Under the pieces are notes generated by a model, which worked only from the letters and a program-made list of their open reading frames with translations, was not told where the DNA came from and made no database searches. This document shows positions 1-64,000 of a stretch of DNA of 64,000 nt, piece by piece (the first letter of the stretch is position 1; each line of letters opens with the position of its first letter). The stretch comes from an uncultured Verrucomicrobiae bacterium (GTDB lineage: Bacteria; Verrucomicrobiota; Verrucomicrobiia; Chthoniobacterales; UBA10450). A program made the translations under genes and the position numbers. The stretch is taken from the NCBI GenBank assembly GCA_963726745.1, contig CAVSDR010000002.1, positions 128,001 to 192,000 of the forward strand. Reading direction: 5' to 3'.

Positions 1-188
1 GCGCGGGCGGAGCGTCGGTTGAGACATTGTAGCCGTGGATTGCATTACGGCGACAGGTTACGCAGGCCGCGAGCGCCCTGCTGCCGTTCACTTGCTAATT
101 TTTAGCGGCCGGTTGCGCAGGCTCCCGCGGACGCGCAAGCGGACGCCGGTCTGGTTGTGATCACGCGTGCCGAAGATTACCGTGGCGC

Positions 189-665
189 ATGCGGACAAAC
201 CGGAACGCGTTCACGCTCATCGAGCTGGCGATTGCCGTTTTTATTCTGCTCATCATCCTGATGCTCGGCGTGCCGAGTTTAAACGGCGTGCTCGCCGATC
301 GCCGGCTGCGCCGCTCTTACGAGGGGCTGAACAATCTCGTGCGCCAGGCGCAGGAACGGGCGATCGCCGATCGCCGCACGTATCTGATTCGCTGGGATAA
401 AAAGCAAATCACGCTCGAGCCGGAAGCGCTGATCAAAGGCGAGAGCAAGGAGCCGGTGGCAACCCTCCCGCTACAAAAAGGCGACGCTTTCATTCTCCAG
501 TTGCCCGCGGCGTTGCTCCCGGAGCCGCCGGCCGAGTGGGCCTTTTGGCCGTCGGGCACCTGCGAGCCGGCGCGGGTGCAATTCAAAGGCGTGGACGGCA
601 GCTGGACGGCAACTTACTCCCCGCTAACCGCGCGCGGCGAGCTCACGAATTATGTCGCGCAATAA
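189..665 (+). CDS. gspH: Type II secretion minor pseudopilin, GspH/FimT-like
   Basis: Prepilin motif RNA|FTLIELAIAV plus hydrophobic helix; C-terminal FWPSGTC resembles the GspH F-x-P-x-G motif; first gene of the H-I-J-K series. Confidence 0.75.
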   Translation: MRTNRNAFTLIELAIAVFILLIILMLGVPSLNGVLADRRLRRSYEGLNNLVRQAQERAIADRRTYLIRWDKKQITLEPEALIKGESKEPVATLPLQKGDAFILQLPAALLPEPPAEWAFWPSGTCEPARVQFKGVDGSWTATYSPLTARGELTNYVAQ

Positions 666-1047
666 CCGCCGCGGCTTCGCGCTCTACGAAGTCCTCATCG
701 GGCTGACTATTTTTGTCGTGGGCGTGCTCGCGCTCGGGCGCTCGGTCGAGAATTGCATGAACGCGAGCGCGCTGAGCGAGCAGGAAGACCGGGTGCGCCA
801 GGCCTTGGCGAATCGCATGGCCGAGATCCAGGCGACGCCGGGACCGCCGGATGAGAAGCAGGAAGTGACCGTGGCCACTGGCTACGGCGAGGTGAAAATT
901 AGCCAGCAAACTGCGCCGGCCGGCTTGAAGGGCGAAAAGGACGTGGAGCTGGGCGGCTTGAACAAGGTCACCCTGACCGCAGCCTGGACGCGCAGTGGCG
1001 TGGCGCAAAAGCGCACGCTTCAATTCTATGTTTATCGCGCGGGTTAA
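652..1047 (+). CDS. gspI: Minor pseudopilin, GspI-like
   Basis: RRG|FALYEVLIGL prepilin motif, 131 aa, overlaps the end of gspH. Confidence 0.7.
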   Translation: MSRNNRRGFALYEVLIGLTIFVVGVLALGRSVENCMNASALSEQEDRVRQALANRMAEIQATPGPPDEKQEVTVATGYGEVKISQQTAPAGLKGEKDVELGGLNKVTLTAAWTRSGVAQKRTLQFYVYRAG

Positions 1048-1667
1048 GCAGCGGCGGCGGCAGCGCGGTTGGGCCTTCACGCTGCTCGAGATCATGCTCG
1101 CGGTCGGCATCCTCGGGATGATGGCGCTGGCGATTTATCGCTTTGTGCAGACGAACATCATCGCGCTGCGCATCTCCGCGGAGAACAGCGTCGTCGACGC
1201 GCAGTATTCCGGCTTCGAGCGTCTGCTGAGCACGCAGTGGCAAAGCCTCCCGCCGGGAACGGGCGCGCTTCTCGGCGAGCCGTTTAAGTTTAACGACAAG
1301 CCGCGCGACGAGATCACCTGGACGGCGAGTGCGGGCGCCCGGCGTGCTCACGCGTTACGCAGCGGGGGAATTTAGTGTGAGCATGCGGCTGCGGCCGGTG
1401 TCGAAGGAAAGCAACAAGATGGAAATTGGGTTGCTGCGAAAGCCGCGGGGCGAGACCGACACCGTGACCGAAAACGAAAGCTGGATTCCGCTGCTGCCGG
1501 ACGTGCAGAGCTTGCAGATTCGCTACTTCGATCCGCGGCTGAACACCTGGGTCGATCGCTGGACGGACACGCTCGTCCTGCCGCGCCTGGTCAAGCTCAC
1601 GATCGCGCGCACGAACGACTCCGTGCCGTGGGAATCGATCATCGCCCTCGGGAGAACCCCGTTATGA
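1028..1667 (+). CDS. gspJ: Minor pseudopilin, GspJ-like (frameshift near 1335-1345)
   Basis: WA|FTLLEIMLAVG N-terminus in ORF 995..1375; GspJ-type C-terminus LQIRYFD...WVDRW...LPRLVKLTI in ORF 1329..1667. Confidence 0.75.
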
Positions 1668-2569
1668 AAGCGCTGGCTAATTCCCGCAGCGGCGCGGCGC
1701 TGATGCTCTCGCTTTGGGCGCTCTTTGTCCTGAGCGCGATGATTATTTCCTGGGCCCTGAACATCAACGCCCGCCTGGTGAACAACGGCCGCGACGCGCG
1801 CGCGCTCGAAGCCGAGGCGATGGCGTGCTCGGGCAGCGAGATTGCCTTGCACCCGGCGGTAAACGCCAGCTCGGCCGCGCTCCACGGCCGCATCAGCCCC
1901 ACGCAAAGTTACGATGCGCGGATCACAGGGGAAGGCGGGCGGCTCAACATCAATTGGGTGGTCGCAGGGGAAAACCCGCAGCGGCTCGAACTGCTCCGGC
2001 GTTTCCTGGAAGTGAAGGGGATCGACTTGAACGAACGCGAACACATGATCGACACCCTGCTCGACTGGGTGGATGCGGATAATCTGGTGCGGCTCAATGG
2101 CGCCGAGGAGGAACCAAATTACCATCCGATGAACACGCTCTTCGCCCGGTTGGACGACCTGAAGCGCGTCCGCGGCTGGGAGGAATTCACTTCGCGGCCG
2201 GATTGGGATGCAGAGCTTACGGTCAACAGCACCGGCCCGATCGACCTGCTCTGGGCCTCACGCGACCTTTTGCTTTCGCTCCCGGGAGTCAACGAACAAT
2301 TAGTCGACCAGTTCCTGAAACTGCGCGCTGGGCCGGATGAGATCGAAGGCACAGAGGACGACGCGGAGTTCAAATCGATCGACGAAGTGCGGCAGGCGCT
2401 TGGTTTTTCCACGGAACAGTTTAAACCCATTGCGCCGCTGGTTGGGTTTAAGGACCAAATCCTGCGTGTGACTAGCGTGGGAAGGTCTGGCGAGGTCACG
2501 CGCACTGTGCAAATGATCGTGCGCAAGGCCGGGAACGTGCCGCAATTAATCTCTTGGAAGGAAATCTAA
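1664..2569 (+). CDS. gspK: Minor pseudopilin GspK
   Basis: RSG|AALMLSLW N-terminus; EGGRLNIN, LLDWVDAD and GAEE motifs; helix-hairpin-helix LLSLPGV. Confidence 0.85.
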   Translation: MKALANSRSGAALMLSLWALFVLSAMIISWALNINARLVNNGRDARALEAEAMACSGSEIALHPAVNASSAALHGRISPTQSYDARITGEGGRLNINWVVAGENPQRLELLRRFLEVKGIDLNEREHMIDTLLDWVDADNLVRLNGAEEEPNYHPMNTLFARLDDLKRVRGWEEFTSRPDWDAELTVNSTGPIDLLWASRDLLLSLPGVNEQLVDQFLKLRAGPDEIEGTEDDAEFKSIDEVRQALGFSTEQFKPIAPLVGFKDQILRVTSVGRSGEVTRTVQMIVRKAGNVPQLISWKEI

Positions 2570-3807
2570 AATTCGATGCGGCCCAGGCGCCGGTATTTCT
2601 CGTGCCCGCGGCGCAAGGCTGGAACGTCGTGCGCGCTTCGAGCAACAACGGCCATTGGGATGTGGATGCGGTCGGGTCGATCGAGGAATCGCTCCCGTTC
2701 TTAGCCGGTCGGAAGAACCTCGTGCTCGCGCTGCCCGTGAGCGCCATCCTCGCGCAGCGCCTCCGATTGCCGAACACGGAGCCGGAGGAATTCTCCGAGA
2801 TGGTCCGCATCCAGGTGGAGAAAGCGCTCCCCTATGCACCCGAGGAGGTGACGACTGATTTTGAGATCATCGATCAATCCGAAGAGGGGAGCGTAGTCTC
2901 CGCGATCGCGGTGCATAACGAGCGACTCTCCGAGCTGGCCGCGCCTCTGCTGGCGCGTGGGATCATTCCTCGCCAGGTCACGGTCTACGCTGCGCAACGT
3001 GCCGCGACCCACGCCGCGGATGGCCGGGCGTTTCTCATTTACCAGGAAGACGACGCGCTCGTGTGCGCGATCACGGAGGAGGGGAAGGTCGGCTTTACGC
3101 GCGCGCTCGAGGGCCAGGATGGCGGGCAACTGCAGCGCGACCTTCCGCAGTTCGCCCTCAGCGCGGAACTTCAGGGGATCAACACCGCGGTGCCGCTGGT
3201 CTTGCTCGATCAGAATTTGCTCGAGATGCGCGAGGCGGTGCAGGGCATGTTCAGCGCGCGCGCGGACATGATCTCGCTGGAAACGCCCCCAGCCGCGACC
3301 AAGCTCAACCTCCTGCCCGAAAGCTGGCGGCGGCGGAGCGCGGAACTGGAGCGCCAGGCGCAATGGAAGCAGCGTCTCCTCTGGGCCGGCGCGCTCTACG
3401 GCGCCTTCGTCTTGCTCGTTGCGCTTTACGTCGGGTTCCTCCGCTACCAGGTCGGGCGGCTCGAGCGCCGCCTCGCCAAGGATGAGCCGCAGACGGCCTT
3501 CGTGAAGAAGATGGACGCCACCTGGAAGGCGCTTGCGCCCGCGATCGATCCGCATTTTTACCCGATCGAGGTGCTGCTGAACATCTACCAAAGTCTCCCG
3601 TCGCCCGACGTGCAGATCACCTCCTTTAACCAATCGGCCCGGCAGGTTTCGATCGATGGCGAAGCGCCCAACGCGGCCATGGCTTACCAGTTTGCCGATG
3701 CGGTGAAGAAAAACCCCGACCTGAAAACGTTCCAATTCGAGATGGCCGCCCCGCGCATCCTGCCGAACGAACACGCGCAGTTTCGTCTGGAGGGAAAACC
3801 GAAATGA
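2554..3807 (+). CDS. GspL/PilM-PilN-like assembly platform protein
   Basis: Actin-like N-terminal part (EKALPY), conserved LNLLP before a TM helix, PilN-like C-terminal domain. Confidence 0.7.
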   Translation: MEGNLKFDAAQAPVFLVPAAQGWNVVRASSNNGHWDVDAVGSIEESLPFLAGRKNLVLALPVSAILAQRLRLPNTEPEEFSEMVRIQVEKALPYAPEEVTTDFEIIDQSEEGSVVSAIAVHNERLSELAAPLLARGIIPRQVTVYAAQRAATHAADGRAFLIYQEDDALVCAITEEGKVGFTRALEGQDGGQLQRDLPQFALSAELQGINTAVPLVLLDQNLLEMREAVQGMFSARADMISLETPPAATKLNLLPESWRRRSAELERQAQWKQRLLWAGALYGAFVLLVALYVGFLRYQVGRLERRLAKDEPQTAFVKKMDATWKALAPAIDPHFYPIEVLLNIYQSLPSPDVQITSFNQSARQVSIDGEAPNAAMAYQFADAVKKNPDLKTFQFEMAAPRILPNEHAQFRLEGKPK

Positions 3808-4346
3808 CGCCCGCCTTTCTCCAGCGAATGAATCCGCGCGAGCGCGTGCTTGCCCTGGTCATCGGCAGCCTGCTCTTCTTGCTGATTAATCTTTACCTCT
3901 GGTCGTCGCTCCTCGGCGCCTTGCGCGCCGCCCGCGCGGAGATGGCCGAGCGCCAGGGGTTGCGCGCCCAGCAGCAGGTTTTCCTGCGCGAGCGGAAGCT
4001 TTGGGAGAAGCGCGCCGACTGGCTGGCGAAACATCAGCCGGTGATGAAGAGCCCGGTCGAAGCCTCGACCTTGCTCGACGAGGTCAAGCAGGCCGCGGGC
4101 AAGAACAAGATCGTGATCGAAAATCCGGTGATCGGCGCGAGCGAGGCGACTCCAAATTACCAAGCCGTCTTCGCCTCGGTCGAAACCAAGAGCGGCTGGC
4201 CGCCCCTGGTGCGCTTCCTTTACGATGTGCAACAGCCGGATAAATTTGTCGTCTTCGAAAGCGTGAACCTGCAGATCGATTCGGCCGACCCCACGAGCAT
4301 GCGGGGCAAGTTCAAGATCGCCCGCTGGTTCGCTCCCAAGAAATGA
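3804..4346 (+). CDS. GspM/PilO-like protein
   Basis: NPRERVL followed by a TM helix; LVRFLYDVQ pattern; position after the GspL-like gene. Confidence 0.65.
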   Translation: MTPAFLQRMNPRERVLALVIGSLLFLLINLYLWSSLLGALRAARAEMAERQGLRAQQQVFLRERKLWEKRADWLAKHQPVMKSPVEASTLLDEVKQAAGKNKIVIENPVIGASEATPNYQAVFASVETKSGWPPLVRFLYDVQQPDKFVVFESVNLQIDSADPTSMRGKFKIARWFAPKK

Positions 4347-5020
4347 GAACTCGCCGGCTGTTTTTGGTTTCGTTAGGCAGTGCCGCCCTGGCGGCGATCG
4401 CCGTCCGCGCGGCGGACGATCTTCCGCAGGGTCAGGCCTTCGCGCGCTACGAGCCGATGATGAACCGCTCGCCTTTCGCGGTCGCCACCGCGGCCACCCC
4501 GCCGCCGCAGGCGCCGAACTTCGCCAAGGATCTCTACATCGCGAACGCGGCGAAATTGGCCGACGAAGCGGTGGTCACGCTTTCCTCAAACGTCGACAAG
4601 AGCCTCAAGGAATTCCTCAGCACCAAGGCCCCGAATAAATCCGGCTACAGCATTTCGAACATCGAGTGGTCCGATCGCGTCGGCGCGACCAAGGTCACGA
4701 TCACGAAAGACGGGCAGGTTGCGACCTTGTCCTTTAATGAAGCGCTGCTGGCGCAACCAGTCGGCAATCATGCCATGCCGCAGCAACCGCAAGCCCAGCC
4801 GCAAGTGCAAGCCGTGCCGCAAGGCATCCCCGCCCAGCAATTGCCCGCGCCCGGCCAGCAGATCCCGCAGCCGGCGCCGAACTTCAATCAAACCACCATC
4901 CGTCCCGCGCCGATTCCGACATTGCCCACGCCGCCACCGCGCGTCCGCGGCGTCATCCGTCGCAACGCCGACAACGTTCCCGCCACGCCCGATCCCCAAG
5001 GCTTAATGCAGGAGCAGTAA
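4343..5020 (+). CDS. Exported hypothetical protein with Gln/Pro-rich tail (possible GspC/PilP-like)
   Basis: Signal peptide, RSPF motif, low-complexity QP tail; ATG overlaps the previous stop. Confidence 0.55.
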   Translation: MRTRRLFLVSLGSAALAAIAVRAADDLPQGQAFARYEPMMNRSPFAVATAATPPPQAPNFAKDLYIANAAKLADEAVVTLSSNVDKSLKEFLSTKAPNKSGYSISNIEWSDRVGATKVTITKDGQVATLSFNEALLAQPVGNHAMPQQPQAQPQVQAVPQGIPAQQLPAPGQQIPQPAPNFNQTTIRPAPIPTLPTPPPRVRGVIRRNADNVPATPDPQGLMQEQ

Positions 5021-5046
5021 GCGCGCGGCGCCGAAGTGCTCCGCAC

Positions 5047-5084
5047 GTTATCTCGAGCGCAGCGAAGCGAAGTCGAGAGACCCC
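5047..5084. repeat. REP-like short palindromic element
   Basis: GTTA-TCTCGA-GCGCAGCGAAGCGAAG-TCGAGA-GACCCC hairpin between convergent genes. Confidence 0.45.
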
Positions 5085-5150
5085 GAGGCTGTAGGGCGAC
5101 TTCCGCAAGTTGCCGGCTAAATTAGCCAGCAAGATCACCGCGGAGAGACG

Positions 5151-5609
5151 CTAGTTGCCCCAGTTGTCGTCGGCCGTGTCCGGCTTCCGATCGGGCCCCG
5201 CGGAATAGAGATCGAACCCTGTCGGGTTCTTCCGGCCGGGGGAATAGTAGATGTAGTTATTTCCCCACGGGTCCTGCGGCAGTTCCTTGAAGAGCTGATA
5301 CCAGCGCGTCGGCTTCGGATCAGTTTCCGGTGGCGTCACCAGCGCCTGCAAGCCCTGCTCCGTTGTCGGCAGGAAACCGTTTACGCTTTCGTAAAGCTTC
5401 AGTTGAGTCGAGATCGATTGGACATCGGCGCGCACGCGCATGTCCTTGGCCACGCCGGTGGTGTTGCCCAATTTGGAAACGGCCACGCCCAGAATGATCA
5501 CGATGATGCCCACTACGAGCATGATCTCGAGGAGGGTAAAACCGGCCTGCCCGCGACGAGCGGAGCGCAGGGTTATTTCGGATCGAGAAGGTAGTCGGAT
5601 TTTTCCCAC
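5151..5609 (-). CDS. gspG: Major pseudopilin GspG
   Basis: AG|FTLLEIMLVV; PTTEQGLQALV, DPWGNNY and DLYSAGPD motifs; exact start uncertain. Confidence 0.95.
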   Translation of the reverse strand: MGKIRLPSRSEITLRSARRGQAGFTLLEIMLVVGIIVIILGVAVSKLGNTTGVAKDMRVRADVQSISTQLKLYESVNGFLPTTEQGLQALVTPPETDPKPTRWYQLFKELPQDPWGNNYIYYSPGRKNPTGFDLYSAGPDRKPDTADDNWGN

Positions 5610-6631
5610 AAGTATTTCAGTTGAATTTGCGTCGCGCGAATCGCCGCGGCCGGGGTGCCGGGCGCGCCGAGGACAATCACATCATTTGTCCCCGCTCTCA
5701 AATGCCGCGCGGGCACGAGCAGCTGCGCGCGCAGCCAGCCGGTGTAGCGGAAACGCATTCCGTCGACTAAACGCCGGGCCTCGCCGCGGTAAGCGGGATC
5801 GGCCAAGTCCGTGAGCACGAGCGAAACTTTGCCGACATTTTCACCGTTCACATAGACCACCGGCGGCGCGTCGACGCGCGCGCTCGCGATTTCAAAAGTG
5901 AGCAGCGCCGCCACCGGCTGGCTCTCGATCCCGAACCGGAAAGCGGCGCCTTCCGCCATCGTCGGCCCGATGCGGATGGTCTCCTGCGCGAGCGTGGCGG
6001 TGACGGTGCCGAAAGTTTCCGTGTCCTGCTCCGGCGAATGCAGCGGCGAGGTGGCCGCGAAACGCTCCGGCAAAACCTCGTGCTCCTCCGCCCCCAGGGG
6101 CTGGGCCACGCGGCGGCTCGACATCCAGTCGAGGTAAAGCCCGCGCACGTTTTTGCCGTCGCCATTGACCTCGACGTCGATGCAGCTCACGCCCAGCATC
6201 GGCAGGATGACGCTGTCGGAAGTGGGCAATTCAATCCCGGCGCCGAGCGCAGTCGAGCGGAGAATTTGCGAGCCCGATTCATCCCAAATGATCACGATTG
6301 GCTGCTGATCTTTTTTGTCGTCGAAGAAGAGCCGCAGCAAGAGGAGCTGGAGGTCGCTGCGCGGATGGGCGACGCGAATCCGGAAGACGGTGCGTGCGGG
6401 CGCGTCGCCCTTTGCAGCGAGGGGCACGAGCGTGACTGCCTCGACCCAGTTCGGCGTGCTTTGCGGAGTGGAATGCGTGGCGGCGGTCTGGCGGAGATCG
6501 ATCCAGGCGCTCGGGGCAATTAGCGGCGTGGCATTCGGCCGCCCGGCCAAACCTTGGCCGATCGCTTCCTGCGCGCGCACCGTTCCGCCGGCGCAAAGGA
6601 GCGCGAAGCCCAGAAAGAGGCGGAGCAACAT
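5573..6631 (-). CDS. Exported hypothetical protein, beta-rich
   Basis: 352-aa ORF with a signal peptide, between gspF and gspG. Confidence 0.7.
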   Translation of the reverse strand: MLLRLFLGFALLCAGGTVRAQEAIGQGLAGRPNATPLIAPSAWIDLRQTAATHSTPQSTPNWVEAVTLVPLAAKGDAPARTVFRIRVAHPRSDLQLLLLRLFFDDKKDQQPIVIIWDESGSQILRSTALGAGIELPTSDSVILPMLGVSCIDVEVNGDGKNVRGLYLDWMSSRRVAQPLGAEEHEVLPERFAATSPLHSPEQDTETFGTVTATLAQETIRIGPTMAEGAAFRFGIESQPVAALLTFEIASARVDAPPVVYVNGENVGKVSLVLTDLADPAYRGEARRLVDGMRFRYTGWLRAQLLVPARHLRAGTNDVIVLGAPGTPAAAIRATQIQLKYLWEKSDYLLDPK

Positions 6632-6646
6632 CGCGGCGATGCTAAC

Positions 6647-7900
6647 TCAACGCGGACGCACCTGTAAACTGCTCGTCATTTCAAAGACGGCGCTGAGGAT
6701 GCTGAAGACAACGAAGCCGACCACGATCGCGATGATCACGATGATCACCGGGGGGATGAGCGCAGAGATGATTTTAACCGTGCGATCGAGCTCACGCTCG
6801 TAGACATCGGCGATCGCGCCCATGGTCTGCGCGAAGTGGCCGGTCTGCTCACCCACCGCCATCATGTCGGTGAAGAGTTCCGGGAAAAGCTCCTGCTGCG
6901 CGAGCGCCACCGAGAGATTCGCGCCGTCGATCACCGCCCTGCGCACGTCTGTTAGTTTCCGCTCGAGGTAACGGTTGCCGGCAATCTCGGTGACCAGGTC
7001 GAGCGCTTTCAAGAGCGGTACGCCGTTCTCCATCAAGGTCCCGAGCGTGCGCGAAAATTGCGCGTAGTAGCTGTGCTTGATCACCCGCCCATAGCCCGGC
7101 GCGGAGAGCCGCAGACGATCGAGCGCGACTCGCCCTTCCTCCGTGCGCGCGTAGGCGCGCACGCCGATAAACGTGCCCACGGCCACGATCGCCGCGATCC
7201 ACCAATAAGTCGTTAGGGCATGGTGAAAGGCCACCAGCAGGCGCGTGGGCAGCGGCAGCTCGCCGCCATTCTGCGACATGAACTGCGTCAGCTGCGGAAC
7301 CATGAAGGTGATGAAAATAGTCATCAAGATGGCGCCGGCGACTGCCAGAAAGGCGGGATAAATCAGCGCCTGTTGCACCCGGTCGCGCAGATTTTTTGCC
7401 TGCATCAAATGCTCCACCAAACGGCGCAAAATCTCCGAGAGCGCACCGCTCGCTTCGCCCGCGGCGATCAGGTTCACGTAGATCGCCGGGAAGATGCGCG
7501 GGAAATCGCGCAAGGCCTGAGAGAAGCTGCGGCCATCGATCAGCGCCTGGTGCAGGGCCGAGGTCATCTGCTGCACGCGCGGATGCTTCAGGCGCTTCCG
7601 CAAAACCGCAAGCCCTTCGTCCAAGGTCATACCTGCCTGGAGCAGATGCGCGAGTTGCTCGGTAAAGATGAGGAGCTGGGTGTGCGGAATCTTGAGGCTC
7701 TGCGTCGCCGCGGGCACCACCGCGCTGGCCGCCGGCGCGCTGGTTACGACTTGCGGCGCGCCGCCGATCGCCTCGATGCGCACCGGGATGTATTGCAGTT
7801 GCTCGATTTGCCGGATGGCCATGCCGCGATCCGCGCAATCGAGCGTCCCTTCCACCAGGCCGCCCTGCAGGTTGCGCGCGCGATAGGAAAACTGTGGCAT
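6647..7900 (-). CDS. gspF: T2SS inner membrane platform protein GspF/PilC
   Basis: Start MPQFSYRA at 7900; FTEQLAHLLQAG, AGEASGAL, ALIYP and VGEQTG motifs. Confidence 0.95.
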   Translation of the reverse strand: MPQFSYRARNLQGGLVEGTLDCADRGMAIRQIEQLQYIPVRIEAIGGAPQVVTSAPAASAVVPAATQSLKIPHTQLLIFTEQLAHLLQAGMTLDEGLAVLRKRLKHPRVQQMTSALHQALIDGRSFSQALRDFPRIFPAIYVNLIAAGEASGALSEILRRLVEHLMQAKNLRDRVQQALIYPAFLAVAGAILMTIFITFMVPQLTQFMSQNGGELPLPTRLLVAFHHALTTYWWIAAIVAVGTFIGVRAYARTEEGRVALDRLRLSAPGYGRVIKHSYYAQFSRTLGTLMENGVPLLKALDLVTEIAGNRYLERKLTDVRRAVIDGANLSVALAQQELFPELFTDMMAVGEQTGHFAQTMGAIADVYERELDRTVKIISALIPPVIIVIIAIVVGFVVFSILSAVFEMTSSLQVRPR

Positions 7901-7946
7901 GAACGCGCCCACCCTAGCACAGGCGCCCGCCGCGTGCAGGGCCGCT

Positions 7947-10162
7947 CTAGGGCGCGGGCACTTCTGGCGCGAGGAGGAAACGCAGCTCCCGCTCGTATTC
8001 CGGCTTCGCCTTGGCGGCGGCTTCCGCAAGCGTCTTCGCGGCCTCGGTTTGCCCGGTGGATTGCGCGTAGACCGCAGCCAGCCATTGCCGCTCCGCCGCG
8101 TCGGGCGCGCCCGGGCGAATGAAGGCGTTCGACATCGCGAGCAAGGTCGCGGGCGCGAGGCGATCCCATTTGAACGGCGCCCCGCCATAGGGCGCAATGC
8201 GCAGGGTAATTTCCGCGCCGTTCGCGCCAACCACGCCTTGATAAGTCGTCGCGCCCACCGTCACCGGAGTCGCGATAGCGCCCGCCTTGCAGATCGGCGA
8301 TCAGGCGCGCCTTCCACTCGGTCAGCCAGGTCGGGCGGCGGCGGGCAAACTCCGCGGCGGCTTCCTTTTCATGCGCAGCGGTTTCCTCTTTTGCAAGGCG
8401 CTCGGCGCTGGTCGCGAGGCGCTGCGCTTCATCGTTGAGGAAGGCGCCGAGCGCCGCGTCGTCGCGCGCGCGCTCCTGCAGCGCGCGCAATTTTTCCAGG
8501 GCCGACTGCGCCACGGCCGCGGTCGTGAGGCGCTGCGGAATGGCCTTGGCCTCGGCATAGACAGCGTGATCCGCGAGGAACTTGCGCGCAAGCGGTTGAT
8601 AGTCGGCGATCCACTTTTGCTCGTTAGGCGGCGTCGCTCTCGGCGAATTTCCGCAGGTAAGCCGCGGCCTCGTCGAACTCGCGCAGCTGCCAGTCTTTCA
8701 CCCCGTAAAGGAAGAGCGCGAAACTGTTCCAGCCCGTGGCCTCGGCCTCGGCCGCGCCGCGCACCGGGCCGCTGCCGGCGAGGGCGCGCGCGGTCTCGGT
8801 GAAGAAGCGCGGGAGATCGGACTCGGCCGGCTTCGCAGAGAAGGCGGCGCTCCGCTGGAGCTGCTCGAAGCTGTCGCGCGCGGGCGCGATTTTAGCCTGC
8901 AACATCTGGGCGAGCCCGAGGTGGAGCCGGGCCCAGTTTTGCAACGGTTGTCGGTCGCCCGCTTCCTTGATTAGCTTCGTGAAGCTGGCGGTCGCGGCTT
9001 CCAATTTGCCGTCTAATAATTGCCGGCGCGCTTCCTCGTAGCGCTGCTGGAGCGCGGTGCTGTTGTCGGCCCCCGGCAGCGGGCGTGCCCGGCGCCACCG
9101 CGGCGGACGGGGCCGCCGGCTTGCGATGAAGCCAATAATAGCCGCCGCACCCGCGAGGAGCGCCAGACTAACGAGACCAATGACCATCGGCTTGAGCCAC
9201 GAGCGTTCCGCCGGCGCGCTCCCATCCGCCGGGAGCGCGCGCCAGGCGCGGCGCAATTCATCGACCAGGTGCGCGTAGGAAGTAAAGCGGTTCGCCGGGT
9301 CCGGGCGGAGCATGCGGTCGATCACGAGCGCGGTTTCCTTCGACACTTCCGGCGCGAGCGAGCGCAGGCTGGGCGGCGCGCTTTTTAGCCGGCGCAATTC
9401 CGCGGCCGAGGTGGTCTCCGCTTCCATCGGCGGGCGGCCGGCGAGCGCGTGAAAGAGGGTCGCGCCGAGGCTGTAGATATCGCTGCGAAAATCCTCCGGC
9501 GCATTGTCCAGGCGCTCAGGTGCGACATAGTAGGGCGTGCCCCAAATCTCCTGCTGCGCTTCGGCGTGTTGTTCCGCCGCGCCGGCGAGACCGAAATCGC
9601 CGATCTTCGCGGTCCGCGCATCGGAGAAGAGGATGTTGGCCGGTTTAACGTCGCGATGAATCAAACCCTTTTCATGCGCCGCCTCCAGCCCGCGCGCGAC
9701 CTGGATGCCGGTCTCGAGCACCTGCCGCTCGGGCACGCGAGCGTGCTGCGCCATCAAGTCGTCGAGGCTCCCGTGATCGACCAATTCCATCACCAGGTAG
9801 ATCTGCCCGTGCGCCGTGCCCGAGGAGTAAAGCTGGACGACGTTGGGATGATTGATCGCCGCAGTCACGCGCGCTTCCTGTTCCAAACGCGCCGCCTCCG
9901 CGGGATCGGCGCTCAAATCTTTACGCAGCAACTTGAGGGCAACGAAGCGGCCCAGCCGCGTGTCCTGCGCCTTGTAAACCGAGCCCATCCCGCCCACGCC
10001 GAGGGTTTCGGTGAGCTTGAAATTATCGAAGGCCGTCTCGACGCGGAATTTTTCCCCGCACTGCGGGCAGGCGATCTTCGCCAGCGGTTCCGCTTCGGAG
10101 ACATCGACCGCAGTGCCGCACGCGGGACAGGTTTGCGGCGGCACTTGGAGAGCGTCGGGCAT
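7947..10162 (-). CDS. Membrane Ser/Thr protein kinase with N-terminal zinc ribbon and helical C-terminal region (frameshifts near 8635 and 8275)
   Basis: CPAC/CPQC; GVGGMGSV, VALK, HRDVKPAN, DFG, APE; TM helix; past the apparent stop at 8624 another frame reads PPNEQKWIADYQPLARKF into ORFs 7744..8514 and 7947..8264. Confidence 0.85.
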
Positions 10163-10217
10163 TGTGATCGCGTATCATTCGCGCGATTCCGCGAAAAGAC
10201 CAGCACGGGCCGCAAGC

Positions 10218-11121
10218 ATGATTGAATTACTCGTTCCCCGGGAACGCGCCGGCCTGCGGCTGGATCGCTTCCTCGCGCTGGAATTGCCGGATTTTTCGCG
10301 CTCGCGCCTGCAGGCGTTGATCGAGGGAGGATTCGTTAGGCTAAACGCCGCGGTGCCGCGCACGCGCGAAATCGTGAAGACGGGCGATGCGGTGACGCTG
10401 GAAGTGCCGGCGCCGGAAAAGATCGAGGCCGAGGCGGAAGAGATCGCGCTGCAAATTCTTTTCGAGGACGACGATCTCCTGGTGCTGGACAAGCCCGCGG
10501 GGATGGTGGTGCATCCGGGCGCGGGCAACCGCGAGCACACGCTGGTGAACGCGCTCCTGCACCATTGCACCGCGCTTTCCGGCATTGGCGGAAAGGAGCG
10601 GCCGGGGATCGTCCATCGTCTCGACAAGGAAACCAGCGGCTGCCTGGTGGTGGCGAAGAACGACCAGGCGCACCGCGAACTTTCGCGGCAATTTGCCGCG
10701 CGCACGATGACGAAGACTTATCTCGCGCTGGTCGCGGGGCGACTCGAAAAAAGCCAGCGGCACGATCGACGCGCCGATTGCGCGGCACCCGATCCATCGG
10801 CAGCGAATGGCGATCGCGCGCTCGACCCGTGGGCGCTCCGCGCGGACCGATTACAAAGTGGTGCGCGCGGGCACCAGCGCGAGCCTGGTGGAGTGTGCGC
10901 TGCACAGCGGACGGACGCACCAGATCCGGGTGCACTTGCATCATCTTGGGCATCCGGTTTTAGGCGACAAGCTCTACGGCGCGCGCTTGGCGAAAGCCTA
11001 TCCACGCCAAATGCTGCACGCTTGGCGGCTGGGGTTCACGCACCCGACAACGGGTGAAGCGATGCAGTTCGAAGCGCCGCTGCCGGCGGACTTCAACGAC
11101 GCGCTCGAGCTTCTGGACTAG
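10218..11121 (+). CDS. rluD: RluA/RluD family 23S rRNA pseudouridine synthase (frameshift at A-run near 10750)
   Basis: S4 domain RLDRFLA...SRSRLQ; DKPAGMVVHP, RPGIVHRLDKETSG; GRTHQIRVH and LHA in the second frame. Confidence 0.9.
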
Positions 11122-11125
11122 GCGC

Positions 11126-11162
11126 AAAAAAGCCGCGGCGCTCACGAGGAACGCCGCGGCTT
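11126..11162 (-). terminator. Intrinsic terminator between convergent genes
   Basis: AAGCCGCGGCG / CGCCGCGGCTT stem with an A6 run on its left (U-tract on the minus strand). Confidence 0.75.
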
Positions 11163-11178
11163 GAAGTTGCTGTCTAAA

Positions 11179-12048
11179 TTAGGCGGCCTGCCGGCGGCGC
11201 AGGAAGATCGCCCCGCCGATCAAGCTCACCGCGAGCAGCGCGTAGGTCGAAGGCTCCGGGACTACGGCGATGTCGCGCAGCGCTGCGCCGTTGAGCGTGC
11301 TCACGGGCGTAAGCACCGCGGTGGTGAGGTTAAGCGTGTAGAGCGAATTGCCGCTCGAGAAGTAGGCGGTGTTCGTGCTGCCGCCACCGTGGTGAGCACG
11401 TCGAGACCGGTGATGCCATTGAGCGCATCAAACATCACTCCACCGAGCATGAGCGTGCCGACGGTCGTGAGCGTGGAGAACTGCGGCGCGGTCGATGTGG
11501 AGGATGAGCGCGTTCAGGGTGGCGTCGATGCTGTAAAGCGCGGTCGAAGCGGGCCCGGCGATGTTGTTCGTGTAAGCCGCGGCGACCAGGTTCGGGGTCG
11601 CGCCTTGATTCGGATCGCCCGCGGCGAAGGTGAAGGCTCCATCCGAGGTCACCACGCCAGTTCCGGGCGTGAGGCGGAAGTTATTCGTGCCGGCGAAAGA
11701 CGCGCAGGCGGTTAGCCGGCGGGATTGAAGTCAATCACCGTCGCTCCGGGGACGGCGTTGTTAACGTCGAGCGTGGCCGCGCCCGTGGAACTCAAAGTGT
11801 AGAGCGATCCGCTCGAACCCATGCCGTAGAGGAGGCCGTTGCTGGAGGAGAAGTAGTCGATCCCGATCAGGCTATCGCCAGCATTCAGTCCCGTGATCGG
11901 GACGGTCGTAGGAACGGAAGCCAGGGGAGCTATAGAAGGAGAGGGAGGTCCCGGCAGCGCCGAGACCCACGAGTGACTGCGCCTGCGCGAAGCCGGCCAG
12001 GCCGACCAAGAGGAGAGCGGAGGTAAGGCTAACGAGTAGTTTTTTCAT
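11179..12048 (-). CDS. DUF4394-like surface protein with PEP-CTERM sorting signal (several frameshifts)
   Basis: Signal peptide MKKLLVSLTSALLLVGLAGFAQA; IDFNP and AAAYTNN motifs; C-terminus read by hand: VVPEPSTYALLAVSLIGGAIFLRRRQAA*. Confidence 0.8.
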
Positions 12049-12127
12049 AGGGATTGAGTTCTGGGTATCGCGCGGTTTTTCGCCACTGGTTCGAGCTTGG
12101 ATGCACGAAAATCGCCAGTCGAGAAAA

Positions 12128-13465
12128 TTAGGCGCGCGCCGGCGCCGGATCTTTTTCTTCAGGCGAGCGAAGCAAAAAGAAGGCAGTCGCGACCAGGGGC
12201 GGCAGGATAATGATGCCGCGCATCCAGAGTTCGGCGTGCCAGGGCAGGAGGAAGAGGCGCTCGTTCCAGAAGAGGAAGTAGGCGAAGAGCGTAACGGAGA
12301 GCATTTGCCAGGGCTGCGCCCCGCGCCAGGCGGCCAGCGGAAGGATCCAGGTGAGATACCATGGGTGCAGGACCGGACTGAGAATGAGGGCAATCCCGAG
12401 CACCCAGAGCATCCCGCGTCGCCAATTGCGAAAGAAGACGAGCGAGAGCAGGAGCACGGCGACGACGATGACGACATTATACTGGTAGTTCTTTTGCCGG
12501 ATGTTCGGCCAGACGGTCTCCTCGATGATCCACCAGAAGAGATCGTTCAAGCGGGTGACGTAGGCGAAGTTGCCTAACGACTCCCAGATGTCGATCTGCG
12601 GATAGCCGTAGAGCAAACTCAACCCGCCCGGGATGGCCGCGCTCAGGAGCAGGGCGGGGGACCGCCCGCGGAGTGCGAAAACAGCCAGCGGAATGAGCAG
12701 GACGGGGATGAGCTTGATCGAAATCGCGACCCCGAAGAGCGCCGCCGCGCCGAGCGCCAGGAGCCACCGCTGCCGCGCGTCCGGTGCGCTCTCCTGCCGG
12801 ACGAGCAAGAGGATGCCGCCGAGCATGGGCAGGATCATGAGGCTGTCGAAATGCGCCGCGCCGGCAAAGCTGTAGAGCACCAGCGGATTCCAGGCATACC
12901 ACGCGGCCTGCGCATAACGTCCCGCGCCCGGAAGCAGGAGCAGGAGAAGGCCGGCGGTGGCCAGATCGGCCGCGGCGAAGAGGAGCTTGTAGACCAGCGG
13001 GCTCCCGGTCACGCGGCTTAACCCCGCGAAAAGCAGTTCGGTGCCCGGCGGATAAATCGCGCGGAAGTCGCGGTGGTTGATCTTGTAGAACTCGGGAAAG
13101 GTCGCGCGCAGCGGCGCAAGGGTGACGTCGTCCGGCGCGGTCACGTAAGGATTGAATCCGGCCTGCTGGATTTTGCCTTCCCATTGGTAACGCCAGAAGT
13201 CGTCGCCCGGTTCCAGGGGCAAAACGACCAGCCGCAAGGCAATGGCCACGGCCCAAAAGAGGGCTGCCTGTTTCCGCGGCGCTCAGCCATTCCGGGAAAG
13301 CGCCGGCCGCGAAGAGAAATGCGACCCCGCAGGCCATCCCCGTCGCGACGAAGCGCACCGGCATTTCCTGCAGGCGCCAATCGTCGAAAAGATTCGAGCG
13401 TCGCAGCCAGGGCGAACTCGCAGGCGAGCGCGCACGACGAAGCGAAGCAGCAGCGCCCGACGCAT
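12128..13465 (-). CDS. GT-C / GT87 (DUF2029)-like membrane glycosyltransferase (5' part frameshifted)
   Basis: DDFWRYQWEG, GFNPY, IYPP, YAWNPL, HFD and HPWY motifs; multiple TM helices; N-terminus pieced together across frames from the ATG at 13465. Confidence 0.75.
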
Positions 13466-13469
13466 CGCT

Positions 13470-16008
13470 TCAGCCGGGCAATTCTCGAGGCCGTGGTGGC
13501 GTTGCCCTTGATCCGGCTAAGGCCGAGACGATAGGCAGCGAGATCCACCAACTCCGCCACGCGTGACTTCAACTGCCGCGCGCGCAGAGCCAGGAAGGTA
13601 ATGAACACGGCATACGGCAGCAGGATCCATGGCTGCGCGTTGGCGGTGTTGAGCTGGTGATAGATGAGAAGCGTAACGATCACGAGATTGATGATCACCG
13701 TGGTCGGGACGAAGCGGTGCCGCAGCCGCACGCGCGTGAGGCATTTCGGACCGCCGTGATATTCGGTCACGCTTTGCAGAGTCACGCTCCACCAGAAGTT
13801 GCCGTAGATTTGGATATCCCACTCGTTCCACCCGGTGTCGCTGCTGTAGCGCCAGCCTTCCTCCTCGAGCAGGGCAAAGATCACCCCGAGGAGCTGATGC
13901 CGATCTTTGCTCTCCTCGCTCCAATAGCTTCGGCGCTCCGGCGTTTCCGCACCCGCTGTCTCCGGCGGCAGAAGTTCATGGGCGGTAATGACGGCGCGCG
14001 GGGTGCGCTTAAACTGCAACCAGGTGAAGTAACGCGACCAGCCGCGGACGAGCGGTTGCGCGATCGCGAGGAAAGTGACGAACAGACGCGCGGCGACGGT
14101 GTCGAACTTCGGCTCGATGCGCGCGCGCAGCATGTAGGACATGGCCACGCAGAGCGTGCCGCCGAGCATCAGGTACGGCACGATGCGCACCTCCGGCAGG
14201 AAGATTCCGAGCCCGAAAAGGAAGACCGTGAGCGCGAACCACTCGACGCTGCCCAGATAGGCAGCGAGTTCACTTTGCGGCGTGGGATAGATCGATTGGA
14301 AGAAGCCGTCGCCAAAAATGCCGTGGTAGATAATCGGGCGATTGATAAACCAGCTGAAGCGCGGCGTGCCGTAGATCTGCCCGCGCCATTTCGCGGTGCC
14401 GGTGGGCCCGAAAAAGATCAGGTGCTTGAAGCGGAGCATCGACTCCGCTTCGCCGTAGCCTTCCTGTTGTTTCCGAAAAGCCTTGAGGGTGAAACGCCGG
14501 TAATGCCAGACAATCGCGGTCGGGCTGAAGGCAATCTCGAAGCCGGCCTGCTGCACGCGCCAGCAGAAATCGACGTCGTCGCCAGCTTTGTGATACTCCG
14601 CATCGAAGCCGCCCACGTTTTCAAAAGCCCAACGCCACCAGGCCATGTTACAGCCGGGAATATGCTCGGCGACGGTATCGGTCAGGAGCACGTGGCTGGG
14701 CCCGCCGGGCGCAGCGGCGACGCAGGCTTGGACCCAATTTTGCGCCGGCGGCGAGATGTTTGGTCCGCCTACCCCCGCGTAATCGCCGCTCAACAAAGTG
14801 CTGACTAAAAAGTAGAGCCAGTCGACATCGGCCATGCAATCGGAGTCGGTGTAGGCAAAGATTTCGCCGCGGGCCGCGGCCGCGCCGGTGTTGCGCGCGT
14901 GGCTCAGGCCGTGGTTCGTCTGGTGGAGATAACGCACGCCGGGAAAGCGGGCGGCGATTTCCGGGGTGTTATCGGTCGAGCCGTCGTCCACCAGGATGAC
15001 TTCGTAATCGGGGTAATCGATTTTGCCTAACGACTCCAGGCAAGCTTCGAGCGTGGCCGCGCCATTATAGGAGCAGACGATCACGGAAATCGAAGGCGTG
15101 CGCGCAAGCGGCACCCGCTCCAGCGGCTGCTCCGGCGCGCCCAGGCGATCGCGGAGCGCGTGGAAGGATTTCTTCGGCTGTCGATCGCGCGTGACCAAGC
15201 CAAAGGCCCAGTCGGTAATTTCCTGGTCGCCGGTGAACCATTCGTCGGTCCAGGCGAAGAAGATCGTCCCGGCAAGCCCGCACTTGAGCACGCTGTCGAC
15301 GTGCCAGCAGAGCATCGCGGCCTGCTCTTCCTCGGGGTGGCGGATCGTGTCCATGCCGAACTCGCCCAGGATGAGCGGGCGGTCTTCCGCGAGATTCTGC
15401 AGGCGGAGGAGGTAGCGCTCGAAGTCGCGCTGGTTATGCAGGTAAACGTTGAAGCAATAGAAGTCGACGTTCTGCGGCAGGAGGAACTCGGTCGGCGGAA
15501 AGCTGGCGTAGGAGAAGAGGACGTGGGGGTTTTCCGCCCGCCCCACGCGGATGAGGTGCTCGAGGAATTCCGTGACCCGGCGCACGCCGAGCCAGCGGAC
15601 CATGTTGCTGCTTATTTCGTTGCCGACGAGGTAACCGAAGATCGCCGGATGCCCGGCGTGCGCGGCCACGGTCGAGCGGACCGCTTCCGTGATGGCGTCG
15701 CGCGCGCTCTTTTCGCGAAGGAATTCAATGTGCTTGGCCCACGGGACGGTGATGAGCACGCGCACGCCGGCGGCCGCGCAGCGATCGAGGAACCACCGCG
15801 GGGGGCAATGATAAATGCGGAGGACATTAACCCCGACGTCGCGCATGAGCCCGAGGTCGGTCTCGAGTTTTTGCGGGTCGCCGAGGTAGTGGCCTTCCGC
15901 GTCCGGCCGGAACGGTCCGTAGGTGACTCCTTTGACGAAGAATTTGCGGTCCCCATCGAAGAAGAACTTTGCGACTGCGCGCACCGGGCCAGGACTCGGG
16001 GAACTCAC
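13470..16008 (-). CDS. Fusion of a clan GH-A (GH2-like) TIM barrel and a GT2 glycosyltransferase with C-terminal TM helices
   Basis: KGVTYGPF, VGNE, LGEFG; then SVIVCSYNG, VDDGSTD, YTDSDC, PGCNMA, GDDVD. The ORF runs to 13141, but the 3' end probably lies near 13470 (frameshift). Confidence 0.85.
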
Positions 16009-16061
16009 AAGCGAGTTTCCTAGTCCACGCGCCCGGGCGGCGCAAAGGATTTACCGCGCGG

Positions 16062-16643
16062 CTAGAGCTTCGGGCCGATGATCTGGCGCAGCTTCATCAT
16101 CCCGCGGCGGATACGAGCCTTGACCGTGCCGAGCGGCTGCCGGAGTTGCTGCGCGATTTCCTGCTGCGTCAGGCCGCCAAAGAACGCCAGCTCAATCGCC
16201 TTGCGCTGGTCGTCGGAAAGTTGGATGACCGCGCTCCGGACCATTGCCTGCGTCTCGTGCGCGCTGGCTTCATCGGAGGAATCGATCTCGGTCATGCGGT
16301 CCCAGATTTTCGCCTCTTCTTCGATCTCGTCGTGTAAACGGCGACGGCGCTGGAGACGGCGGAGGCGATCGATCGCTTTATTGCGAGTCAAAGTCATCGC
16401 CCACGTAAGCGGTTTACCGCGGCGGACATCGTAGACGGAAGCTTTCTCCCAGATCTGGACAAAAGCTTCCTGCACCACCTCCTCGGCATCGCGGGCATTA
16501 TTCAGCACGCGGAATGCAGTGGCGAGGAGCACGCCGGAATAGCGGCGATAAAGCTCGTTCAAGCTGCTGTGATCTCCGATGGCGGCCCGGCGGAAGAGTT
16601 CGGTGTCTTGGAGAGGAGAGGAATCGAGGGTGGTGGTAGACAT
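16062..16643 (-). CDS. ECF sigma-70 factor (SigK/RpoE-like)
   Basis: DAEEVVQEAF, RNKAIDRLR, LAFFGGLTQQEIA and PLGTVKARIRRG. Confidence 0.93.
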   Translation of the reverse strand: MSTTTLDSSPLQDTELFRRAAIGDHSSLNELYRRYSGVLLATAFRVLNNARDAEEVVQEAFVQIWEKASVYDVRRGKPLTWAMTLTRNKAIDRLRRLQRRRRLHDEIEEEAKIWDRMTEIDSSDEASAHETQAMVRSAVIQLSDDQRKAIELAFFGGLTQQEIAQQLRQPLGTVKARIRRGMMKLRQIIGPKL

Positions 16644-16719
16644 ACATTAACCTTTCGGTAGACAAAAGGTAGACGGATGCCTGACGACGTAAAGTTTTTT
16701 CGAAATCTTTTTCCAGCTT

Positions 16720-18006
16720 CTAGGCGCCCGGGGTGCGCCACCCCTCGGCCATCACCGCGGTCGTGCGGCTGATGTCGCCGGCTGTGTGGGCGGTGGAAAT
16801 GAAACCAGTCTCGAACTGCGACGGCGCAACGTAGACGCCATGATCGAGACAATGCCGGAAGAAGTGCGCAAAGCGGGCGCGATCGCTCCGTTGCGCCGTG
16901 GCCAGGTCGAGCACGGGTTCAGCGGTGAAGAAGAGGCAAAACATCGAGCCGATGCGATGGAAAGTGAAGCTCTCGTTCGACCGCCGGAGCGCGGCGCGGG
17001 TCTCCCGCTCAAATTGCGCACCCAGAGTCTCGAGCAAGGCCCAGCCATTGATCCGCTCAAGCTCCCGCAATTGCGCCAGCCCGGCGGCCATTGCCAGCGG
17101 ATTCCCGGACAGGGTGCCAGCCTGGTAGACGGGGCCGAGCGGCGAAAGGCAATCCATGATCTCCGCCCGCCCGCCGAACGCGCCCACCGGCAGGCCGCCG
17201 CCGATGACTTTGCCGAGTGCGGTCAAGTCGGGCGTGATTTGGTAAAGTTCCTGCGCGCCACCGCGAGCCACACGGAATCCGGTCATCACTTCGTCGAAAA
17301 TAAGCAGCGCGCCGTGCCGGGTGCATTCTTCGCGGAGCTGCGCGAGGAACTGATCGCGCGGGAAGAAGAGGCCGGCATTGGCCGGAATCGGCTCGAGAAT
17401 GATCGCCGCGATCTCGTCGGTGTTTTCGCGAAAGGCGGTCCGCACCGCCTCGATGTCATTAAAGGGAAGCGCGATCGTGAGATCGGCGAAGCGCGCTGGC
17501 ACGCCTGCACTATCCGGAGCGCCATGGGTGAGCGCGCCGCTCCCCGCGTTCACCAGGAGCGAGTCGACGTGCCCATGGTAGCAGCCCTCGAACTTGATGA
17601 TTTTTTCCCGTCCGGTGAACCCGCGTGCGAGTCGGATGCAGGACATGGTGGCTTCGGTGCCGCTGTTGACCATGCGGACCTTCTCGATCGAAGGCACCCA
17701 ACGGCAGATTAATTCCGCCATCTCCACTTCGAGCGGGTTGGGAATGCCAAAGCTCACTCCGCGCGCGGCCGCCGCGCTCACCGCCTCGACCACGACTTTC
17801 GGCGCATGCCCGAGAATCGCCGGGCCCCACGTGCCGACGTAGTCGATGTATTCATGGCCATCGACATCCCAAAGGCGGGCGCCTTCCGCGCGCTCGACAA
17901 AGAACGGCTCGCGGTCGAGCCCGCGGAATGCGCGCACAGGGGAGTTCACGCCACCCGGGATGCGTTTCTGGGCGGCGGCAAAGAGATCGGCGGAGGATGC
18001 GGTCAT
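16720..18006 (-). CDS. hemL: Glutamate-1-semialdehyde 2,1-aminomutase
   Basis: [55 protein letters not shown]. Confidence 0.97.
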
Positions 18007-18065
18007 GGTTTCGGCAGAAAGGTGCGCGCTTCTCGAATTCCCGTCCAACGATCAGGCTGCGCGCG

Positions 18066-18094
18066 TTGACAGTACCGCGGCGTGCTCCTAATCT
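18066..18094 (+). promoter_or_regulatory. Sigma70-type promoter of tRNA-Cys
   Basis: TTGACA (18066-71), 17-bp spacer, TAATCT (18089-94), then a GC-rich discriminator before the tRNA. Confidence 0.7.
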
Positions 18095-18108
18095 CCCGCT
18101 CGCGCAAT

Positions 18109-18180
18109 GGCGGGGTAGCCAAGTGGTAAGGCAGCGGTCTGCAAAACCGCTATTCGTGGGTTCGATTCCCGCCCCCGCCT
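18109..18180 (+). tRNA. tRNA-Cys(GCA), CCA not encoded
   Basis: Acceptor GGCGGGG/CCCCGCC, D arm GCC-AAGTGGTAA-GGC, anticodon arm GCGGT-CTGCAAA-ACCGC, T loop TTCGATT, discriminator T. Confidence 0.97.
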
Positions 18181-18199
18181 CTCCTTCGCCGAAGCCAGC

Positions 18200-18360
18200 A
18201 TGCCAGCGCGAGCGCATTCGGCGTATACACGGCTGCGGCCACGCTTGGCCGATCTTCCGCAGCTTGCTCGGCGATGGCAGGGTGCCGTCTACCGCGTCAC
18301 CACTTTGGATTACCCGAGCGCCGAGGCAATTCTTTCGGGGCAGGGGAGCTTTTCGCACGT
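18200..18360 (+). pseudogene. Fragment resembling the N-terminus of a RES-domain protein
   Basis: WQGAVYRVTTLDYPSAEAILSGQGS resembles RES N-termini; similarity stops where GGRWN would be expected. Confidence 0.5.
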
Positions 18361-18456
18361 GGAAGCCGGGCTAGGAGAAAATCACCGCATCTCGCCGTTA
18401 CGAGGCATTGCGCAGGAGGGCCCACAGGCGGAACGCTTCGTGCTTTTTGAAAGCGC

Positions 18457-19161
18457 GTGGCGAGGAAATCAAATGGCGGGAAACCATACGAGCGCACCTT
18501 ATCGCTCCGTGAGCTCATGCCGGCGGCGCCTTTTGCGGATGGGCTCGGTTTGGCAGCGGTGCCCATCCGAGGTGAGGGGCCATCCCGGTGCAGTGAGCGT
18601 CGTTTTGGCAGCGGACGGAGCGCGCTTGTTATCACCTTACTGGCGGCGATCGCTTTTGGCGGCGGACTCATCCTTGCGCTGGTCCCGGCGCGCGGTGGGG
18701 GTCGCCCGAGCCTGATGGCCGGGCGCGAAGCCGAGGTGATCTATCTCCCGCCGGCGCGGACCCACGCCGTGGCCGGGGAAAGGGCCAGACCCGGCCTGCC
18801 TGACCTGGTTTTTGCGCAGCGTGCGCTCGTTAGCCAGCAAGTTGGAAGCGTGCTGTCTTCTCCCGATTCAACGCCATGGAAATCGAGCGACGCGAAGTCG
18901 TCCGAGGCCGGCCAGGTCGCCGCTTCGGCACGCCTCCAATACGAGACCTTGCGGGAGCATTACCTCGAGGCGACGCAGTTCGCCGCGAACGGAACCTGGC
19001 GCGCTGGTGGCCAGGGAAACGCCGACGGTGGATCGACTTCCGCGGGCTTCGAGGCCGTGCAGATCGCGGCGATTCCGGAAGTCCCGGCGGTTGGGCCGGT
19101 CGTTGCGGGACTGCTCGCGCTCATCGCCTGGCGGCATCGCCGCCAATCAAGGCGCGGCTAA
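18457..19161 (+). CDS. Hypothetical protein with degenerate PEP-CTERM-like C-terminus
   Basis: Hydrophobic segment near the N-terminus; ends AAIPEVPAVGPVVAGLLALIAWRHRRQSRRG; start uncertain. Confidence 0.55.
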   Translation: MARKSNGGKPYERTLSLRELMPAAPFADGLGLAAVPIRGEGPSRCSERRFGSGRSALVITLLAAIAFGGGLILALVPARGGGRPSLMAGREAEVIYLPPARTHAVAGERARPGLPDLVFAQRALVSQQVGSVLSSPDSTPWKSSDAKSSEAGQVAASARLQYETLREHYLEATQFAANGTWRAGGQGNADGGSTSAGFEAVQIAAIPEVPAVGPVVAGLLALIAWRHRRQSRRG

Positions 19162-21533
19162 GTTTCCCGCACGATCACGCGTTGCACCTCGGCGAGCGGC
19201 GCGCCCGCGCGTTCGAGGAGGAATTCCACCTGCGCGCCGGCCGGCAGTGCTGCGGTCGCAAGATCGGCGAACCATAGCCCGAGGCCGGTCCCCTGGGCGT
19301 GGCTCTCCTGCGGCGCGGGGGCGCCCGCCGCGGTCCAGCGCACCGTCGCCTCACCGTCGGTGATGATCCGCAACGTCCGGCCGGGCGCGATTCGATCCAG
19401 GCGATGGGCCAGGGTCCACATCTCGAACTCCGAGCCACGACGCTGTTGGCGCACGTAGCGTTCATAGGCTGGCTGCACCCGGTCGCACGGTCCGCCCTCG
19501 GCGCGGCTGCGGACTAACGAGAGGTATTCCGCATGCGTCCAACAGAGTGGCATGGCCGAGCCGGTGGGCGCGCCCGGCAGATAACCGCGCGCGGCTTCGC
19601 CAAACCAGACCTGCTCCGGGAGCATGTCGCCGGCATTCGCAAAGCGCTCGAGCGCCTGAATGAAGGGGAGCGGATCGCGCCCGGCGGCCAATTCATAATG
19701 ACCGCGCTCGCCGGTAAGCAGCGGCCAACAGCCGCCCACACCCGTGCCATCAAAGGCGCTCCCATCCGCTTTCTGCCCGTAGCCATCGTGATTGTAACGC
19801 CGCCAACAAGGCCCTTGTGGCAGGTCGAAGCGCAGCGCCGCATCCAGCACTTTCACCGAGTCGGCCACCAGTGGATCGTGCGCGTCGCGCAAACCCAGCC
19901 TAACGAGTTGCAGAAAATCGCCGCCGACGATGTTGCGCGCCGGATGCAATCCGCCGCCGTTGGCGATCTGGAGCAGCGCGGTGTCCGGCTCGCAGGTGAA
20001 GCGCGGGTCGGCCGGGTCCGAGGGCGTGATCCGCAGGTAATGCCGCGGCGTCCCCGGGAGGAGTTCCCCGCGCGTGGTCGTGGTCCATTCTTCGAGGTGC
20101 GCCGAGAGCCAGTCAGCATATTCATAGGCAAACCGAGCGCTCGCTTCCTCGCCGCGCGCGCGGGCAAACTCCGCCGCGCAAACCATCGCGGCCGCAATCA
20201 CCGCGAGTGTCCCGGGAGAATAGCCAGCCGCTTCTTCCCAGCGATCCTGCCCCGTCACCGGACCGCGCAAAACCAGGAAGCGGGCCGCGCGGCTCACCAG
20301 CGTCCAGGGATCGAAAAGCCCGAGCGCGTCGAGTTCCCGCAGGCGCCAGGCAAGCAGGACCGGCGCGGCGATTTCATCAAGCTGCAGCCCGGTCCAATAC
20401 GGCTGGCCATTGATCCAACTATTCTGTGGCAGGAGACCATCGCGCTGTTGCAGGCAGGCCAGCCAGATGAGCGCGCGGCGGGCGGTGCCTTTGCGTCCGC
20501 TCGCGAGCAGGCCGAGCGCGCTTTGCACAATGTCGCGCGACCAGACGAGGTGGTAGCCGCCGAGTTCATCGTCGCCCTTGGCTTCGCCCCACGGGATGCT
20601 CATCGAGGCCACCAGCGCGCCGACAAAAGTCTTGTCCTCGTGCGCCAGCAGGACCGAGCGGCTGACCCAAAAAAGCCGGCCGCCATCGCCAGTGTGCGCG
20701 TCGAGGTTTTCCTCCGGCAGGGCCCGGCGCCATTGCTGGACGAAGTCCGCGCGCTGCTCGGTGAAAGTGCTGCCTAACGACTGCAGGAGCTTGGTCACGG
20801 CGCTCTGCTCGCTCCGGCCCATGGCCACGGCGACGAGGAAGTCGTGCCCGCGCGAGAGATCGATTTCCGCGGTCAGGGCGACGTTGCCATCGAGCGCCTG
20901 GTCAAACTCCCAGTCCATCCGGAAATTCTGCAAGTCCTGCCAGCCATCGCTCGCGCCGACGTAGCCGACCGAGCGCCGGAGAAAGCCCGGCTGCGCTCCC
21001 AGCACGAGGTGAATTTCCTCACGCCAGGCGTGCAGGAGATTGGCTCCGCCGACGTCGCACACGGCGGCGTTGTTGTGCATCCCGCCCTTCTTCAAATGCG
21101 GTGCGAGCAAGGCGAAGACGCGCAGCTTCGAGCGCAGGCTTTCATCCGCGATTTCGATGCGCGTTTGCACGAGCAAGACCGAGGAATGCGGATCGGTCGC
21201 GATCTCCTTGATGATCCGGTAGCGCCCCGCGCGCTCGGAATTCGTGATCCGATAGAGGAGCGCGCCGCGCTCGGGATACTCGATCTGATGATCGAGATCG
21301 CGCCGTTCCTCGTGGCAGAATGTTTCGCCGTCGGTGATGAGAAACTGGAAGTCGCGGGTGCAGGGCTGGTCGACGTGCGGGTAGTAGATCTCGTTCACGA
21401 TCCCGTGCGAAAGGGTGAACCAGAGACGGCAACTGGTGTGATACGCCGTGCCGATCCCTTCCTTCGTGCTTTGGGTCCAGCGCGCTTCCGCGCCGGGCGC
21501 GCCAAAGGCCGTCCCTCGCTCCACCTCGGTCAT
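19158..21533 (-). CDS. GH15 glucoamylase/glucodextranase
   Basis: GAPG...WT, FTLSHGIVNEIYYP, ASMSIPWG, GGYHLVWSRD, QLDE, DRWEE, RYNHDGYG, LPEQVW, SAMPLCW. Confidence 0.93.
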   Translation of the reverse strand: MTEVERGTAFGAPGAEARWTQSTKEGIGTAYHTSCRLWFTLSHGIVNEIYYPHVDQPCTRDFQFLITDGETFCHEERRDLDHQIEYPERGALLYRITNSERAGRYRIIKEIATDPHSSVLLVQTRIEIADESLRSKLRVFALLAPHLKKGGMHNNAAVCDVGGANLLHAWREEIHLVLGAQPGFLRRSVGYVGASDGWQDLQNFRMDWEFDQALDGNVALTAEIDLSRGHDFLVAVAMGRSEQSAVTKLLQSLGSTFTEQRADFVQQWRRALPEENLDAHTGDGGRLFWVSRSVLLAHEDKTFVGALVASMSIPWGEAKGDDELGGYHLVWSRDIVQSALGLLASGRKGTARRALIWLACLQQRDGLLPQNSWINGQPYWTGLQLDEIAAPVLLAWRLRELDALGLFDPWTLVSRAARFLVLRGPVTGQDRWEEAAGYSPGTLAVIAAAMVCAAEFARARGEEASARFAYEYADWLSAHLEEWTTTTRGELLPGTPRHYLRITPSDPADPRFTCEPDTALLQIANGGGLHPARNIVGGDFLQLVRLGLRDAHDPLVADSVKVLDAALRFDLPQGPCWRRYNHDGYGQKADGSAFDGTGVGGCWPLLTGERGHYELAAGRDPLPFIQALERFANAGDMLPEQVWFGEAARGYLPGAPTGSAMPLCWTHAEYLSLVRSRAEGGPCDRVQPAYERYVRQQRRGSEFEMWTLAHRLDRIAPGRTLRIITDGEATVRWTAAGAPAPQESHAQGTGLGLWFADLATAALPAGAQVEFLLERAGAPLAEVQRVIVRET

Positions 21534-21617
21534 GCGCTGATTACGCGACGATTTCACGCGGCGGGCAATCCCCGAATCGCTCTTCGTTTTCCCGCGACCC
21601 GGTGCTAATGCTCCCGC

Positions 21618-22289
21618 ATGCCTGCCCCGCGTCTCATCGCCGCGCCGAAGATTCCACATCGCTCCGATGATGAATTGCTCGAGCGCGCGCTTTCGTTTCA
21701 CGCGGAAATGCAGCGCCGCCGCACGATCCGCGAATTCTCTCCACGGCCGGTTCCGCGCGCGTTGATCGAGCTTTGTCTGCGCACCGCCGGCACGGCGCCC
21801 AATGGCGCGAATCTGCAGCCGTGGCACTTCGTTGCGATCAGCCAGGCCGCGATCAAGCAGCGCATTCGCGTCGAGGCCGAGGAGGAGGAACGCGAATTCT
21901 ACCAGCACCGCGCGCCGGCCGCGTGGCTCGAGGCGCTGGCTCCCATTGGGACTGATTCGAACAAGCCCTTCCTCGAGATCGCGCCCTGGCTGATCGCGAT
22001 TTTCGCGCAGCCGTTTCGCCTGCTGCCCGATGGGACGAAGCTGAAGCACTACTACGCCACCGAGTCTGTCGGCATCGCCACCGGACTACTCGTTAGCGCG
22101 CTCCATCATTGCGGGCTCGCCGCGCTCACGCATACGCCCAGCCCGATGGCTTTCCTGAATAAAATTCTCGGCCGCCCGGCGCACGAAAAGCCATTCATCT
22201 TGCTGGTTGTGGGTCATCCGGCCGACGACGCCATGGTCCCGGACATCCAGCGCAAGCCGCTGGAAGAAATCAGCTCATTCGTAACGTAG
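21618..22289 (+). CDS. Nitroreductase family, iodotyrosine deiodinase-like
   Basis: [55 protein letters not shown]. Confidence 0.88.
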
Positions 22290-23495
22290 CGCCTCGATCG
22301 GATCGAGCGCCGCCGCACGGCGTGCCGGGTAAAATCCGAAGAACACACCCACGGCCGCGCTGAAGAGAAACGAAACCACGATCGAGCTGACGGAGATCAA
22401 GGTTGGCCAATCGGCCACGCGCGAGAGAATCTGCGAGGTCCCGAGGCCGAGGAGGATGCCGATCACGCCGCCGATGGAGCTAAGCGCCACGGCCTCGATC
22501 AAAAATTGCATCAGGATATCGCGGCCATGCGCGCCCACCGCGAGCCGCACGCCGATCTCGCGCGTTCGCTCGGTGACGCTCACGAGCATGATGTTCATGA
22601 TCCCGATGCCGCCGACAATCAGCGAGACGCCCGCGATCGAGCCGAGGAGCAGCGTCATCACCCGCGAGGTCGCGGTCGCGGTCTCGGCGATTTCCTCCTG
22701 CGTGCGCACGGTGAAGTCGTCGTCTCTGCCTTCGCGAATGTTATGCCGCTGGCGCAGCAACCCGATGATCTGCTGCTGCGCCGGCGCGAGGTCGGGCGCG
22801 CTTGCGACCTGCACGTTGATGTTCCGCAAAGTCACGCCGCCGCCGAGCACGCGTTTCATCGCGCTGGTGTAAGGCATGATCACGATGTCGTCCTGGTCGG
22901 TGCCCTGCGGACTAAGGCCGCGCGGCGCGAGCACGCCGGTGATGACAAACGGCACATTCTTGATCCGCAGAATTTGGCCGACCACATCCTCGCTCCCGAA
23001 AATCTGGGTCGCGGTCGTGCGGCCGACCACCGCGACCTTGTTCGAGCTGCGCACATCTTGCTCGGTAAACTGCGCGCCCGCGATCAAGGGCCATTGCCGC
23101 AGTTGGAAATAGTCAGCCGATTCGCCGTAGATGCGGGTGAACCAATTCTGATTTCCGGCCGCGACCTGCGCGGTCGAGACGACTTCCTCGCTTACCAAAG
23201 TGACGCCTGGCACTTCGCGCCGGATCGCTTCCGCATCCTCGATCTTGAGCGTGCCGGCGCCGCCCCAGCCGGTGCGGATCCCGCTCGCGGTGGTGCTGCC
23301 GGAAAAGATCAGAATCACGTTCTCGCCCAGGCTCGCGATCTGCGCTTCCACCTGCGCCTTGGCGCCGTTGCCGATGCTGACCATGGCGATGACCGCGCCC
23401 ACGCCGATGATAATCCCGAGCGCGGTCAACCCGGAGCGCAGCTTGTTCCGGCGAAGGGCGCGCCCGGCGATCTTGAAGGTGGAGACGACGCGCAT
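22275..23495 (-). CDS. MacB-type ABC permease
   Basis: [43 protein letters not shown]. Confidence 0.95.
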
Positions 23496-23501
23496 GATTC
23501 G

Positions 23502-24248
<747 letters not shown>

Positions 24249-24264
24249 GGCGACAAAGGGAAGG

Positions 24265-25494
24265 CTACGGCCGGCCGCGTCCGCCGCCGCCGCTGAAGGG
24301 ATTATTCGTGGGCGACCGCGGGGCCGCCGCGCCGGCCTGGATGCTCCCGGTGATCGCCGCGTCGCCTTCGCGCAAGCCTTCGAGGACTTCGGTCACGGCG
24401 CCATCGCTGATGCCGGTCTTGATTTGCACCGCCTTGGGCTCCGCGTCCGGGGACGGGAGGACGTAAACGGTGCGCTCCGGACGCCGTTCTTCGCCGCCGG
24501 GACCGCTGCGTCGCCCGCCGCGGCCGCCGCGGCCTGCGCCACCCGCCCCGCCGGCGGCTGGCGTGCTTGCGACCGTCTTGTCGACATTCGGCGGGCGGAA
24601 ACGGAGGGCCGCGTTGGAAACTTTGACGACATTTTCGCGCTGAGCCACGACGATGGAAACGTTCGCGGTCATGCCGGGCTTCAACTTCCCGTCGGGATTG
24701 CTGACGCTGATGACGGTGTCGTAGCTGACGACATTCTGGACGGTGATGGGCGCGTTCCGCACCTGCTTCACTTTTCCGTGGAAGGTCTGCGTGGGAAAGG
24801 CGTCGACCGTGAAGTCGACCGGCTGGTCGATCTCGACCGCGCCGATGTCGGCCTCGGCCACGTTGGCGTCGATCTGCATATTCGTGAGGTCGGCCGCGAC
24901 GGTGAAAATAACCGGCGCATTCAGGCTCGCGGCCACAGTCTGCCCGACGTCGACATTCCGGGAAATGACGATGCCATCGATCGGCGAGGCGATGGTGCAA
25001 TTATTCAAATCGACCTTCGCTTTCTGCAGCGCGCCTTCCTTGATTTTGACCGCGGCTTCCGCCTGGTGGAGCGAGGCCGTGGCCTGGTCGAGCTCGGACT
25101 GCGAGGAGTTTTGCTTGGCCACGAGCGACTGCGTGCGGCTGGCGTTGAGTCGCGCGAGCTCGAGCACGGCCTGGGAGTTGGCCAGGTCGCCTTCGGCTTG
25201 CGCGACGTTGGCCTGGTAGATCGAAGGATCGATCTGCGCGATCACTTCGCCCGCTTTCACGGGGGAATTAAAATCCGCGAAGAGCTTCTGGATTTGCCCG
25301 GAGATCTGGCTGCCTACTTGCACGTTGACCACCGGGTTCAATGTCCCCGTGGCCGTGACCGCCTGGGTGAGCGGGCCGCGCGTGACCGGCGCGGTCTGGT
25401 AGGAACTGCCGGCGCGGCCGCGTCCCTTCCAGCCGAAGTAAAGCGCGAGCGCGATCAGGGCGAAGGCGAGGAGGATGAGGACCGCGCGTTTCAA
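24265..25494 (-). CDS. MacA-type periplasmic adaptor
   Basis: ATGTL, VGSQISG, ISRNVDVGQTVAASL, VAEADIG, LKPGMTANV; probable TTG start before the TM anchor. Confidence 0.9.
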   Translation of the reverse strand: MKRAVLILLAFALIALALYFGWKGRGRAGSSYQTAPVTRGPLTQAVTATGTLNPVVNVQVGSQISGQIQKLFADFNSPVKAGEVIAQIDPSIYQANVAQAEGDLANSQAVLELARLNASRTQSLVAKQNSSQSELDQATASLHQAEAAVKIKEGALQKAKVDLNNCTIASPIDGIVISRNVDVGQTVAASLNAPVIFTVAADLTNMQIDANVAEADIGAVEIDQPVDFTVDAFPTQTFHGKVKQVRNAPITVQNVVSYDTVISVSNPDGKLKPGMTANVSIVVAQRENVVKVSNAALRFRPPNVDKTVASTPAAGGAGGAGRGGRGGRRSGPGGEERRPERTVYVLPSPDAEPKAVQIKTGISDGAVTEVLEGLREGDAAITGSIQAGAAAPRSPTNNPFSGGGGRGRP

Positions 25495-25825
25495 GAAAAG
25501 GACTGGGAGAAAATCATGCTGGTGTCCTGATACAACCACCGAATAGATACACAAGTTGCGCCCCGGACACGCCCAAGATGTCCCGCGGCGCGAATCTCCT
25601 TGGGGTATGAGGGAAATTTTTGTGAGCTTCGTTTCGCCGGTGGAGCTGTCGCTCCCGGGAAACGTCGTCACCGCCGGGCGCCGTTGATTCGTTAGGCGCC
25701 CCGCGTCGCAGCCTCCTACATTCGTCGTTCCGGGGTTTTTTTGGTTCGGGGGAATCCAAAAAGTTCTGGGCGGCGAATGTAGGTTGATGCTCGGACGTCC
25801 CGATGAGCCCGAGGAAGAGGTGCCC

Positions 25826-26491
25826 ATGCCTTCCTCGCCACAGGAGTTGAATCAACTCCTGCTTTTCGGTAGTCCCTCGACACGCCGCCGGTTTCTCAAA
25901 CAAATTGCCGGCACCGGCGCAGCCCTCGCCGTTGGCTCGCGGTTCTCCGCCCTGGCGCAAAATTCTCCCGCCGCGGTCGCCTCGCCCGCGGCGGCGAAGG
26001 CGGCAGCGGCGTCTCCGGCTGTTCCATTGAAGTTCCAGCTGAACGGCAAGGAGGTCGCGCTCGAAGTCGACCCGCGCACCACTTTGCTCGATCTCCTGCG
26101 CGAGAATCTCCAGCTCACCGGATCGAAGAAGGGCTGCGATCACGGACAATGCGGCGCCTGCACGGTGCTGGTGAATGGCCGGCGTGTGAATTCCTGCCTG
26201 AGCCTGGCATTAATGAATGACGGGCTCGAGGTCACCACGATCGAAGGCCTCGCGGAACCGGGCGGCCAACTGCACCCAATGCAGGCGGCCTTCATCGAGC
26301 ACGACGGTTTCCAATGCGGCTACTGCACCTCCGGGCAGATTTGTTCCGCGGTGGCTTGCGTCCAGGAAGGCCACACGCGGAGCGACGCGGAGATTCGTGA
26401 ATGGATGAGCGGCAATCTCTGCCGTTGCGGCGCCTATCCGAACATCGTCGATGCGATCAAGACCGCGCGGGCGAAAGGGGCGGGCGCGTGA
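25826..26491 (+). CDS. paoA: PaoA/YagT-like 2Fe-2S subunit with Tat signal
   Basis: TRRRFLK twin-arginine; [31 protein letters not shown]. Confidence 0.9.
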
Positions 26492-27480
26492 CTCCCTTCA
26501 CCTACGCCCGGGCCACCGACGCAGCCAGCGCGATCAGCGGCGTGGCCGACAATGGGCAGGCTAAATTTCTCGGCGGCGGAACGAATTTAGTCGACCTGAT
26601 GAAGATGGGCGTGGAAACGCCGCGGCATCTCGTCGATCTCAATCGCCTGCCGCTCGCGCAAGTCGAGGAACTCCCGAATGGCGGCGGCGTGCGCCTGGGC
26701 GCGCTCGCGCGCAACTCCGATGTCGCCGAGCATCCGTTGATCACCGCGCGCTATCCCGTGCTGAGCCAGGCGCTGCTTTCCGGCGCCAGTCCGCAGCTGC
26801 GGAATCTCGCGACCACCGGCGGCAATCTCCTCCAGCGCACGCGCTGCTATTATTTCTACGACCCCGACTTTCCCTCATGCAATAAGCGGCAACCTGGCAG
26901 CGGCTGCGGCGCGCTCGGCGGATTCAATCGCATTCACGCGATCCTCGGCCAGAGCGAGCAATGCATCGCCACCAACCCGAGCGACCAAAACGTCGCGCTG
27001 GTCGCGCTCGAGGCGGTCGTGCGCGTGCAGGGCCCGCAGGGCGAGCGCACCATCCCGATCGCAGATTTCCATCGCCTGCCCGGAAGCACGCCGAACGTGG
27101 AGACAAATCTACGGCCGGACGAATTGATCATCGCAGTCGATCTTCCGGCGACGCCGTTCCTTGCGCGCTCGCATTATTTGAAAATGCGCGACCGCGCGAG
27201 TTACGCCTTTGCGCTCGTCAGTGTGGCTGCGGCCTTGGAAATGGAAGGCGACAAGATCAAAACTGCGCGCCTTGCCCTTGGCGGCGTGGCGCATAAACCC
27301 TGGCGCGCGAGCAAGGCGGAGCAGGCGCTCGTAGGCCAATCCGCGACCGAGAAGAATTTCCGCGCCGCGGCCGAGGTGGAATTGGCCGAAGCGAAGGCTT
27401 ACGAGCACAACAAATTTAAGATCGAGCTCGCGAAACGCTCGATCGTTCGGGCGCTGACCACGGTCGCGGGGATGTCCTGA
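26488..27480 (+). CDS. paoB: PaoB/YagS-like FAD subunit
   Basis: [45 protein letters not shown]. Confidence 0.92.
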
Positions 27481-27482
27481 TT

Positions 27483-29738
27483 ATGGCGGAGCCAGGCAAA
27501 ATCATGGGCCCAGCGCGGAGTCGGGTCGACGGTCCGCTCAAAGTCACCGGCGGCGCGAAATATGCCGTGGAATTTGAGGTGCCGAATTGCGCCTTTGCCT
27601 GGCCGGTCGAGAGCACGATCTCGAAGGGTAAAATCCTCTCGATGGACACGGCCGCGGCGGAGGCTTCGCCCGGCGTTTTGAAAGTGCTGACTCCTTTCAA
27701 CGCACCGCAGCCAAAGGAAGCGAAGGCCAAGGAGGAACGCCAGTCCGGCTCCGGCATTCGCAACGAGGAGCGCAATCCGCTGAGCGACGACCAGGTTCAT
27801 TACGGCGGGCAATACATCGGCCTGGTGGTGGCGCAGACGATCGAGCAAGCGCGGCACGCGGCTGATTTAGTGAAGGTGAGCTACGCGCCCGAGACGCCAG
27901 TCTTGACCATGGAAGCCGCGCGCGACGAGGCGACCAAGCCGAAGAAGAACAACCAGGAAAAGGTCCAGGTGGACAAAGGCGACGCCGCCAAGGCGCTGGC
28001 TAATTCCGAGCTCGTGCGCGTGGAGCAGACCTACCTTACGCCGACTGAAACGCACAACCCGATCGAGACTTCAGGCACGATCGCAGTCTGGGAAAACGAC
28101 GACAAGCTGACCGTGTTTGACGCCACCCAATTCGTCAAAGGCGTGCAGAGTTTGCTCGCCCGGACCTATGGCTTGGAGACGGAAAACGTGCGCGTCATTT
28201 GCCCCTTCGTCGGCGGCGCCTTCGGCTGCAAAGGCGCGCTCTGGCCGCACGTGCTCCTCGCCGTCATGGCCGCGAAAGAAGCGCGCGTGCCGGTGAAGTT
28301 CCACCTGCCGCGGCGTTCGATGTTTACCAGCACCGGCCATCGCACGCCCACGCGGCAGACGATTGGCCTGGCCGCGACGCGCGACGGGAAGCTGCAGGGC
28401 ATGCGGCACGTGACCGAGACGCTGACTTCGCCCGTGGGCGAATACACCGAATCCTGCGGCACGCGCTCGACCGGCTCGCTCTACGACTGCGCGAACATTC
28501 GCATCGAGGAAGTTGTTTACCCGCTTAATGTCGCCACACCCACCTTCATGCGCGCGCCCGGCGAGTGCCCCGGCACTTACGCGCTCGAGTGTGCCCTGGA
28601 TGAATTAGCCGACGCGCTCAAGCTGGACCCGGTGCAGCTCCGCGTGATGAATTACGCGGCCAATCACCCCACAAAGGAAGGCAATCTTCCCTTCAGTGCG
28701 AAGCACCTGAAGGAATGCTACACCGTCGGCGCGGAGCGTTTCGGCTGGGCCAAGCGCAACGCCAAACCGGGCAGCATGCGCGATGGCGACCAACTCGTCG
28801 GCTGGGGCATGGCCACCGCAACCTATCCTGCGCACAAGCGCAACGCCGCGGCCAAGGTCATCCTGCGCGATGACGGCAGCTGCACGGTGCAATGCGCCAC
28901 GCACGATCTCGGCACCGGCGCTTACACCGCCTTCACGCAGCTTTCCTCCGAGTTCCTCGGGATTCCTTTCGAGAAAATTACCTTCGAGCTCGGGAAGTCC
29001 GACTTCCCTTACGGCCCGGTCGCCGGCGGGTCGAACTCCACCGCAACTGTCGGGACCGCGATCAGCGAAGTCGCCACGCTGCTGCATCAGGAGCTCGCGC
29101 GGCTCGCGGTCAAGAGCCCAAACTCGCCGCTCTTCAAGGCGGAGGCGGCGAACCTCTCTTTGGTCGCACCGGGGCGGCTCGGCTTGAAATCGGAGCCCGC
29201 GAAGTCGGACGCCTTTGCCGACATCGTCAAGCGCACCGGCAAGCCGACCGTAGTCGTCGAGACGCAGCTTAAGAAAGCGGACGACGCGAAGAAGGAGTTC
29301 GCCTTTCAATCTTTCGGCGCGCATTTTGTCGAGGTGAAGATCGATCCGCTGTTGCCGCGCGTGCAGGTCACCCGGGTGGTGAGCGTGATCGATTGCGGCC
29401 GCGTGGTCAGCGCGAAGACCGCGCGCAGCCAGATCATCGGCGGAGTGGTCATGGGCCTCGGCATGGCTTTGATGGAGGAGACTTCCTACGATCCGCACAC
29501 CGGCCTGCCGGTGACGCGCAACCTGGCCGACTACCACGTGCCGACCAACGCCGACGTTCCCGAGATCGACGTCCACTTCGTTGGCGCGCCCGACTTTGCT
29601 TTCAACCCCGCGGGTGCGCGGGGCATCGGCGAGATCGGTAATACCGGCATCGCTGCGGCGGTGGCAAACGCGGTCTACCACGCCACCGGCCAGCGCGTGC
29701 GCGATCTGCCGATCACGCCCGACAAGCTCCTGGTGTGA
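27483..29738 (+). CDS. paoC: PaoC/YagR-like molybdopterin-binding subunit
   Basis: KVTGGAKY, GGAFGCK, FMRAPGE, DLGTG, AGGS, GARGIGEIG, RDLPITPDKL. Confidence 0.92.
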   Translation: MAEPGKIMGPARSRVDGPLKVTGGAKYAVEFEVPNCAFAWPVESTISKGKILSMDTAAAEASPGVLKVLTPFNAPQPKEAKAKEERQSGSGIRNEERNPLSDDQVHYGGQYIGLVVAQTIEQARHAADLVKVSYAPETPVLTMEAARDEATKPKKNNQEKVQVDKGDAAKALANSELVRVEQTYLTPTETHNPIETSGTIAVWENDDKLTVFDATQFVKGVQSLLARTYGLETENVRVICPFVGGAFGCKGALWPHVLLAVMAAKEARVPVKFHLPRRSMFTSTGHRTPTRQTIGLAATRDGKLQGMRHVTETLTSPVGEYTESCGTRSTGSLYDCANIRIEEVVYPLNVATPTFMRAPGECPGTYALECALDELADALKLDPVQLRVMNYAANHPTKEGNLPFSAKHLKECYTVGAERFGWAKRNAKPGSMRDGDQLVGWGMATATYPAHKRNAAAKVILRDDGSCTVQCATHDLGTGAYTAFTQLSSEFLGIPFEKITFELGKSDFPYGPVAGGSNSTATVGTAISEVATLLHQELARLAVKSPNSPLFKAEAANLSLVAPGRLGLKSEPAKSDAFADIVKRTGKPTVVVETQLKKADDAKKEFAFQSFGAHFVEVKIDPLLPRVQVTRVVSVIDCGRVVSAKTARSQIIGGVVMGLGMALMEETSYDPHTGLPVTRNLADYHVPTNADVPEIDVHFVGAPDFAFNPAGARGIGEIGNTGIAAAVANAVYHATGQRVRDLPITPDKLLV

Positions 29739-30632
29739 AAGAGCTCGCGGAAATCCTGCGGCTCTCCCAGGAAAAGCGCGGCCAAAGTTTTGCGCTGGCC
29801 ACGCTCGTGCGGGCCACCGGCAGCAGTTATCGGCGGCCGGGGGCGCGCATGCTCATCGCCGGCGATGGGACTTTAGCCGGCTCGCTCAGCGCCGGATGCC
29901 TCGAGGAGGAAGTGGCGCTCGCAGCGCGTGAAGTCCTGCAGAGCGGTGCGGCGAAGTTGCTTTCGTTCGACACGCGGCGGCGATTTGGCTGTCACGGCAG
30001 CATCGAGATTTTCCTCGAATGCGTGGAGGAAGCCGCTGCTCGCGGGGGTCGCGGAACGAGTCGTTAGGCGGGAGCCGTTTCTCCTGGCGACGCGTTTTGC
30101 CGGTGCCGGCCCGCTCGGCACTTCGCTTCCGGAATTCGCGCCGGCGGACGCGGAAATCTTTAGCCAGCAAGTTGAGCCGGCCGTGCGCCTCCTGGTTTTC
30201 GGAAGCGGACCGGACAGCGCCGCGCTGCAGGCGCAGGCCACGCTGCTCGGCTGGGAAGCGGAGCAACACGAAAGCATCGCGGAATGGCCAGGCGGCGTGG
30301 ACGCCTGGACCGCGGCGGTCATCGCGACGCACAACTACGGGCGCGATGCTGCGGCCTTGCGCCATCTGCTTCCGCTCGGCTTGCGCTACCTTGGCGTCGT
30401 CGGCCCGCGGCGGCGGCGCGAGGAATTGCTCCTCGATGTGCTCGATAGCGGCGCGGCGCCCTGCTCGGATTTGTTCGCTCCGGCGGGATTGCATCTGGCC
30501 GCGGATTCTCCGGCGGAGATCGCGCTCTCGATTGTCGCGGAAATCCAGCGCGTCTTCGCCGCGGCTACGGGCGTTTCTCTGCGCGAACGGCGCGAGCCGA
30601 TTCACCAGCCACCCGGCGCCCTCGCGCTTTAG
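29735..30632 (+). CDS. XdhC/CoxI family Moco insertion chaperone (frameshift near 30040)
   Basis: GSSYRRPGARM, GSLSAGCLE, GCHG in the first frame; THN, YLGVVGPRRR, APAGL, PAEIALSI in the second. Confidence 0.85.
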
Positions 30633-30635
30633 CCG

Positions 30636-31199
30636 GTGGCGCACGCGGCCATCGTTCTCGCGGCTGGCGGCTCAACCCGCTTCGGTCGGCCAAAGCAACT
30701 CGCGGAACTCGCCGGTGTGTCGCTCTTGGAACGTGCGATTGCCTGCGCGCTCGCGGCCGGCGCCGAGCCGCTCGTGGTCCTCGGCGCGGAGGCGGACCGG
30801 CTTGCGCCCCTGGCCAAAAAGGCGGGCGCGAGAGCGGTGGTTAATTCGCTCTGGAGGCGCGGCCTCGGCACCTCCATTCGCGTGGGCGTGGAGCATTTAG
30901 ACAGCGAGATCACCCGCGTGCTCCTGATGGCTTGCGATCAGCCACTCGTTCCAGCGGCGCATCTGCGCGCTTTGCTGGCCTCGACGGCGCCCGTGGCTGC
31001 GAGCCGCTACGCTGGCACTCTGGGAATTCCCGCGGCTTTCGCGCGCGCGCGCTTCGGCGACTTGCTCTCGTTAGGCGACGAGGAGGGCGCGAAAGGCCTT
31101 CTAGCGGGTGCGGACGAGTTCCCCGCGCCCGCCGCCGCCGACGACATCGACACGCCTGCGCAGCTCGCGGAGATCGCTGGCAAAGTTGCGCGCGCATGA
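30636..31199 (+). CDS. MocA-like molybdenum cofactor cytidylyltransferase
   Basis: LAAGGSTRFGRPKQL, CDQP, GDEEGAK, DIDTP; Mo-enzyme context. Confidence 0.85.
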   Translation: MAHAAIVLAAGGSTRFGRPKQLAELAGVSLLERAIACALAAGAEPLVVLGAEADRLAPLAKKAGARAVVNSLWRRGLGTSIRVGVEHLDSEITRVLLMACDQPLVPAAHLRALLASTAPVAASRYAGTLGIPAAFARARFGDLLSLGDEEGAKGLLAGADEFPAPAAADDIDTPAQLAEIAGKVARA

Positions 31200-31249
31200 T
31201 TGTTCCCCTTACTTGAACGTTCCGGCGCGCGCCTGCGCCCACCACTCCT

Positions 31250-33397
31250 ATGAAGCACACTCCACTCCTCCTCGCCCTCTGCATGACCACGCTCTCGGCC
31301 ACCGCCGCGGACCAGAAAAAAGCCAATCCGCTCCTGACTCCGAGCAAGCTGCAATACGAGTATCCGCCGTTCGACCAGCTCACGAATGCCGACTTCCAGC
31401 CAGCGATCGAGCAGGGGATGGCGGAGCACCTGAAGGAAGTGGAAAAAATCGCCGGCCAGAAAGAGAAGGCCACCTTCGAGAACACGATCGTCGCCCTGGA
31501 AAAAAGCGGCCGCCTCCTGCAGCGCGCGAATCGCACTTTCTCAAACCTGAACGCCTGCAACACCAACCCGGAGATGCAGAAAATCGACAAGGAACTGGCG
31601 CCAAAACTCTCCGCCCACCAGGATGCCATCCGGCTGAACGGCGCGCTCTTTGCCCGCATCTCCAGCCTTTACGACGCGCGCGAGAAGCTCGGCCTGGATA
31701 AGGAATCAAACTTCCTGCTCGAGCGTTACTACAAGGATTTCGTGCGCGCCGGAGCCAAGCTCGCGGATGCGGACAAAACCAAGCTCAAGGCGATGAACTC
31801 CGAGCTGGCCACGCTGCAAACGAAGTTCGAGCAGAACGTCCTTCAGGAGAAGAACGCCTCCTCGATCGTGGTCGACTCGAAGGAGGAACTCGATGGCTTG
31901 AGCGACAACGCGATCGCCGCAGCGGCCAAGGCGGCGAAGGACGACGGGAAGGAAGGCAAGTTTGTCATCCGTTTGCAAAACACCACCAGCCAGCCGCCGC
32001 TGGATTCGCTGAAGAATCGGGCGCTCCGCGAGCGCATCATGCAGACCTCGCTCACGCGCAACAGCAAGGGCGGCGAGTGGGATAACCGCGAAGTCGTGAG
32101 CCGGATCGCCAAGCTGCGCGCAGAACGTGCGACGCTTTTAGGTTACCCGAATCACGCCGCTTACCAGCTCGAGGACCAGACCGCCGGAAGCGTGCCGACG
32201 GTGAACAAAATGCTGGCTGGGATCACGCCGCCAGCTGTGCGCAATGCGAAAAAGGAAATCGCCGACATGCAAAAAGTGATCGACGAGCAGGGGGGCGGCT
32301 TCCAGCTGCAGCCGTGGGATTGGGACTTTTATGCCGAGCAAGTGCGGCAGGCGCGCTACAAGTTCGACGAGGGCCAAATCCGCCCTTACCTCGAGTTGAA
32401 CCACGTCCTGATCGACGGCGTTTTCTTCGCCGCGACCAAGGAATACGGGATCACTTTCAAGGAACGCAAAGACCTCCCGGTTTACCTGCCAGACGTGCGC
32501 GTCTTCGAGGTCTTCAACGCCGACGGCTCGCCCCTGGCGATCTTCATCGCCGATTACTACGCGCGGCCATCGAAGCGCGGCGGCGCCTGGGCCACGGCTT
32601 ACGTGGGGCAGTCAAAACTGCTCGGGACGCGGCCGGTGATCGCGAACCACCTCAACATCCCGAAGCCGCCGGAGGGCCAGCCGACGCTCCTGACCTGGGA
32701 CGAAACCAAGACCGCTTTCCATGAATTTGGTCACGCGCTGCACGGGATGTTTTCAGATGTGAAATATCCGCGCTTCAGCGGCTCGAGCGTGCCGCGCGAC
32801 TTCGTCGAGTTCCCATCGCAAGTGAACGAGATGTGGCAGGCCTGGCCGGAAATCTTGAAGAACTACGCGAAACATTATCAGACCGGCGAGCCGATGCCGC
32901 AGGAGTTGCTGGATAAAGTTTTCGCGGCGGAAAAGTTCAATCAAGGGTTCAAGACCACGGAATATCTCGAAGCAACCTTGATCGACCAGGCCTGGCACCA
33001 GCTCGCCCCGGCCGATGTGCCTAACGACACCATGGCCTTTGAGGCGGAAGCCTTGAAGAAAGCCGGGATCGACCTCCCGGTGGTCCCGCCGCGTTATCGC
33101 AGCCCGTATTTCTCGCACAGTTTCGCGGGCGGTTATTCGGCCGGTTACTATAGCTACATCTGGAGCGAGGTGCTCGATGCCGACACCGTGAAGTGGTTCA
33201 AGGAAAACGGCGGCCTTACGCGCGAAAACGGCGACCGCTTTCGCAAGACGCTACTCTCGCAAGGCGGGAGCAAGGAAGCGATGGAGCTCTTCCGCGACAT
33301 GGTCGGGCACGATCCGCAGATCGAGCCGCTGCTGGCGCGCCGTGGCCTCGAAGCTGACCTCGTTCCGGAAGCGGCGCCGCCGCCAAACGCGAAATAG
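31250..33397 (+). CDS. dcp: M3 metallopeptidase, peptidyl-dipeptidase Dcp
   Basis: Signal peptide, NPLL, KRGGAW, FHEFGHALH, RDFVEFPSQ, GYSAGYYSY. Confidence 0.93.
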   Translation: MKHTPLLLALCMTTLSATAADQKKANPLLTPSKLQYEYPPFDQLTNADFQPAIEQGMAEHLKEVEKIAGQKEKATFENTIVALEKSGRLLQRANRTFSNLNACNTNPEMQKIDKELAPKLSAHQDAIRLNGALFARISSLYDAREKLGLDKESNFLLERYYKDFVRAGAKLADADKTKLKAMNSELATLQTKFEQNVLQEKNASSIVVDSKEELDGLSDNAIAAAAKAAKDDGKEGKFVIRLQNTTSQPPLDSLKNRALRERIMQTSLTRNSKGGEWDNREVVSRIAKLRAERATLLGYPNHAAYQLEDQTAGSVPTVNKMLAGITPPAVRNAKKEIADMQKVIDEQGGGFQLQPWDWDFYAEQVRQARYKFDEGQIRPYLELNHVLIDGVFFAATKEYGITFKERKDLPVYLPDVRVFEVFNADGSPLAIFIADYYARPSKRGGAWATAYVGQSKLLGTRPVIANHLNIPKPPEGQPTLLTWDETKTAFHEFGHALHGMFSDVKYPRFSGSSVPRDFVEFPSQVNEMWQAWPEILKNYAKHYQTGEPMPQELLDKVFAAEKFNQGFKTTEYLEATLIDQAWHQLAPADVPNDTMAFEAEALKKAGIDLPVVPPRYRSPYFSHSFAGGYSAGYYSYIWSEVLDADTVKWFKENGGLTRENGDRFRKTLLSQGGSKEAMELFRDMVGHDPQIEPLLARRGLEADLVPEAAPPPNAK

Positions 33398-33401
33398 CCG
33401 G

Positions 33402-34991
33402 CTACTTCTTCGCCTCGAAACGCGCGCGGCCTTCGTCGATGTAGGTGCGGCCGCCCGCGTGTGAGAGCTCGAGGGTTTGCTCCCAGGTTCCGCCGGGAAA
33501 TTCCCGCTCGGTGCGCACGGTTTCGCGACGTTCCGTCGGCGCGGCTGCGGCGGAAGGAACCAGCGCCTCGTGCAGCACGCGGCCGTCGAGCGGCTCCGGC
33601 GGCTGCAGCTGGAGGAGATGCATGATCGTGGCGGCGACGTCCAGGTTCGAGCTGGGAAGATCGCTCGCAAGGCCGGGGCGAAAATCCGGCCCGGCGGCGA
33701 TGCAAGTGTTGTGGAGATCGAAGGGGCTGAGCGAGCCGTGCGTGGCCAGGTTGTTGTCTGTGCCGGCGCTCGATTCGACCAGCCCGGCGACGCCGTGCCG
33801 GTTGCGCTCTCGCGTCCAGCGGAAGGGGACGATCACATCGGGACCATTGGCTGCGTCGAGATGAAGCTCCGCCAGGGTGAAAGTGCCGGCTATTTTTTCG
33901 CGGGCAAAAATCGGCCCGGCGACGTCCGATTGCTGCAAGGCCTCGACCAAACGCGCGATCGTTTTCGTTTCGTGCTCGCCCACATACAGGAAGCTCACCC
34001 CGCCGTTGCCTACGACCTTGATCTCGCCGGGCGCGAGGCGGTTCGCCTCCTTGCCAGCGAGATGGAAGTCCCGCGCACCGAGAAATTCCTTGAGATCCAC
34101 CCGGCGCGCGATCGTGGAGAAGCCGTGATCGGATGCCACCAGCACGTCGGTCGCGGCGCGCACGCCCTTCTCCTCGAGCGCCGCGAGGACGCGCCCGAGA
34201 TTGTGGTCGACCGAGCGAAGCGCGGCCAGGGCCTCGGGGCTGCCGGGCATGGTCGCATGCTGGGCGTGGTCCGGGTCGCTCATCCAGAGAACGGAGAATC
34301 GCGGCACGCCCTCGGCCCAGAACACCTCGGTGAGCGCACGCGTGGTCCACTCATCCTCGACGCCATTCGCGGCCGCGCCTTCGGCCGGGAATTGACCCAG
34401 CAACTTGACGAACCGGTCGAGCGCCGACGGGGGCTCGCTCTCGCCCTTGAAAATTGTGACCGCACCGGGGCCGCGCGGCCGGCGATCGTGCAAGAGCCCG
34501 GCGGACTTGGTGCCCGCGACTGCGACTTGCCCGCCCGCCGCGCGGACGAGCTCAGCGATCGTGGGCGCGCCGAGGTAATGGCCCTCGGTGAGCGCGTCGC
34601 CTTTGCGGATGGTCTCGGCGTCGTCCATGCGCGCTGGTTTTTCGCCGGCGAGATCGGGGCGAAAGGCCCAGTTCGCGATCACCCCGCTTCGCTGCGGGAA
34701 GACGCCGGTGGCGAGGGCGGTGGCGTTGACACTCGTTAGGCTGGGATAGACGGAGTGATGCCGGCGGAAGGTCACGCCCGCCTGGGCGAGCTGCCAGAGC
34801 TGCGGCGTGTTCTCGGCGCTGACGAAATCCGGCCGCATGCCATCCCAGACGATGAGGACCACGTGCCGCGCCCGCGGCGCCGTCTCGCTGTCTGTTTTCG
34901 CGAGAGCGGCAAACGGGAGTGCGGCCAGCAGGGCAATACGGCAACAACAGCGCAGGCGCATGAGCGGGAGCTTCGCACGAAGGGCGCGCAT
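33402..34991 (-). CDS. Alkaline phosphatase superfamily (NPP-type phosphodiesterase)
   Basis: WDGMRPD, YPSLTSVN, DPDHAQH, SDHGF, THGSLS; start could be 34961. Confidence 0.85.
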   Translation of the reverse strand: MRALRAKLPLMRLRCCCRIALLAALPFAALAKTDSETAPRARHVVLIVWDGMRPDFVSAENTPQLWQLAQAGVTFRRHHSVYPSLTSVNATALATGVFPQRSGVIANWAFRPDLAGEKPARMDDAETIRKGDALTEGHYLGAPTIAELVRAAGGQVAVAGTKSAGLLHDRRPRGPGAVTIFKGESEPPSALDRFVKLLGQFPAEGAAANGVEDEWTTRALTEVFWAEGVPRFSVLWMSDPDHAQHATMPGSPEALAALRSVDHNLGRVLAALEEKGVRAATDVLVASDHGFSTIARRVDLKEFLGARDFHLAGKEANRLAPGEIKVVGNGGVSFLYVGEHETKTIARLVEALQQSDVAGPIFAREKIAGTFTLAELHLDAANGPDVIVPFRWTRERNRHGVAGLVESSAGTDNNLATHGSLSPFDLHNTCIAAGPDFRPGLASDLPSSNLDVAATIMHLLQLQPPEPLDGRVLHEALVPSAAAAPTERRETVRTEREFPGGTWEQTLELSHAGGRTYIDEGRARFEAKK

Positions 34992-34999
34992 CTGCGCGG

Positions 35000-36376
35000 C
35001 TACTTCGCCGCCTTCGGCAGCTTCCCGGCGACGGCGGCGGTCAGATCGGGAATGTCATGCACATTGAGGACCACCGGCGTCATGCTCGTGGTTCGGCCGC
35101 TGGTGTCGAGGACGGCGTTGAAGCTGCCGGCGCGCGCGACTTCGCCCACAACGGCGATGATTTCCTGGATGATCGGCTGGCGCTTGTGCTGGAGGAGATT
35201 CGAGATTTGCGCCTGCTTCTCGCCCCGTTCCAACGGGCTCAGCGCGGCCATTTCCGCGACCGCGTTTTTCGTGGTCTCCTGGATTTCCGCCTCGGCCTTT
35301 TTGCCGTTAGCCGACTCTTTGTAGAGCCGCTCGATGTCGACCAATCCGAAGCGCAGTTCGCTCGAGAGCACGCCGGTGGTGGCCGTTCCTTTCGTGGCCG
35401 TTTCGCCGTTGACCGCCGCCACCAGGTCGCTGGTAAAATCCGGCAGTCCCTGCGAAAAAACGAGGAAGGGGACGGTCGACATGCCCTGGCCGGTGCGGTC
35501 GAAGAGCAAGGAAACGCGGTCGCCCGCGATCTTCTCGAGCGTGCGCGCCATCTCCTGGACGATCGGCTGGCGCGCCTCGAGCATGGCCTGGCCGATTTCC
35601 TTCTCCTTCGCGGTGCGGAATTGTGCGAGCTCTTCCTCCAGCTTCTGTGCTTTCGCTTCCTGGGCGGCCCGCGCGGTCTCGGCCAGGTCGGCGATCCTGG
35701 CGCGCTCCGCTTTCAAGGCGCTGGTTAATTTCTCGTTCTCCGTGCGGGCGCTTTCCTGGGCGTTCTTCAGTTTCTCCTCGGCCGTCTTGGTTTGCCGGAG
35801 CTGGGTGAAGACACCGTTGAGATCGATCGTGCCGACGCGCAGGCCGCGCACGGAATTGACGTTTCCGGCGTCCTTGCCCTCGAGCGCGCTCGCGAGCCGC
35901 GTGGTGATCTCCGCCTCGGAAGGATGGAGGACAACGAAAGGCACGCCGCTGACGCTCAAGCCGCTGAAGTCGAAAACGAGGCCGATGTTTTGCGCGAGGC
36001 GGTTCACTGCGCCGTTGACGTCGCGCAGGATGGTCTCGCGCAGGGCGGTGCCTTGTTGCTGGATCTCGGCGGCGCGGGCCTGCTGCCAGAGGAGAATCTC
36101 GGCCTGCTTTTCCGCGACCGCCGTCTTGTCGGTTAATTTCTTCAGCTCGGCCTGGCGGCTTTCGTATTCCTTGAGCGCGGCCTTGCTCGCTTCCTCGACT
36201 TTGGCGGAGGCTTCCTTGGTTTGCGGGAGGCCCTTGAAGAGCGCGTCCAGGCTCACGAAGGCGAAGCTGGGATCGCGCCCCGATTTCTCGGTGGCCGGCG
36301 CCGGCGAAGGCGATGCGGCGGGGAGGGGCAGGGCGCTAAGGAGCACCAGGCCGGTGCAGACGAGAACGGTTTTCAT
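35000..36376 (-). CDS. Exported protein with three tandem OmpH/Skp-like domains
   Basis: Three repeats: FAFVSLDALF...LVFDFSG, VGTIDLNGVF...LLFDRTG...PDFT, FGLVDIERLY...AVLDTSG...PDLT. Confidence 0.75.
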   Translation of the reverse strand: MKTVLVCTGLVLLSALPLPAASPSPAPATEKSGRDPSFAFVSLDALFKGLPQTKEASAKVEEASKAALKEYESRQAELKKLTDKTAVAEKQAEILLWQQARAAEIQQQGTALRETILRDVNGAVNRLAQNIGLVFDFSGLSVSGVPFVVLHPSEAEITTRLASALEGKDAGNVNSVRGLRVGTIDLNGVFTQLRQTKTAEEKLKNAQESARTENEKLTSALKAERARIADLAETARAAQEAKAQKLEEELAQFRTAKEKEIGQAMLEARQPIVQEMARTLEKIAGDRVSLLFDRTGQGMSTVPFLVFSQGLPDFTSDLVAAVNGETATKGTATTGVLSSELRFGLVDIERLYKESANGKKAEAEIQETTKNAVAEMAALSPLERGEKQAQISNLLQHKRQPIIQEIIAVVGEVARAGSFNAVLDTSGRTTSMTPVVLNVHDIPDLTAAVAGKLPKAAK

Positions 36377-36385
36377 GCAGTGAAT

Positions 36386-36988
36386 CTAGCTCCAGACCGG
36401 GCGGATGGCAGTGGCAGGTCGCTGGCAAAATGCCTCGAAGTCTTCCCGCGACCAGAGCACCCGGCAGATGCCGCCATCGAGTCCCGCGAGCTGAGCCCGC
36501 TGCCATTGCTCTGCCCGAACGGTGAAAGGCCCCACGCGGCCTAACGAGTCCGCGCAATCGGCGTTGTCGGAATCGGAAGCCACGTAGGCGCCCTCCGGAA
36601 GCGCGCACAACAGATCGCGGGTCAGCCGGGCGTGCACCACCGTGCCCCAGGTGATCGGTGCATCCTCGATGTCGCGGATGCGCGCGGCCGGCTGTTCATC
36701 GAGGTAGGAAAGCGTGGCGCCAAGCTCGATCGCCTTCGCCTGCAGCGGCTGCACGAGCGCGCAAAGATTTTCGCTTTCGCCATTCTGCAGCCAAACGCGC
36801 AGGCCGCCATCGGTCCATTGCGCCAGCGCCTTCCAGCCTCGCCGCCGCGCCTGGTCGCAAATGGAAACCGCGAAGTCCTCCACGTCGCGGCGCGTCTCGA
36901 CCTCGCCGGGGCAGGTGAGCAGGAAAACGATCTGGCGGGTGCGGTTATCGGGAGGAGCGAGAGTGGCCACGAAAGCGCAGGCTAACAA
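36386..36988 (-). CDS. Hypothetical protein
   Basis: About 200-aa ORF filling the gap between nuoI and the Skp-like gene; start uncertain. Confidence 0.5.
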   Translation of the reverse strand: MLACAFVATLAPPDNRTRQIVFLLTCPGEVETRRDVEDFAVSICDQARRRGWKALAQWTDGGLRVWLQNGESENLCALVQPLQAKAIELGATLSYLDEQPAARIRDIEDAPITWGTVVHARLTRDLLCALPEGAYVASDSDNADCADSLGRVGPFTVRAEQWQRAQLAGLDGGICRVLWSREDFEAFCQRPATAIRPVWS

Positions 36989-37025
36989 AGGCTGCGCGCG
37001 CGTGGCAAGGCCCGGGCAACGCAGG

Positions 37026-37565
37026 CTAAGCGGGTTTCTTTTTCGCAGCGGCGGCAGCCGCGAGGCGTCCGTCGACCTCGGCGGCCTCCACCGGGTGGAT
37101 CGCGTGATAGTATTCGTTAGACTTCGCCAGCTCCGGCTTCTCCAGGAGGAAGGCGTCGAAGCGTTCCCGCCGGCTTAGCTCGAAAACCTTGTCCATCTTG
37201 ATCGCCTCAAACGGGCATACTTCGACGCAAATCTGGCAGCTCATGCAGACCGAGATATCGATGTCGAAAGTGGCTGGATAAAACTGCGGCTTCTCCAGGT
37301 AGTCCGGTTTTTTGTCCGTGCTCTTGACGATGTAGATGCACTGCGGCGGGCATTCTTTTTCGCAGATCTTGCAGGCGACGCAACGCAGCCCGGCCTCGGC
37401 GTTGTCGCCATCGAAGACGAGAAAAGGGAAGTTGCGGTAGTTCTCCGGCAGGGGCGCGCGCTCCTCGGGATACTGCACGGTCGTTAGGCGGTCCTCCTCG
37501 AAATAGCTTCCGACAAAGTTCCGCAGGGTCACGCCCATGCCCTTGAGAATCCCGGTGCCGATCAT
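37026..37565 (-). CDS. nuoI: Complex I subunit NuoI
   Basis: TVQYPEE, CVACKICEKECP and CMSCQICVEVCPFEAI (two 4Fe-4S). Confidence 0.9.
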   Translation of the reverse strand: MIGTGILKGMGVTLRNFVGSYFEEDRLTTVQYPEERAPLPENYRNFPFLVFDGDNAEAGLRCVACKICEKECPPQCIYIVKSTDKKPDYLEKPQFYPATFDIDISVCMSCQICVEVCPFEAIKMDKVFELSRRERFDAFLLEKPELAKSNEYYHAIHPVEAAEVDGRLAAAAAAKKKPA

Positions 37566-37643
37566 GTTCGCCCTCAGGAGTAGCGAATGCGCGCGCCGCT
37601 GGCAAACATCCGCTGACCGCGGCGGCGGCGTATTTTCTTAACC

Positions 37644-38043
37644 ATGAGCTACATCAAACAAATGTTCGAAACGCATCCGGTGAACCCCTCGTCGGACCAC
37701 GCGGTCGCGATCGAGTGCATCACCGCCTGCTATTCCTGCGCGGAAGCGTGCAACGCCTGCGCCGATGCCTGCCTGGGAGAGAAGGATGTCAGCGCGATGG
37801 TGCAATGCATCCGCAATTGCACCGATTGCGCGGACGTTTGCCTGGCGACGGCGCGGTTGATCTCGCGCTTCACGCGGACCGACAAGACGATCGCCGGCGC
37901 GCTTGCTCCGGGCTTGCATCACCGCCTGCCACGAGTGCCACCGCACTTGTGCAGAACATGGCGAGATGATGGAGCATTGCCGCGTTTGCGCGGAAGCATG
38001 CGCCCGCTGCGAGAAGGCGTGCGAGGCGCTGCTCGCGGAGTAA
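37644..38043 (+). CDS. Cys-rich four-helix-bundle copper storage protein, Csp3/DUF326-like (frameshift near 37905)
   Basis: CITACYSCAEACNACADACL...CIRNCTDCADVC, then in the shifted frame CITACHECHRTCAEHGEMMEHCRVCAEACARCEKAC. Confidence 0.85.
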
Positions 38044-38059
38044 GCGCTCGTTAGCCGGC

Positions 38060-39217
38060 TCAGCGATCGACTTCGCCCATGACGATGTCGATCGAGCCGA
38101 GGATGACCATGACGTCGGCGACGGTGTGGCCGAGGCACATGTCCTCGAGAATCGTCAGGTTAATGAAGCTCGGCGGGCGCACGCGGTAGCGGTAGGGATT
38201 CGCGCTGCCGTCGCTGATCAGGTAGAAGCCGAGCTCGCCCTTCGGGCTTTCGATCCGACCGTAAGCTTCGCCGACCGGCGGCTTGAAGGCGCGCACTTTG
38301 ACCTTCGGATTCATCACCGGACCGGCGGAGATTTGCGCGAAGGCCTGGTCGAGGATGGCGAGGCTCTCGCGGCATTCGAGCACGCGCATCATCAGGCGAT
38401 CGTAGCAATCGCCGTGGTCGCCCAGCGGGATGCGAAATTTGAAGCGCGAATAGATGCCGTAGCCATCCACTTTGCGCAGGTCGTAGTTCACTCCGCAGGC
38501 GCGCAGGATCGGACCGGTGAGGCCGGCATTGACCGCCAGCTCGCTGCTTATTTTGCCGACCTCCTGCGTGCGCATGAGCAGGATTTCGTTCGTCGTAATC
38601 AGCTGCTCGAACTCGTCGAGGAAACGCGGGAACGCGGCGGCGACGCGGCGCGCGTGCTCCATCCAGACATCGCTCGGGTCGACCCGGCAGCCGCCGAAAC
38701 GCATGTAATCGCACATCATGCGCGAGCCGCTGAGCGACTCGAAAAGGTCGAGGATTTTCTCGCGTTCGCGAAAGGCATACATCAACGGCGTGCCCCACGC
38801 GCCCATGTCGCTGAGGAGAAAACCAAGCAGCGAGATGTGATTTTGCAGGCGGGTGAGTTCCGCGAGGATGACGCGCAGATACTCGGCGCGCTCGGGCACT
38901 TCGATGCCGGCGAGCTTCTCCACGCTGAGCGCGTAGGCCCAGTTATTGGACATGGAGCAGAAGTAATCGAGCCGGTCGGTATACGGCATCGAGCCGAGGT
39001 AGCTCGTGCCTTCGCCGATCTTTTCGTGGTTGCGATGGAGGTAACCAAAGACCGGCTTGAGCTTGCGCACGATCTCGCCCTCGAGCGCGACGTTCATCCG
39101 GAAGACGCCGTGGGTCGACGGGTGCTGCGGGCCCATCGAGATCTCGAGCAACTCGCCCTCCAATCGCGAACTCATCCGCGGAGGAGCTTCGTGCAATTCC
39201 TGGAAGCCGGGAGTCAT
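38060..39217 (-). CDS. nuoD: Complex I subunit NuoD
   Basis: [37 protein letters not shown]. Confidence 0.96.
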
Positions 39218-39871
39218 TCGTTAGGCGTCAGGGCCTGGTCGGCTGGTCTGGCGCTCTGGTGCGCCTTGGATTTAGCCAGCACTTCGTCGTGCGCGGTCGG
39301 CTCGTATTCGTAGTCATCCGGCTCGACGTAATCTTTCCGCATCGGGAAGTCGGTAAATTCGTCCCACATGAGGATGCGGCGCAGGTCGGGATGGCCGTCG
39401 AATTGGATCCCGTAAAGGTCGAAGATCTCGCGCTCCTGGAATTCCGCGCTCCGCCAAACCGGCGTAAGCGAAGGGAGATGCACCCGCTGCCGCGCGATCG
39501 CCAGTGCGCAGGCGAAGGATCACCGGGCCGTGCTTAAAGGCGATGGAGTAAAGATGGTAAACCGCCTCGAGGTGGCCAGGGATCGTCTCCTCCGTCACTT
39601 GCTCGACTTCCTTCTCCTCGCCTTCGACGACCTGCTTCACTTTTGCCGTCCGCTTCACCTTGCGCTCCGGCCAGTCGACCCCGGTCGCGTTCGAGCAGAA
39701 GTCGAGGCGCAAGGCGGGATCGTCGTGCAGGAAACGCGCGACCCGCAGCGCGTGCTCCGAGTTCAGCAAAAGCGAAGGCTGATTGGCCGGGCCAGGATTC
39801 GCGATGACTTCGATCTGCGCACCGGGCACCGCCGCTTCCACGCGCGCCTTGATTTCCTCGAGCGACTCCAT
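39214..39871 (-). CDS. nuoC: Complex I subunit NuoC (frameshift near 39490)
   Basis: TGVDW and VYHLYS in ORF 39314..39871; [23 protein letters not shown] in ORF 39214..39483. Confidence 0.9.
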
Positions 39872-39874
39872 TCG

Positions 39875-40499
39875 TTAGGCACGCTCGACCACCGGCGGAT
39901 GGAAGACCTCCGGATTCAACGGCGGCTCGAGGTCGTGCGCACCGAAGGCCGGCACCGGAAACTCGCTGGGCTGCGTCGCGGTCGAGGTGCGCCGCTTTCA
40001 TCTCGCCGGTTAATTTTTGCCCGTCGATCTTGCGCTGTAGTTCCATGAAAGCATGGAGCAACGCCTCCGGCCGCGGCGGACAGCCGGGAATGTAAACGTC
40101 CACCGGAATGTAGCGGTCGATTCCTTTGAGCACGTTGTAACCTTGCTTGAACGGTCCGCCGGAAATCGCGCACGCGCCCATCGCGATGACGTATTTCGGA
40201 TCGGGCATCTGGTTGTAGAGCCGGACGATTTGCGGCGCCATTTTCTTGGTCACGGTGCCGGCCACGATCATGAGATCGGCCTGGCGCGGCGAGGGCCGAA
40301 AAACTTCGCCGCCGAAGCGCGCGAGATCATACTTCGAGGCGGCGGTCGCGATCATCTCGATCGCGCAACAGGCGAGCCCGAACTGCAGCGGCCAGATGGA
40401 ATTCTTGCGGCCCCAATTATAGAGCTCCTGCATCGAGGTGACCCAGATGCCTTGCTTCTGGAGTTCGCTTTGCAGGTTGCTGTCTATTTCTGTGCTCAT
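39875..40499 (-). CDS. nuoB: Complex I subunit NuoB (frameshift near 39970)
   Basis: [31 protein letters not shown]; corrected end ...PPVVERA* at 39875. Confidence 0.93.
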
Positions 40500-40512
40500 T
40501 GAAGAATTCGGA

Positions 40513-40589
40513 GAGGAATGAATTTGGAAACCAGGAAACCAGAAAGAGGAGCTTTGTCTTTTTCTGGCTTTCTCCTTTCTAAATTCCTC
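40513..40589. repeat. AT-rich imperfect inverted repeat between nuoA and nuoB
   Basis: GAATTTGGAAACCAGGAAACCAGAAAGAG ... CTTTTTCTGGCTTTCTCCTTTCTAAATTC. Confidence 0.6.
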
Positions 40590-40592
40590 CCC

Positions 40593-40973
40593 CTATCGCG
40601 ACCAGTCGAGACAACCTTTGCCCCAGGCCCAGACCAAGCCTTCAAGCAGCAGAAGCACGAAAACAAGCAGCGCGATGAAAGCGCCCACCGGCAGGCCGGT
40701 GAAGGCGACCGCAAAGGGGACCAGGAAAATCGCCTCGACGTCGAAGATCAGGAAAATGATCGCGTAGAGGAAATACTGCGAGCGGAACTGCACCTGCGCT
40801 TCGCCTAACGACTCGATGCCGCATTCGTAGGTGGCGTTTTTGCGCGCGCCCGGCCGGGGTGGTTGAAAAAAGCGCCGCCAGAGCCAGGCGAGCGCGAGCG
40901 GGAGCAACGGGAAAACCAAGGCCACGCCGGCAAAAAGGACGATGAAGAAGTAAGGATCGGGCGCAGTTCCCAT
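40593..40973 (-). CDS. nuoA: Complex I subunit NuoA
   Basis: TYECG, FLIFDVE, WGKGCLDW. Confidence 0.95.
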   Translation of the reverse strand: MGTAPDPYFFIVLFAGVALVFPLLPLALAWLWRRFFQPPRPGARKNATYECGIESLGEAQVQFRSQYFLYAIIFLIFDVEAIFLVPFAVAFTGLPVGAFIALLVFVLLLLEGLVWAWGKGCLDWSR

Positions 40974-41047
40974 CGGGCCTCGCAGTTCTACTCAAAGCCC
41001 TCTCGGCGCGGCCAGTCTTTTCCTTTCACTCGCGCGGCAATCGCCGT

Positions 41048-42325
41048 ATGGAAGCGCCCTGGATGGTCGATGAAGAATTAACGCGGGCCGAGGAGGCGGT
41101 GCGCAAAAGCGAGGAGCGCTACCGCGAGCTGCTCGCCTCGATCACCGACTATATCTACAGCGTGCGCTTCCAGAATGGCGTGGTCGTGGACACGCAGCAC
41201 GGTCCCGGTTGTCTCAACGTCACCGGTTACCGCCCGCAGGAATACAGCGAGGATCCGGATCTCTGGCACCGCATGGTCCACCCCGACGACCGCGCCGCCG
41301 TGACCGAAAATGTGATGGCGATGACGCAGGGAAAAGTCCCGCCGACGATCGAGCACCGCATTTTTCACCGCGACGGCTCGATCCGCTGGGTGCGGAATCA
41401 GCGCGTGCCGCATTACGATGCGACCGGCGCATTCTCCGGCTACGACGGTTTGGTCACGGACGTCACCTCGCGCAAGGAAGCGGAGGAACAGCTCACCGCG
41501 GCCAATGCGCAGCTGCGCGAAGTGCTCGCGAGCCTCACGAAAAGCCACGAGGAGCTGAAGAAGACGCAGCTGCAATTGATCGAAGCCGAGAAGCTCCAGA
41601 CCGTGGGCCAGCTCGCGGCGGGCGTGGCCCACGAGGTCAAGAATCCGCTGGCTGTTTTGCAGATGGGGCTCGGCTACGTGAGCGCGCACCTGCCGGCGGA
41701 TGACGCGCAAATCGTCGGCGTGATCCGCGAAATGAATGATGCGATCAAGCGCGCCGACGCGGTCGTGGGTGGCTTGCTGAAGTTCGCCGCGCCCAAGGAA
41801 CTCGACCTGCGGCTGATGGAGATCGAGCCGCTCATCCGCCGCGCGCTCACGCTCGTGCGGCACGAGATCAAGGCGGCCAAGATCCAGGTCGTGACGGGCT
41901 TTACTCCGCAGCTGCCGCGGGCCGCGCTCGATGCCGGCAAGATGCAGCAGGTCTTCGTAAATCTTTTCACGAACGCCTGCCACGCAATGTCCGCCGGCGG
42001 ACTTCTCTCCGTGACCACCCAGTCACGCACCCTCTGCGACCAGGAGGCGGACATGCTCGGCGGGAACCGCGCGGGCACGCGCCTGCGCAACGGCGACCGC
42101 GTGCTCGTGGTGCAGATCGCGGATAACGGCAGCGGCATTCCGCCGGAACATCTCGCGCGCGTCTTCGATCCCTATTTCACGACCAAGCCGACAGGCAAGG
42201 GGACGGGACTGGGCTTGACGGTGACCAAGACCATCATCGATATGCACGGCGGCCGGATCCATCTGCACAATCGCGAGGAAGGCGGCGCGGTCGCAACCTT
42301 GTTGCTCCCCACTAATGAGAAATAA
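41048..42325 (+). CDS. Cytoplasmic PAS sensor histidine kinase
   Basis: PAS (VHPDD, DGSIRW), AHEVKNPL, NLFTNA, DNGSGI, FTTK, GTGLGL. Confidence 0.93.
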   Translation: MEAPWMVDEELTRAEEAVRKSEERYRELLASITDYIYSVRFQNGVVVDTQHGPGCLNVTGYRPQEYSEDPDLWHRMVHPDDRAAVTENVMAMTQGKVPPTIEHRIFHRDGSIRWVRNQRVPHYDATGAFSGYDGLVTDVTSRKEAEEQLTAANAQLREVLASLTKSHEELKKTQLQLIEAEKLQTVGQLAAGVAHEVKNPLAVLQMGLGYVSAHLPADDAQIVGVIREMNDAIKRADAVVGGLLKFAAPKELDLRLMEIEPLIRRALTLVRHEIKAAKIQVVTGFTPQLPRAALDAGKMQQVFVNLFTNACHAMSAGGLLSVTTQSRTLCDQEADMLGGNRAGTRLRNGDRVLVVQIADNGSGIPPEHLARVFDPYFTTKPTGKGTGLGLTVTKTIIDMHGGRIHLHNREEGGAVATLLLPTNEK

Positions 42326-42686
42326 CAAAGCCAAGATCCTGATCGTGGATGACGAGCGCAGCTTCACCAAGTTGACTCGCCTGGCGCTCACGCAATACGA
42401 GATCCGCGAGGAGAACGACCCGTCGCAGGCCGTCGGAGTGGCGCGCGAGTTCCAGCCCGACCTGATCCTGCTCGATGTGGTCATGCCGGAGTTCGACGGC
42501 GGCGACGTGGCGGCGCAACTGCGGGCCGATAGCTCCCTGGCGAAGATTCCAGTGGTCTTCCTGACCGCGATCGTGACCGAGCAGGAAACCGAGAAACACG
42601 GACTTTTCGGCGGTTACCCGTTCATCTCGAAGCCGGTTAGCGCCGAGCGGCTGGCGGAGGCGATCGAGCGCCATCTCGCTGCCTAA
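42315..42686 (+). CDS. Single-domain response regulator
   Basis: ILIVDDE, PDLILLDVVMPEFDG, FLTA, SKP. Confidence 0.93.
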   Translation: MRNNKAKILIVDDERSFTKLTRLALTQYEIREENDPSQAVGVAREFQPDLILLDVVMPEFDGGDVAAQLRADSSLAKIPVVFLTAIVTEQETEKHGLFGGYPFISKPVSAERLAEAIERHLAA

Positions 42687-42694
42687 CGAGACGG

Positions 42695-44056
42695 CTAGAC
42701 CACGCCCTGGTCCATCATCGCGTTCGCGACCTTGAGGAAGCCGGCGATGTTCGCGCCGTTCACGTAGTTCCCCGGCGTGCCATACTTCTCCGCGGTCCGA
42801 TGGCAGACTTCGTGGATCGTGCGCATGATGTTGAAAAGCCGGGTGTCGACTTCTTCGCGCGTCCAGGAGAGGCGCATGCTGTTCTGCGCCATCTCCAGCC
42901 CGCTCGTGGCCACGCCGCCGGCGTTCGCGGCCTTGCCGGGGCCGTAGAGAATCCCGGCTGCGAGGAACTGATTCACGCCCTCGATCGTCGTCGGCATGTT
43001 GGCTCCTTCGGAGACGGCAAAGATGCCGTTGCGCAAGAGGTTCGCCGCGTCGCGGCCGTTGATCTCGTTCTGCGTCGCGCTCGGGAAAGCGCAGTCGGCC
43101 TTGTGGTCCCAGAGCGGGTTGTGATCGAGCGCCGGATCGACCGGCGTGAAGACGGCGCCCTGGAAGCGCTCCGCGTATTCGGCGATGCGGCCACGACGCG
43201 CGTTCTTCAGGTCCATCACGAAGGCGAGCTTTTCGCGGTCGATCCCCGCTTCGTCGAAGATGTAGCCGCCGGAATCGGAAAGCGTGACCGGCTTTGCGCC
43301 TAACGAGATCAGCTTGTCCACGGTGTATTGCGCGACGTTCCCGCTCCCGGAGACGAGGCAGACCTTGCCAGCAAGTTCTTCCTTTCGCGTCTTCAGCATT
43401 TCGGCGGCGAAATAAACCGCGCCGTAGCCGGTCGCTTCCGGCCGGATGACCGAGCCGCCCCAGGTGAGTCCCTTCCCGGTCATGACGCCGGTAAACTCGT
43501 TCTTGAGCCGCTTATACATCCCGAAGAGGTAACCGATCTCGCGCGCGCCGACGCCGATGTCGCCCGCGGGCACATCCGTGTCCGGCCCGATGTGGCGTGC
43601 GAGTTCGCACATGAACGCCTGGCAAAAGCGCATCACCTCGCTGTCGCTCCGGCCGTGCGGATCGAAGTCGGAGCCGCCCTTGCCGCCGCCCATCGGCAAA
43701 GTAGTGAGCGCATTTTTGAAGACCTGCTCGAAGGCGAGGAACTTGAGGATGCCGAGATTGACCGATTGGTGGAAACGGAGCCCGCCTTTGTAGGGCCCGA
43801 TCGCGCTGTTCATCTGCACGCGGAAACCGCGGTTCACGTGCAGCTCGCCGGCATCGTCCTGCCAGGGGACGCGAAAGATGATCACGCGCTCCGGTTCGAT
43901 GATCCGCTCGATGATCTTCGCCTTCCGGTATTCCGGATGCCGCTCCAGCACGAGGGCGAGCGACTCAACCACCTCCTGCACGGCCTGGTGGAATTCCGGC
44001 TCGGCGGGATTCCGCCGCTTCGTCTCCTCGATCAGCTGGGACGCGTAGTCGTTCAC
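42695..44056 (-). CDS. gdhA: NADP-specific glutamate dehydrogenase
   Basis: GPYKGGLRFH, PMGGGKGGSDF, DVPAGDIG, RPEATGYG, GSGNVA, GKAANAGGV. Confidence 0.96.
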   Translation of the reverse strand: MNDYASQLIEETKRRNPAEPEFHQAVQEVVESLALVLERHPEYRKAKIIERIIEPERVIIFRVPWQDDAGELHVNRGFRVQMNSAIGPYKGGLRFHQSVNLGILKFLAFEQVFKNALTTLPMGGGKGGSDFDPHGRSDSEVMRFCQAFMCELARHIGPDTDVPAGDIGVGAREIGYLFGMYKRLKNEFTGVMTGKGLTWGGSVIRPEATGYGAVYFAAEMLKTRKEELAGKVCLVSGSGNVAQYTVDKLISLGAKPVTLSDSGGYIFDEAGIDREKLAFVMDLKNARRGRIAEYAERFQGAVFTPVDPALDHNPLWDHKADCAFPSATQNEINGRDAANLLRNGIFAVSEGANMPTTIEGVNQFLAAGILYGPGKAANAGGVATSGLEMAQNSMRLSWTREEVDTRLFNIMRTIHEVCHRTAEKYGTPGNYVNGANIAGFLKVANAMMDQGVV

Positions 44057-44181
44057 AGGCCTTGAGGCTGCGAGGTATCGCGGAAAGGGGAAGGAAAGAG
44101 AAGGACGAAGTAGCGCAGCCGATCACGGGGCCGGGGCTGTCGCGGCTTGATCTTTCGCGCGGTGGTCTACCGTTGCGCTCA

Positions 44182-45019
44182 ATGATCGTCCACCTGATTG
44201 ACGGCACCTACGAGCTCTTCCGCCACTTTTACGGCTTGCGCCGATTCAACAAGGGGGTGGACAAGCCTTACGGCGCGGTCGTCGGCGTCTTGCAGACAGT
44301 CCTGCAGATGCTCGAGAACGGAGACAGCTACCTCGGGGTCGCGACCGATCATGTGATCGAGTCTTTCCGGAACAAGCTTTGGGCCGGTTACAAAACCGGG
44401 GCCGGGATCGAGCGGGCGTTGCGCGCGCAGTTCGAGCCGCTGGAGGAAGCGCTCGTGGCGATGGGCGTGGTCGTCTGGCCGATGGTGGAGCTCGAGGCGG
44501 ACGATGCCCTTGCTTCCGCCGCGCGGCTGGCCGCGAAGGACCGGAAGGTGGAAAAGGTCGCAATCTGGACGCCCGACAAGGACCTGGCGCAATGCGTCCG
44601 CGGGGAGCGGGTGGTGCAGATCGATGGCCGGCGTAAGACGATCCGCGACGCGGCCGGCATTCGCGAAAAGTTCGGCGTTGAGCCGCCGCTGATTCCCGAT
44701 CTGCTCGCGCTCGTCGGCGACGCGGCCGATGGCTACCCGGGCATTACCGGGATCGGCGCGAAGGGCGCGGCCACGCTGCTAAATTGCCACGGCCCGATCG
44801 AGGACTTCCCGCCGAACGTTCTCGGCCAGGACCGCGAGCTGGCATTGCTCTTCAAACAGCTCGCGACCCTGCGGACCGACGCGCCGCTCTTCAAGAAAGT
44901 GGCGTCGCTTCGCTGGCGCGGCGCGACGCCTGCCTTTGCGGGTTGGGCCGAACGAATGGAAGCGCCGCGGCTGCTCGAGCGCTGCGAAAAACGGCACGTC
45001 GACGGTTGGCGGCGCTTGA
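44182..45019 (+). CDS. Stand-alone 5'-3' exonuclease/flap endonuclease (PolI N-domain-like)
   Basis: HLIDG, SFRN...YK, EADD, DKDLAQ, LVGDAADGYPGITGIGAKGA; 3' end inferred, because the ORF reads into nuoH after a probable A-run indel near 44990. Confidence 0.85.
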
Positions 45020-45073
45020 GCGGCCGATTCGGCGCTTGCTTAAAAAATCGCCGGTCGCTTTTCTTGCGCACGG

Positions 45074-46243
45074 ATGCCCGGCGAATTCCTCGACCAGATC
45101 TTCGTGCGCACGAAGGGCTGGCTGCTTTCGTTCCTCGACGGCGCGCCGCCGTGGCTCCAGCAAGTCGCTTCCAGCTTGCTGACTATTTTGCTGCTCCTGC
45201 ACGTCTTCCTCGCGCTCTTCGCGCTGATGTCGCTGCTCGAGCGGAAAATTCTCGGCCGGATGCAGAATCGCTACGGACCGAATCGCGTCGGCCCTTTTGG
45301 CCTGCTGCAACCGGTGGCCGACGGGATCAAGATGCTGATCAAGGAAGACGTGGTCCCGCTGCGCGCGGACAAGGTGCTGCACTTCCTCGCGCCCATCCTG
45401 GTTGCGGCCCCCGCGATCCTCGCGCTCGGCGTGATTCCTTACGGGCGAAACATGACGCCCTTCGCGATCGATGGCGGGATTCTCTTTTTCTTCGCGGTCG
45501 GCTCGATGACGGAGCTGGCCGTTTTCATGGCGGGGTGGGGGAGCAACAACAAGTTCAGCATGCTCGGCGCGATGCGCGCGATCGCGCAGATGGTGAGCTA
45601 TGAGCTACCGCTGATTTTGACCGTGCTGCCGGTGGTGATGATCGTCGGCTCGCTCTCGGCTGATCAGATTGTGGCGGCGCAGTCGCGTTACTGGTTCGTG
45701 CTCACGCCGTGGGGCGCGGCGGCATTCCTCCTGTTCTTCGTTTCGGGTTTAGTGGAGTCGAATCGAACGCCCTTCGACGTCCCCGAAGGCGAATCGGAAA
45801 TCGTCGCCGGCCACATGACCGAGTATTCCGGCTTCAAATACGCCATCTTTTTCCTCGCGGAATACTTTGGGATGTTTGCCATCGCTGGGCTCGCGGTCAC
45901 GCTCTTCCTCGGCGGCTGGCACGCGCCGCTGCGTTTCCTCGAGTTTATCCCGTCGTGGATTTGGTTTGCCGGCAAGCTGGCGGTGTTGCTCTTCGTCTTT
46001 GTCTGGATTCGCGGGACCCTCCCGCGCACCCGGGTGGACCAGGTGATGAACTTCGCCTGGAAGTTCATGCTTCCGATGGCGTTTGCCTGCATTCTCTCGG
46101 CCGCGGCCTGGCACTACGGCGCGCACGGCCTGCGCGGCTGGCTGTGGTCGTTAGGCCCGCTCGTGCTCGCTTTCTTCGCGCTCACGCGGCTGCTCGACAC
46201 CGGGAAGAAATTTGCCCCGCGCACTTATCGTTTCGCCGAATGA
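45074..46243 (+). CDS. nuoH: Complex I subunit NuoH
   Basis: ERKILGRMQNRYGPNRVG, ADGIK, SYE, NRTPFD, EYSG. Confidence 0.96.
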   Translation: MPGEFLDQIFVRTKGWLLSFLDGAPPWLQQVASSLLTILLLLHVFLALFALMSLLERKILGRMQNRYGPNRVGPFGLLQPVADGIKMLIKEDVVPLRADKVLHFLAPILVAAPAILALGVIPYGRNMTPFAIDGGILFFFAVGSMTELAVFMAGWGSNNKFSMLGAMRAIAQMVSYELPLILTVLPVVMIVGSLSADQIVAAQSRYWFVLTPWGAAAFLLFFVSGLVESNRTPFDVPEGESEIVAGHMTEYSGFKYAIFFLAEYFGMFAIAGLAVTLFLGGWHAPLRFLEFIPSWIWFAGKLAVLLFVFVWIRGTLPRTRVDQVMNFAWKFMLPMAFACILSAAAWHYGAHGLRGWLWSLGPLVLAFFALTRLLDTGKKFAPRTYRFAE

Positions 46244-46725
46244 GCAACGTAGCCTTCCTTCTCATCGCGGTCGGCACGCTCGCGGCGGCGCTGGCCGCGG
46301 CGACCTTGCGGAAGTTGATCCACGCCGCCTTCGCGCTCGCGCTCGCCTTCGTCGGCGTGGCCGCGTTCTACTTCTGGTTAGGCGCGGAGTTCGTGGGGCT
46401 GGTGCAGGTCTTTGTCTACGTGGGTGCGGTCGCGATCTTGCTCGTCTTTACCATCCTGCTCACGCCGCGGGCTGCGACCGCCACCGACAGCCGGTGGCCT
46501 TGGGGCGGTATCGTGATCTCGCTGCTTGTTTTCGCCGCCCTCGCCTGGTCGGTCTGGCATACGCCGCTTGCCGGCAGCGCGCCGGTGCAGGCACCGCTGA
46601 GTGTCCGCCAGATCGGCGAAGTGCTCATGACCGCTTACGTCTGGCCGCTGCTCTGCGTAGGCGTGCTCCTGACCGTGGCGTTGATCGGCGCGCTCGTGCT
46701 TGTGCTGGAGGAGAAACGTCCATGA
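46240..46725 (+). CDS. nuoJ: Complex I subunit NuoJ
   Basis: AEFVGLVQVFVYVGAVAIL; ATGA overlap with nuoH. Confidence 0.9.
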   Translation: MSNVAFLLIAVGTLAAALAAATLRKLIHAAFALALAFVGVAAFYFWLGAEFVGLVQVFVYVGAVAILLVFTILLTPRAATATDSRWPWGGIVISLLVFAALAWSVWHTPLAGSAPVQAPLSVRQIGEVLMTAYVWPLLCVGVLLTVALIGALVLVLEEKRP

Positions 46726-47036
46726 CGCCGACGCTCCAACACGTGCTCCTGGTCTCCTCGGCGCTCTTCGGCATCGGCTTGCTCGCGGCGCTTAGCCGGC
46801 GGCATGCGATCTTCATCCTCATCGGGATCGAGCTCATGCTCGCGGCCGCGAACGTGAACTTCATCGCCTTTTGGCGCTTCGCGCCGGAACCGCATCCGCC
46901 CACCGGCGTCATGGTCGCGATCTTCAGCATCGCCATTGCCGCCGCCGAAGCCGCGGTCGGGCTGGCCCTGGTGATCGCGGTTTACCGGCACTACCGCACC
47001 ACGCAGGTCGAGCAGCTCGACCAGCTCAAGGGATGA
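46722..47036 (+). CDS. nuoK: Complex I subunit NuoK
   Basis: IELML, AAAEAAVGLAL. Confidence 0.93.
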   Translation: MTPTLQHVLLVSSALFGIGLLAALSRRHAIFILIGIELMLAAANVNFIAFWRFAPEPHPPTGVMVAIFSIAIAAAEAAVGLALVIAVYRHYRTTQVEQLDQLKG

Positions 47037-48955
47037 ACCACGCGATGGTCGACTTCCTTTGGGCGATCCCGCTGGTGCCGCTGGCGGTCTCGCTGCTCGT
47101 GCTGGCCTCTTCGCGCAAGCTCGCGGCCGCGCTCGCGATCGCGGGGCAGACAATCGCGCTGCTGCTTTCGATCGCCGCCTTCCACTCAACCATGGTCGCG
47201 CCCGGCCATCTCGCGGTGCGCAATTTCACCTGGTTCCATTTTGGCGACCAGACGCTCCGGCTCGGCCTGCTGCTCGATCCGCTGACCGCGGTGATGCTGG
47301 TCATGATCACTTTCGTGGCGCTCTGCATCTTCGTTTTCAGCGTCGGCTACATGGCGGCGGATAAAAATTTCGGCCGCTTCTTCGCTTACCTTTCGTTCTT
47401 CACCGCGGCCATGCTCGGCGTGGTCGTGGCGAACAGCTTGCTGCTTGTTTTCATCTGCTGGGAGTTGGTCGGGCTTGCGTCGTATTTGCTGATTGGTTTC
47501 TGGATCGAGAAGCCGAGCGCCGCCGCAGCCGCGAAGAAGGCTTTCATCACCACGCGCATCGGCGACCTCGGATTTTTCCTCGGACTGCTCTGGCTCTACC
47601 GGACCACGGGGACCACGCTCTTTTACGGTGAAGGCGGGGGCGCGTTCGCGTTGCTCCCGGGCGGCAGCACCGCGATCGCGCTGCTTATTTTCTGCGGAGC
47701 GGTCGGGAAGTCGGGGCAATTTCCGCTGCACGTCTGGCTGCCCGACGCGATGGAAGGGCCCACGCCGGTGAGCGCATTGATTCATGCGGCCACGATGGTG
47801 GCGGCGGGGGTTTTCCTGGTCGCGCGGAGCTATCCGCTCTTCACCGCCGAGGCGCTCCAGGTGGTCGTGTGGGTCGGGGTACTGACTGCTTTCATCGCCG
47901 CGCTCATCGGGCTGGCGCAGTTCGATCTCAAGCGCATCCTGGCTTACTCGACCGTCTCGCAGCTCGGCCTGATGATGGTCTCGTTAGGCGTGGGCGGAGT
48001 GAGCGCGGGGATCCTGCACCTGCTGGCACACGGCTTCTTCAAGGCGCTGCTTTTCCTCGGCGCCGGCTCGGTCATCCACGGGACGCACCACGAGCAGGAC
48101 ATCCGGAAAATGGGCGGCCTGCGCGGGGCCATGCCGCTGACTTTTTTCACTTACGCCATCGGCATGATGGCGCTGAGCGGCGTGCCGCTGTTCTTTGCCG
48201 GCGCCTGGACGAAAGAGGAAATCCTCCACGCGACCGCGGCCTGGCCGGTCTCGCGCCTGCCTTACTATTTCACCATGGCCGGCGTGGTCCTGACCTCGCT
48301 CTACATGACCCGGCAAATGATCTTCGTTTTCTTCGGACAACGGCGGGGCGGCGAGGCGCATGAGAGTCCGCGGGTGATGACCGGGCCGTTGATCTTGCTG
48401 GCTGTTTGCACGGTGGCGCTGAGCGCGCTGCTCACGCCGGCCTGGCCGTGGCTGCATGCGTTTCTCCTCGGCGAACCGGCGTCTTTCCGGCCGGGCGAAT
48501 TCATCCAGCCCGCGCTCTTCGTCTCGCTCCTGCTGGTCGCGCTCGGGATCGGAAGCGGTCTGCTTTTCTATCGTGGCGCGGGCGAGCGGGACCCGTTGCA
48601 AACCCGCTTTCCGGCGCTCTTCCGCTTCCTCGAAAACCGAATGTGGCTCGACGAACTTTACGCGCTCACCGTGATCGCGCTGGCCCGCGCGGCGGCAGCG
48701 ATTTCGTCCTGGATGGATCGCTTTGTCTGGGATGGCGCGGTGCGGGCCGTTGCCGGTTGCGGGAAATTAGCCGGCACTTTGAGCAAGGGAGCCGATGAGC
48801 ACGGCTTCAATGCCGCGGGCGATCTTTCGGCCGCGAGCACCGGCGCGCTCGGCCGGCTTTTTTCGCGCCTACATTCCGGGCAGGTGCAGGGATATCTCGG
48901 GGCGCTCGCCGTGGGCATGCTCGCGCTGCTTTTGCTCTTCGCCTGGCTGGCATGA
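47033..48955 (+). CDS. nuoL: Complex I subunit NuoL with extended lateral helix
   Basis: WELVG, TRIGD, GKSGQFPLHVWLPDAMEGPTPVSALIHAATMV, HGFFKALLFL. Confidence 0.95.
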   Translation: MNHAMVDFLWAIPLVPLAVSLLVLASSRKLAAALAIAGQTIALLLSIAAFHSTMVAPGHLAVRNFTWFHFGDQTLRLGLLLDPLTAVMLVMITFVALCIFVFSVGYMAADKNFGRFFAYLSFFTAAMLGVVVANSLLLVFICWELVGLASYLLIGFWIEKPSAAAAAKKAFITTRIGDLGFFLGLLWLYRTTGTTLFYGEGGGAFALLPGGSTAIALLIFCGAVGKSGQFPLHVWLPDAMEGPTPVSALIHAATMVAAGVFLVARSYPLFTAEALQVVVWVGVLTAFIAALIGLAQFDLKRILAYSTVSQLGLMMVSLGVGGVSAGILHLLAHGFFKALLFLGAGSVIHGTHHEQDIRKMGGLRGAMPLTFFTYAIGMMALSGVPLFFAGAWTKEEILHATAAWPVSRLPYYFTMAGVVLTSLYMTRQMIFVFFGQRRGGEAHESPRVMTGPLILLAVCTVALSALLTPAWPWLHAFLLGEPASFRPGEFIQPALFVSLLLVALGIGSGLLFYRGAGERDPLQTRFPALFRFLENRMWLDELYALTVIALARAAAAISSWMDRFVWDGAVRAVAGCGKLAGTLSKGADEHGFNAAGDLSAASTGALGRLFSRLHSGQVQGYLGALAVGMLALLLLFAWLA

Positions 48956-50406
48956 TCACCGCGCTCCTGCTCCTGCCACTGATCGGCGCACTGTTCGTTA
49001 GCCTAATGCCGGCGACGCGGGCGCGCGGGACGGCGCTCGGATTCAATTTACTCAGCGCGATCGTGGTCTTCGCAATCTGGCGGCGTTTCGACCCGCAGCT
49101 GGTCGGCCTGCAGTTGGTCGAGCGGCACGACTGGATTCCTGCGATCGGCGCAGAGTATCTCCTCGGGGTCGACGGCCTGAGCTTGCTGCTGGTTTTGCTG
49201 ACCACCATCGTGATTCCGTTCGCGCTCCTGGCGCAACGGATGGAGCGCGGCTTCTGCTCGTTAGTCCTGGTAACGCAGGCGGCGCTTTACGGCACTTTCA
49301 CCGCGCAGAATTTTGTCCTTTGGTTCCTCTTTTACGAGATGAGCCTGCTGCCGGCTTTTCTCCTGATCAAGCTCTGGGGTGGGGAAGGCCGGGACCGTGC
49401 GGCGACGAAGTTTTTCGTCTACACCTTCCTCGGGAGCGCGGCCATGTTGCTGGCTTTTCTCGGGATCTTTTTCGTGCGCCACACCTTTGATTTCGCGGCG
49501 CTGGCGCAAATCGGGAAGAGCGGGGTGCTGAGCGGGAAGCTCGCGTGGTTTTGTTTTGCCGGCATTTTCCTGGGGCTGGCGGTGAAGGTGCCGCTCTGGC
49601 CGTTTCACACCTGGCTGCCGGACGCTTACGCGAGCGCGCCGACCGGCGGGTCGATGATCCTGACCGGTCTGCTCTCGAAGATGGGGCTGTATGGATTTCT
49701 CCGGCTGCTCCTGCCGCTCTTCCCTAACGAGTTGAAGCTCGCGGGCCCGTGGCTGCTTGGCTTGGCGGTGGCCTCGATTGTTCTTTCCGCGTTGGCCGCG
49801 TGGGCCCAGCGCGACCTCAAACGCATGGCTGGTTATCTCTCGATCAATCACCTCGGTTATTGCCTGCTCGCGCTCTTCGCCGTCACCGCGACCGCAGCCC
49901 GCCCAGGCGCCGATGTGCAGGCAGCACTTGGCGGCGTTTTCCTGCAGATTTTCAATCACGGCCTGACCGCGGCCGCGCTTTTCTACTTCATCGGCCTGCT
50001 CGAGCAACGCCGCGGGACCCGCGGTCTGGAGGACTTCGGCGGGCTGATGCAACGCGCCCCGCTCTTCTGCGGCTGGATGAGCGTGACCATGTTCTCCTCG
50101 TTAGGCTTGCCGGGGTTGAATGGCTTTGTCGGCGAGTTCCTGATCTTCAAGGGTGTCTTCGCGCTCGCGCCCGTCTTCGCGGCGGTGGCCACGCTCGGCC
50201 TCCTTTTCACTGCCGTTGTTCTCCTGGGAGCGATGCAGAAGATTTTCAGCGGCCCAGCGCGCGGGGAATTCGCGGACTTGCACCGCGGCGAGTTGCTCGT
50301 GGTCGTGCCGGTGACCTTGCTCCTGATCGCGCTCGGACTTTTCCCGCAGCTCCTGCTGCACTTTCTCAACGCCACCGTCGCCCAGATGGCGCGACTTTTC
50401 GCATGA
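48952..50406 (+). CDS. nuoM: Complex I subunit NuoM (copy 1)
   Basis: LGVDGLS, FYE, AVKVPLWPFHTWLPDA, LSKMG, LGLPGLNGFVGEF. Confidence 0.9.
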   Translation: MITALLLLPLIGALFVSLMPATRARGTALGFNLLSAIVVFAIWRRFDPQLVGLQLVERHDWIPAIGAEYLLGVDGLSLLLVLLTTIVIPFALLAQRMERGFCSLVLVTQAALYGTFTAQNFVLWFLFYEMSLLPAFLLIKLWGGEGRDRAATKFFVYTFLGSAAMLLAFLGIFFVRHTFDFAALAQIGKSGVLSGKLAWFCFAGIFLGLAVKVPLWPFHTWLPDAYASAPTGGSMILTGLLSKMGLYGFLRLLLPLFPNELKLAGPWLLGLAVASIVLSALAAWAQRDLKRMAGYLSINHLGYCLLALFAVTATAARPGADVQAALGGVFLQIFNHGLTAAALFYFIGLLEQRRGTRGLEDFGGLMQRAPLFCGWMSVTMFSSLGLPGLNGFVGEFLIFKGVFALAPVFAAVATLGLLFTAVVLLGAMQKIFSGPARGEFADLHRGELLVVVPVTLLLIALGLFPQLLLHFLNATVAQMARLFA

Positions 50407-51848
50407 GCTCCCTCGCTGCCTGGAGCATTCCCCTGACCTTTGGCGGAGCGCTGCTTGCGCTTTTCCTCCCGCAGGTGTGCGCGCGTTGGATCGCACTCAC
50501 GACCACCACGGCCGGCTTCGCGGTCAGTGCGCTGGCTCTCTTCGCGGAGAAAGTGCCGGCTGCCTTTACCACGATCGTGCGCATACCCTGGGTGCCCGCG
50601 CTCGGGATGGAATACCACCTCGCGGCCGATGGCATCAGCCTCACGCTGACCCTCGTGACCGGGCTCACCGCGGTCTGCGCGGTCTTGTTCTCGTGGGATG
50701 AAACGCGTCGGCCAAATGAGTTCTTCTTCTGGCTCCTGCTCGTGGTGGGCGGGTCTTACGGCGTCTTCCTGAGCGCGGACCTCTTCCTCTTCTTTGTCTT
50801 CTACGAGCTCGTGATCGTGCCGAAGTATTTCCTGATCGCGACCTGGGGATCGACCCGCAAGGAATACGGCGCGATGAAGCTGACGCTCTATTCCTTCGCG
50901 GGGGGCGCGCTGGTTTTCGTGGGAATCCTCGCGGCCTATGTGAGCAGCGGCACGCTGGACCTGCAGCGGCTGGCGACGTTTGCCTTCCCGCCGCAACTCC
51001 AGGCCTGGGCCTTTCCGGTGCTCTTTCTCGGCTTCGCCATCCTCGCCGGCCTCTGGCCGCTGCACACTTGGGCGCCGACCGGCCACGTGGCCGCGCCGAC
51101 GGCTGGCTCGATGCTGCTTGCCGGCATCGTGATGAAGCTGGGCGCTTACGGCGCGCTGCGGGTGGCGGTGAATCTTTTTCCGGAAGGTTTCGCGTTTTGG
51201 AGAAAGTGGATCGCGGTCCTGGCGGTTATCGGCATTCTCTACGCCGCGGCGGTCGCCCTGCGGCAGCGCGACCTGAAATTCGTCATCGGTTATTCGAGCG
51301 TGAGCCACATGGGCTTCATCCTCCTCGGGCTGGCCGCGGCCAACTCGTTAGGCGTGGCTGGCGCGGTCCTGCAAATGTTCTCGCACGGCGTGATCGGGGC
51401 ACTGCTTTTCGCGGTCGCGGGCCGGATGATTTACCCGCGCACGCACACGCGCGACCTGCACGAGCTCGCCCGGATGAACCTCGGCCGCGCGCTGCCGTTT
51501 GCGGCCGCTGTCTTCGTGCTCGCCTCCGCGGCTTCGATGGGGCTTCCCGGCTTTAGCGGCTTCGCCGCCGAGATCACGATCCTGCTCGGCGTTTGGCAGC
51601 ATTTTCCCGCGGCGGTCTGGTTGACCGGCGTGGGCATGGTGCTGGTGGCGGCGTTTTCGCTGCGCGCGCTCAAGCTGACCTTCTTTGCCGACAACCCGTC
51701 GCCGCCAGCCGCGCTCGAGCCGATCACCCTCCCGGAAAAGCTGGGCGCCGCGCTTCTCCTGGCCGCGACCGTGGGCGTGGGAATTTACCCGACCAGCTTG
51801 CTCGACCGCATCCTGCCGGCAGTCCAGGCGATGAGGTTCCTCCAATGA
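50403..51848 (+). CDS. nuoM: Complex I subunit NuoM (copy 2)
   Basis: ADGISL, FYE, WPLHTWAP, MKLGAYG, YSSVSHMG, GLPGFSGFAAE. Confidence 0.9.
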   Translation: MSSLAAWSIPLTFGGALLALFLPQVCARWIALTTTTAGFAVSALALFAEKVPAAFTTIVRIPWVPALGMEYHLAADGISLTLTLVTGLTAVCAVLFSWDETRRPNEFFFWLLLVVGGSYGVFLSADLFLFFVFYELVIVPKYFLIATWGSTRKEYGAMKLTLYSFAGGALVFVGILAAYVSSGTLDLQRLATFAFPPQLQAWAFPVLFLGFAILAGLWPLHTWAPTGHVAAPTAGSMLLAGIVMKLGAYGALRVAVNLFPEGFAFWRKWIAVLAVIGILYAAAVALRQRDLKFVIGYSSVSHMGFILLGLAAANSLGVAGAVLQMFSHGVIGALLFAVAGRMIYPRTHTRDLHELARMNLGRALPFAAAVFVLASAASMGLPGFSGFAAEITILLGVWQHFPAAVWLTGVGMVLVAAFSLRALKLTFFADNPSPPAALEPITLPEKLGAALLLAATVGVGIYPTSLLDRILPAVQAMRFLQ

Positions 51849-53291
51849 GCTACCTCGAGCTGCTGCGCTTGACCGCGCCCGAGGGCACGCTGCTGGTGAG
51901 CGCGCTGGCTATTTTGGCCGTTGGCCTAACGAGTCCAGGACGGAGCGGCTTGATCGCGCTGCTGGCAGCGGCGGGGGTTGCGCTGGCTCTTGGGGCCGTT
52001 TGGACGCTGCCCGCGCAGGCGACGCTCCTCGGCGGGATGCTGGTCGTTTCGCCGCTCAGCTCACTCCTGAAGATGGTCTGCCTGGTGCTCGCGCTGGGCG
52101 CGATTTTGCTGGGTGCGCCGGGGCGGCAGCACGCGGAATTCGTAGGGCTGACTTTGCTCGCGACGATCGGCCTGCTCCTGCTCGTGGGGAGCGAAGAACT
52201 GCTGATGATCTTCATCGGGCTCGAGCTCACCGGGCTCTCGCTTTATGTCCTCACCGCGTGGGACCGCGAGCGCGCGGCCTCGGCGGAGGCGGGGCTGAAG
52301 TATTTCCTTTTTGGGAGCACTGCCAGCGCTTTCACGCTCTTCGGCTTGAGCCTGGTCTATGGAATGTGCGGGAGCACCAGCCTCGCCGGGATCTCCTCGA
52401 GCCTGGCGGCGCAAACCCTTTCGCCGCTCCTGGCCGCGGGCCTGGTCATGACCACGGTCGGTTTTGCCTTCAAGATCGCGGCTGCGCCCTTCCATCTCTG
52501 GGCGCCGGACGCGTATGAAGCAGCGCCCGTCGCAGGCGCCGCTTTCATCGCCTCGGCCTCGAAGGTCGCGGCTTTCGCGGTTCTGGGAAAGCTGCTCCTG
52601 GCCGGCTTCGCCCCAATGCGCGGAAGCGCGGATTGGCAGGCGTTTGCCGCCGGATGGGCGCCGCTGCTCGCAGTGCTGGCGGCGTTCTCGATCCTGCTCG
52701 GGAGCCTGGTGGCGCTGGCGCAAAAAAATCTCCGCCGCCTGTTGGCTTACTCGGCGGTGGCGCATGCGGGCTACACTTTGATCGGACTGGTGGCGGGTGG
52801 CCGCGAGGGCTTTCGCGGCCACGCTTTTCTACACCACGAGCTACGCGCTTACCTTGCTGGGAGCGTTTGGCGTGGTGGGGATCGTGCAGCGCGCGACCGG
52901 CGGCGACGACTTCGCGCAATTCGCCGGCTTGCGCACGCGCTCCCCGCTGCTCGCGGGCTGCCTCGCGATCTCGTTGCTCTCGTTAGCCGGGCTCCCGCCA
53001 CTGGCCGGTTTTTTCGGGAAGTTTTATCTTTTCGCGGCCGCACTGCGCGCCGGGGAAAATCACGGCCTGCTCTGGCTGGTGGCGGTAGCGCTGCTGGGAA
53101 GCCTGGTCTCGCTCTATTATTACCTGATGGTCTTGAAGGCCATCCTGGTCGACCCCGCGCCGCCGGAGGCGCCACTCGTTCGGGCGAATCCCGCGCAAGC
53201 CATCTTGCTGGCTATCCTGGCGGGCTTGACGGTGTTCCTGGGCGTCTTCCCGGGGCCGTGGCTGCGCGCGCTTTTACAGGCGCTGCCGTAG
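51845..53291 (+). CDS. nuoN: Complex I subunit NuoN (frameshift near 52815)
   Basis: EAGLKYF, FKIAAAPFHLWAPDAY, RLLAYS; SLAGLPPLAGFFGKF and YYYL in ORF 52797..53291. Confidence 0.92.
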
Positions 53292-53298
53292 CGGTTCC

Positions 53299-55098
53299 GT
53301 GTATGGTGCAGCTCCGATGAATGCGCCGGATTCCCTCACTGCAAACGGCTCGCCGCGGCGCTTTTGCCTGCTGCTGGTGAAGCCGGCGCATTACGACGAC
53401 GACGGCTACGTGATCCAGTGGCTGCGTTCCGCGATCCCTTCGAACTCGCTCGCGGCGCTCTACGGCCTGGCGCGCGATTGCGCCGAACGCAAAACCCTCG
53501 GGCCGGATGTGACCCTCGAGATTCACGCCTTTGACGAGACGAACACGCGCATCCGCCCGGAGCGTCTCGCGCGCATGATTGAGGAGGCGGGCGCCGGGAT
53601 GGTGATGCTCGTCGGCGTGCAGTCGAATCAATTTCCGCGCGCGCTCGACCTGGCCAAGCCGCTCCTCGAGCGCGGCGTGCAGGTGGGCATCGGCGGGTTC
53701 CATGTCTCCGGCGTGCTCAGCATGCTCGACGGGAACGATCCCGATCTCCATCGCGCCAAGGCCATGGGCGTATCGCTCTTTGCCGGCGAAGCCGAAGGCC
53801 GCCTCGAGCAGGTGCTGAGCGACGCCTACGCGCGGAAGCTGAAGCCGCTGTATAATTTCATGGCCGACCTTCCGGGAATCGAAGGCGCGCCGATTCCGCT
53901 GATCAGCGCCACGCGCGCGGCCCGCACGCTCGGGCGCGTGACCAGCTTCGACGCCGGGCGCGGTTGCCCGTTCCAGTGCTCCTTTTGCACGATCATCAAT
54001 GTGCAGGGCCGGAAATCGCGACGCCGTTCGCCGGACGACATCGAGCAGATCATCCGGGAAAATTTTGCGCAGGGACTGCGCAGTTTTTTCATCACCGACG
54101 ACAACTTCGCGCGTAATCAAGACTGGGAAAAAATCCTCGATCGACTGATCCAGATGCGGAAGGGCGAGCGGATGAATTTCTCCTTCATCATCCAGGTCGA
54201 CACGCTTTGTCACAAGATCCCAAAGTTCATCAAGAAGTGTAAAAGCGCAGGCGTGAAGCGGGTCTTCATCGGGCTGGAAAACATCAACCCCGAGAGCCTT
54301 GCGGGCGCGAAGAAGCGGCAGAATAAAATCACCGAATACCGCAAGATGCTGCAGGCCTGGAAAGAGGCGCGCATCATCACCTACGCGGGATACATCACCG
54401 GCTTCCCGAACGACACCGTGGAGTCGATCCGGCACGATATCGAGATCATCAAGAAGGAGCTGCCGGTCGATTTGCTGGAGTTCTTCTTCCTCACGCCGCT
54501 GCCGGGCTCGGCCGATCACCAAGGGCTGCACCGCGCCGGCTCGCCGATGGATGCGGACCTGAACCGCTACGACTTGAATCACGCCTGTGCGCCGCACCCG
54601 AAGATGTCGCGCGCCGAATGGGAGCAGGCTTACCACCTCGCGTGGGACACGTATTACACGTGGGACCATGTGGAGACGATCCTGCGCCGCTCGGCCGCGA
54701 AGCAGACGAACATCAGCAACCTGATCGCGCTGATCGCGTGGTTCAAAGGCTCGCTCAAGATCGAGAAGATCCATCCGCTCGAGAGCGGCGTTTTCCGGAT
54801 GAAATTCCGGCGCGACCGGCGGCCGGGTTTTCCGATTCTCCCGCGCTGGAAGTTTTACCCGGCTTACCTCGCGGAAACAGCCAGCAAGCTCACGCAATGG
54901 GGCCTGCTGCTCCTGCGCCTGCGCCGCATCCAGCTGCGGGTGAAGAATGATCCGCGGAAGCTCGAGTATATGGACCTGGCGCTGACCCCGGTGAACGAGC
55001 ACGACACCGAGGAGCTGGAGATGTTTCACAATCCCGCGGCGGAAGCGTTCGTCGCGCGGGAGCAGCGGCGGCAGGCGCCGGCCGCGGTCGGCGTCTAG
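53299..55098 (+). CDS. B12-binding-type radical SAM protein
   Basis: GGFHVS, GEAE, RGCPFQCSFC, ITDDNF, FIGLEN, LTPLPGS. Confidence 0.88.
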   Translation: MYGAAPMNAPDSLTANGSPRRFCLLLVKPAHYDDDGYVIQWLRSAIPSNSLAALYGLARDCAERKTLGPDVTLEIHAFDETNTRIRPERLARMIEEAGAGMVMLVGVQSNQFPRALDLAKPLLERGVQVGIGGFHVSGVLSMLDGNDPDLHRAKAMGVSLFAGEAEGRLEQVLSDAYARKLKPLYNFMADLPGIEGAPIPLISATRAARTLGRVTSFDAGRGCPFQCSFCTIINVQGRKSRRRSPDDIEQIIRENFAQGLRSFFITDDNFARNQDWEKILDRLIQMRKGERMNFSFIIQVDTLCHKIPKFIKKCKSAGVKRVFIGLENINPESLAGAKKRQNKITEYRKMLQAWKEARIITYAGYITGFPNDTVESIRHDIEIIKKELPVDLLEFFFLTPLPGSADHQGLHRAGSPMDADLNRYDLNHACAPHPKMSRAEWEQAYHLAWDTYYTWDHVETILRRSAAKQTNISNLIALIAWFKGSLKIEKIHPLESGVFRMKFRRDRRPGFPILPRWKFYPAYLAETASKLTQWGLLLLRLRRIQLRVKNDPRKLEYMDLALTPVNEHDTEELEMFHNPAAEAFVAREQRRQAPAAVGV

Positions 55099-55152
55099 GC
55101 TCGACCACTCGGCATCGAGGGCGGTAATCTCCTGTTCGGGGAGGCGACCGCA

Positions 55153-56226
55153 ATGAACCCAGCAGACCTGACGATTAATGAAGAAAAGCTGAACGCTTTC
55201 ATGGGCCGCGCGCTCAACGACATGGGCGGCGCAATCAACACCAGCCTGATCCTGATCGGTGACCGGCTGGGCCTTTACAAAGCGATGGCGGGCGCCGGCC
55301 CGCTGACCGCCGCAGAAGTTGCCGGCAAAACCGGCACGAATGAGCGCTACGTGCGCGAATGGCTCTCCGCGCAGGCGGCCGGCGGTTATGTGGAATACGA
55401 CGCGGCGGCGGAGAAATTTACCCTTCCGGATGAACAGGCGATGGCCCTCGCAGTCGACAACAGCCCGGCGTTTATTCCGGGCGCTTATCAAATCGTCGCC
55501 TCGACGGTGATCGACGAGCCGAAGCTGCGCGCGGCTTTCCAAAGCGGCGAGGGCGTTGGCTGGCATGAGCACAACTGCAATCTCTTCGAGGGAACGGAGC
55601 GCTTTTTCCGGCCGGGCTACTCCGCGCGTTTAGTAAGCGAGTGGCTCCCGGCGCTCGAGGGCGTGCAGGCGAAACTCGAGCGCGGCGCGCGCGTGGCCGA
55701 TGTCGGCTGCGGCTACGGCGTGTCGACTATTTTGATGGCGCAGGCTTACCCAAACTCGAAGTTTTTCGGCTTCGATTATCATGAGCCGTCGATTGCATGG
55801 GCGCGCCGCTCGGCGGAAAAAGCCGGTGTGAGCGATCGGGTGACCTTCGAGGTCGCAGCGTCGAAAACTTTTCCCGGCCAAGGCTACGACCTGGTCGCTT
55901 TCTTCGATTGCCTGCACGACATGGGCGATCCGGTAGGCGCGGCCGCGCACGTGCGGCAAACGCTCAAGCCGGACGGCACCTGGATGATCGTGGAACCGTT
56001 TGCGAACGATCGGCTGGAAGACAATCTCAACCCGGTCGGCCGCGTCTTTTACTCGGCCTCGACCTTGATCTGCACGCCGGCCTCGCGGGCGCAGGAAGTC
56101 GGGCTGGCGCTGGGCGCGCAGGCGGGCGAGAAACGGCTGCGCGCAGTCGTGACCGAAGGCGGCTTCACCCGCTTCCGCCGCGCCGCAGAAACGCCGTTCA
56201 ACCTTATTTTGGAAGCTCGACCATGA
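55153..56226 (+). CDS. Class I SAM methyltransferase with N-terminal winged helix (Rv2258c-like)
   Basis: GDRLGLY, ERYVREWL, VADVGCGYG, FFDCLHDMGDP, TPFN. Confidence 0.88.
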   Translation: MNPADLTINEEKLNAFMGRALNDMGGAINTSLILIGDRLGLYKAMAGAGPLTAAEVAGKTGTNERYVREWLSAQAAGGYVEYDAAAEKFTLPDEQAMALAVDNSPAFIPGAYQIVASTVIDEPKLRAAFQSGEGVGWHEHNCNLFEGTERFFRPGYSARLVSEWLPALEGVQAKLERGARVADVGCGYGVSTILMAQAYPNSKFFGFDYHEPSIAWARRSAEKAGVSDRVTFEVAASKTFPGQGYDLVAFFDCLHDMGDPVGAAAHVRQTLKPDGTWMIVEPFANDRLEDNLNPVGRVFYSASTLICTPASRAQEVGLALGAQAGEKRLRAVVTEGGFTRFRRAAETPFNLILEARP

Positions 56227-57341
56227 ACCCACCCGATCACACCATCTCCCGGCGTGCCTTTGCCCGTTTGTTAGGCGCAGGCGCGGCCCTGGCCGTCACT
56301 GGCCCGAAATTTTCTTTGGCGCGGGAGGCAACGCCGGCCGCGGCTAGTGGCGTGGTGCGCCTTAGCTCGAACGAGAATCCGTATGGTCCGTCGCCGCGGG
56401 CGCTCGAGGCGATGCGCGAGGCCTTTGCCATCGCCAACCGTTATCCCTTCGCGGATGAAGAGAAATTAGCCGACGCCTTGGCAAAACTTTACGCCGTGGA
56501 GCGCGCGCAGGTGTTGCTGGGCGATGGCTCGGGCGAGATTTTGAAGCTGGCGGCGGTCGCCTTTACCGGACCGAATGATCGCCCGTTAGTCGCCGCTGAT
56601 CCGACTTTCGAGGCGATCCTGAAACATGCCGCCGTGAGCGGCGCGGAGGTGGTAAAGATTCCCCTAACGAGCGGTTACGCGCACGACCTGGAGAAAATGT
56701 CCTCCGCGGCGAAGAGCGGCCTGGTTTATCTCTGTAATCCAAACAATCCGACTGCGAGCATTACGCCGAAGGCGGCCGTGCGGCAGTTCCTCGCCAAGTT
56801 GCCGGCAACTACCACCGTGCTGGTGGACGAAGCCTACGCGCACTACGCGGAAAGCCCGGAGTTCGAGAGCGTCGTGCCGCTGATTGCGGATCATCCCAAC
56901 CTGATCGTCACGCGGACATTTTCGAAAATCTATGGAATGGCGGGATTGCGTTGCGGTTTTGCCCTGGGGCAGAAGGAGATGATCGGAAAAATGGCGCGGC
57001 ACCAGCCCTCAAACAGCGTCAACTGCATGGCCCTGGCGGCGGCGGTCGCAAGCCTGGCGGATGGCGCGCAGGTGACCGAGGGAAAGCGCCGCAACACGGA
57101 AGTGCGGCGGTTCGTGAGCGCTGAGCTGGCGGGTCTGGGCTACGAGCTGATTCCATCGGAAGCGAACTTCATCATGTTCGACCTCAAGCGGCCGGTGGTG
57201 CCGGTGATCGCGGCGTTAAAAGAACGCAAGGTCCAGGTAGGCCGCCTTTTCCCGACGCTGCCCAATCACCTGCGCTTGACCATTGGCACGCGTCCGGAGA
57301 TGGAGGCTTTCCTGGCCGCCTTCCGCGTGGTGATGGCTTGA
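56223..57341 (+). CDS. HisC-like PLP aminotransferase with Tat-like signal
   Basis: SRRAFARLLG; LSSNENPYGP, CNPNNPT, VDEAY, RTFSKIYGMAGLR. Confidence 0.88.
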   Translation: MNPPDHTISRRAFARLLGAGAALAVTGPKFSLAREATPAAASGVVRLSSNENPYGPSPRALEAMREAFAIANRYPFADEEKLADALAKLYAVERAQVLLGDGSGEILKLAAVAFTGPNDRPLVAADPTFEAILKHAAVSGAEVVKIPLTSGYAHDLEKMSSAAKSGLVYLCNPNNPTASITPKAAVRQFLAKLPATTTVLVDEAYAHYAESPEFESVVPLIADHPNLIVTRTFSKIYGMAGLRCGFALGQKEMIGKMARHQPSNSVNCMALAAAVASLADGAQVTEGKRRNTEVRRFVSAELAGLGYELIPSEANFIMFDLKRPVVPVIAALKERKVQVGRLFPTLPNHLRLTIGTRPEMEAFLAAFRVVMA

Positions 57342-57373
57342 TCTTTGGCCGGCGGGGCCCAAGAATCGGCGGC

Positions 57374-58051
57374 ATGAAAACCCCCGCGACACATCTTGTC
57401 TGCGCGGCCTTGTGCGCCGCCTGGTTGACCGCTCCTGCCTCTGCGCAGGAGAAAACGAAATCTCCCGCAGTGGCGGCTTCGCCGGCGGCCGCCGCCTCGG
57501 CGACGGGTGCGCCCGACGATGCCGAGATGATGAAGCAAATGATGGAGCTCTCGAAATTAAACGAGAACCACAAACTGCTCGCGCAAATGGCCGGCGACTG
57601 GACCTACACGATGAAGATGTGGATGGCGCCGGATGCTCCGCCGACGGAATCGAAAGGCACTGCGACGCGCAAGGCGATCATGGACGGCCGCTACTTTACG
57701 GCCCACTTCGACGGCAAAGCGATGATGCCGGGGGCCGATGGAAAACCACAGGAGTGGGACTTTCACGGCATGGCGATCGAAGGCTACGACAATGTGCACC
57801 AGAAATTCGTCTCCACCTGGATCGACAACATGTCGACTGGCATTTTCATGTCGCAAGGGACTTACGATCCGGCGACCAAAACTTTCACCTACCAGTCGGA
57901 GATGGAAATGCTTCCAGGGATGAAGACCAAAGTGCGCGAGACCGTGAAGCTGGTCGATGCCGACCACCACACCTTTGAGTTCTTCGAGGATCGCGAGGGG
58001 AATGGGAAGGAAATGAAGACGATGGAGATGAACTACACGCGCAAGAAGTAG
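57374..58051 (+). CDS. Exported DUF1579-like protein
   Basis: Signal peptide; HKLL...GDW, GYDN...FVSTWIDNMSTG, YTR. Confidence 0.75.
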   Translation: MKTPATHLVCAALCAAWLTAPASAQEKTKSPAVAASPAAAASATGAPDDAEMMKQMMELSKLNENHKLLAQMAGDWTYTMKMWMAPDAPPTESKGTATRKAIMDGRYFTAHFDGKAMMPGADGKPQEWDFHGMAIEGYDNVHQKFVSTWIDNMSTGIFMSQGTYDPATKTFTYQSEMEMLPGMKTKVRETVKLVDADHHTFEFFEDREGNGKEMKTMEMNYTRKK

Positions 58052-58134
58052 CGGCGACCGGGAAAGCTTGGAGCGAATTGAAGCGAGCGCGAAGAAGTCG
58101 CGAGCTTTTTCGCAAATCTCTGTTACAGTGCGCG

Positions 58135-58500
58135 ATGCCCAAACCTACTGGCGCGTCGTTCACGCGTCGCGCTCCCGACAATATCACTGAAGAGTTGGTC
58201 GCCGTTCTTTCCTCGAAATCCTCTTTCGAATTCAAGGCGCTTTTCGAAATCATTTTTTCCAATCTGCGGGAGCGGAATGCAGCCAGTGGGGGCGAGGAAA
58301 TGCTGCGCCTGCGCGCCTATGAGAAACTGCAAAGTCTCGTTAGCCAGGGAGCGGTCAACCGCACGGTCAACGGCGCGGTGAAGAAATACAAAGGCGTGAG
58401 TGCCCGTCTTTCCGTCCTCGCGGCCGAGCAGAAAGTGCTGCGTGCGGAGTGGGATCAGCGCGCGCTGGCCAAGGCTTCGGCCGCAGCCGCGGCCAAGTAA
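58135..58500 (+). CDS. Hypothetical protein, possibly winged-helix
   Basis: Basic 121-aa ORF containing GGEEMLRLRAYEKLQSLV. Confidence 0.65.
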   Translation: MPKPTGASFTRRAPDNITEELVAVLSSKSSFEFKALFEIIFSNLRERNAASGGEEMLRLRAYEKLQSLVSQGAVNRTVNGAVKKYKGVSARLSVLAAEQKVLRAEWDQRALAKASAAAAAK

Positions 58501-58518
58501 CGCCCGCAGTCAGGAGCG

Positions 58519-59718
58519 GTGAAAACGCTCTTCCTCACGAACGAGTATCCGCCAAACGTCTACGGCGGGGCTGGCGTCCACGTCGACTATTTGTCGCGCG
58601 AACTCGCGCAGCTGATGTCGGTGGAAGTGCGCGCATTTGGGACGCAGGATGCGCAGAGGGGGAACCTGCGTGTGCGCGGCTTTTCGGTCGATCCGGCGCG
58701 GTATCGCTGCCCTGAGCAACTGCGTTCGGTCTTTGGCGCCATCGAGCGGTGCACGGACTTCAATGCCGCCGGGATCGATGCCGATGTGGTGCATTGCCAC
58801 ACTTGGTACAGCCATTTTGGCGGCATCCTGGCGAAGCTGAATTATGGACTTCCGCTCGTCATCACGGTGCATTCGCTCGAGCCGCTGCGGCCATGGAAGC
58901 GCGAGCAACTTGGCGGCGGTTACGATTTTTCCGTGTGGCTGGAAAAGACCGCGCTCGAGATGGCCGATGCGGTCATCGCGGTCTCCGGCGAGACGAAGCG
59001 TGACCTCGAACGCTTGTTCTCCATCCGCCCGGAGCGTCTCCATGTGATCCATAACGGGATCGACCTGGACGAGTATCGTCCCGTGAAAACAACCGACGCG
59101 CTCACGCGTTACGGGATTGATCCGGCGCGGCCGTTCGTGCTCTTTGTCGGCCGGATTACCCGGCAAAAAGGAATTGTCCACCTGGTGCGCGCGATTGCCT
59201 CGATGGATCCCGGCTTCCAGGTGGTGCTCTGCGCCGGCGCGCCGGACACGCCGGCGATTGCCGCCGAGATGGACGCAGCAGTGGCGGAGGCGAGCGCGAA
59301 AAGAGACGGCGTCATCTGGATTCGCGAGATGGTCGACAAGCCGACCGTGATCGAGCTTTACTCGCAGGCGGCGGTCTTCTGCTGTCCCTCGGTCTACGAA
59401 CCGTTCGGCATCATCAATCTCGAGGCGATGGCCTGCGAGACCGCGGTGGTGGCAAGCGCGATCGGCGGCATTCCCGAAGTGGTGGTCGATGGCGAGACCG
59501 GCTTCCTGGTTCCGCTGGAACTAAAGGAGGGCACGTTCGAACCGCGCGACCCGGAGCGTTTCGCGCGCGACCTGGCGGCGCGAATCAACCAGTTGATGTC
59601 GAATCCGGCGCAGCGCGCAGAGTTCGGCCGGGCCGGCCGGAAACGGGCGGTGGAGCACTTCAGCTGGCGCGCGATCGCGGCCGAGACGGCCAAACTTTAC
59701 GCAACTTTAACTCGTTAG
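58519..59718 (+). CDS. glgA: GT4 glycogen synthase / maltose-1-phosphate synthase (GlgA/GlgM type)
   Basis: EYPPNVYGGAGVHV, HTWY, HSLEPLRPWKREQLGGGY, YEPFGIINLEAMAC. Confidence 0.9.
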   Translation: MKTLFLTNEYPPNVYGGAGVHVDYLSRELAQLMSVEVRAFGTQDAQRGNLRVRGFSVDPARYRCPEQLRSVFGAIERCTDFNAAGIDADVVHCHTWYSHFGGILAKLNYGLPLVITVHSLEPLRPWKREQLGGGYDFSVWLEKTALEMADAVIAVSGETKRDLERLFSIRPERLHVIHNGIDLDEYRPVKTTDALTRYGIDPARPFVLFVGRITRQKGIVHLVRAIASMDPGFQVVLCAGAPDTPAIAAEMDAAVAEASAKRDGVIWIREMVDKPTVIELYSQAAVFCCPSVYEPFGIINLEAMACETAVVASAIGGIPEVVVDGETGFLVPLELKEGTFEPRDPERFARDLAARINQLMSNPAQRAEFGRAGRKRAVEHFSWRAIAAETAKLYATLTR

Positions 59719-59773
59719 GCGGCGACTTCGGCGCTGAAAAGTGTAGGGTGCTGACGCCGGAACGGCCCACCTC

Positions 59774-60877
59774 ATGTTTGTCGATCGAATCAAAGTTTTC
59801 GCCCAGGCGGGCAATGGCGGGCGCGGCTGCGTCAGTTTTCGGCGGGAGAAATTCGTTCCGCGCGGCGGTCCCGATGGCGGGGACGGGGGGCAGGGGGGCG
59901 ACATTATCCTGCAGGCCGACGTGCACACGGATAACCTGGCGAACCTTTTCTACGAGCCGATTATTAAGGCCAAGCCCGGCGGCCATGGCATGGGCAAGAA
60001 GATGCACGGCCGCGGCGCGCCCTCGAAGATCGTGAAAGTGCCGGTGGGCACCGTGGTTTACCGCGCGCCTGCGCCGCCAGCCCCGCTGGAAGAAGTGCGG
60101 GACGAGAACGTGACTTTCGTTCCGGAAGTGGAGGCACCTTTCGAGCCGGAGCAGCTCGCCGACCTGACCGATGATGGCCAGCAATTTGTCCTCTGCGCCG
60201 GCGGTCGTGGCGGCAAGGGGAACGTGCATTTCAAGAGTTCGCGTAACCGCGCACCGATCCAATACACCGAGGGCGAGGAAGGCGAGCAGGGGCATTTCCT
60301 GCTCGAACTGCGCACGATCGCGGATGCCGCACTGGTGGGTTATCCGAACGCCGGCAAATCGACACTGCTCGGCAAACTTTCCGCGGCTCATCCGAAGGTG
60401 GCCGCCTATCCTTTCACCACCTTGCGGCCGAGCGTGGGCGTGGTGGAACTCGACGACTATCGCCGCGCGACCGTGGCCGACATTCCCGGCTTGATCGAGG
60501 GCGCGCATCGCAACGTGGGCTTGGGGCACGATTTTCTGCGCCATATCACGCGCTGCCGTTACCTGCTTTTCGTCCTCGATATTGCGGGAAGCGAAGGGCG
60601 GCATCCGATCGAGGATCTGCAGAGCCTTCGCCGCGAGATCGATCTTTACGATGAGCGCCTCTCGCAGCGGCCGTGGGCGATCTTGGCGAACAAGATCGAC
60701 TTGCCCGGAAGCGAGGAAAATCTCGAGCAACTGCGGCAGCGTTTTCCGGCGGTGAAAGTGCTGTCTATTTCTGCACGTGAAGAGCGGGGCATCGCCGATT
60801 TAAAAGAACACCTGGCCCAGTGGCTGACGACCGCCGAAGCCTCGGAAGCGGCGACGGGTTTGGCCACCGCTGGGTAA
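59774..60877 (+). CDS. obg: GTPase Obg/CgtA
   Basis: FVD, GGPDGGDGG, GYPNAGKST, YPFTT, DIPG, NKID. Confidence 0.96.
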   Translation: MFVDRIKVFAQAGNGGRGCVSFRREKFVPRGGPDGGDGGQGGDIILQADVHTDNLANLFYEPIIKAKPGGHGMGKKMHGRGAPSKIVKVPVGTVVYRAPAPPAPLEEVRDENVTFVPEVEAPFEPEQLADLTDDGQQFVLCAGGRGGKGNVHFKSSRNRAPIQYTEGEEGEQGHFLLELRTIADAALVGYPNAGKSTLLGKLSAAHPKVAAYPFTTLRPSVGVVELDDYRRATVADIPGLIEGAHRNVGLGHDFLRHITRCRYLLFVLDIAGSEGRHPIEDLQSLRREIDLYDERLSQRPWAILANKIDLPGSEENLEQLRQRFPAVKVLSISAREERGIADLKEHLAQWLTTAEASEAATGLATAG

Positions 60878-60881
60878 ATCG

Positions 60882-62138
60882 ATGAGGGATTCGGGACACA
60901 ACGGCGATCATTCCGGCGAGCGGGTCGTGGCCAGCTACTGCACCACTTTCCTCAAGCGCGAGATGCTGCACATCTATCGCCAGGTCACGGCGCTGGAGAG
61001 CTACCGCACTTTTGTGATGACGAAGTCGCTCCAGAACACGGAGCTTTTCCCTTTTAGCGACATCGAGCTAATCCCGAAACCACGGCGCAACCCGGTCCGG
61101 CACGGCTGGCTCAAGTTCATCCGGCGGAAGCCGCCGATCGTCTACCGCGGTGAATACCAAATGCTCACCCGCCTGCTTGAACGCCGGGGAGCGGACTTGA
61201 TGCACATTTATTTCGGGCACACCGGGGTGCATCTCTTGCCGTTCATTGAGCGCTGGGACAAGCCTTGCGTGGTTTCCTTTCACGGCGCGGACGTCGCGCG
61301 CAAGGCGGACATCCGCGATTACGCGCTGAAATTAAAAACGCTCTGTCACGCGGTCCCGCTGGTGCTGGCGCGGTGCCAGTCGTTAGCCGACCGTTTGATC
61401 GAGCTCGGCTGCCCGCCGGAACGCCTGCGCATTAGCCGCACAGGCGTCCCGCTGGCGCAATTCCCGCATGTCCGCCGGGAGGCGCCGGCCGATGGGCGCT
61501 GGCGGCTTCTGCAAGCTTGCCGGCTAATTCCCAAGAAAGGCGTCGCGACCACGCTTTGCGCCTTTGCGATTTTCCAGAAAGAATTCCCGCAGGCGGAATT
61601 GATCATCGCCGGGAAAGGCCCGTTGCAGGCGCACCTCGAAGAGCTGGCCGAGGAACTCGGGATCGCAGCGAAGGTGCAATTTCCCGGGTTTTTGTCGCAG
61701 AGCGAATTGCGCGAGCTTTACGCGAGCGCACATCTGTTCATTCACCCGAGCGAAACCCCGCCCGATCAAAATCAGGAAGGCATTCCGAACTCCGTCCTCG
61801 AGGCGATGGCTACGGGGCTGCCGGTGCTGGGCACGCGGCATGGCGGCATCCCGGAGGCAGTCGAGCATGGGCGGGCCGGCTTTCTCGTGGAAGAGCGCGA
61901 TTTCGAGGCGCTGGCGCACGCGATGAAAGGGATTGCGCGCTCTGCCACTGGCTTCCGGGAGATGGGTTTGCTCGGGAGTGAATTCGTTCATGCGCACTTC
62001 GAGCAGCGCGCGCAGATCCGGCAACTCGAGAGCTACTATGATGAGGCGGTGACGCTCGCAGCGGAGGCGCGTGGCCATTCTGCCCGGTCCGCAACGGTCC
62101 CGCCGGCGGCGTTTCCGGCGCACGCCTCGGCAAAGTAA
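60882..62138 (+). CDS. GT4 glycosyltransferase (WcaL-like)
   Basis: SFHGAD, RLIPKKG, EGIPNSVLEAMATGLPV, HGGIPE. Confidence 0.88.
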   Translation: MRDSGHNGDHSGERVVASYCTTFLKREMLHIYRQVTALESYRTFVMTKSLQNTELFPFSDIELIPKPRRNPVRHGWLKFIRRKPPIVYRGEYQMLTRLLERRGADLMHIYFGHTGVHLLPFIERWDKPCVVSFHGADVARKADIRDYALKLKTLCHAVPLVLARCQSLADRLIELGCPPERLRISRTGVPLAQFPHVRREAPADGRWRLLQACRLIPKKGVATTLCAFAIFQKEFPQAELIIAGKGPLQAHLEELAEELGIAAKVQFPGFLSQSELRELYASAHLFIHPSETPPDQNQEGIPNSVLEAMATGLPVLGTRHGGIPEAVEHGRAGFLVEERDFEALAHAMKGIARSATGFREMGLLGSEFVHAHFEQRAQIRQLESYYDEAVTLAAEARGHSARSATVPPAAFPAHASAK

Positions 62139-62300
62139 GCCGCGGCTAACGACCAGTTCTGTTTGTCGCAAATAGTCTCTTGTCATTGCGGCAAAACACG
62201 CTTTGGTAACGCGCTTGCCGCCCCTGCGGGGTGCGCGATCTTCGCGATCGCTGCGCTTCGGGAATTGAATCGGGGCCGCGGCATTTTACGCCACCAACCG

Positions 62301-63242
62301 ATGTCGTCTCGCTTTTCATTTTTGCCGCTGCTCGCGCTGGTCCTCTTCGGGCTGGGTAGTTTTGCCGACCACACGTTTGCCGCGGAACCGGCGCACGCCG
62401 AAGCGGCGGCGCATCACGGCGGGGAAGAGCACCACACCCTGCCCTTGCGGCCACCGGAACTTTTCCATTTCGGGAAATTCATCGTGACCAACTCGATGGC
62501 GGTGACTTGGTTTGTCGCCGCCGGGATCATCCTCCTGGCCCAGTTGGCCACACGAAAAATCAAACCCGTGCCGACGGGTTTGCAGAATTTCTGGGAATGG
62601 ATGGTCGAGAGCCTCTACAACTTCCTCGAGGGGATGATCGGGCCGGACTTGGTGAAGAAGACCTTTTGGTTCTTCGCCACGATCTTCATTTTCATTCTTT
62701 TCCTTAACTGGTTCGCGCTTATCCCGGGCGTCGGCACGGTGGGCTGGGGACACCCGACCGGTAACGGCGGATTCATCGTCTCGACGCCGCTGCTCCGCGG
62801 CGCGAACGCCGATTTGAACCTGACCTTTGCGATGGCCTGCACGTTCTTCGTGCTTTGGATGGTCTGGGCGGTGCAGTCGAATGGCGTCGGCGGCGTGATC
62901 ATGCATCTCTTTGCGCCAAAGGGCGACACCAAGGGCGTCTTGAAGATCCTGATGATCTTCATTTTCTTCATCGTCGGCTGGCTGGAAATCGTCTCGATCC
63001 TCTTCCGCCCCATTTCGCTCAGCTTCCGACTTTTCGGCAACGTCTACGCGGGTGAGATTATGCTCGAGTCGATGGCGGTGGCTGGTGGGCAATTCTTCGC
63101 CTGGCTGATCTCGATCCCGTTCTACTTCCTCGAAGTGCTCGTCGGCTTCGTCCAGGCGCTGGTCTTTATGCTTCTGACGGCGGTCTTCACTCTCTTGATT
63201 GCGGCGCACCACGACACCGGAGGCGAAGCGGCGCATCACTAA
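62301..63242 (+). CDS. atpB: ATP synthase F0 subunit a
   Basis: PTGLQN, ANADLN, RPISLSFRLFGNVYAGE, FVQALVF. Confidence 0.95.
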   Translation: MSSRFSFLPLLALVLFGLGSFADHTFAAEPAHAEAAAHHGGEEHHTLPLRPPELFHFGKFIVTNSMAVTWFVAAGIILLAQLATRKIKPVPTGLQNFWEWMVESLYNFLEGMIGPDLVKKTFWFFATIFIFILFLNWFALIPGVGTVGWGHPTGNGGFIVSTPLLRGANADLNLTFAMACTFFVLWMVWAVQSNGVGGVIMHLFAPKGDTKGVLKILMIFIFFIVGWLEIVSILFRPISLSFRLFGNVYAGEIMLESMAVAGGQFFAWLISIPFYFLEVLVGFVQALVFMLLTAVFTLLIAAHHDTGGEAAHH

Positions 63243-63311
63243 AACTTTCGGCCATATGACCGTGGTTTCCGCGGAGTGGCTGAGAACAACCAACCAACCA
63301 AAAAACACACT

Positions 63312-63525
63312 ATGATACTTCCAATCCTCGCAGAACTTGACCGGCAGCCTTCACGTCGGTCTCGCAGCTCTCGGCGCCGCCATTGGCGTCGGTTTGATCG
63401 GTATGGGCGCCGCCTCCGCGGTCGGCCGCAACCCTGGCGCCGCCACCCCGATTCTGGTGCAGGCGATTCTCGCGATCGCGCTCGCAGAAGCGATCGTGTT
63501 CTACGCCTTGTTCCTCGTTAAGTAA
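63312..63525 (+). CDS. atpE: ATP synthase F0 subunit c (apparent frameshift near 63336)
   Basis: MILPILAE then TGSLHVGLAALGAAIGVGLIG...GRNP...ALAEAIVFY. Confidence 0.93.
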
Positions 63526-63564
63526 GCGACGGTCGCACCTTTCGTTGCGCCGGTTTCATTACCC

Positions 63565-64000
63565 ATGAACCTATTCCTCGCTCAAGCAGGTGGCCTCACG
63601 GACATCGCCCGTTCCACGGGCGAGACCTTCGGCTTCAACCTGTGGATGTTCCTCTCGCAGGTGGTCAGCTTCGTCATTGTGGCGCTGCTCCTGCGGCAAT
63701 TCGCCTACAAGCCGATCCTCGGGATTCTCGAGGAACGCCGCCAGCGGATCGCTGAAGGATTGCTGAACGCGGAGAAAATTAAGCAGCAACTTGCGGAAGC
63801 CGAGCAGCGCTACGCCGAAATTCTCGCGAAGGCGAACACCGCCGCGCAGAAGATGATCGACGACGCGCGCGAGAGCGCCGGGCACGTGGCCGAGCGCAAG
63901 GAGCAGGAAGCCATCGCCGCGGCCGAGCAGATCGTGGCCAAGGCACGCGAGGCCAGCGCGATCGAGCACGAGCGCACGATGTCGGAATTGAAGCGCGAAC
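63565..64000 (+). CDS. atpF: ATP synthase F0 subunit b (partial, runs off the window)
   Basis: Read by hand: MNLFLAQ...QVVSFVIVALLLRQFAYKPILGILEERRQRIAEGL. Confidence 0.92.
   Translation, partial: MNLFLAQAGGLTDIARSTGETFGFNLWMFLSQVVSFVIVALLLRQFAYKPILGILEERRQRIAEGLLNAEKIKQQLAEAEQRYAEILAKANTAAQKMIDDARESAGHVAERKEQEAIAAAEQIVAKAREASAIEHERTMSELKRE

What the first reader, a model, noticed from the sequence alone, without database searches (positions are those of the whole stretch)
4370..62152. Highly over-represented non-palindromic word TCGTTAGGC/GCCTAACGA: candidate DNA uptake sequence or other chromosomal signal
Seen: 43 copies of TCGTTAG by manual scan (27 plus, 16 minus; about 1 per 1.5 kb). 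The two bases that follow are GC x27, CC x8, GG x3, TC x3, CG x1 and AC x1. The base just 5' of the word was never A in my list, and position -2 is mostly A/T. My arithmetic: at about 65% GC a base-composition model predicts about 4 copies of the 7-mer and about 0.4 of the 9-mer over both strands, so the 9-mer is roughly 60-fold enriched. The copies sit in unrelated housekeeping genes (nuo, gdhA, dcp, rluD, glgA) with no shared flanks. Established: Neisseria DUS and Pasteurellaceae USS are 9-12 bp asymmetric words at about 1 per kb on both strands, mostly inside genes; cyanobacterial HIP1 is palindromic; Chi and KOPS are strongly strand-polarised. Inference: a lineage-specific uptake signal for natural transformation, or a site for an unknown DNA-binding, repair or methylation system. 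I know of no such word described for this lineage.
Basis: partly seen in the sequence, partly recalled or inferred. Interest (0 to 1): 0.92.

Follow-up and report, generated by a model that had tools for sequence, protein, structure and literature searches.

The report
Genome-wide DNA word matching integron core
An uncultured soil bacterium has written the nine-letter DNA word TCGTTAGGC about 1,300 times through its ordinary genes, much as Neisseria and Haemophilus tag their own DNA for uptake, and the word is also the conserved end of this lineage's integron gene-cassette sites and is hyper-abundant in an unrelated soil phylum.

Summary
The window holds 27 TCGTTAGGC (0.33 expected) and 43 TCGTTAG copies. 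The genome holds 1,312 (16-24 expected under Markov orders 0-3; 969 in ORFs against 20 after synonymous-codon shuffling).

The word:
- lies on both strands without replichore polarity;
- occupies all four stop-free frames and spacers;
- supplies 159 stop codons;
- distorts the proteome;
- avoids close neighbours;
- is missing from low-GC polysaccharide islands.

It is enriched in 24 of 24 same-genus genomes and one sister genus. It is not enriched in 16 genomes of other families, and another sister genus carries a different word.

TCGTTAGGC is also the 3' (R') end of integron attC sites, containing the core GTTRRRY. This genome has its own cassette arrays with that end and a decayed integrase gene. 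In word-poor relatives most copies sit in attC arrays. Three Gemmatimonadota genomes also carry the word genome-wide.

Over 98% of copies here are not attC sites, and integrase presence does not track word density.

Best reading (about 0.45): a DUS/USS-like self-DNA signal spread by biased DNA uptake, tuned to or seeded by the attC end. The reader protein is unknown.

This scan has reported the same word before in other genomes, and two notes already made the integron link.

The parts
4370..4378 (+). TCGTTAGGC copy
8621..8629 (+). TCGTTAGGC copy
10333..10341 (+). TCGTTAGGC copy, in RluD-like pseudouridine synthase ORF
12572..12580 (-). TCGTTAGGC copy
15025..15033 (-). TCGTTAGGC copy, in family-2 glycosyltransferase ORF
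19898..19906 (-). TCGTTAGGC copy, in glucoamylase-like ORF
20772..20780 (-). TCGTTAGGC copy, in glucoamylase-like ORF
23499..23507 (+). TCGTTAGGC copy at an ORF boundary
24238..24246 (+). TCGTTAGGC copy, ABC transporter / HlyD ORFs
25689..25697 (+). TCGTTAGGC copy, in HlyD-family ORF
30061..30069 (+). TCGTTAGGC copy, in XdhC-like ORF
31068..31076 (+). TCGTTAGGC copy, in MobA-like ORF
33019..33027 (-). TCGTTAGGC copy, in M3 peptidase ORF; absent at the orthologous site of 5 of 5 relatives (3 substitutions each)
34733..34741 (+). TCGTTAGGC copy, in phosphodiesterase-family ORF
36539..36547 (-). TCGTTAGGC copy
37481..37489 (+). TCGTTAGGC copy, in 4Fe-4S (NuoI-like) ORF; kept in G024, two substitutions in G013
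39218..39226 (+). TCGTTAGGC copy at the NuoC-like ORF boundary
39872..39880 (+). TCGTTAGGC copy; kept in G013 only, of 4 relatives aligned
40803..40811 (-). TCGTTAGGC copy, in NuoA ORF; kept in 4 of 5 relatives
42681..42689 (-). TCGTTAGGC copy in the spacer next to gdhA
43298..43306 (-). TCGTTAGGC copy, in glutamate dehydrogenase ORF; kept in G024; 4 other relatives differ at 6 of 9 bases with conserved flanks and no indel
46148..46156 (+). TCGTTAGGC copy, in NuoH ORF; kept in 2 of 5 relatives
47981..47989 (+). TCGTTAGGC copy, in NuoL ORF; kept in 4 of 5 relatives
50098..50106 (+). TCGTTAGGC copy, in NuoM-like ORF
51345..51353 (+). TCGTTAGGC copy
51924..51932 (-). TCGTTAGGC copy
59712..59720 (+). 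TCGTTAGGC copy at an ORF end
7210..62152 (.). 16 further TCGTTAG copies whose last two bases are not GC (CC 8, GG 3, TC 3, CG 1, AC 1). 7-mer starts: 7210+, 9168-, 12029-, 18827+, 19514-, 22090+, 37114+, 38048+, 48995+, 49258+, 49724-, 52980+, 56664-, 58337+, 61380+, 62146-
   Evidence: genome-wide variant spectrum

Best explanation
TCGTTAGGC (extended W-N-N-A-C-TCGTTAGGC) is a DNA-level 'self' word imposed on the whole core genome by a directional process that reads double-stranded DNA in either orientation. The most likely process is the one known for the DUS of Neisseriaceae and the USS of Pasteurellaceae. In that process a step of natural transformation, most likely binding of incoming DNA by the uptake machinery, prefers fragments that carry the word. 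Alleles that gain the word are then over-transmitted among conspecifics by homologous recombination and accumulate wherever the cost is bearable.

Shown here:
- the enrichment;
- its independence of strand, frame and replichore;
- its cost to proteins;
- its even spacing;
- its absence from foreign-looking islands;
- its restriction to certain lineages;
- a different word in a sister genus.

Inferred, not shown: that uptake is the biased step, and what the receptor is.

The word is not arbitrary. It is the R' end of the lineage's integron attC sites. This would also explain why two unrelated soil phyla that both carry integrons arrived at the same word.
For: Enrichment and DNA-level nature:
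- 1,312 copies against 16-24 expected.
- 969 copies in ORFs against 20 after synonymous shuffles.
- All four stop-free frames are used: SLG 428, VR 104, LT 218, PN 215. A further 347 copies lie outside ORF bodies.
- The word holds 14.0% of all TTA codons and 12.3% of all CTA codons.
- The SLG tripeptide occurs 752 times against 493 expected from residue frequencies. 431 of these are encoded by the word, against 4.2 expected from codon usage. PN[ED] occurs 381 times against 183 expected.
- 90 of 835 TAA stops and 69 of 933 TAG stops lie inside the word.

No polarity:
- 20-kb bins with positive GC skew hold 211+/212- copies. Bins with negative skew hold 407+/457- (Spearman 0.10, p 0.20).

Spacing:
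- Gaps under 300 bp number 69 against 144 expected. Gaps of 300-2,000 bp number 693 against 562 expected. Direct pairs are about half in every distance class.

Islands:
- The two largest word-free stretches are C7:60030-95400 and C6:413728-437792, with GC 0.593 and 0.600 against a genome value of 0.637.
- Both are surface-polysaccharide clusters with glycosyltransferases, Wzz, Wzy, ABC-2 transporters, DegT and exosortase.

Lineage pattern:
- 24 of 24 same-genus genomes hold 138-2,412 copies. 16 genomes of 15 other families of the order hold 1-19.
- In 401 genomes of the phylum, only family f1 is strongly enriched.
- Sister genus g17 (G087) instead carries TTGTCGATCTTG. Its core GTCGATCT occurs 59 times in 100 kb (31+/28-), without shared flanks.

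Orthologous sites:
- Among aligned sites the word is kept in G024 at 5 of 6, G013 3 of 8, G018 3 of 7, G005 1 of 6 and G002 1 of 6. DNA identity is 71-85%. Differences are substitutions, not indels, and change residues.

Machinery in G000:
- ComEC, DprA, a 103-residue ComEA-like ORF, three secretins, at least seven PilT-family ATPases and 13 prepilin-type genes.

Known uptake words have the same scale: 1,465 copies of a 9-bp USS core and 1,892 of a 10-bp DUS, with AT-rich flanks and about 1-kb spacing (PMC7811141, passages read).

Link to integrons:
- attC arrays in G489, G477 and G028 run from GCCTAAC to TC-GTTAGGC.
- G000 has its own 12-site array ending in CTCGTTAG plus two variable bases.
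- Natural transformation feeds cassettes to a chromosomal integron in Vibrio cholerae (PMC12614218, abstract read; PMC8191803, start of abstract in a listing).
Against: - No uptake, transformation or binding datum exists for this uncultured lineage.
- ComEC, DprA, secretins and PilT are just as present in word-poor G027 and G087. ComEC is present in 59 of 61 relatives of the Gemmatimonadota genome regardless of word count. The machinery is therefore permissive, not diagnostic.
- No ComP_DUS match reaches the Pfam cut-off in 0 of 5 genomes.
- The same word in two phyla is not explained by a shared pilin. Of 13 prepilin-type genes in each of G000 and G436 (8 and 12 could be extracted), only a GspG-like pair aligns full length, at 40% identity.
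- A contig with phage terminase, portal, protease and capsid genes carries 9 copies in 12 kb. A pure uptake drive explains this only if the phage is resident and recombines with the host.
- The identity with the integron core could mean that a recombinase-type reader, not an uptake receptor, is at work.
- GC skew is weak (about +/-0.03), so the polarity test has limited power on short contigs. It is clear on contigs C6 (198+/210-) and C4 (74+/80-), whose skew is almost uniformly negative.
Confidence: 0.45

Rival explanations
1. The reader is an integron-integrase-type tyrosine recombinase (IntI or a relative). It binds the word as a double-stranded R-box or secondary (attG-like) site. Copies accumulate through selection for landing sites or through conversion during abortive strand exchange with attC sites.
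For: - The word contains the canonical core GTTRRRY, and its complement contains the inverse core RYYYAAC (PMC3053210, passages read).
- It equals the last 10-11 bases of this order's attC sites.
- Integron integrase (TIGR02249) is over the cut-off in 21 of 41 genomes of the order and in G436.
- G000 keeps two cassette arrays and a frameshifted IntI relic at C2:58460-58980.
- Both word-bearing phyla carry integrons.
Against: - Integrase presence does not track word density. Of the five densest same-genus genomes (G024, G001, G013, G010, G000), only G013 has IntI over the cut-off. The densest genome seen (G440, 1.36 per kb) has none at E 1e-30. Low-density G005, G016, G019 and G021 and most word-free families have it.
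- Integrases need very little sequence, only GNT/GWT extendable to GTTRRRY (PMC10127599 and bioRxiv 10.1101/2022.09.11.507474, passages read). The genomic word is specific over 9-10 bases.
- The attC-typical ending AT is common in G000's own array (5 of 12) but occurs only 7 times genome-wide, against 1,312 for GC.
- Off-target integrase activity is described as deleterious (PMC10127599).
- Close pairs are avoided whatever their orientation.
- Differences from relatives are substitutions, without cassette footprints.
Confidence: 0.13
2. The word is the site of another sequence-specific chromosomal system. Candidates are a self-mark read by a defence or repair nuclease, a nucleoid or segregation protein, or a methyltransferase with biased repair. 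It would then be maintained by selection rather than by uptake drive.
For: - The distribution is patchy within two phyla: 20 of 60 relatives of G436 have 98 or more copies while others have 0-19. There is a 17-fold range within one genus. Both resemble mobile defence or modification systems.
- A phage contig carries the word at host-like density, as expected if the word protects DNA.
- The word is absent from foreign-looking islands.
Against: - No known modification or nucleoid site has 9-10 contiguous specified bases at 0.4-1.4 per kb inside genes.
- Restriction targets are usually avoided, not enriched.
- No candidate gene was identified.
- The match to the attC end would be left as coincidence.
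Confidence: 0.17
3. The word is a Chi-like recombination hotspot that stops a RecBCD/AddAB-type nuclease on self DNA.
For: - The length and density are similar to known Chi sites (recalled, not tested).
- The word is enriched in the core genome and lacking in islands.
- The word occurs in a phage contig.
Against: - No co-orientation with replication was seen: 211/212 and 407/457 by skew sign, 198/210 on the 1.03-Mb contig C6 and 74/80 on C4, both of nearly uniform negative skew. All described Chi sites are co-oriented with replication (recalled).
- A 55- to 80-fold enrichment over Markov orders 0-3, with visible distortion of protein sequences, exceeds what is described for Chi (recalled).
Confidence: 0.07
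4. The copies are pieces of a mobile element or of attC sites themselves (cassette remnants, MITEs), or a compositional artefact.
For: True attC sites with this ending exist in the genome: 12 at C6:736573-744893 and a small array at C4:150.1-151.07 kb.
Against: - Only 32 of 1,521 GTTAGGC copies have an inverse-core partner 40-150 bases upstream. Only 19 of those fold with the R box paired, and several of the 19 are merely two inverted words inside genes.
- Flanks carry no information beyond position -5.
- Copies sit inside conserved housekeeping genes without indels relative to orthologues.
- All shuffles and Markov models of order 0-3 fail by 50-fold or more.
Confidence: 0.02

Closest known systems
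DNA uptake sequence (DUS) of Neisseriaceae, read by the minor pilin ComP
   Same: - A short asymmetric word of 9-12 bases.
- Thousands of copies on both strands.
- Copies inside genes in any frame and in spacers.
- Lineage-specific, with other words in sister lineages.
- Rare in imported islands.
   Different: - A different phylum and a different word.
- No ComP_DUS match over the cut-off.
- Copies are not paired as inverted repeats in terminators. Only 5 of the 11 neighbouring pairs closer than 100 bp are inverted.
- Uptake bias is not shown.
Uptake signal sequence (USS) of Pasteurellaceae (receptor unknown)
   Same: - A 9-base core with weakly informative A/T-rich flank positions.
- Density of the same order: 0.39 per kb here, up to 1.36 per kb in G440, against about 1 per kb.
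- More even spacing than chance.
- Measurable effect on peptide composition.
   Different: - The GC-rich host makes the word costly, since it needs TTA, CTA and AGG codons.
- The same word occurs in a second phylum.
- The word coincides with a recombination site of a mobile genetic system.
Integron attC core site (R' box, GTTRRRY) and genomic secondary/attG sites
   Same: - The word contains GTTAGGC, and its complement contains GCCTAAC.
- The order's attC sites end in CTCGTTAGGC, the commonest 10-mer of this genome.
   Different: - More than 98% of copies have no inverse-core partner or hairpin.
- They are not in arrays.
- The integrase gene is a relic here.
- Integrase recognition needs only GNT/GWT, whereas the word is fixed over 9-10 bases.
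Chi and KOPS/AIMS
   Same: Over-represented 8-mers that mark the core genome.
   Different: Those are polarised with replication. This word is not.
HIP1 of cyanobacteria
   Same: A hyper-abundant octamer inside genes with an unknown reader.
   Different: HIP1 is palindromic. This word is asymmetric.

Membership tests
DUS/USS-type uptake sequences | Short asymmetric word, hyper-abundant genome-wide beyond composition and codon models | tested here: met
   1,312 copies against 16-24 expected (Markov orders 0-3). 969 in ORFs against 20 (synonymous shuffles) and 8 (codon-order shuffles).
DUS/USS-type uptake sequences | Both orientations, no replichore polarity | tested here: met
   631+/681- overall. 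211/212 in positive-skew bins and 407/457 in negative-skew bins. GC skew is weak, so power is moderate.
DUS/USS-type uptake sequences | Acts on DNA, not protein: any frame, spacers, rare codons, altered peptides | tested here: met
DUS/USS-type uptake sequences | Lineage-specific, with other words (dialects) in sister lineages | tested here: met
   - Genus g1: 24 of 24 genomes enriched.
- G335 (genus g18): enriched.
- G087 (genus g17): a different word.
- 15 other families: none enriched.
- Departure from the pattern: the same word also occurs in Gemmatimonadota.
DUS/USS-type uptake sequences | Depleted in recently acquired DNA | tested here: met
   The largest word-free stretches are low-GC polysaccharide clusters. 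Only the top two were annotated.
DUS/USS-type uptake sequences | Complete DNA-uptake machinery (ComEC, ComEA, DprA, type IV pilus with secretin and PilT) | tested here: met
   The same genes are present in word-poor genomes, so the feature is not discriminating. The ComEA-like match is weak (29.3 bits against a cut-off of 27).
DUS/USS-type uptake sequences | Preferential uptake of DNA that carries the word | not testable with these tools
   Needs uptake or competition assays. The lineage is known only from metagenome-assembled genomes (record titles).
Neisseriaceae DUS-ComP system | ComP-type minor pilin with the DUS-binding domain (Pfam PF16732) | tested here: not met
   0 of 5 genomes are over the cut-off. 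The best match in G000 scores 21.9 bits and covers only the generic pilin N-terminus.
Integron attC site | Inverse core RYYYAAC and core GTTRRRY flanking a 57-141 bp imperfect palindrome, in same-strand arrays | tested here: not met
   - Not met for the window's copies or for more than 98% of genomic copies.
- Met for the separate arrays at C6:736573-744893 and C4:150.1-151.07 kb.
Integron secondary / attG sites | Active integron integrase in the same genome | tested here: not met
   The best TIGR02249 match in G000 scores 80 bits against a cut-off of 265. Only a frameshifted relic was found.
Chi / KOPS | Strong co-orientation with replication | tested here: not met

The most novel reading that the evidence does not exclude
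The DNA-uptake specificity of these soil bacteria is tuned to the conserved end of integron attC sites. Natural transformation would then preferentially import gene cassettes as well as conspecific DNA. The genome-wide spread of the word would be the by-product of that bias. Two unrelated soil phyla would have converged on the same word because the integron core is universal. This would couple two systems of horizontal gene transfer that have so far been linked only experimentally in Vibrio.
Probability: 0.15. Interest if true: 0.92.

Novelty: new variant of a known kind. Interest (0 to 1): 0.84.

Why it matters
- Sequence-specific DNA uptake is documented in only two proteobacterial families (PMC7811141). 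A third and fourth case in Verrucomicrobiota and Gemmatimonadota, both common and mostly uncultured soil bacteria, would show that self-DNA tagging is a general strategy.
- Such a word would give a sequence handle for tracing gene flow in soil metagenomes.
- The match with the integron core raises a testable question: do transformation and cassette capture share a recognition signal?
- The word also distorts annotation statistics. It affects stop-codon choice, rare-codon counts and tripeptide frequencies.
- The word can serve as a marker of native versus imported DNA in these genomes.

Tried and rejected
- Maximal-order Markov and within-gene dicodon shuffles are uninformative, because the sub-words exist almost only inside the word.
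- Three viral scans for word pairs gave 50 distinct loci. 49 hold only the defining pair or short tandem repeats, and one phage-like contig (L268) is word-rich. This gives weak support for 'their viruses'.
- Apparent words in other genomes turned out to be tandem repeats: a 7-base repeat in G002, and a 7-base repeat at a contig end in G027.
- Integrase as reader: no association with density.
- Flank preferences do not follow each lineage's attC arm.
- Competence genes as a discriminator: they are present everywhere.
- Shared pilin between the two phyla: none found.
- Recent DNA exchange between the phyla: 110 kb of Gemmatimonadota loci against G000 gave no match above 80% identity. The single match near that level is 98 bases, and longer matches are 66-74% identical.
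- The likeness of G087's word to the attC L'-spacer (8 of 10 bases) is weak (about p 0.04 by my estimate). I do not rely on it.
- A systematic gene-by-word association was not possible, because other genomes can be read only in 20-kb pieces.

Full report
OBSERVATION

The window holds 27 copies of TCGTTAGGC, against 0.33 in dinucleotide-preserving shuffles (largest 2). It holds 43 copies of TCGTTAG, against 2.64 (largest 7). The strand split (27+/16-), the following dinucleotides (GC 27, CC 8, GG 3, TC 3, CG 1, AC 1), 'never A at -1' and 'mostly A/T at -2' are all exact.

The window is C2:128001-192000 of a 3.41-Mb, 7-contig assembly with 62-64% GC. The genome has 1,312 copies (631+, 681-), 0.32-0.53 per kb on every contig. 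The word is the second commonest 9-mer, and CTCGTTAGGC is the commonest 10-mer, with 820 copies. Markov models of order 0-3 predict 16-24 copies.

The flanks add only W at -5, A (not C) at -2 and C (not A) at -1. Single-base variants are tolerated mainly at position 8 of the word (C 240, T 123, A 80), at position 9 (G 134) and as TTGTTAGGC (121). Other variants are rare.

A DNA-LEVEL SIGNAL

I called ORFs with a codon-usage score, giving 2,624 ORFs that cover 86.5% of the genome.
- 969 copies lie in ORFs. Synonymous-codon shuffles that keep every protein gave 20.35 +/- 4.2. Codon-order shuffles gave 7.95 +/- 2.7 (20 runs each).
- All four stop-free frames are used: Ser-Leu-Gly 428, Val-Arg 104, Leu-Thr 218 and Pro-Asn 215. 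A further 347 copies lie outside ORF bodies.
- The word holds 14.0% of all TTA codons and 12.3% of all CTA codons.
- The proteome is distorted. SLG occurs 752 times against 493 expected from residue frequencies. 431 of these are encoded by the word, against 4.2 expected from codon usage. PN[ED] occurs 381 times against 183 expected.
- 159 copies supply a stop codon: 90 of 835 TAA stops and 69 of 933 TAG stops.
- In the window the word sits in RluD-like, glycosyltransferase, glucoamylase, ABC/HlyD, XdhC, MobA, M3 peptidase, NuoA/C/H/L/M and GdhA genes.

DISTRIBUTION ALONG THE GENOME
- There is no polarity. Bins with positive GC skew hold 211+/212- copies. Bins with negative skew hold 407+/457- (Spearman 0.10, p 0.20).
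- Contig C6 (1.03 Mb), of almost uniformly negative skew, has 198+/210-.
- Neighbouring copies avoid each other below 300 bp (69 gaps against 144 expected). They are in excess at 300-2,000 bp (693 against 562). Direct and inverted pairs behave alike.
- The two longest word-free stretches are 35.4 kb on C7 and 24.1 kb on C6, with GC 0.593 and 0.600. Both are surface-polysaccharide clusters.

RELATIVES
- All 24 same-genus genomes searched have 138-2,412 copies.
- 16 genomes of 15 other families of the order have 1-19 copies.
- G001 and G008 in this set are flagged unpublished. Without them the tally is 22 of 22.
- In 401 genomes of the phylum at least 80% complete, only family f1 stands out: G000 and G335 (genus g18, 1,803 copies).
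- G087 (genus g17) has 60 copies against a control count of 79.
- One genus of another family reaches 61-134 copies in 6-Mb genomes. All other genomes have 24 or fewer.
- A 100-kb sample of G087 shows a different dispersed asymmetric word, TTGTCGATCTTG. Its core occurs 59 times (31+/28-), without shared flanks.
- Low-count members of the genus still hold TCGTTAGGC about 30-fold over a Markov-3 model but at 0.06-0.08 per kb. They show no other dispersed word.
- Samples of five other families showed none. One apparent word was a tandem repeat.

At orthologous sites of window 30001-50000, 13 words were examined and 5 aligned in no relative. Among aligned sites the word is kept as follows:

| Relative | Word kept / sites aligned |
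|---|---|
| G024 | 5 of 6 |
| G013 | 3 of 8 |
| G018 | 3 of 7 |
| G005 | 1 of 6 |
| G002 | 1 of 6 |

DNA identity is 71-85%. Differences are substitutions without indels. At 43298 the flanks are conserved while 6 of 9 bases and two residues differ.

A SECOND PHYLUM

Of the 80 loci returned with flanks:
- 58 bear Chthoniobacterales, Verrucomicrobiae, Verrucomicrobiota or Spartobacteria titles, at 0.15-2.04 copies per kb;
- 6 bear Gemmatimonadota titles;
- 16 are scattered taxa with little more than the defining pair or tandem repeats.

I infer from this that G000's family belongs to Chthoniobacterales.

Whole-genome counts:

| Genome | Title | Size | Copies | Control |
|---|---|---|---|---|
| G436 | Gemmatimonadaceae | 6.1 Mb | 3,882 | 80 |
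| G437 | Gemmatimonadota | 7.5 Mb | 1,300 | 52 |
| G438 | Gemmatimonadaceae | 3.1 Mb | 623 | 29 |
| G440 | Chthoniobacterales | 3.2 Mb | 4,336 | 78 |
| G439 | Isosphaeraceae | 4.5 Mb | 8 | 17 |

- G000 proteins match the G436 sample at a median 35.7% identity. G436 is therefore not a mislabelled relative.
- Among 60 relatives of G436, 20 have 98 or more copies (G460 has 1,996). Most others have 0-19. G459 in that set is unpublished and has 1 copy.

THE INTEGRON LINK

In word-poor genomes the few copies cluster on one strand, 300-1,000 bp apart. In G489, G477 and G028 these clusters are textbook attC arrays. Each unit starts with the inverse core GCCTAAC, runs through an imperfect palindrome of about 95-100 bases and ends in TC-GTTAGGC. 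This fits the published consensus RYYYAAC ... GTTRRRY (PMC3053210, passages read). In G028 an integron integrase gene lies next to one such site.

G000 itself has:
- 12 attC sites on the minus strand of C6:736573-744893;
- a small second array at C4:150.1-151.07 kb;
- a frameshifted integrase relic at C2:58460-58980.

All 12 sites of the C6 array end in CTCGTTAG followed by GC (5), AT (5), AC (1) or GT (1). No integrase match reaches the family cut-off in G000 (best 80 bits against 265).

G087 carries the same attC family, with 34 pattern matches in several arrays, yet has no genome-wide TCGTTAGGC. The attC sites beside the integrases of G436 and G460 share only CGTTAG with the word.

The genomic copies are not attC sites. 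Only 32 of 1,521 GTTAGGC copies have an inverse-core partner 40-150 bases upstream, and 19 of those fold with the R box paired. The AT ending occurs only 7 times genome-wide.

WHAT READS IT

The integrase is an unlikely reader.
- Of the five densest genomes of the genus, only G013 has it.
- G440 has none, and G335 and G460 carry interrupted copies.
- Many low-density and word-free genomes have it intact.
- Integrases need only GNT/GWT (PMC10127599; bioRxiv 10.1101/2022.09.11.507474; passages read).

The uptake machinery is present in G000: ComEC, DprA, a weak ComEA-like ORF, three secretins, at least seven PilT-family ATPases and 13 prepilin-type genes. It is just as present in word-poor genomes, and ComEC is in 59 of 61 relatives of G436. 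No ComP_DUS domain was found. No pilin is shared between the two phyla beyond a GspG-like pair at 40% identity. No DNA segment above 80% identity links the sampled Gemmatimonadota loci to G000.

One IMG/VR contig (L268, 12.1 kb, GC 0.608) encodes terminase, portal, prohead protease and major capsid protein. It carries 9 copies (4+, 5-). The other 49 viral loci do not.

READING

The anatomy matches known uptake sequences feature for feature: 1,465 copies of a 9-bp USS core and 1,892 copies of a 10-bp DUS, A/T-rich flanks and about 1-kb spacing (PMC7811141, passages read). I therefore put a transformation-coupled drive first, at about 0.45.

The identity with the attC end is unlikely to be chance. 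By my estimate a 9-mer contains GTTRRRY with probability about 0.006, and the match extends to 10-11 bases in this order. I read it as the origin of the specificity. The second option fits the finding that natural transformation feeds cassettes to the Vibrio cholerae integron (PMC12614218, abstract read; PMC8191803, start of abstract in a listing).

The rivals are:
- a recombinase-type reader (0.13);
- another chromosomal or defence system (0.17);
- a Chi-like site (0.07);
- element remnants or artefact (0.02).

PRIOR KNOWLEDGE
- The literal word and its complement occur in 130 papers. The 20 listed are all primers or oligonucleotides.
- 'DNA uptake sequence' together with Verrucomicrobia gave three irrelevant papers.
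- A search combining Udaeobacter with competence, DNA uptake, natural transformation and integron listed no paper that holds Udaeobacter.
- I found no published description. Supplements were not examined.
- This scan has reported the same word in at least nine other windows. Two notes of 2026-12-06 had already linked it to the integron core and to Gemmatimonadaceae. I reached both points independently from the DNA, and here they agree.

Noticed in passing
G000:C6:736573-744893 (= L224 8573-16893), outside the window: Integrase-less integron cassette array (CALIN) with 12 attC sites on the minus strand. No integrase remnant lies beside it.
   Followed up: partly
G000:C4:150100-151067, outside the window: Second small cassette array on the plus strand: two attC sites with one cassette ORF between them. 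It sits at the edge of a 15.5-kb word-free stretch.
   Followed up: partly
G000:C2:58460-58980 (about 69 kb upstream of the window): Frameshifted relic of an integron integrase, about 35% identical to residues 23-159 of the G013 IntI. It is not next to either array.
   Followed up: partly
L035-L039 (G087:C1:1-100000): A sister genus has a different dispersed asymmetric word, TTGTCGATCTTG, at about 0.6 per kb on both strands. Its core is 8 of 10 bases like the L'-spacer of the shared attC family, which may be chance.
   Followed up: partly
L268 (IMG/VR contig, 12.1 kb): Phage structural module (terminase gpA, lambda-type portal, S49 protease, GP7 capsid) with 9 copies of the word on both strands. 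It has no protein-level match to G000 at E 1e-20.
   Followed up: partly
L209 8583-10996 (G028:C2:640583-642996): Four copies of the word within 2.4 kb, in gene-like rather than attC context, in an otherwise word-poor genome. This may be DNA imported from a word-rich lineage.
   Followed up: no
window 99-5681: Type II secretion-like pseudopilin cluster at the start of the window: GspK-like at 1376-2566+, GspG-like at 5154-5681-, and prepilin-type N-termini at 204-269+ and 5478-5549-. A PilT-family gene lies just upstream at C2:124778-125779.
   Followed up: partly
whole genome G000: Stop-codon usage in my ORF set is TAG 933, TGA 855, TAA 835. TAG and TAA are unusually common for a 64% GC genome, and about a tenth of TAA stops and 7% of TAG stops belong to the word.
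   Followed up: partly
whole genome G000: Hexamer tandem repeat (GCCAAC)n, with 12- to 14-mers at about 140 copies, and a heptamer repeat (CCGACTC)n among the commonest long k-mers. Their locations were not examined.
   Followed up: no
L066 60-250 (G027:C1 start) and L040 (G002:C1): Seven-base tandem repeats that mimic hyper-abundant words in k-mer tables. One lies at a contig end in G027, and the other is a GGAAGTA repeat at several places in G002.
   Followed up: yes

What the first reader, a model, noticed from the sequence alone, without database searches (positions are those of the whole stretch)
4370..61388. The word is written into proteins in several frames and brings in rare TTA/CTA codons
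Seen: sense frame TCG-TTA-GSC gives recurring S-L-G/A peptides (VSLG 4370, ESLG 12572/15025/40803, QSLG 20772, LSLG 31068, DSLG 36539, ISLG 43298, WSLG 46148, VSLG 47981, SSLG 50098, NSLG 51345, LSLA 52980, QSLA 61380). The reverse word gives P-N-E/D (24238, 33019, 39218, 49722) or L-T through CTA-ACG (7210, 34733, 37481, 51924, 56662). A further frame gives V-R/V-S (10333, 19898, 22090, 48995, 58337). These genes otherwise use mostly CTC/CTG for Leu. Inference: selection or molecular drive acts on the DNA word rather than the peptide, as known for DUS/USS.
Basis: partly seen in the sequence, partly recalled or inferred. Interest (0 to 1): 0.72.

Follow-up and report, generated by a model that had tools for sequence, protein, structure and literature searches.

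The report
Hyper-abundant DNA word rewrites codons
A nine-letter DNA word is written about 1,300 times through this soil bacterium's genome, where it forces rare codons, changes amino acids and supplies stop codons; it likely serves as a self-recognition tag for DNA uptake, a habit known so far from only two other bacterial families.

Summary
Confirmed and extended. The word is TCGTTAGGC (reverse GCCTAACGA). The window holds 35 TCGTTAGSC copies against 0.5 expected. The 3.4-Mb genome holds 1,312 exact copies.

- **Refutation test fails:** the word encodes 450 of 779 S-L-G peptides (3.6 expected), 231 of 554 x-L-T-x, 219 of 334 x-P-N-E/D and 76 of 456 x-V-R-x.
- **Rare codons:** TTA is 2.8% and CTA 1.4% of Leu codons.
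- **Same flanks everywhere:** the flanking bases are alike in all four frames and in spacers.
- **Substitution, not insertion:** 111 of 114 sites align without a gap to orthologues.
- **Proteins were changed:** SLG and PNE rank 4th and 3rd of 6,754 tripeptides by excess. The excess rises with word density across relatives.
191 of 3,014 genes take their stop codon from the word.

The pattern matches published work on uptake sequences and proteomes (PMC2817400). The reader protein and the function are untested. An integron link, Chi/KOPS-type polarity and peptide selection are disfavoured. This scan flagged the same word in other windows of this genome.

The parts
4370..4378 (+). exact word, sense frame V-S-L-G, gene 4343-5020 (+)
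7210..7218 (+). variant TCGTTAGGG, antisense frame A-L-T-T in T2SSF gene 6647-7912 (-)
8621..8629 (+). exact word; its reverse GCC-TAA-CGA gives the TAA stop of the Ser/Thr kinase gene 8624-10162 (-)
10333..10341 (+). exact word, frame F-V-R-L in a 359-codon + frame that runs into the pseudouridine synthase match
12027..12035 (-). variant TCGTTAGCC, no convincing frame (spacer or broken gene)
12572..12580 (-). exact word, E-S-L-G in a 384-codon open frame on - (coding score 51) missed by my gene caller
15025..15033 (-). exact word, E-S-L-G in glycosyltransferase gene 13141-16008 (-)
18827..18835 (+). variant TCGTTAGCC, L-V-S-Q in a weak gene call 18457-19161 (+), no Pfam hit
19898..19906 (-). 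exact word, L-V-R-L in glucodextranase-like gene 19158-22049 (-)
20772..20780 (-). exact word, Q-S-L-G in the same gene
23499..23507 (+). exact word; reverse gives the TAA stop of ABC ATPase gene 23502-24248 (-)
24238..24246 (+). exact word, antisense frame V-P-N-E at the start of the same gene
25689..25697 (+). exact word in the spacer between divergent genes (25554 / 25784)
30061..30069 (+). exact word, V-V-R-R in XdhC-like gene 29985-30632 (+)
31068..31076 (+). exact word, L-S-L-G in MobA-like gene 30636-31199 (+)
33019..33027 (-). exact word, V-P-N-D in M3 peptidase gene 31250-33397 (+)
34733..34741 (+). exact word, S-L-T-S in phosphodiesterase gene 33402-34991 (-)
36539..36547 (-). exact word, D-S-L-G in gene 36386-36988 (-)
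37481..37489 (+). exact word, R-L-T-T in 4Fe-4S (NuoI-like) gene 37026-37565 (-)
38048..38056 (+). variant TCGTTAGCC in the spacer just beyond the stop of the NuoD gene 38060-39163 (-)
39218..39226 (+). exact word, T-P-N-E followed by TGA at the end of the NuoC fragment 39214-39483 (-)
39872..39880 (+). exact word; reverse reads GCC-TAA-CGA-ATG, a stop followed by the ATG of ORF 39314-39871 (-)
40803..40811 (-). exact word, E-S-L-G in nuoA 40593-40973 (-)
42681..42689 (-). exact word; GCC-TAA gives the stop of the response regulator gene 42315-42686 (+)
43298..43306 (-). exact word, I-S-L-G in glutamate dehydrogenase 42695-44056 (-); 24 of 25 homologous loci have another residue in place of S
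46148..46156 (+). exact word, W-S-L-G in nuoH
47981..47989 (+). exact word, V-S-L-G in nuoL; 5 of 5 outgroup families have A-x-G
48995..49003 (+). variant TCGTTAGCC, F-V-S-L in nuoM
49722..49730 (-). variant CCCTAACGA, F-P-N-E in nuoM; 0 of 5 outgroups have P-N-E
50098..50106 (+). exact word, S-S-L-G in nuoM; 5 of 5 outgroups have S-I-G
51345..51353 (+). exact word, N-S-L-G in nuoN
51924..51932 (-). exact word, G-L-T-S in + ORF 51593-53320 (second NuoN-like gene, frame broken further on)
52980..52988 (+). variant TCGTTAGCC, L-S-L-A in the Pfam-supported frame 52797-53291 (+)
56662..56670 (-). variant CCCTAACGA, P-L-T-S in aminotransferase gene 56223-57341 (+)
58337..58345 (+). variant TCGTTAGCC, L-V-S-Q in gene 58135-58500 (+)
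59712..59720 (+). exact word; ACT-CGT-TAG gives the TAG stop of glycosyltransferase gene 58519-59718 (+)
61380..61388 (+). variant TCGTTAGCC, Q-S-L-A in glycosyltransferase gene 60882-62138 (+)
62144..62152 (-). variant TCGTTAGCC in the spacer just beyond the stop of gene 60882-62138

Best explanation
The word TCGTTAGGC is kept at the DNA level, not for the peptides it encodes. It is likely spread by a sequence-biased process, most plausibly preferential uptake and recombination of word-bearing DNA from kin, as with the uptake sequences of Neisseria and Haemophilus.

Shown:
- The word arises by base substitution wherever the protein tolerates it. It sits in all four frames that lack a stop (S-L-G, x-L-T-x, x-P-N-E/D, x-V-R-x), as the stop codon of about 6% of genes, and in spacers.
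- It overrides codon preference.
- It has replaced amino acids in housekeeping enzymes such as complex I subunits and glutamate dehydrogenase.
- It has raised proteome-wide SLG and PNE counts in step with word density.

Inferred:
- A protein reads about 14 bases (W-S-S-A-C-TCGTTAGGC), probably an asymmetric DNA receptor of the uptake machinery.
- Fragments that carry the word are then favoured at uptake and replace word-free alleles (molecular drive).
- Selection on protein function and on translation limits where the word can settle. That would explain the frame hierarchy and the use of stop codons and spacers in ribosomal protein operons.
For: Codon choice:
- Inside genes 976 words are seen against 12.1 expected from codon usage given the protein sequences.
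- Of compatible peptides, 58% of SLG, 66% of xPN[ED], 42% of xLTx and 17% of xVRx carry the word.
- The least-used frame needs the rarest codon, AGG, which is 1.2% of Arg codons.

DNA-level signal:
- Flanking preferences are the same in every frame class and in spacers.
- One-mismatch variants at core positions 1 to 7 number 0 to 121, against 1,312 exact copies.

Substitution, not insertion:
- 111 of 114 sites align to G002 orthologues without a gap.

Effect on proteins:
- SLG is 779 observed against 480 expected, and PNE 252 against 99. They rank 4th and 3rd of 6,754 tripeptides. The reversed controls GLS and ENP sit at expectation.
- The excess follows word density:
  - G030 (outgroup), 0.003 words per kb: SLG 0.466 and PNE 0.101 per 1,000 residues
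  - G002, 0.053 words per kb: SLG 0.464 and PNE 0.075
  - G000, 0.385 words per kb: SLG 0.784 and PNE 0.254
  - G024, 0.69 words per kb: SLG 0.885 and PNE 0.536
- Against G002, the N of PNE is conserved at 5 of 26 sites and the S of SLG at 25 of 52, while gene-wide identity is 0.688.
- At four aligned nuoL/M/N sites, 0 of 5 outgroup families have SLG or PNE.
- In glutamate dehydrogenase, 24 of 25 homologous loci have another residue at the S position.

Features shared with uptake sequences:
- Both orientations are equal (631 to 681), with no polarity in any 100-kb bin.
- There is no bias in position along genes.
- The word is raised in 24 of 24 genomes of the genus and stands at 19 or fewer copies in 16 of 16 genomes of other families.
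- Word-free stretches longer than 11 kb number 13 against 2.9 expected, and several have low G+C.
- Tripeptide enrichment of about twofold and strong frame bias are the published properties of USS and DUS (PMC2817400).
- ComEC, DprA and a weak ComEA-like match are present.
- A pseudopilin / T2SS-T4P-like cluster lies in the window.
Against: - No uptake or transformation data exist for this uncultured lineage, and no receptor has been identified.
- ComEC is found in 40 of 41 genomes searched, including 15 of 16 outgroup genomes that lack the word. It is therefore only permissive.
- The window's pilus-like cluster is equally conserved in word-poor and word-rich relatives.
- Spacing is not more even than random (CV 1.14).
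- Inverted pairs of the terminator type, common for DUS, are rare: 3 within 60 bp.
- Whole-peptide conservation at SLG sites (18 of 51) and xLTx sites (8 of 27) is not significantly below the general level (p = 0.20 and 0.43). Part of the accumulation is therefore silent, or sits at sites that vary anyway.
- Word sharing between G000 and G024 at conserved SLG sites (21, 4, 4, 5) fits independent saturation, so it says nothing about exchange.
- Gene calls come from my own simple caller. The relatives were sampled at 400 to 800 kb only.
Confidence: 0.5

Rival explanations
1. A HIP1-like word. The word would be the target of a DNA methyltransferase, repair or recombination system, and biased repair or selection for that system's function would make it hyper-abundant, without sequence-specific uptake.
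For: HIP1 of cyanobacteria is 15- to 300-fold over-represented, lies inside genes and is tied to orphan methyltransferases (abstracts of PMC5861425 and PMC4390886 seen in the listing). The two densest genomes of the genus, G013 and G024, each carry two Vsr matches.
Against: The word is not a palindrome and is 9 bases with a one-sided 5-base flank, unlike known methyltransferase-linked words. Vsr was not found in G000 (94.7% complete) or in 21 of 24 genus genomes. It does occur in 4 of 16 word-free outgroups. Methylation could not be tested.
Confidence: 0.2
2. A chromosome-function word. It would be a binding site for an abundant nucleoid, segregation or replication protein, kept by selection for many dispersed sites.
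For: The copies are exact, dispersed at about one per 2.6 kb, sit on both strands and are sharply specific. Short gaps under 200 bp are depleted (2.5% against 7.5% expected).
Against: Density varies 17-fold within one genus, from 138 to 2,412 copies, at similar protein divergence. That is hard to square with an essential structural role. Other families of the order do without the word. There is no replication-linked polarity, which excludes the Chi and KOPS type. Spacing is no more even than random.
Confidence: 0.15
3. An integron-related word. The last seven bases fit the attC/attI core GTTRRRY (motif recalled). The copies would then be secondary recombination sites made or used by an integron integrase.
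For: The word occurs in one-strand clusters 400 to 900 bases apart in outgroup G028, one of them beside an integron integrase (G028:C10).
Against: No integron integrase above the family cut-off was found in G000 or G024, both over 94% complete and word-rich. Only 1 of the 5 densest genomes has one. In contrast, 11 of 16 word-free outgroup genomes do. Only 16 attC-like inverted pairs of the 7-mer lie within 160 bases in G000. The specificity extends to TCG and further 5', outside the integron core.
Confidence: 0.05
4. Selection on the peptide or on translation. SLG, PNE or LT would be functional motifs, or rare TTA/CTA codons would slow ribosomes for regulation, as with bldA-dependent TTA codons in Streptomyces (recalled).
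For: The peptides recur, and the word brings rare codons that are each read by a single-copy tRNA.
Against: One of 144 synonymous spellings takes 58% of SLG sites. The same 9-mer with the same flanks occurs in three other frames, on the antisense strand, in spacers and as stop codons. The peptides are not conserved in outgroups.
Confidence: 0.02
5. An inserted mini-element, or an assembly or adapter artefact.
For: None beyond the exact repetition.
Against: Sites are in frame and align without gaps to orthologues (111 of 114). The word is raised in 24 independently assembled genomes of the genus.
Confidence: 0.01

Closest known systems
USS of Pasteurellaceae (9-base cores; Findlay and Redfield 2009, PMC2817400, sections 17-18 read)
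   Same: A 9-base non-palindromic core with weaker flanking preferences, present in hundreds to thousands of copies. Most copies lie inside genes, in both orientations and with strong frame bias. The encoded tripeptides are enriched about twofold, and sites tend to sit at poorly conserved residues.
   Different: The phylum differs (Verrucomicrobiota, order Chthoniobacterales by the titles of the nearest records). Every open frame needs a rare codon, whereas USS frame use follows preferred codons. About 6% of genes take their stop codon from the word. Uptake preference and a receptor are untested here.
DUS of Neisseriaceae, read by the minor pilin ComP (PMC3868556 and PMC3630211, listing and abstract starts only; Table 2 of PMC2817400)
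   Same: It behaves as a lineage-wide self word shared by related species at very different densities. One frame is closed by a stop codon, and the tripeptides are enriched.
   Different: DUS copies lie mostly outside ORFs (34.5% in ORFs, heading rows of PMC2817400) and often form inverted terminator pairs (recalled). Here about 74% lie wholly in genes, and only 3 inverted pairs occur within 60 bases. No ComP-like reader has been identified.
HIP1 (GCGATCGC) of cyanobacteria (PMC5861425, PMC4390886, listing and abstract starts)
   Same: It is a hyper-abundant exact word inside genes in a whole lineage, and its function was long unknown.
   Different: HIP1 is a palindrome tied to two methyltransferases. 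This word is asymmetric, and no such enzyme has been linked to it.
Integron attC/attI core site GTTRRRY (motif recalled)
   Same: The bases GTTAGGC fit that consensus. In outgroup G028 the 9-mer recurs in cassette-like one-strand arrays.
   Different: Abundance in ordinary genes does not follow the integrase. attC-like pairs are few in G000.
Chi and KOPS, strand-polarised chromosome words (recalled)
   Same: They are short, over-represented, non-palindromic words.
   Different: Those words are co-oriented with replication. This one is 631 to 681 overall and balanced in every 100-kb bin.

Membership tests
DNA uptake sequences (USS/DUS class) | Hundreds to thousands of copies of one 9-12 base word, far above chance and sharply specific | tested here: met
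   1,312 copies in 3.4 Mb, and 35 against 0.52 expected in the window. Core one-mismatch variants number 0-121.
DNA uptake sequences (USS/DUS class) | Both orientations, with no replication polarity | tested here: met
   631 + and 681 -, and balanced in all 100-kb bins of four contigs.
DNA uptake sequences (USS/DUS class) | Occurs inside genes with frame bias and enriches the encoded tripeptides (PMC2817400) | tested here: met
   Frame counts are 449, 228, 220 and 76. SLG is 1.62x and PNE 2.56x expectation, with flat reversed controls, and the excess rises with density across four genomes.
DNA uptake sequences (USS/DUS class) | Shared by related species and missing from more distant relatives and from foreign islands | tested here: met
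   Raised in 24 of 24 genus genomes (22 of 22 without the unpublished G001 and G008). 19 or fewer copies in 16 of 16 genomes of other families. 13 word-free stretches over 11 kb against 2.9 expected.
DNA uptake sequences (USS/DUS class) | Competent cells take up DNA with the word in preference to DNA without it | not testable with these tools
DNA uptake sequences (USS/DUS class) | A dedicated DNA receptor (ComP-type minor pilin or equivalent) and uptake machinery | tested here: inconclusive
   ComEC, DprA, a weak ComEA-like match and a pseudopilin cluster are present. ComEC is also in 15 of 16 word-free outgroups. The pilus cluster is equally conserved in word-poor relatives.
HIP1-type methylation-linked palindromes | Palindromic word recognised by methyltransferases | tested here: not met
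   The word is not its own reverse complement. Methylation was not testable.
Integron attC sites | Inverted core pair within one site, arrays next to an integron integrase | tested here: not met
   16 inverted 7-mer pairs within 160 bases in G000. No integrase above the cut-off in G000.
Chi / KOPS architecture words | Strong co-orientation with the replication direction | tested here: not met
   No polarity in any bin. The caveat is that GC skew is weak and replichores are not assigned.

The most novel reading that the evidence does not exclude
This is a third, independent family of DNA uptake sequences, in abundant uncultured soil Verrucomicrobia. Its drive is strong enough to override codon bias at about 1,000 sites, rewrite residues in respiratory complex I and glutamate dehydrogenase, and supply the stop codons of one gene in sixteen. 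That would mean self-selective natural transformation operates in a dominant soil lineage where no genetics exists.
Probability: 0.42. Interest if true: 0.85.

Novelty: new member of a known kind. Interest (0 to 1): 0.68.

Why it matters
Sequence-specific self words with this genomic signature are established in only two proteobacterial families. A third case, in an uncultured and abundant soil lineage, would widen where self-selective DNA exchange is thought to act.

It would also give a handle for engineering and tracking these bacteria. One could add the word to donor DNA, or use it as a lineage marker in metagenomes.

The coding imprint measured here is a quantitative record of how far a DNA-level drive can push against selection on proteins and on translation:
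- 58 to 66% saturation of compatible peptides
- use of rare codons in every open frame
- amino-acid replacements in core enzymes
- 6% of stop codons taken from the word, with C-termini often shifted

The 17-fold range of density within one genus offers a natural series for finding the protein that reads the word.

Tried and rejected
- **Sequencing runs:** only two soil-metagenome runs of one study were listed. They hold small shares (0.07 and 0.06) and are kept as contigs. No RNA holder was listed. I did not lay them, so nothing about population variation, habitat or expression is claimed.
- **Looking for a reader by differential presence:** the window's T2SS/T4P-like cluster is conserved at 67-73% DNA identity in word-poor (G002, G016, G019) and word-rich (G013, G024) genomes alike. 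ComEC is present in 24 of 24 genus genomes. Neither discriminates.
- **Maximal-order Markov k-mer scan of G002:** it was uninformative because sub-words are also enriched. I replaced it with an order-3 model, which found no rival dialect word in G002.
- **Gene conservation quartiles:** words per kb were 0.41, 0.24, 0.30 and 0.26, with no clear trend.
- **Position along genes:** flat.
- **Site sharing between G000 and G024 at conserved SLG sites:** consistent with independent saturation, so it is no evidence of inheritance or exchange.
- **Peptide selection, rare-codon regulation, inserted element and artefact:** rejected (see the rival explanations).
- **Paper searches:** the 9-mer is held by 130 papers, and the 20 listed were unrelated oligonucleotide uses by title and abstract start. 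'Udaeobacter' with uptake terms gave nothing on this by title. 'DNA uptake sequence' with 'Verrucomicrobia' gave 3 papers, none on this by title. I saw listings only, so absence from print is not proven.

Full report
**What the word is.** The sequences at all 28 cited coordinates share TCGTTAG followed by GC, CC, GG or CG, or the reverse complement.
- TCGTTAGSC occurs 35 times in the 64-kb window. The mean of 100 dinucleotide-preserving shuffles is 0.52 and the largest is 4.
- 43 of the window's 45 CGTTAG copies are preceded by T.
- The window is G000:C2:128001-192000 of a 3.41-Mb, 7-contig assembly with 63.7% G+C.
- Genome-wide the exact 9-mer occurs 1,312 times. It is the second most common 9-mer, although its four A/T bases are unusual for so G+C-rich a genome.
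- One-mismatch variants at positions 1 to 7 number 0 to 121. Only the last two positions are looser, with counts up to 240 and 134.
- A weaker flank extends 5': A/T at -5, A at -2 and C at -1.
- The nearest titled records for the window's glutamate dehydrogenase are Chthoniobacterales and Spartobacteria metagenome-assembled genomes at 82-85% identity.

**Frames.** I called genes with my own codon-model caller: 3,015 genes and 88% coding. In the window, 46 of its 57 calls have a Pfam hit at E <= 1e-5. The 1,312 copies divide as follows:

| Class | Copies |
|---|---|
| Sense, TCG-TTA-GGC = S-L-G | 449 |
| Antisense, nGC-CTA-ACG-Ann = x-L-T-x | 228 |
| Antisense, nnG-CCT-AAC-GAn = x-P-N-E/D | 220 |
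| Sense, nTC-GTT-AGG-Cnn = x-V-R-x | 76 |
| Spacers | 173 |
| Straddling a gene end | 166 |

The two remaining frames hold TAG or TAA.

- 24 fall in my gene calls.
- Three lie in long open frames with positive coding score that my caller missed: 10333, 12572 and 51924.
- 22090 lies between two minus-strand genes and is doubtful.

I computed, for every compatible peptide in the proteome, the chance that codon usage alone would spell the word. Codon usage was estimated with word codons masked.

| Peptide | Compatible sites | Carry the word | Expected |
|---|---|---|---|
| SLG | 779 | 450 | 3.6 |
| xLTx | 554 | 231 | 1.0 |
| xPN[ED] | 334 | 219 | 7.3 |
| xVRx | 456 | 76 | 0.24 |

- In the window alone, 11 of 13 SLG use the word.
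- TTA is 2.8% and CTA 1.4% of Leu codons. AGG is 1.2% of Arg codons. CTC plus CTG make 74.5% of Leu codons.
- The exact word holds 450 of 2,982 TTA codons and 233 of 1,473 CTA codons.
- 1,205 of 2,972 TTA codons are followed by GGC or GCC.
- Among SLG sites, spellings one base from the word are also raised (42 against 10.5 expected). These are mostly changes at the last base.
- Single-copy tRNAs for TTA, CTA and AGG are present.

**The signal is read as DNA.**
- The flank preferences recur in all four frame classes, in spacers and at gene ends.
- Orientation is balanced overall (631 to 681) and in every 100-kb bin of four contigs, whatever the sign of GC skew.
- Position along genes is flat.
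- Against 384 reciprocal-best orthologues in an 800-kb sample of G002, 111 of 114 word sites align without a gap. G002 is of the same genus, has a median amino-acid identity of 72.7% and carries 0.053 words per kb. The word therefore arises by substitution and not by insertion.

**Proteins have been changed.**
- SLG (779 against 480 expected from dipeptides) and PNE (252 against 99) rank 4th and 3rd of 6,754 tripeptides by excess. They stand behind only proline-rich linker peptides. The reversed GLS and ENP sit at expectation.
- The excess follows word density, while the reversed controls stay flat:

| Genome | Words per kb | SLG per 1,000 residues | PNE per 1,000 residues |
|---|---|---|---|
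| G030 (outgroup family) | 0.003 | 0.466 | 0.101 |
| G002 | 0.053 | 0.464 | 0.075 |
| G000 | 0.385 | 0.784 | 0.254 |
| G024 | 0.69 | 0.885 | 0.536 |

- At orthologous sites, G002 has the same whole peptide at 18 of 51 SLG sites, 8 of 27 xLTx sites, 2 of 26 xPN[ED] sites and 2 of 7 xVRx sites. General conservation is 0.451 for tripeptides and 0.382 for tetrapeptides.
- Only the PN[ED] class is significantly low (p = 8e-4). SLG and xLTx are not (p = 0.20 and 0.43).
- Residue by residue, the N of PNE is conserved at 5 of 26 sites and the S of SLG at 25 of 52, against 0.688 gene-wide.
- Flanks of ten residues on each side are slightly less conserved (0.632 against 0.688).
- Where G002 keeps SLG without the word, it mostly uses TCG-CTC-GGC, TCG-CTC-GGG or TCG-CTG-GGC. 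The change to TTA therefore needs two base changes.
- In the window's complex I genes, five outgroup families never have SLG or PNE at four aligned sites. They have A-x-G at nuoL 47981, S-I-G at nuoM 50098, x-P-[AEV]-x at nuoM 49722 and varied residues at nuoN 51345.
- In glutamate dehydrogenase, 24 of 25 homologous loci from many phyla have another residue where G000 has the S of SLG, mostly D, E or Q. The 25th carries TCGTTAGGG. Exact words occur only in four loci titled Chthoniobacterales, Spartobacteria or Verrucomicrobiae.
- Within the genus the same sites switch between word and non-word forms, together with amino-acid changes.

**Stop codons.**
- 191 of 3,014 genes end in the TAA (105) or TAG (86) of the exact word. 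313 end in that of the 7-base core.
- Window examples are the kinase (8621), the ABC ATPase (23499), the response regulator (42681) and a glycosyltransferase (59712). At 39872 the stop is followed by CGA and the next ATG.
- Genes ending ..TCGTTAG or ..GCCTAA share their C-terminus with the G002 orthologue in 6 of 29 cases, against 164 of 355 for other genes (p = 0.010). For the TAA class only six bases of the word were checked.
- In the ribosomal protein operon, 3 of 5 words sit at gene boundaries. This is a small sample.
- Words lie at 0.32 per kb in coding DNA and at 0.40 to 0.57 per kb in spacers.

**Distribution among relatives.**
- All 24 other genomes of the genus have more copies than the backwards control, but the counts range from 138 to 2,412.
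- 16 genomes of 15 other families of the order have 19 or fewer copies, below the control.
- These tallies include the unpublished G001 and G008. Without them the count is 22 of 22.
- G024 and G002 are equally distant from G000 in protein identity (73.5% and 72.7%). Yet G024 shares 32 of 64 aligned word sites and G002 shares 9 of 111.
- At SLG sites conserved in both G000 and G024, the counts (21 both, 4, 4, 5 neither) fit independent saturation.
- G000 has 13 word-free stretches over 11 kb against 2.9 expected, and several have low G+C.

**Mechanism.** What is shown is a DNA-level force that writes one exact word by substitution against codon preference and partly against protein conservation.

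The published properties of uptake sequences match:
- tripeptides about doubled
- strong frame bias linked to codon quality
- preference for poorly conserved positions

These come from PMC2817400 (abstract and sections 17, 18 read). A related paper, PMC2346458, was read as abstract only.

I therefore take biased uptake plus recombination as the most likely engine, at about even odds. Two points limit that reading. ComEC, DprA and a weak ComEA-like match are present, but ComEC is nearly universal in the order. The window's pseudopilin cluster does not differ between word-poor and word-rich relatives.

**Rivals.**
- *Integron link.* No integron integrase above the cut-off was found in G000 or G024. 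One was found in 10 of 25 genus genomes and in 11 of 16 word-free outgroups. Only 16 attC-like pairs occur in G000.
- *VSP-type repair.* Vsr was not found in G000 or in 21 of 24 genus genomes. The two densest genomes do carry it, which I cannot explain away.
- *Chi/KOPS type.* Excluded by the lack of polarity.
- *Peptide or rare-codon selection, insertion and artefact.* Excluded by the multi-frame, flank and orthologue results.

**Novelty.**
- My searches found no paper describing this word or an uptake-type word in Verrucomicrobia. I saw listings only.
- Earlier agents of this scan flagged the same word in other windows of this genome, and a related word in Gemmatimonadaceae.
My orthologue and proteome counts show that a large share of sites involve amino-acid change.

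**Limits.**
- The gene calls are my own.
- Relatives were sampled at 400 to 800 kb.
- Related genomes are not independent.
- Function is untested.

Noticed in passing
window 189-8264: A T2SS/T4P-like cluster: T2SSJ-like and T2SSK-like proteins, a PilM-like protein, a T2SSG pseudopilin, T2SSF, and several small proteins without Pfam hits that may be minor pseudopilins. It is conserved at 67-73% DNA identity in five genus relatives, whatever their word density.
   Followed up: partly
G000 genome-wide; window e.g. 18827, 58337: A second over-represented word family shares TTAGSC with the first. TTAGCC occurs 1,737 times and is followed by R-R-C and a T at +13. AATTAGCC occurs 423 times and TTAGCCAGC 479 times. 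It encodes E/K-L-A and also uses TTA.
   Followed up: partly
G000 and G002 gene sets: Stop codon use is nearly even in a 64% G+C genome: TAG 1,059, TGA 1,050 and TAA 905. In G002 it is 230, 231 and 230. The word explains only part of this.
   Followed up: partly
window 39214-39871, 51593-53320, 11872-13364: Genes appear split between frames: NuoC, a second NuoN-like gene and an unnamed minus-strand gene. These may be frameshifts, pseudogenes or assembly errors.
   Followed up: partly
G028:C7:94047-96651, C2:640583-643004, C10:119-1612: In a word-poor outgroup genome the same 9-mer recurs on one strand every 400-900 bases. One cluster lies beside an integron integrase, so these look like cassette arrays.
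   Followed up: no
G013, G017, G024: Vsr endonuclease matches occur in only 3 of 24 genus genomes, and these include the two with the most words.
   Followed up: no
G000:C7:60030-85007 and 12 other stretches: These are word-free stretches of 11-25 kb. Several have G+C of 0.58-0.61 against 0.637 genome-wide, so they may be acquired islands.
   Followed up: no
G000 genome-wide: Long tandem arrays of GCCAAC-type and CCGACT-type hexamers: about 140 and about 50 copies of the 12- to 14-mers.
   Followed up: no
G005:C12:409498-409950: In a word-poor relative, ComEC matches only profile positions 1-154 of 270, in a 427-residue frame inside a large contig. It may be truncated.
   Followed up: no
window 37026-40973 and 45074-53320: Complex I genes lie in two blocks on opposite strands, separated by a histidine kinase, a response regulator and glutamate dehydrogenase.
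   Followed up: no
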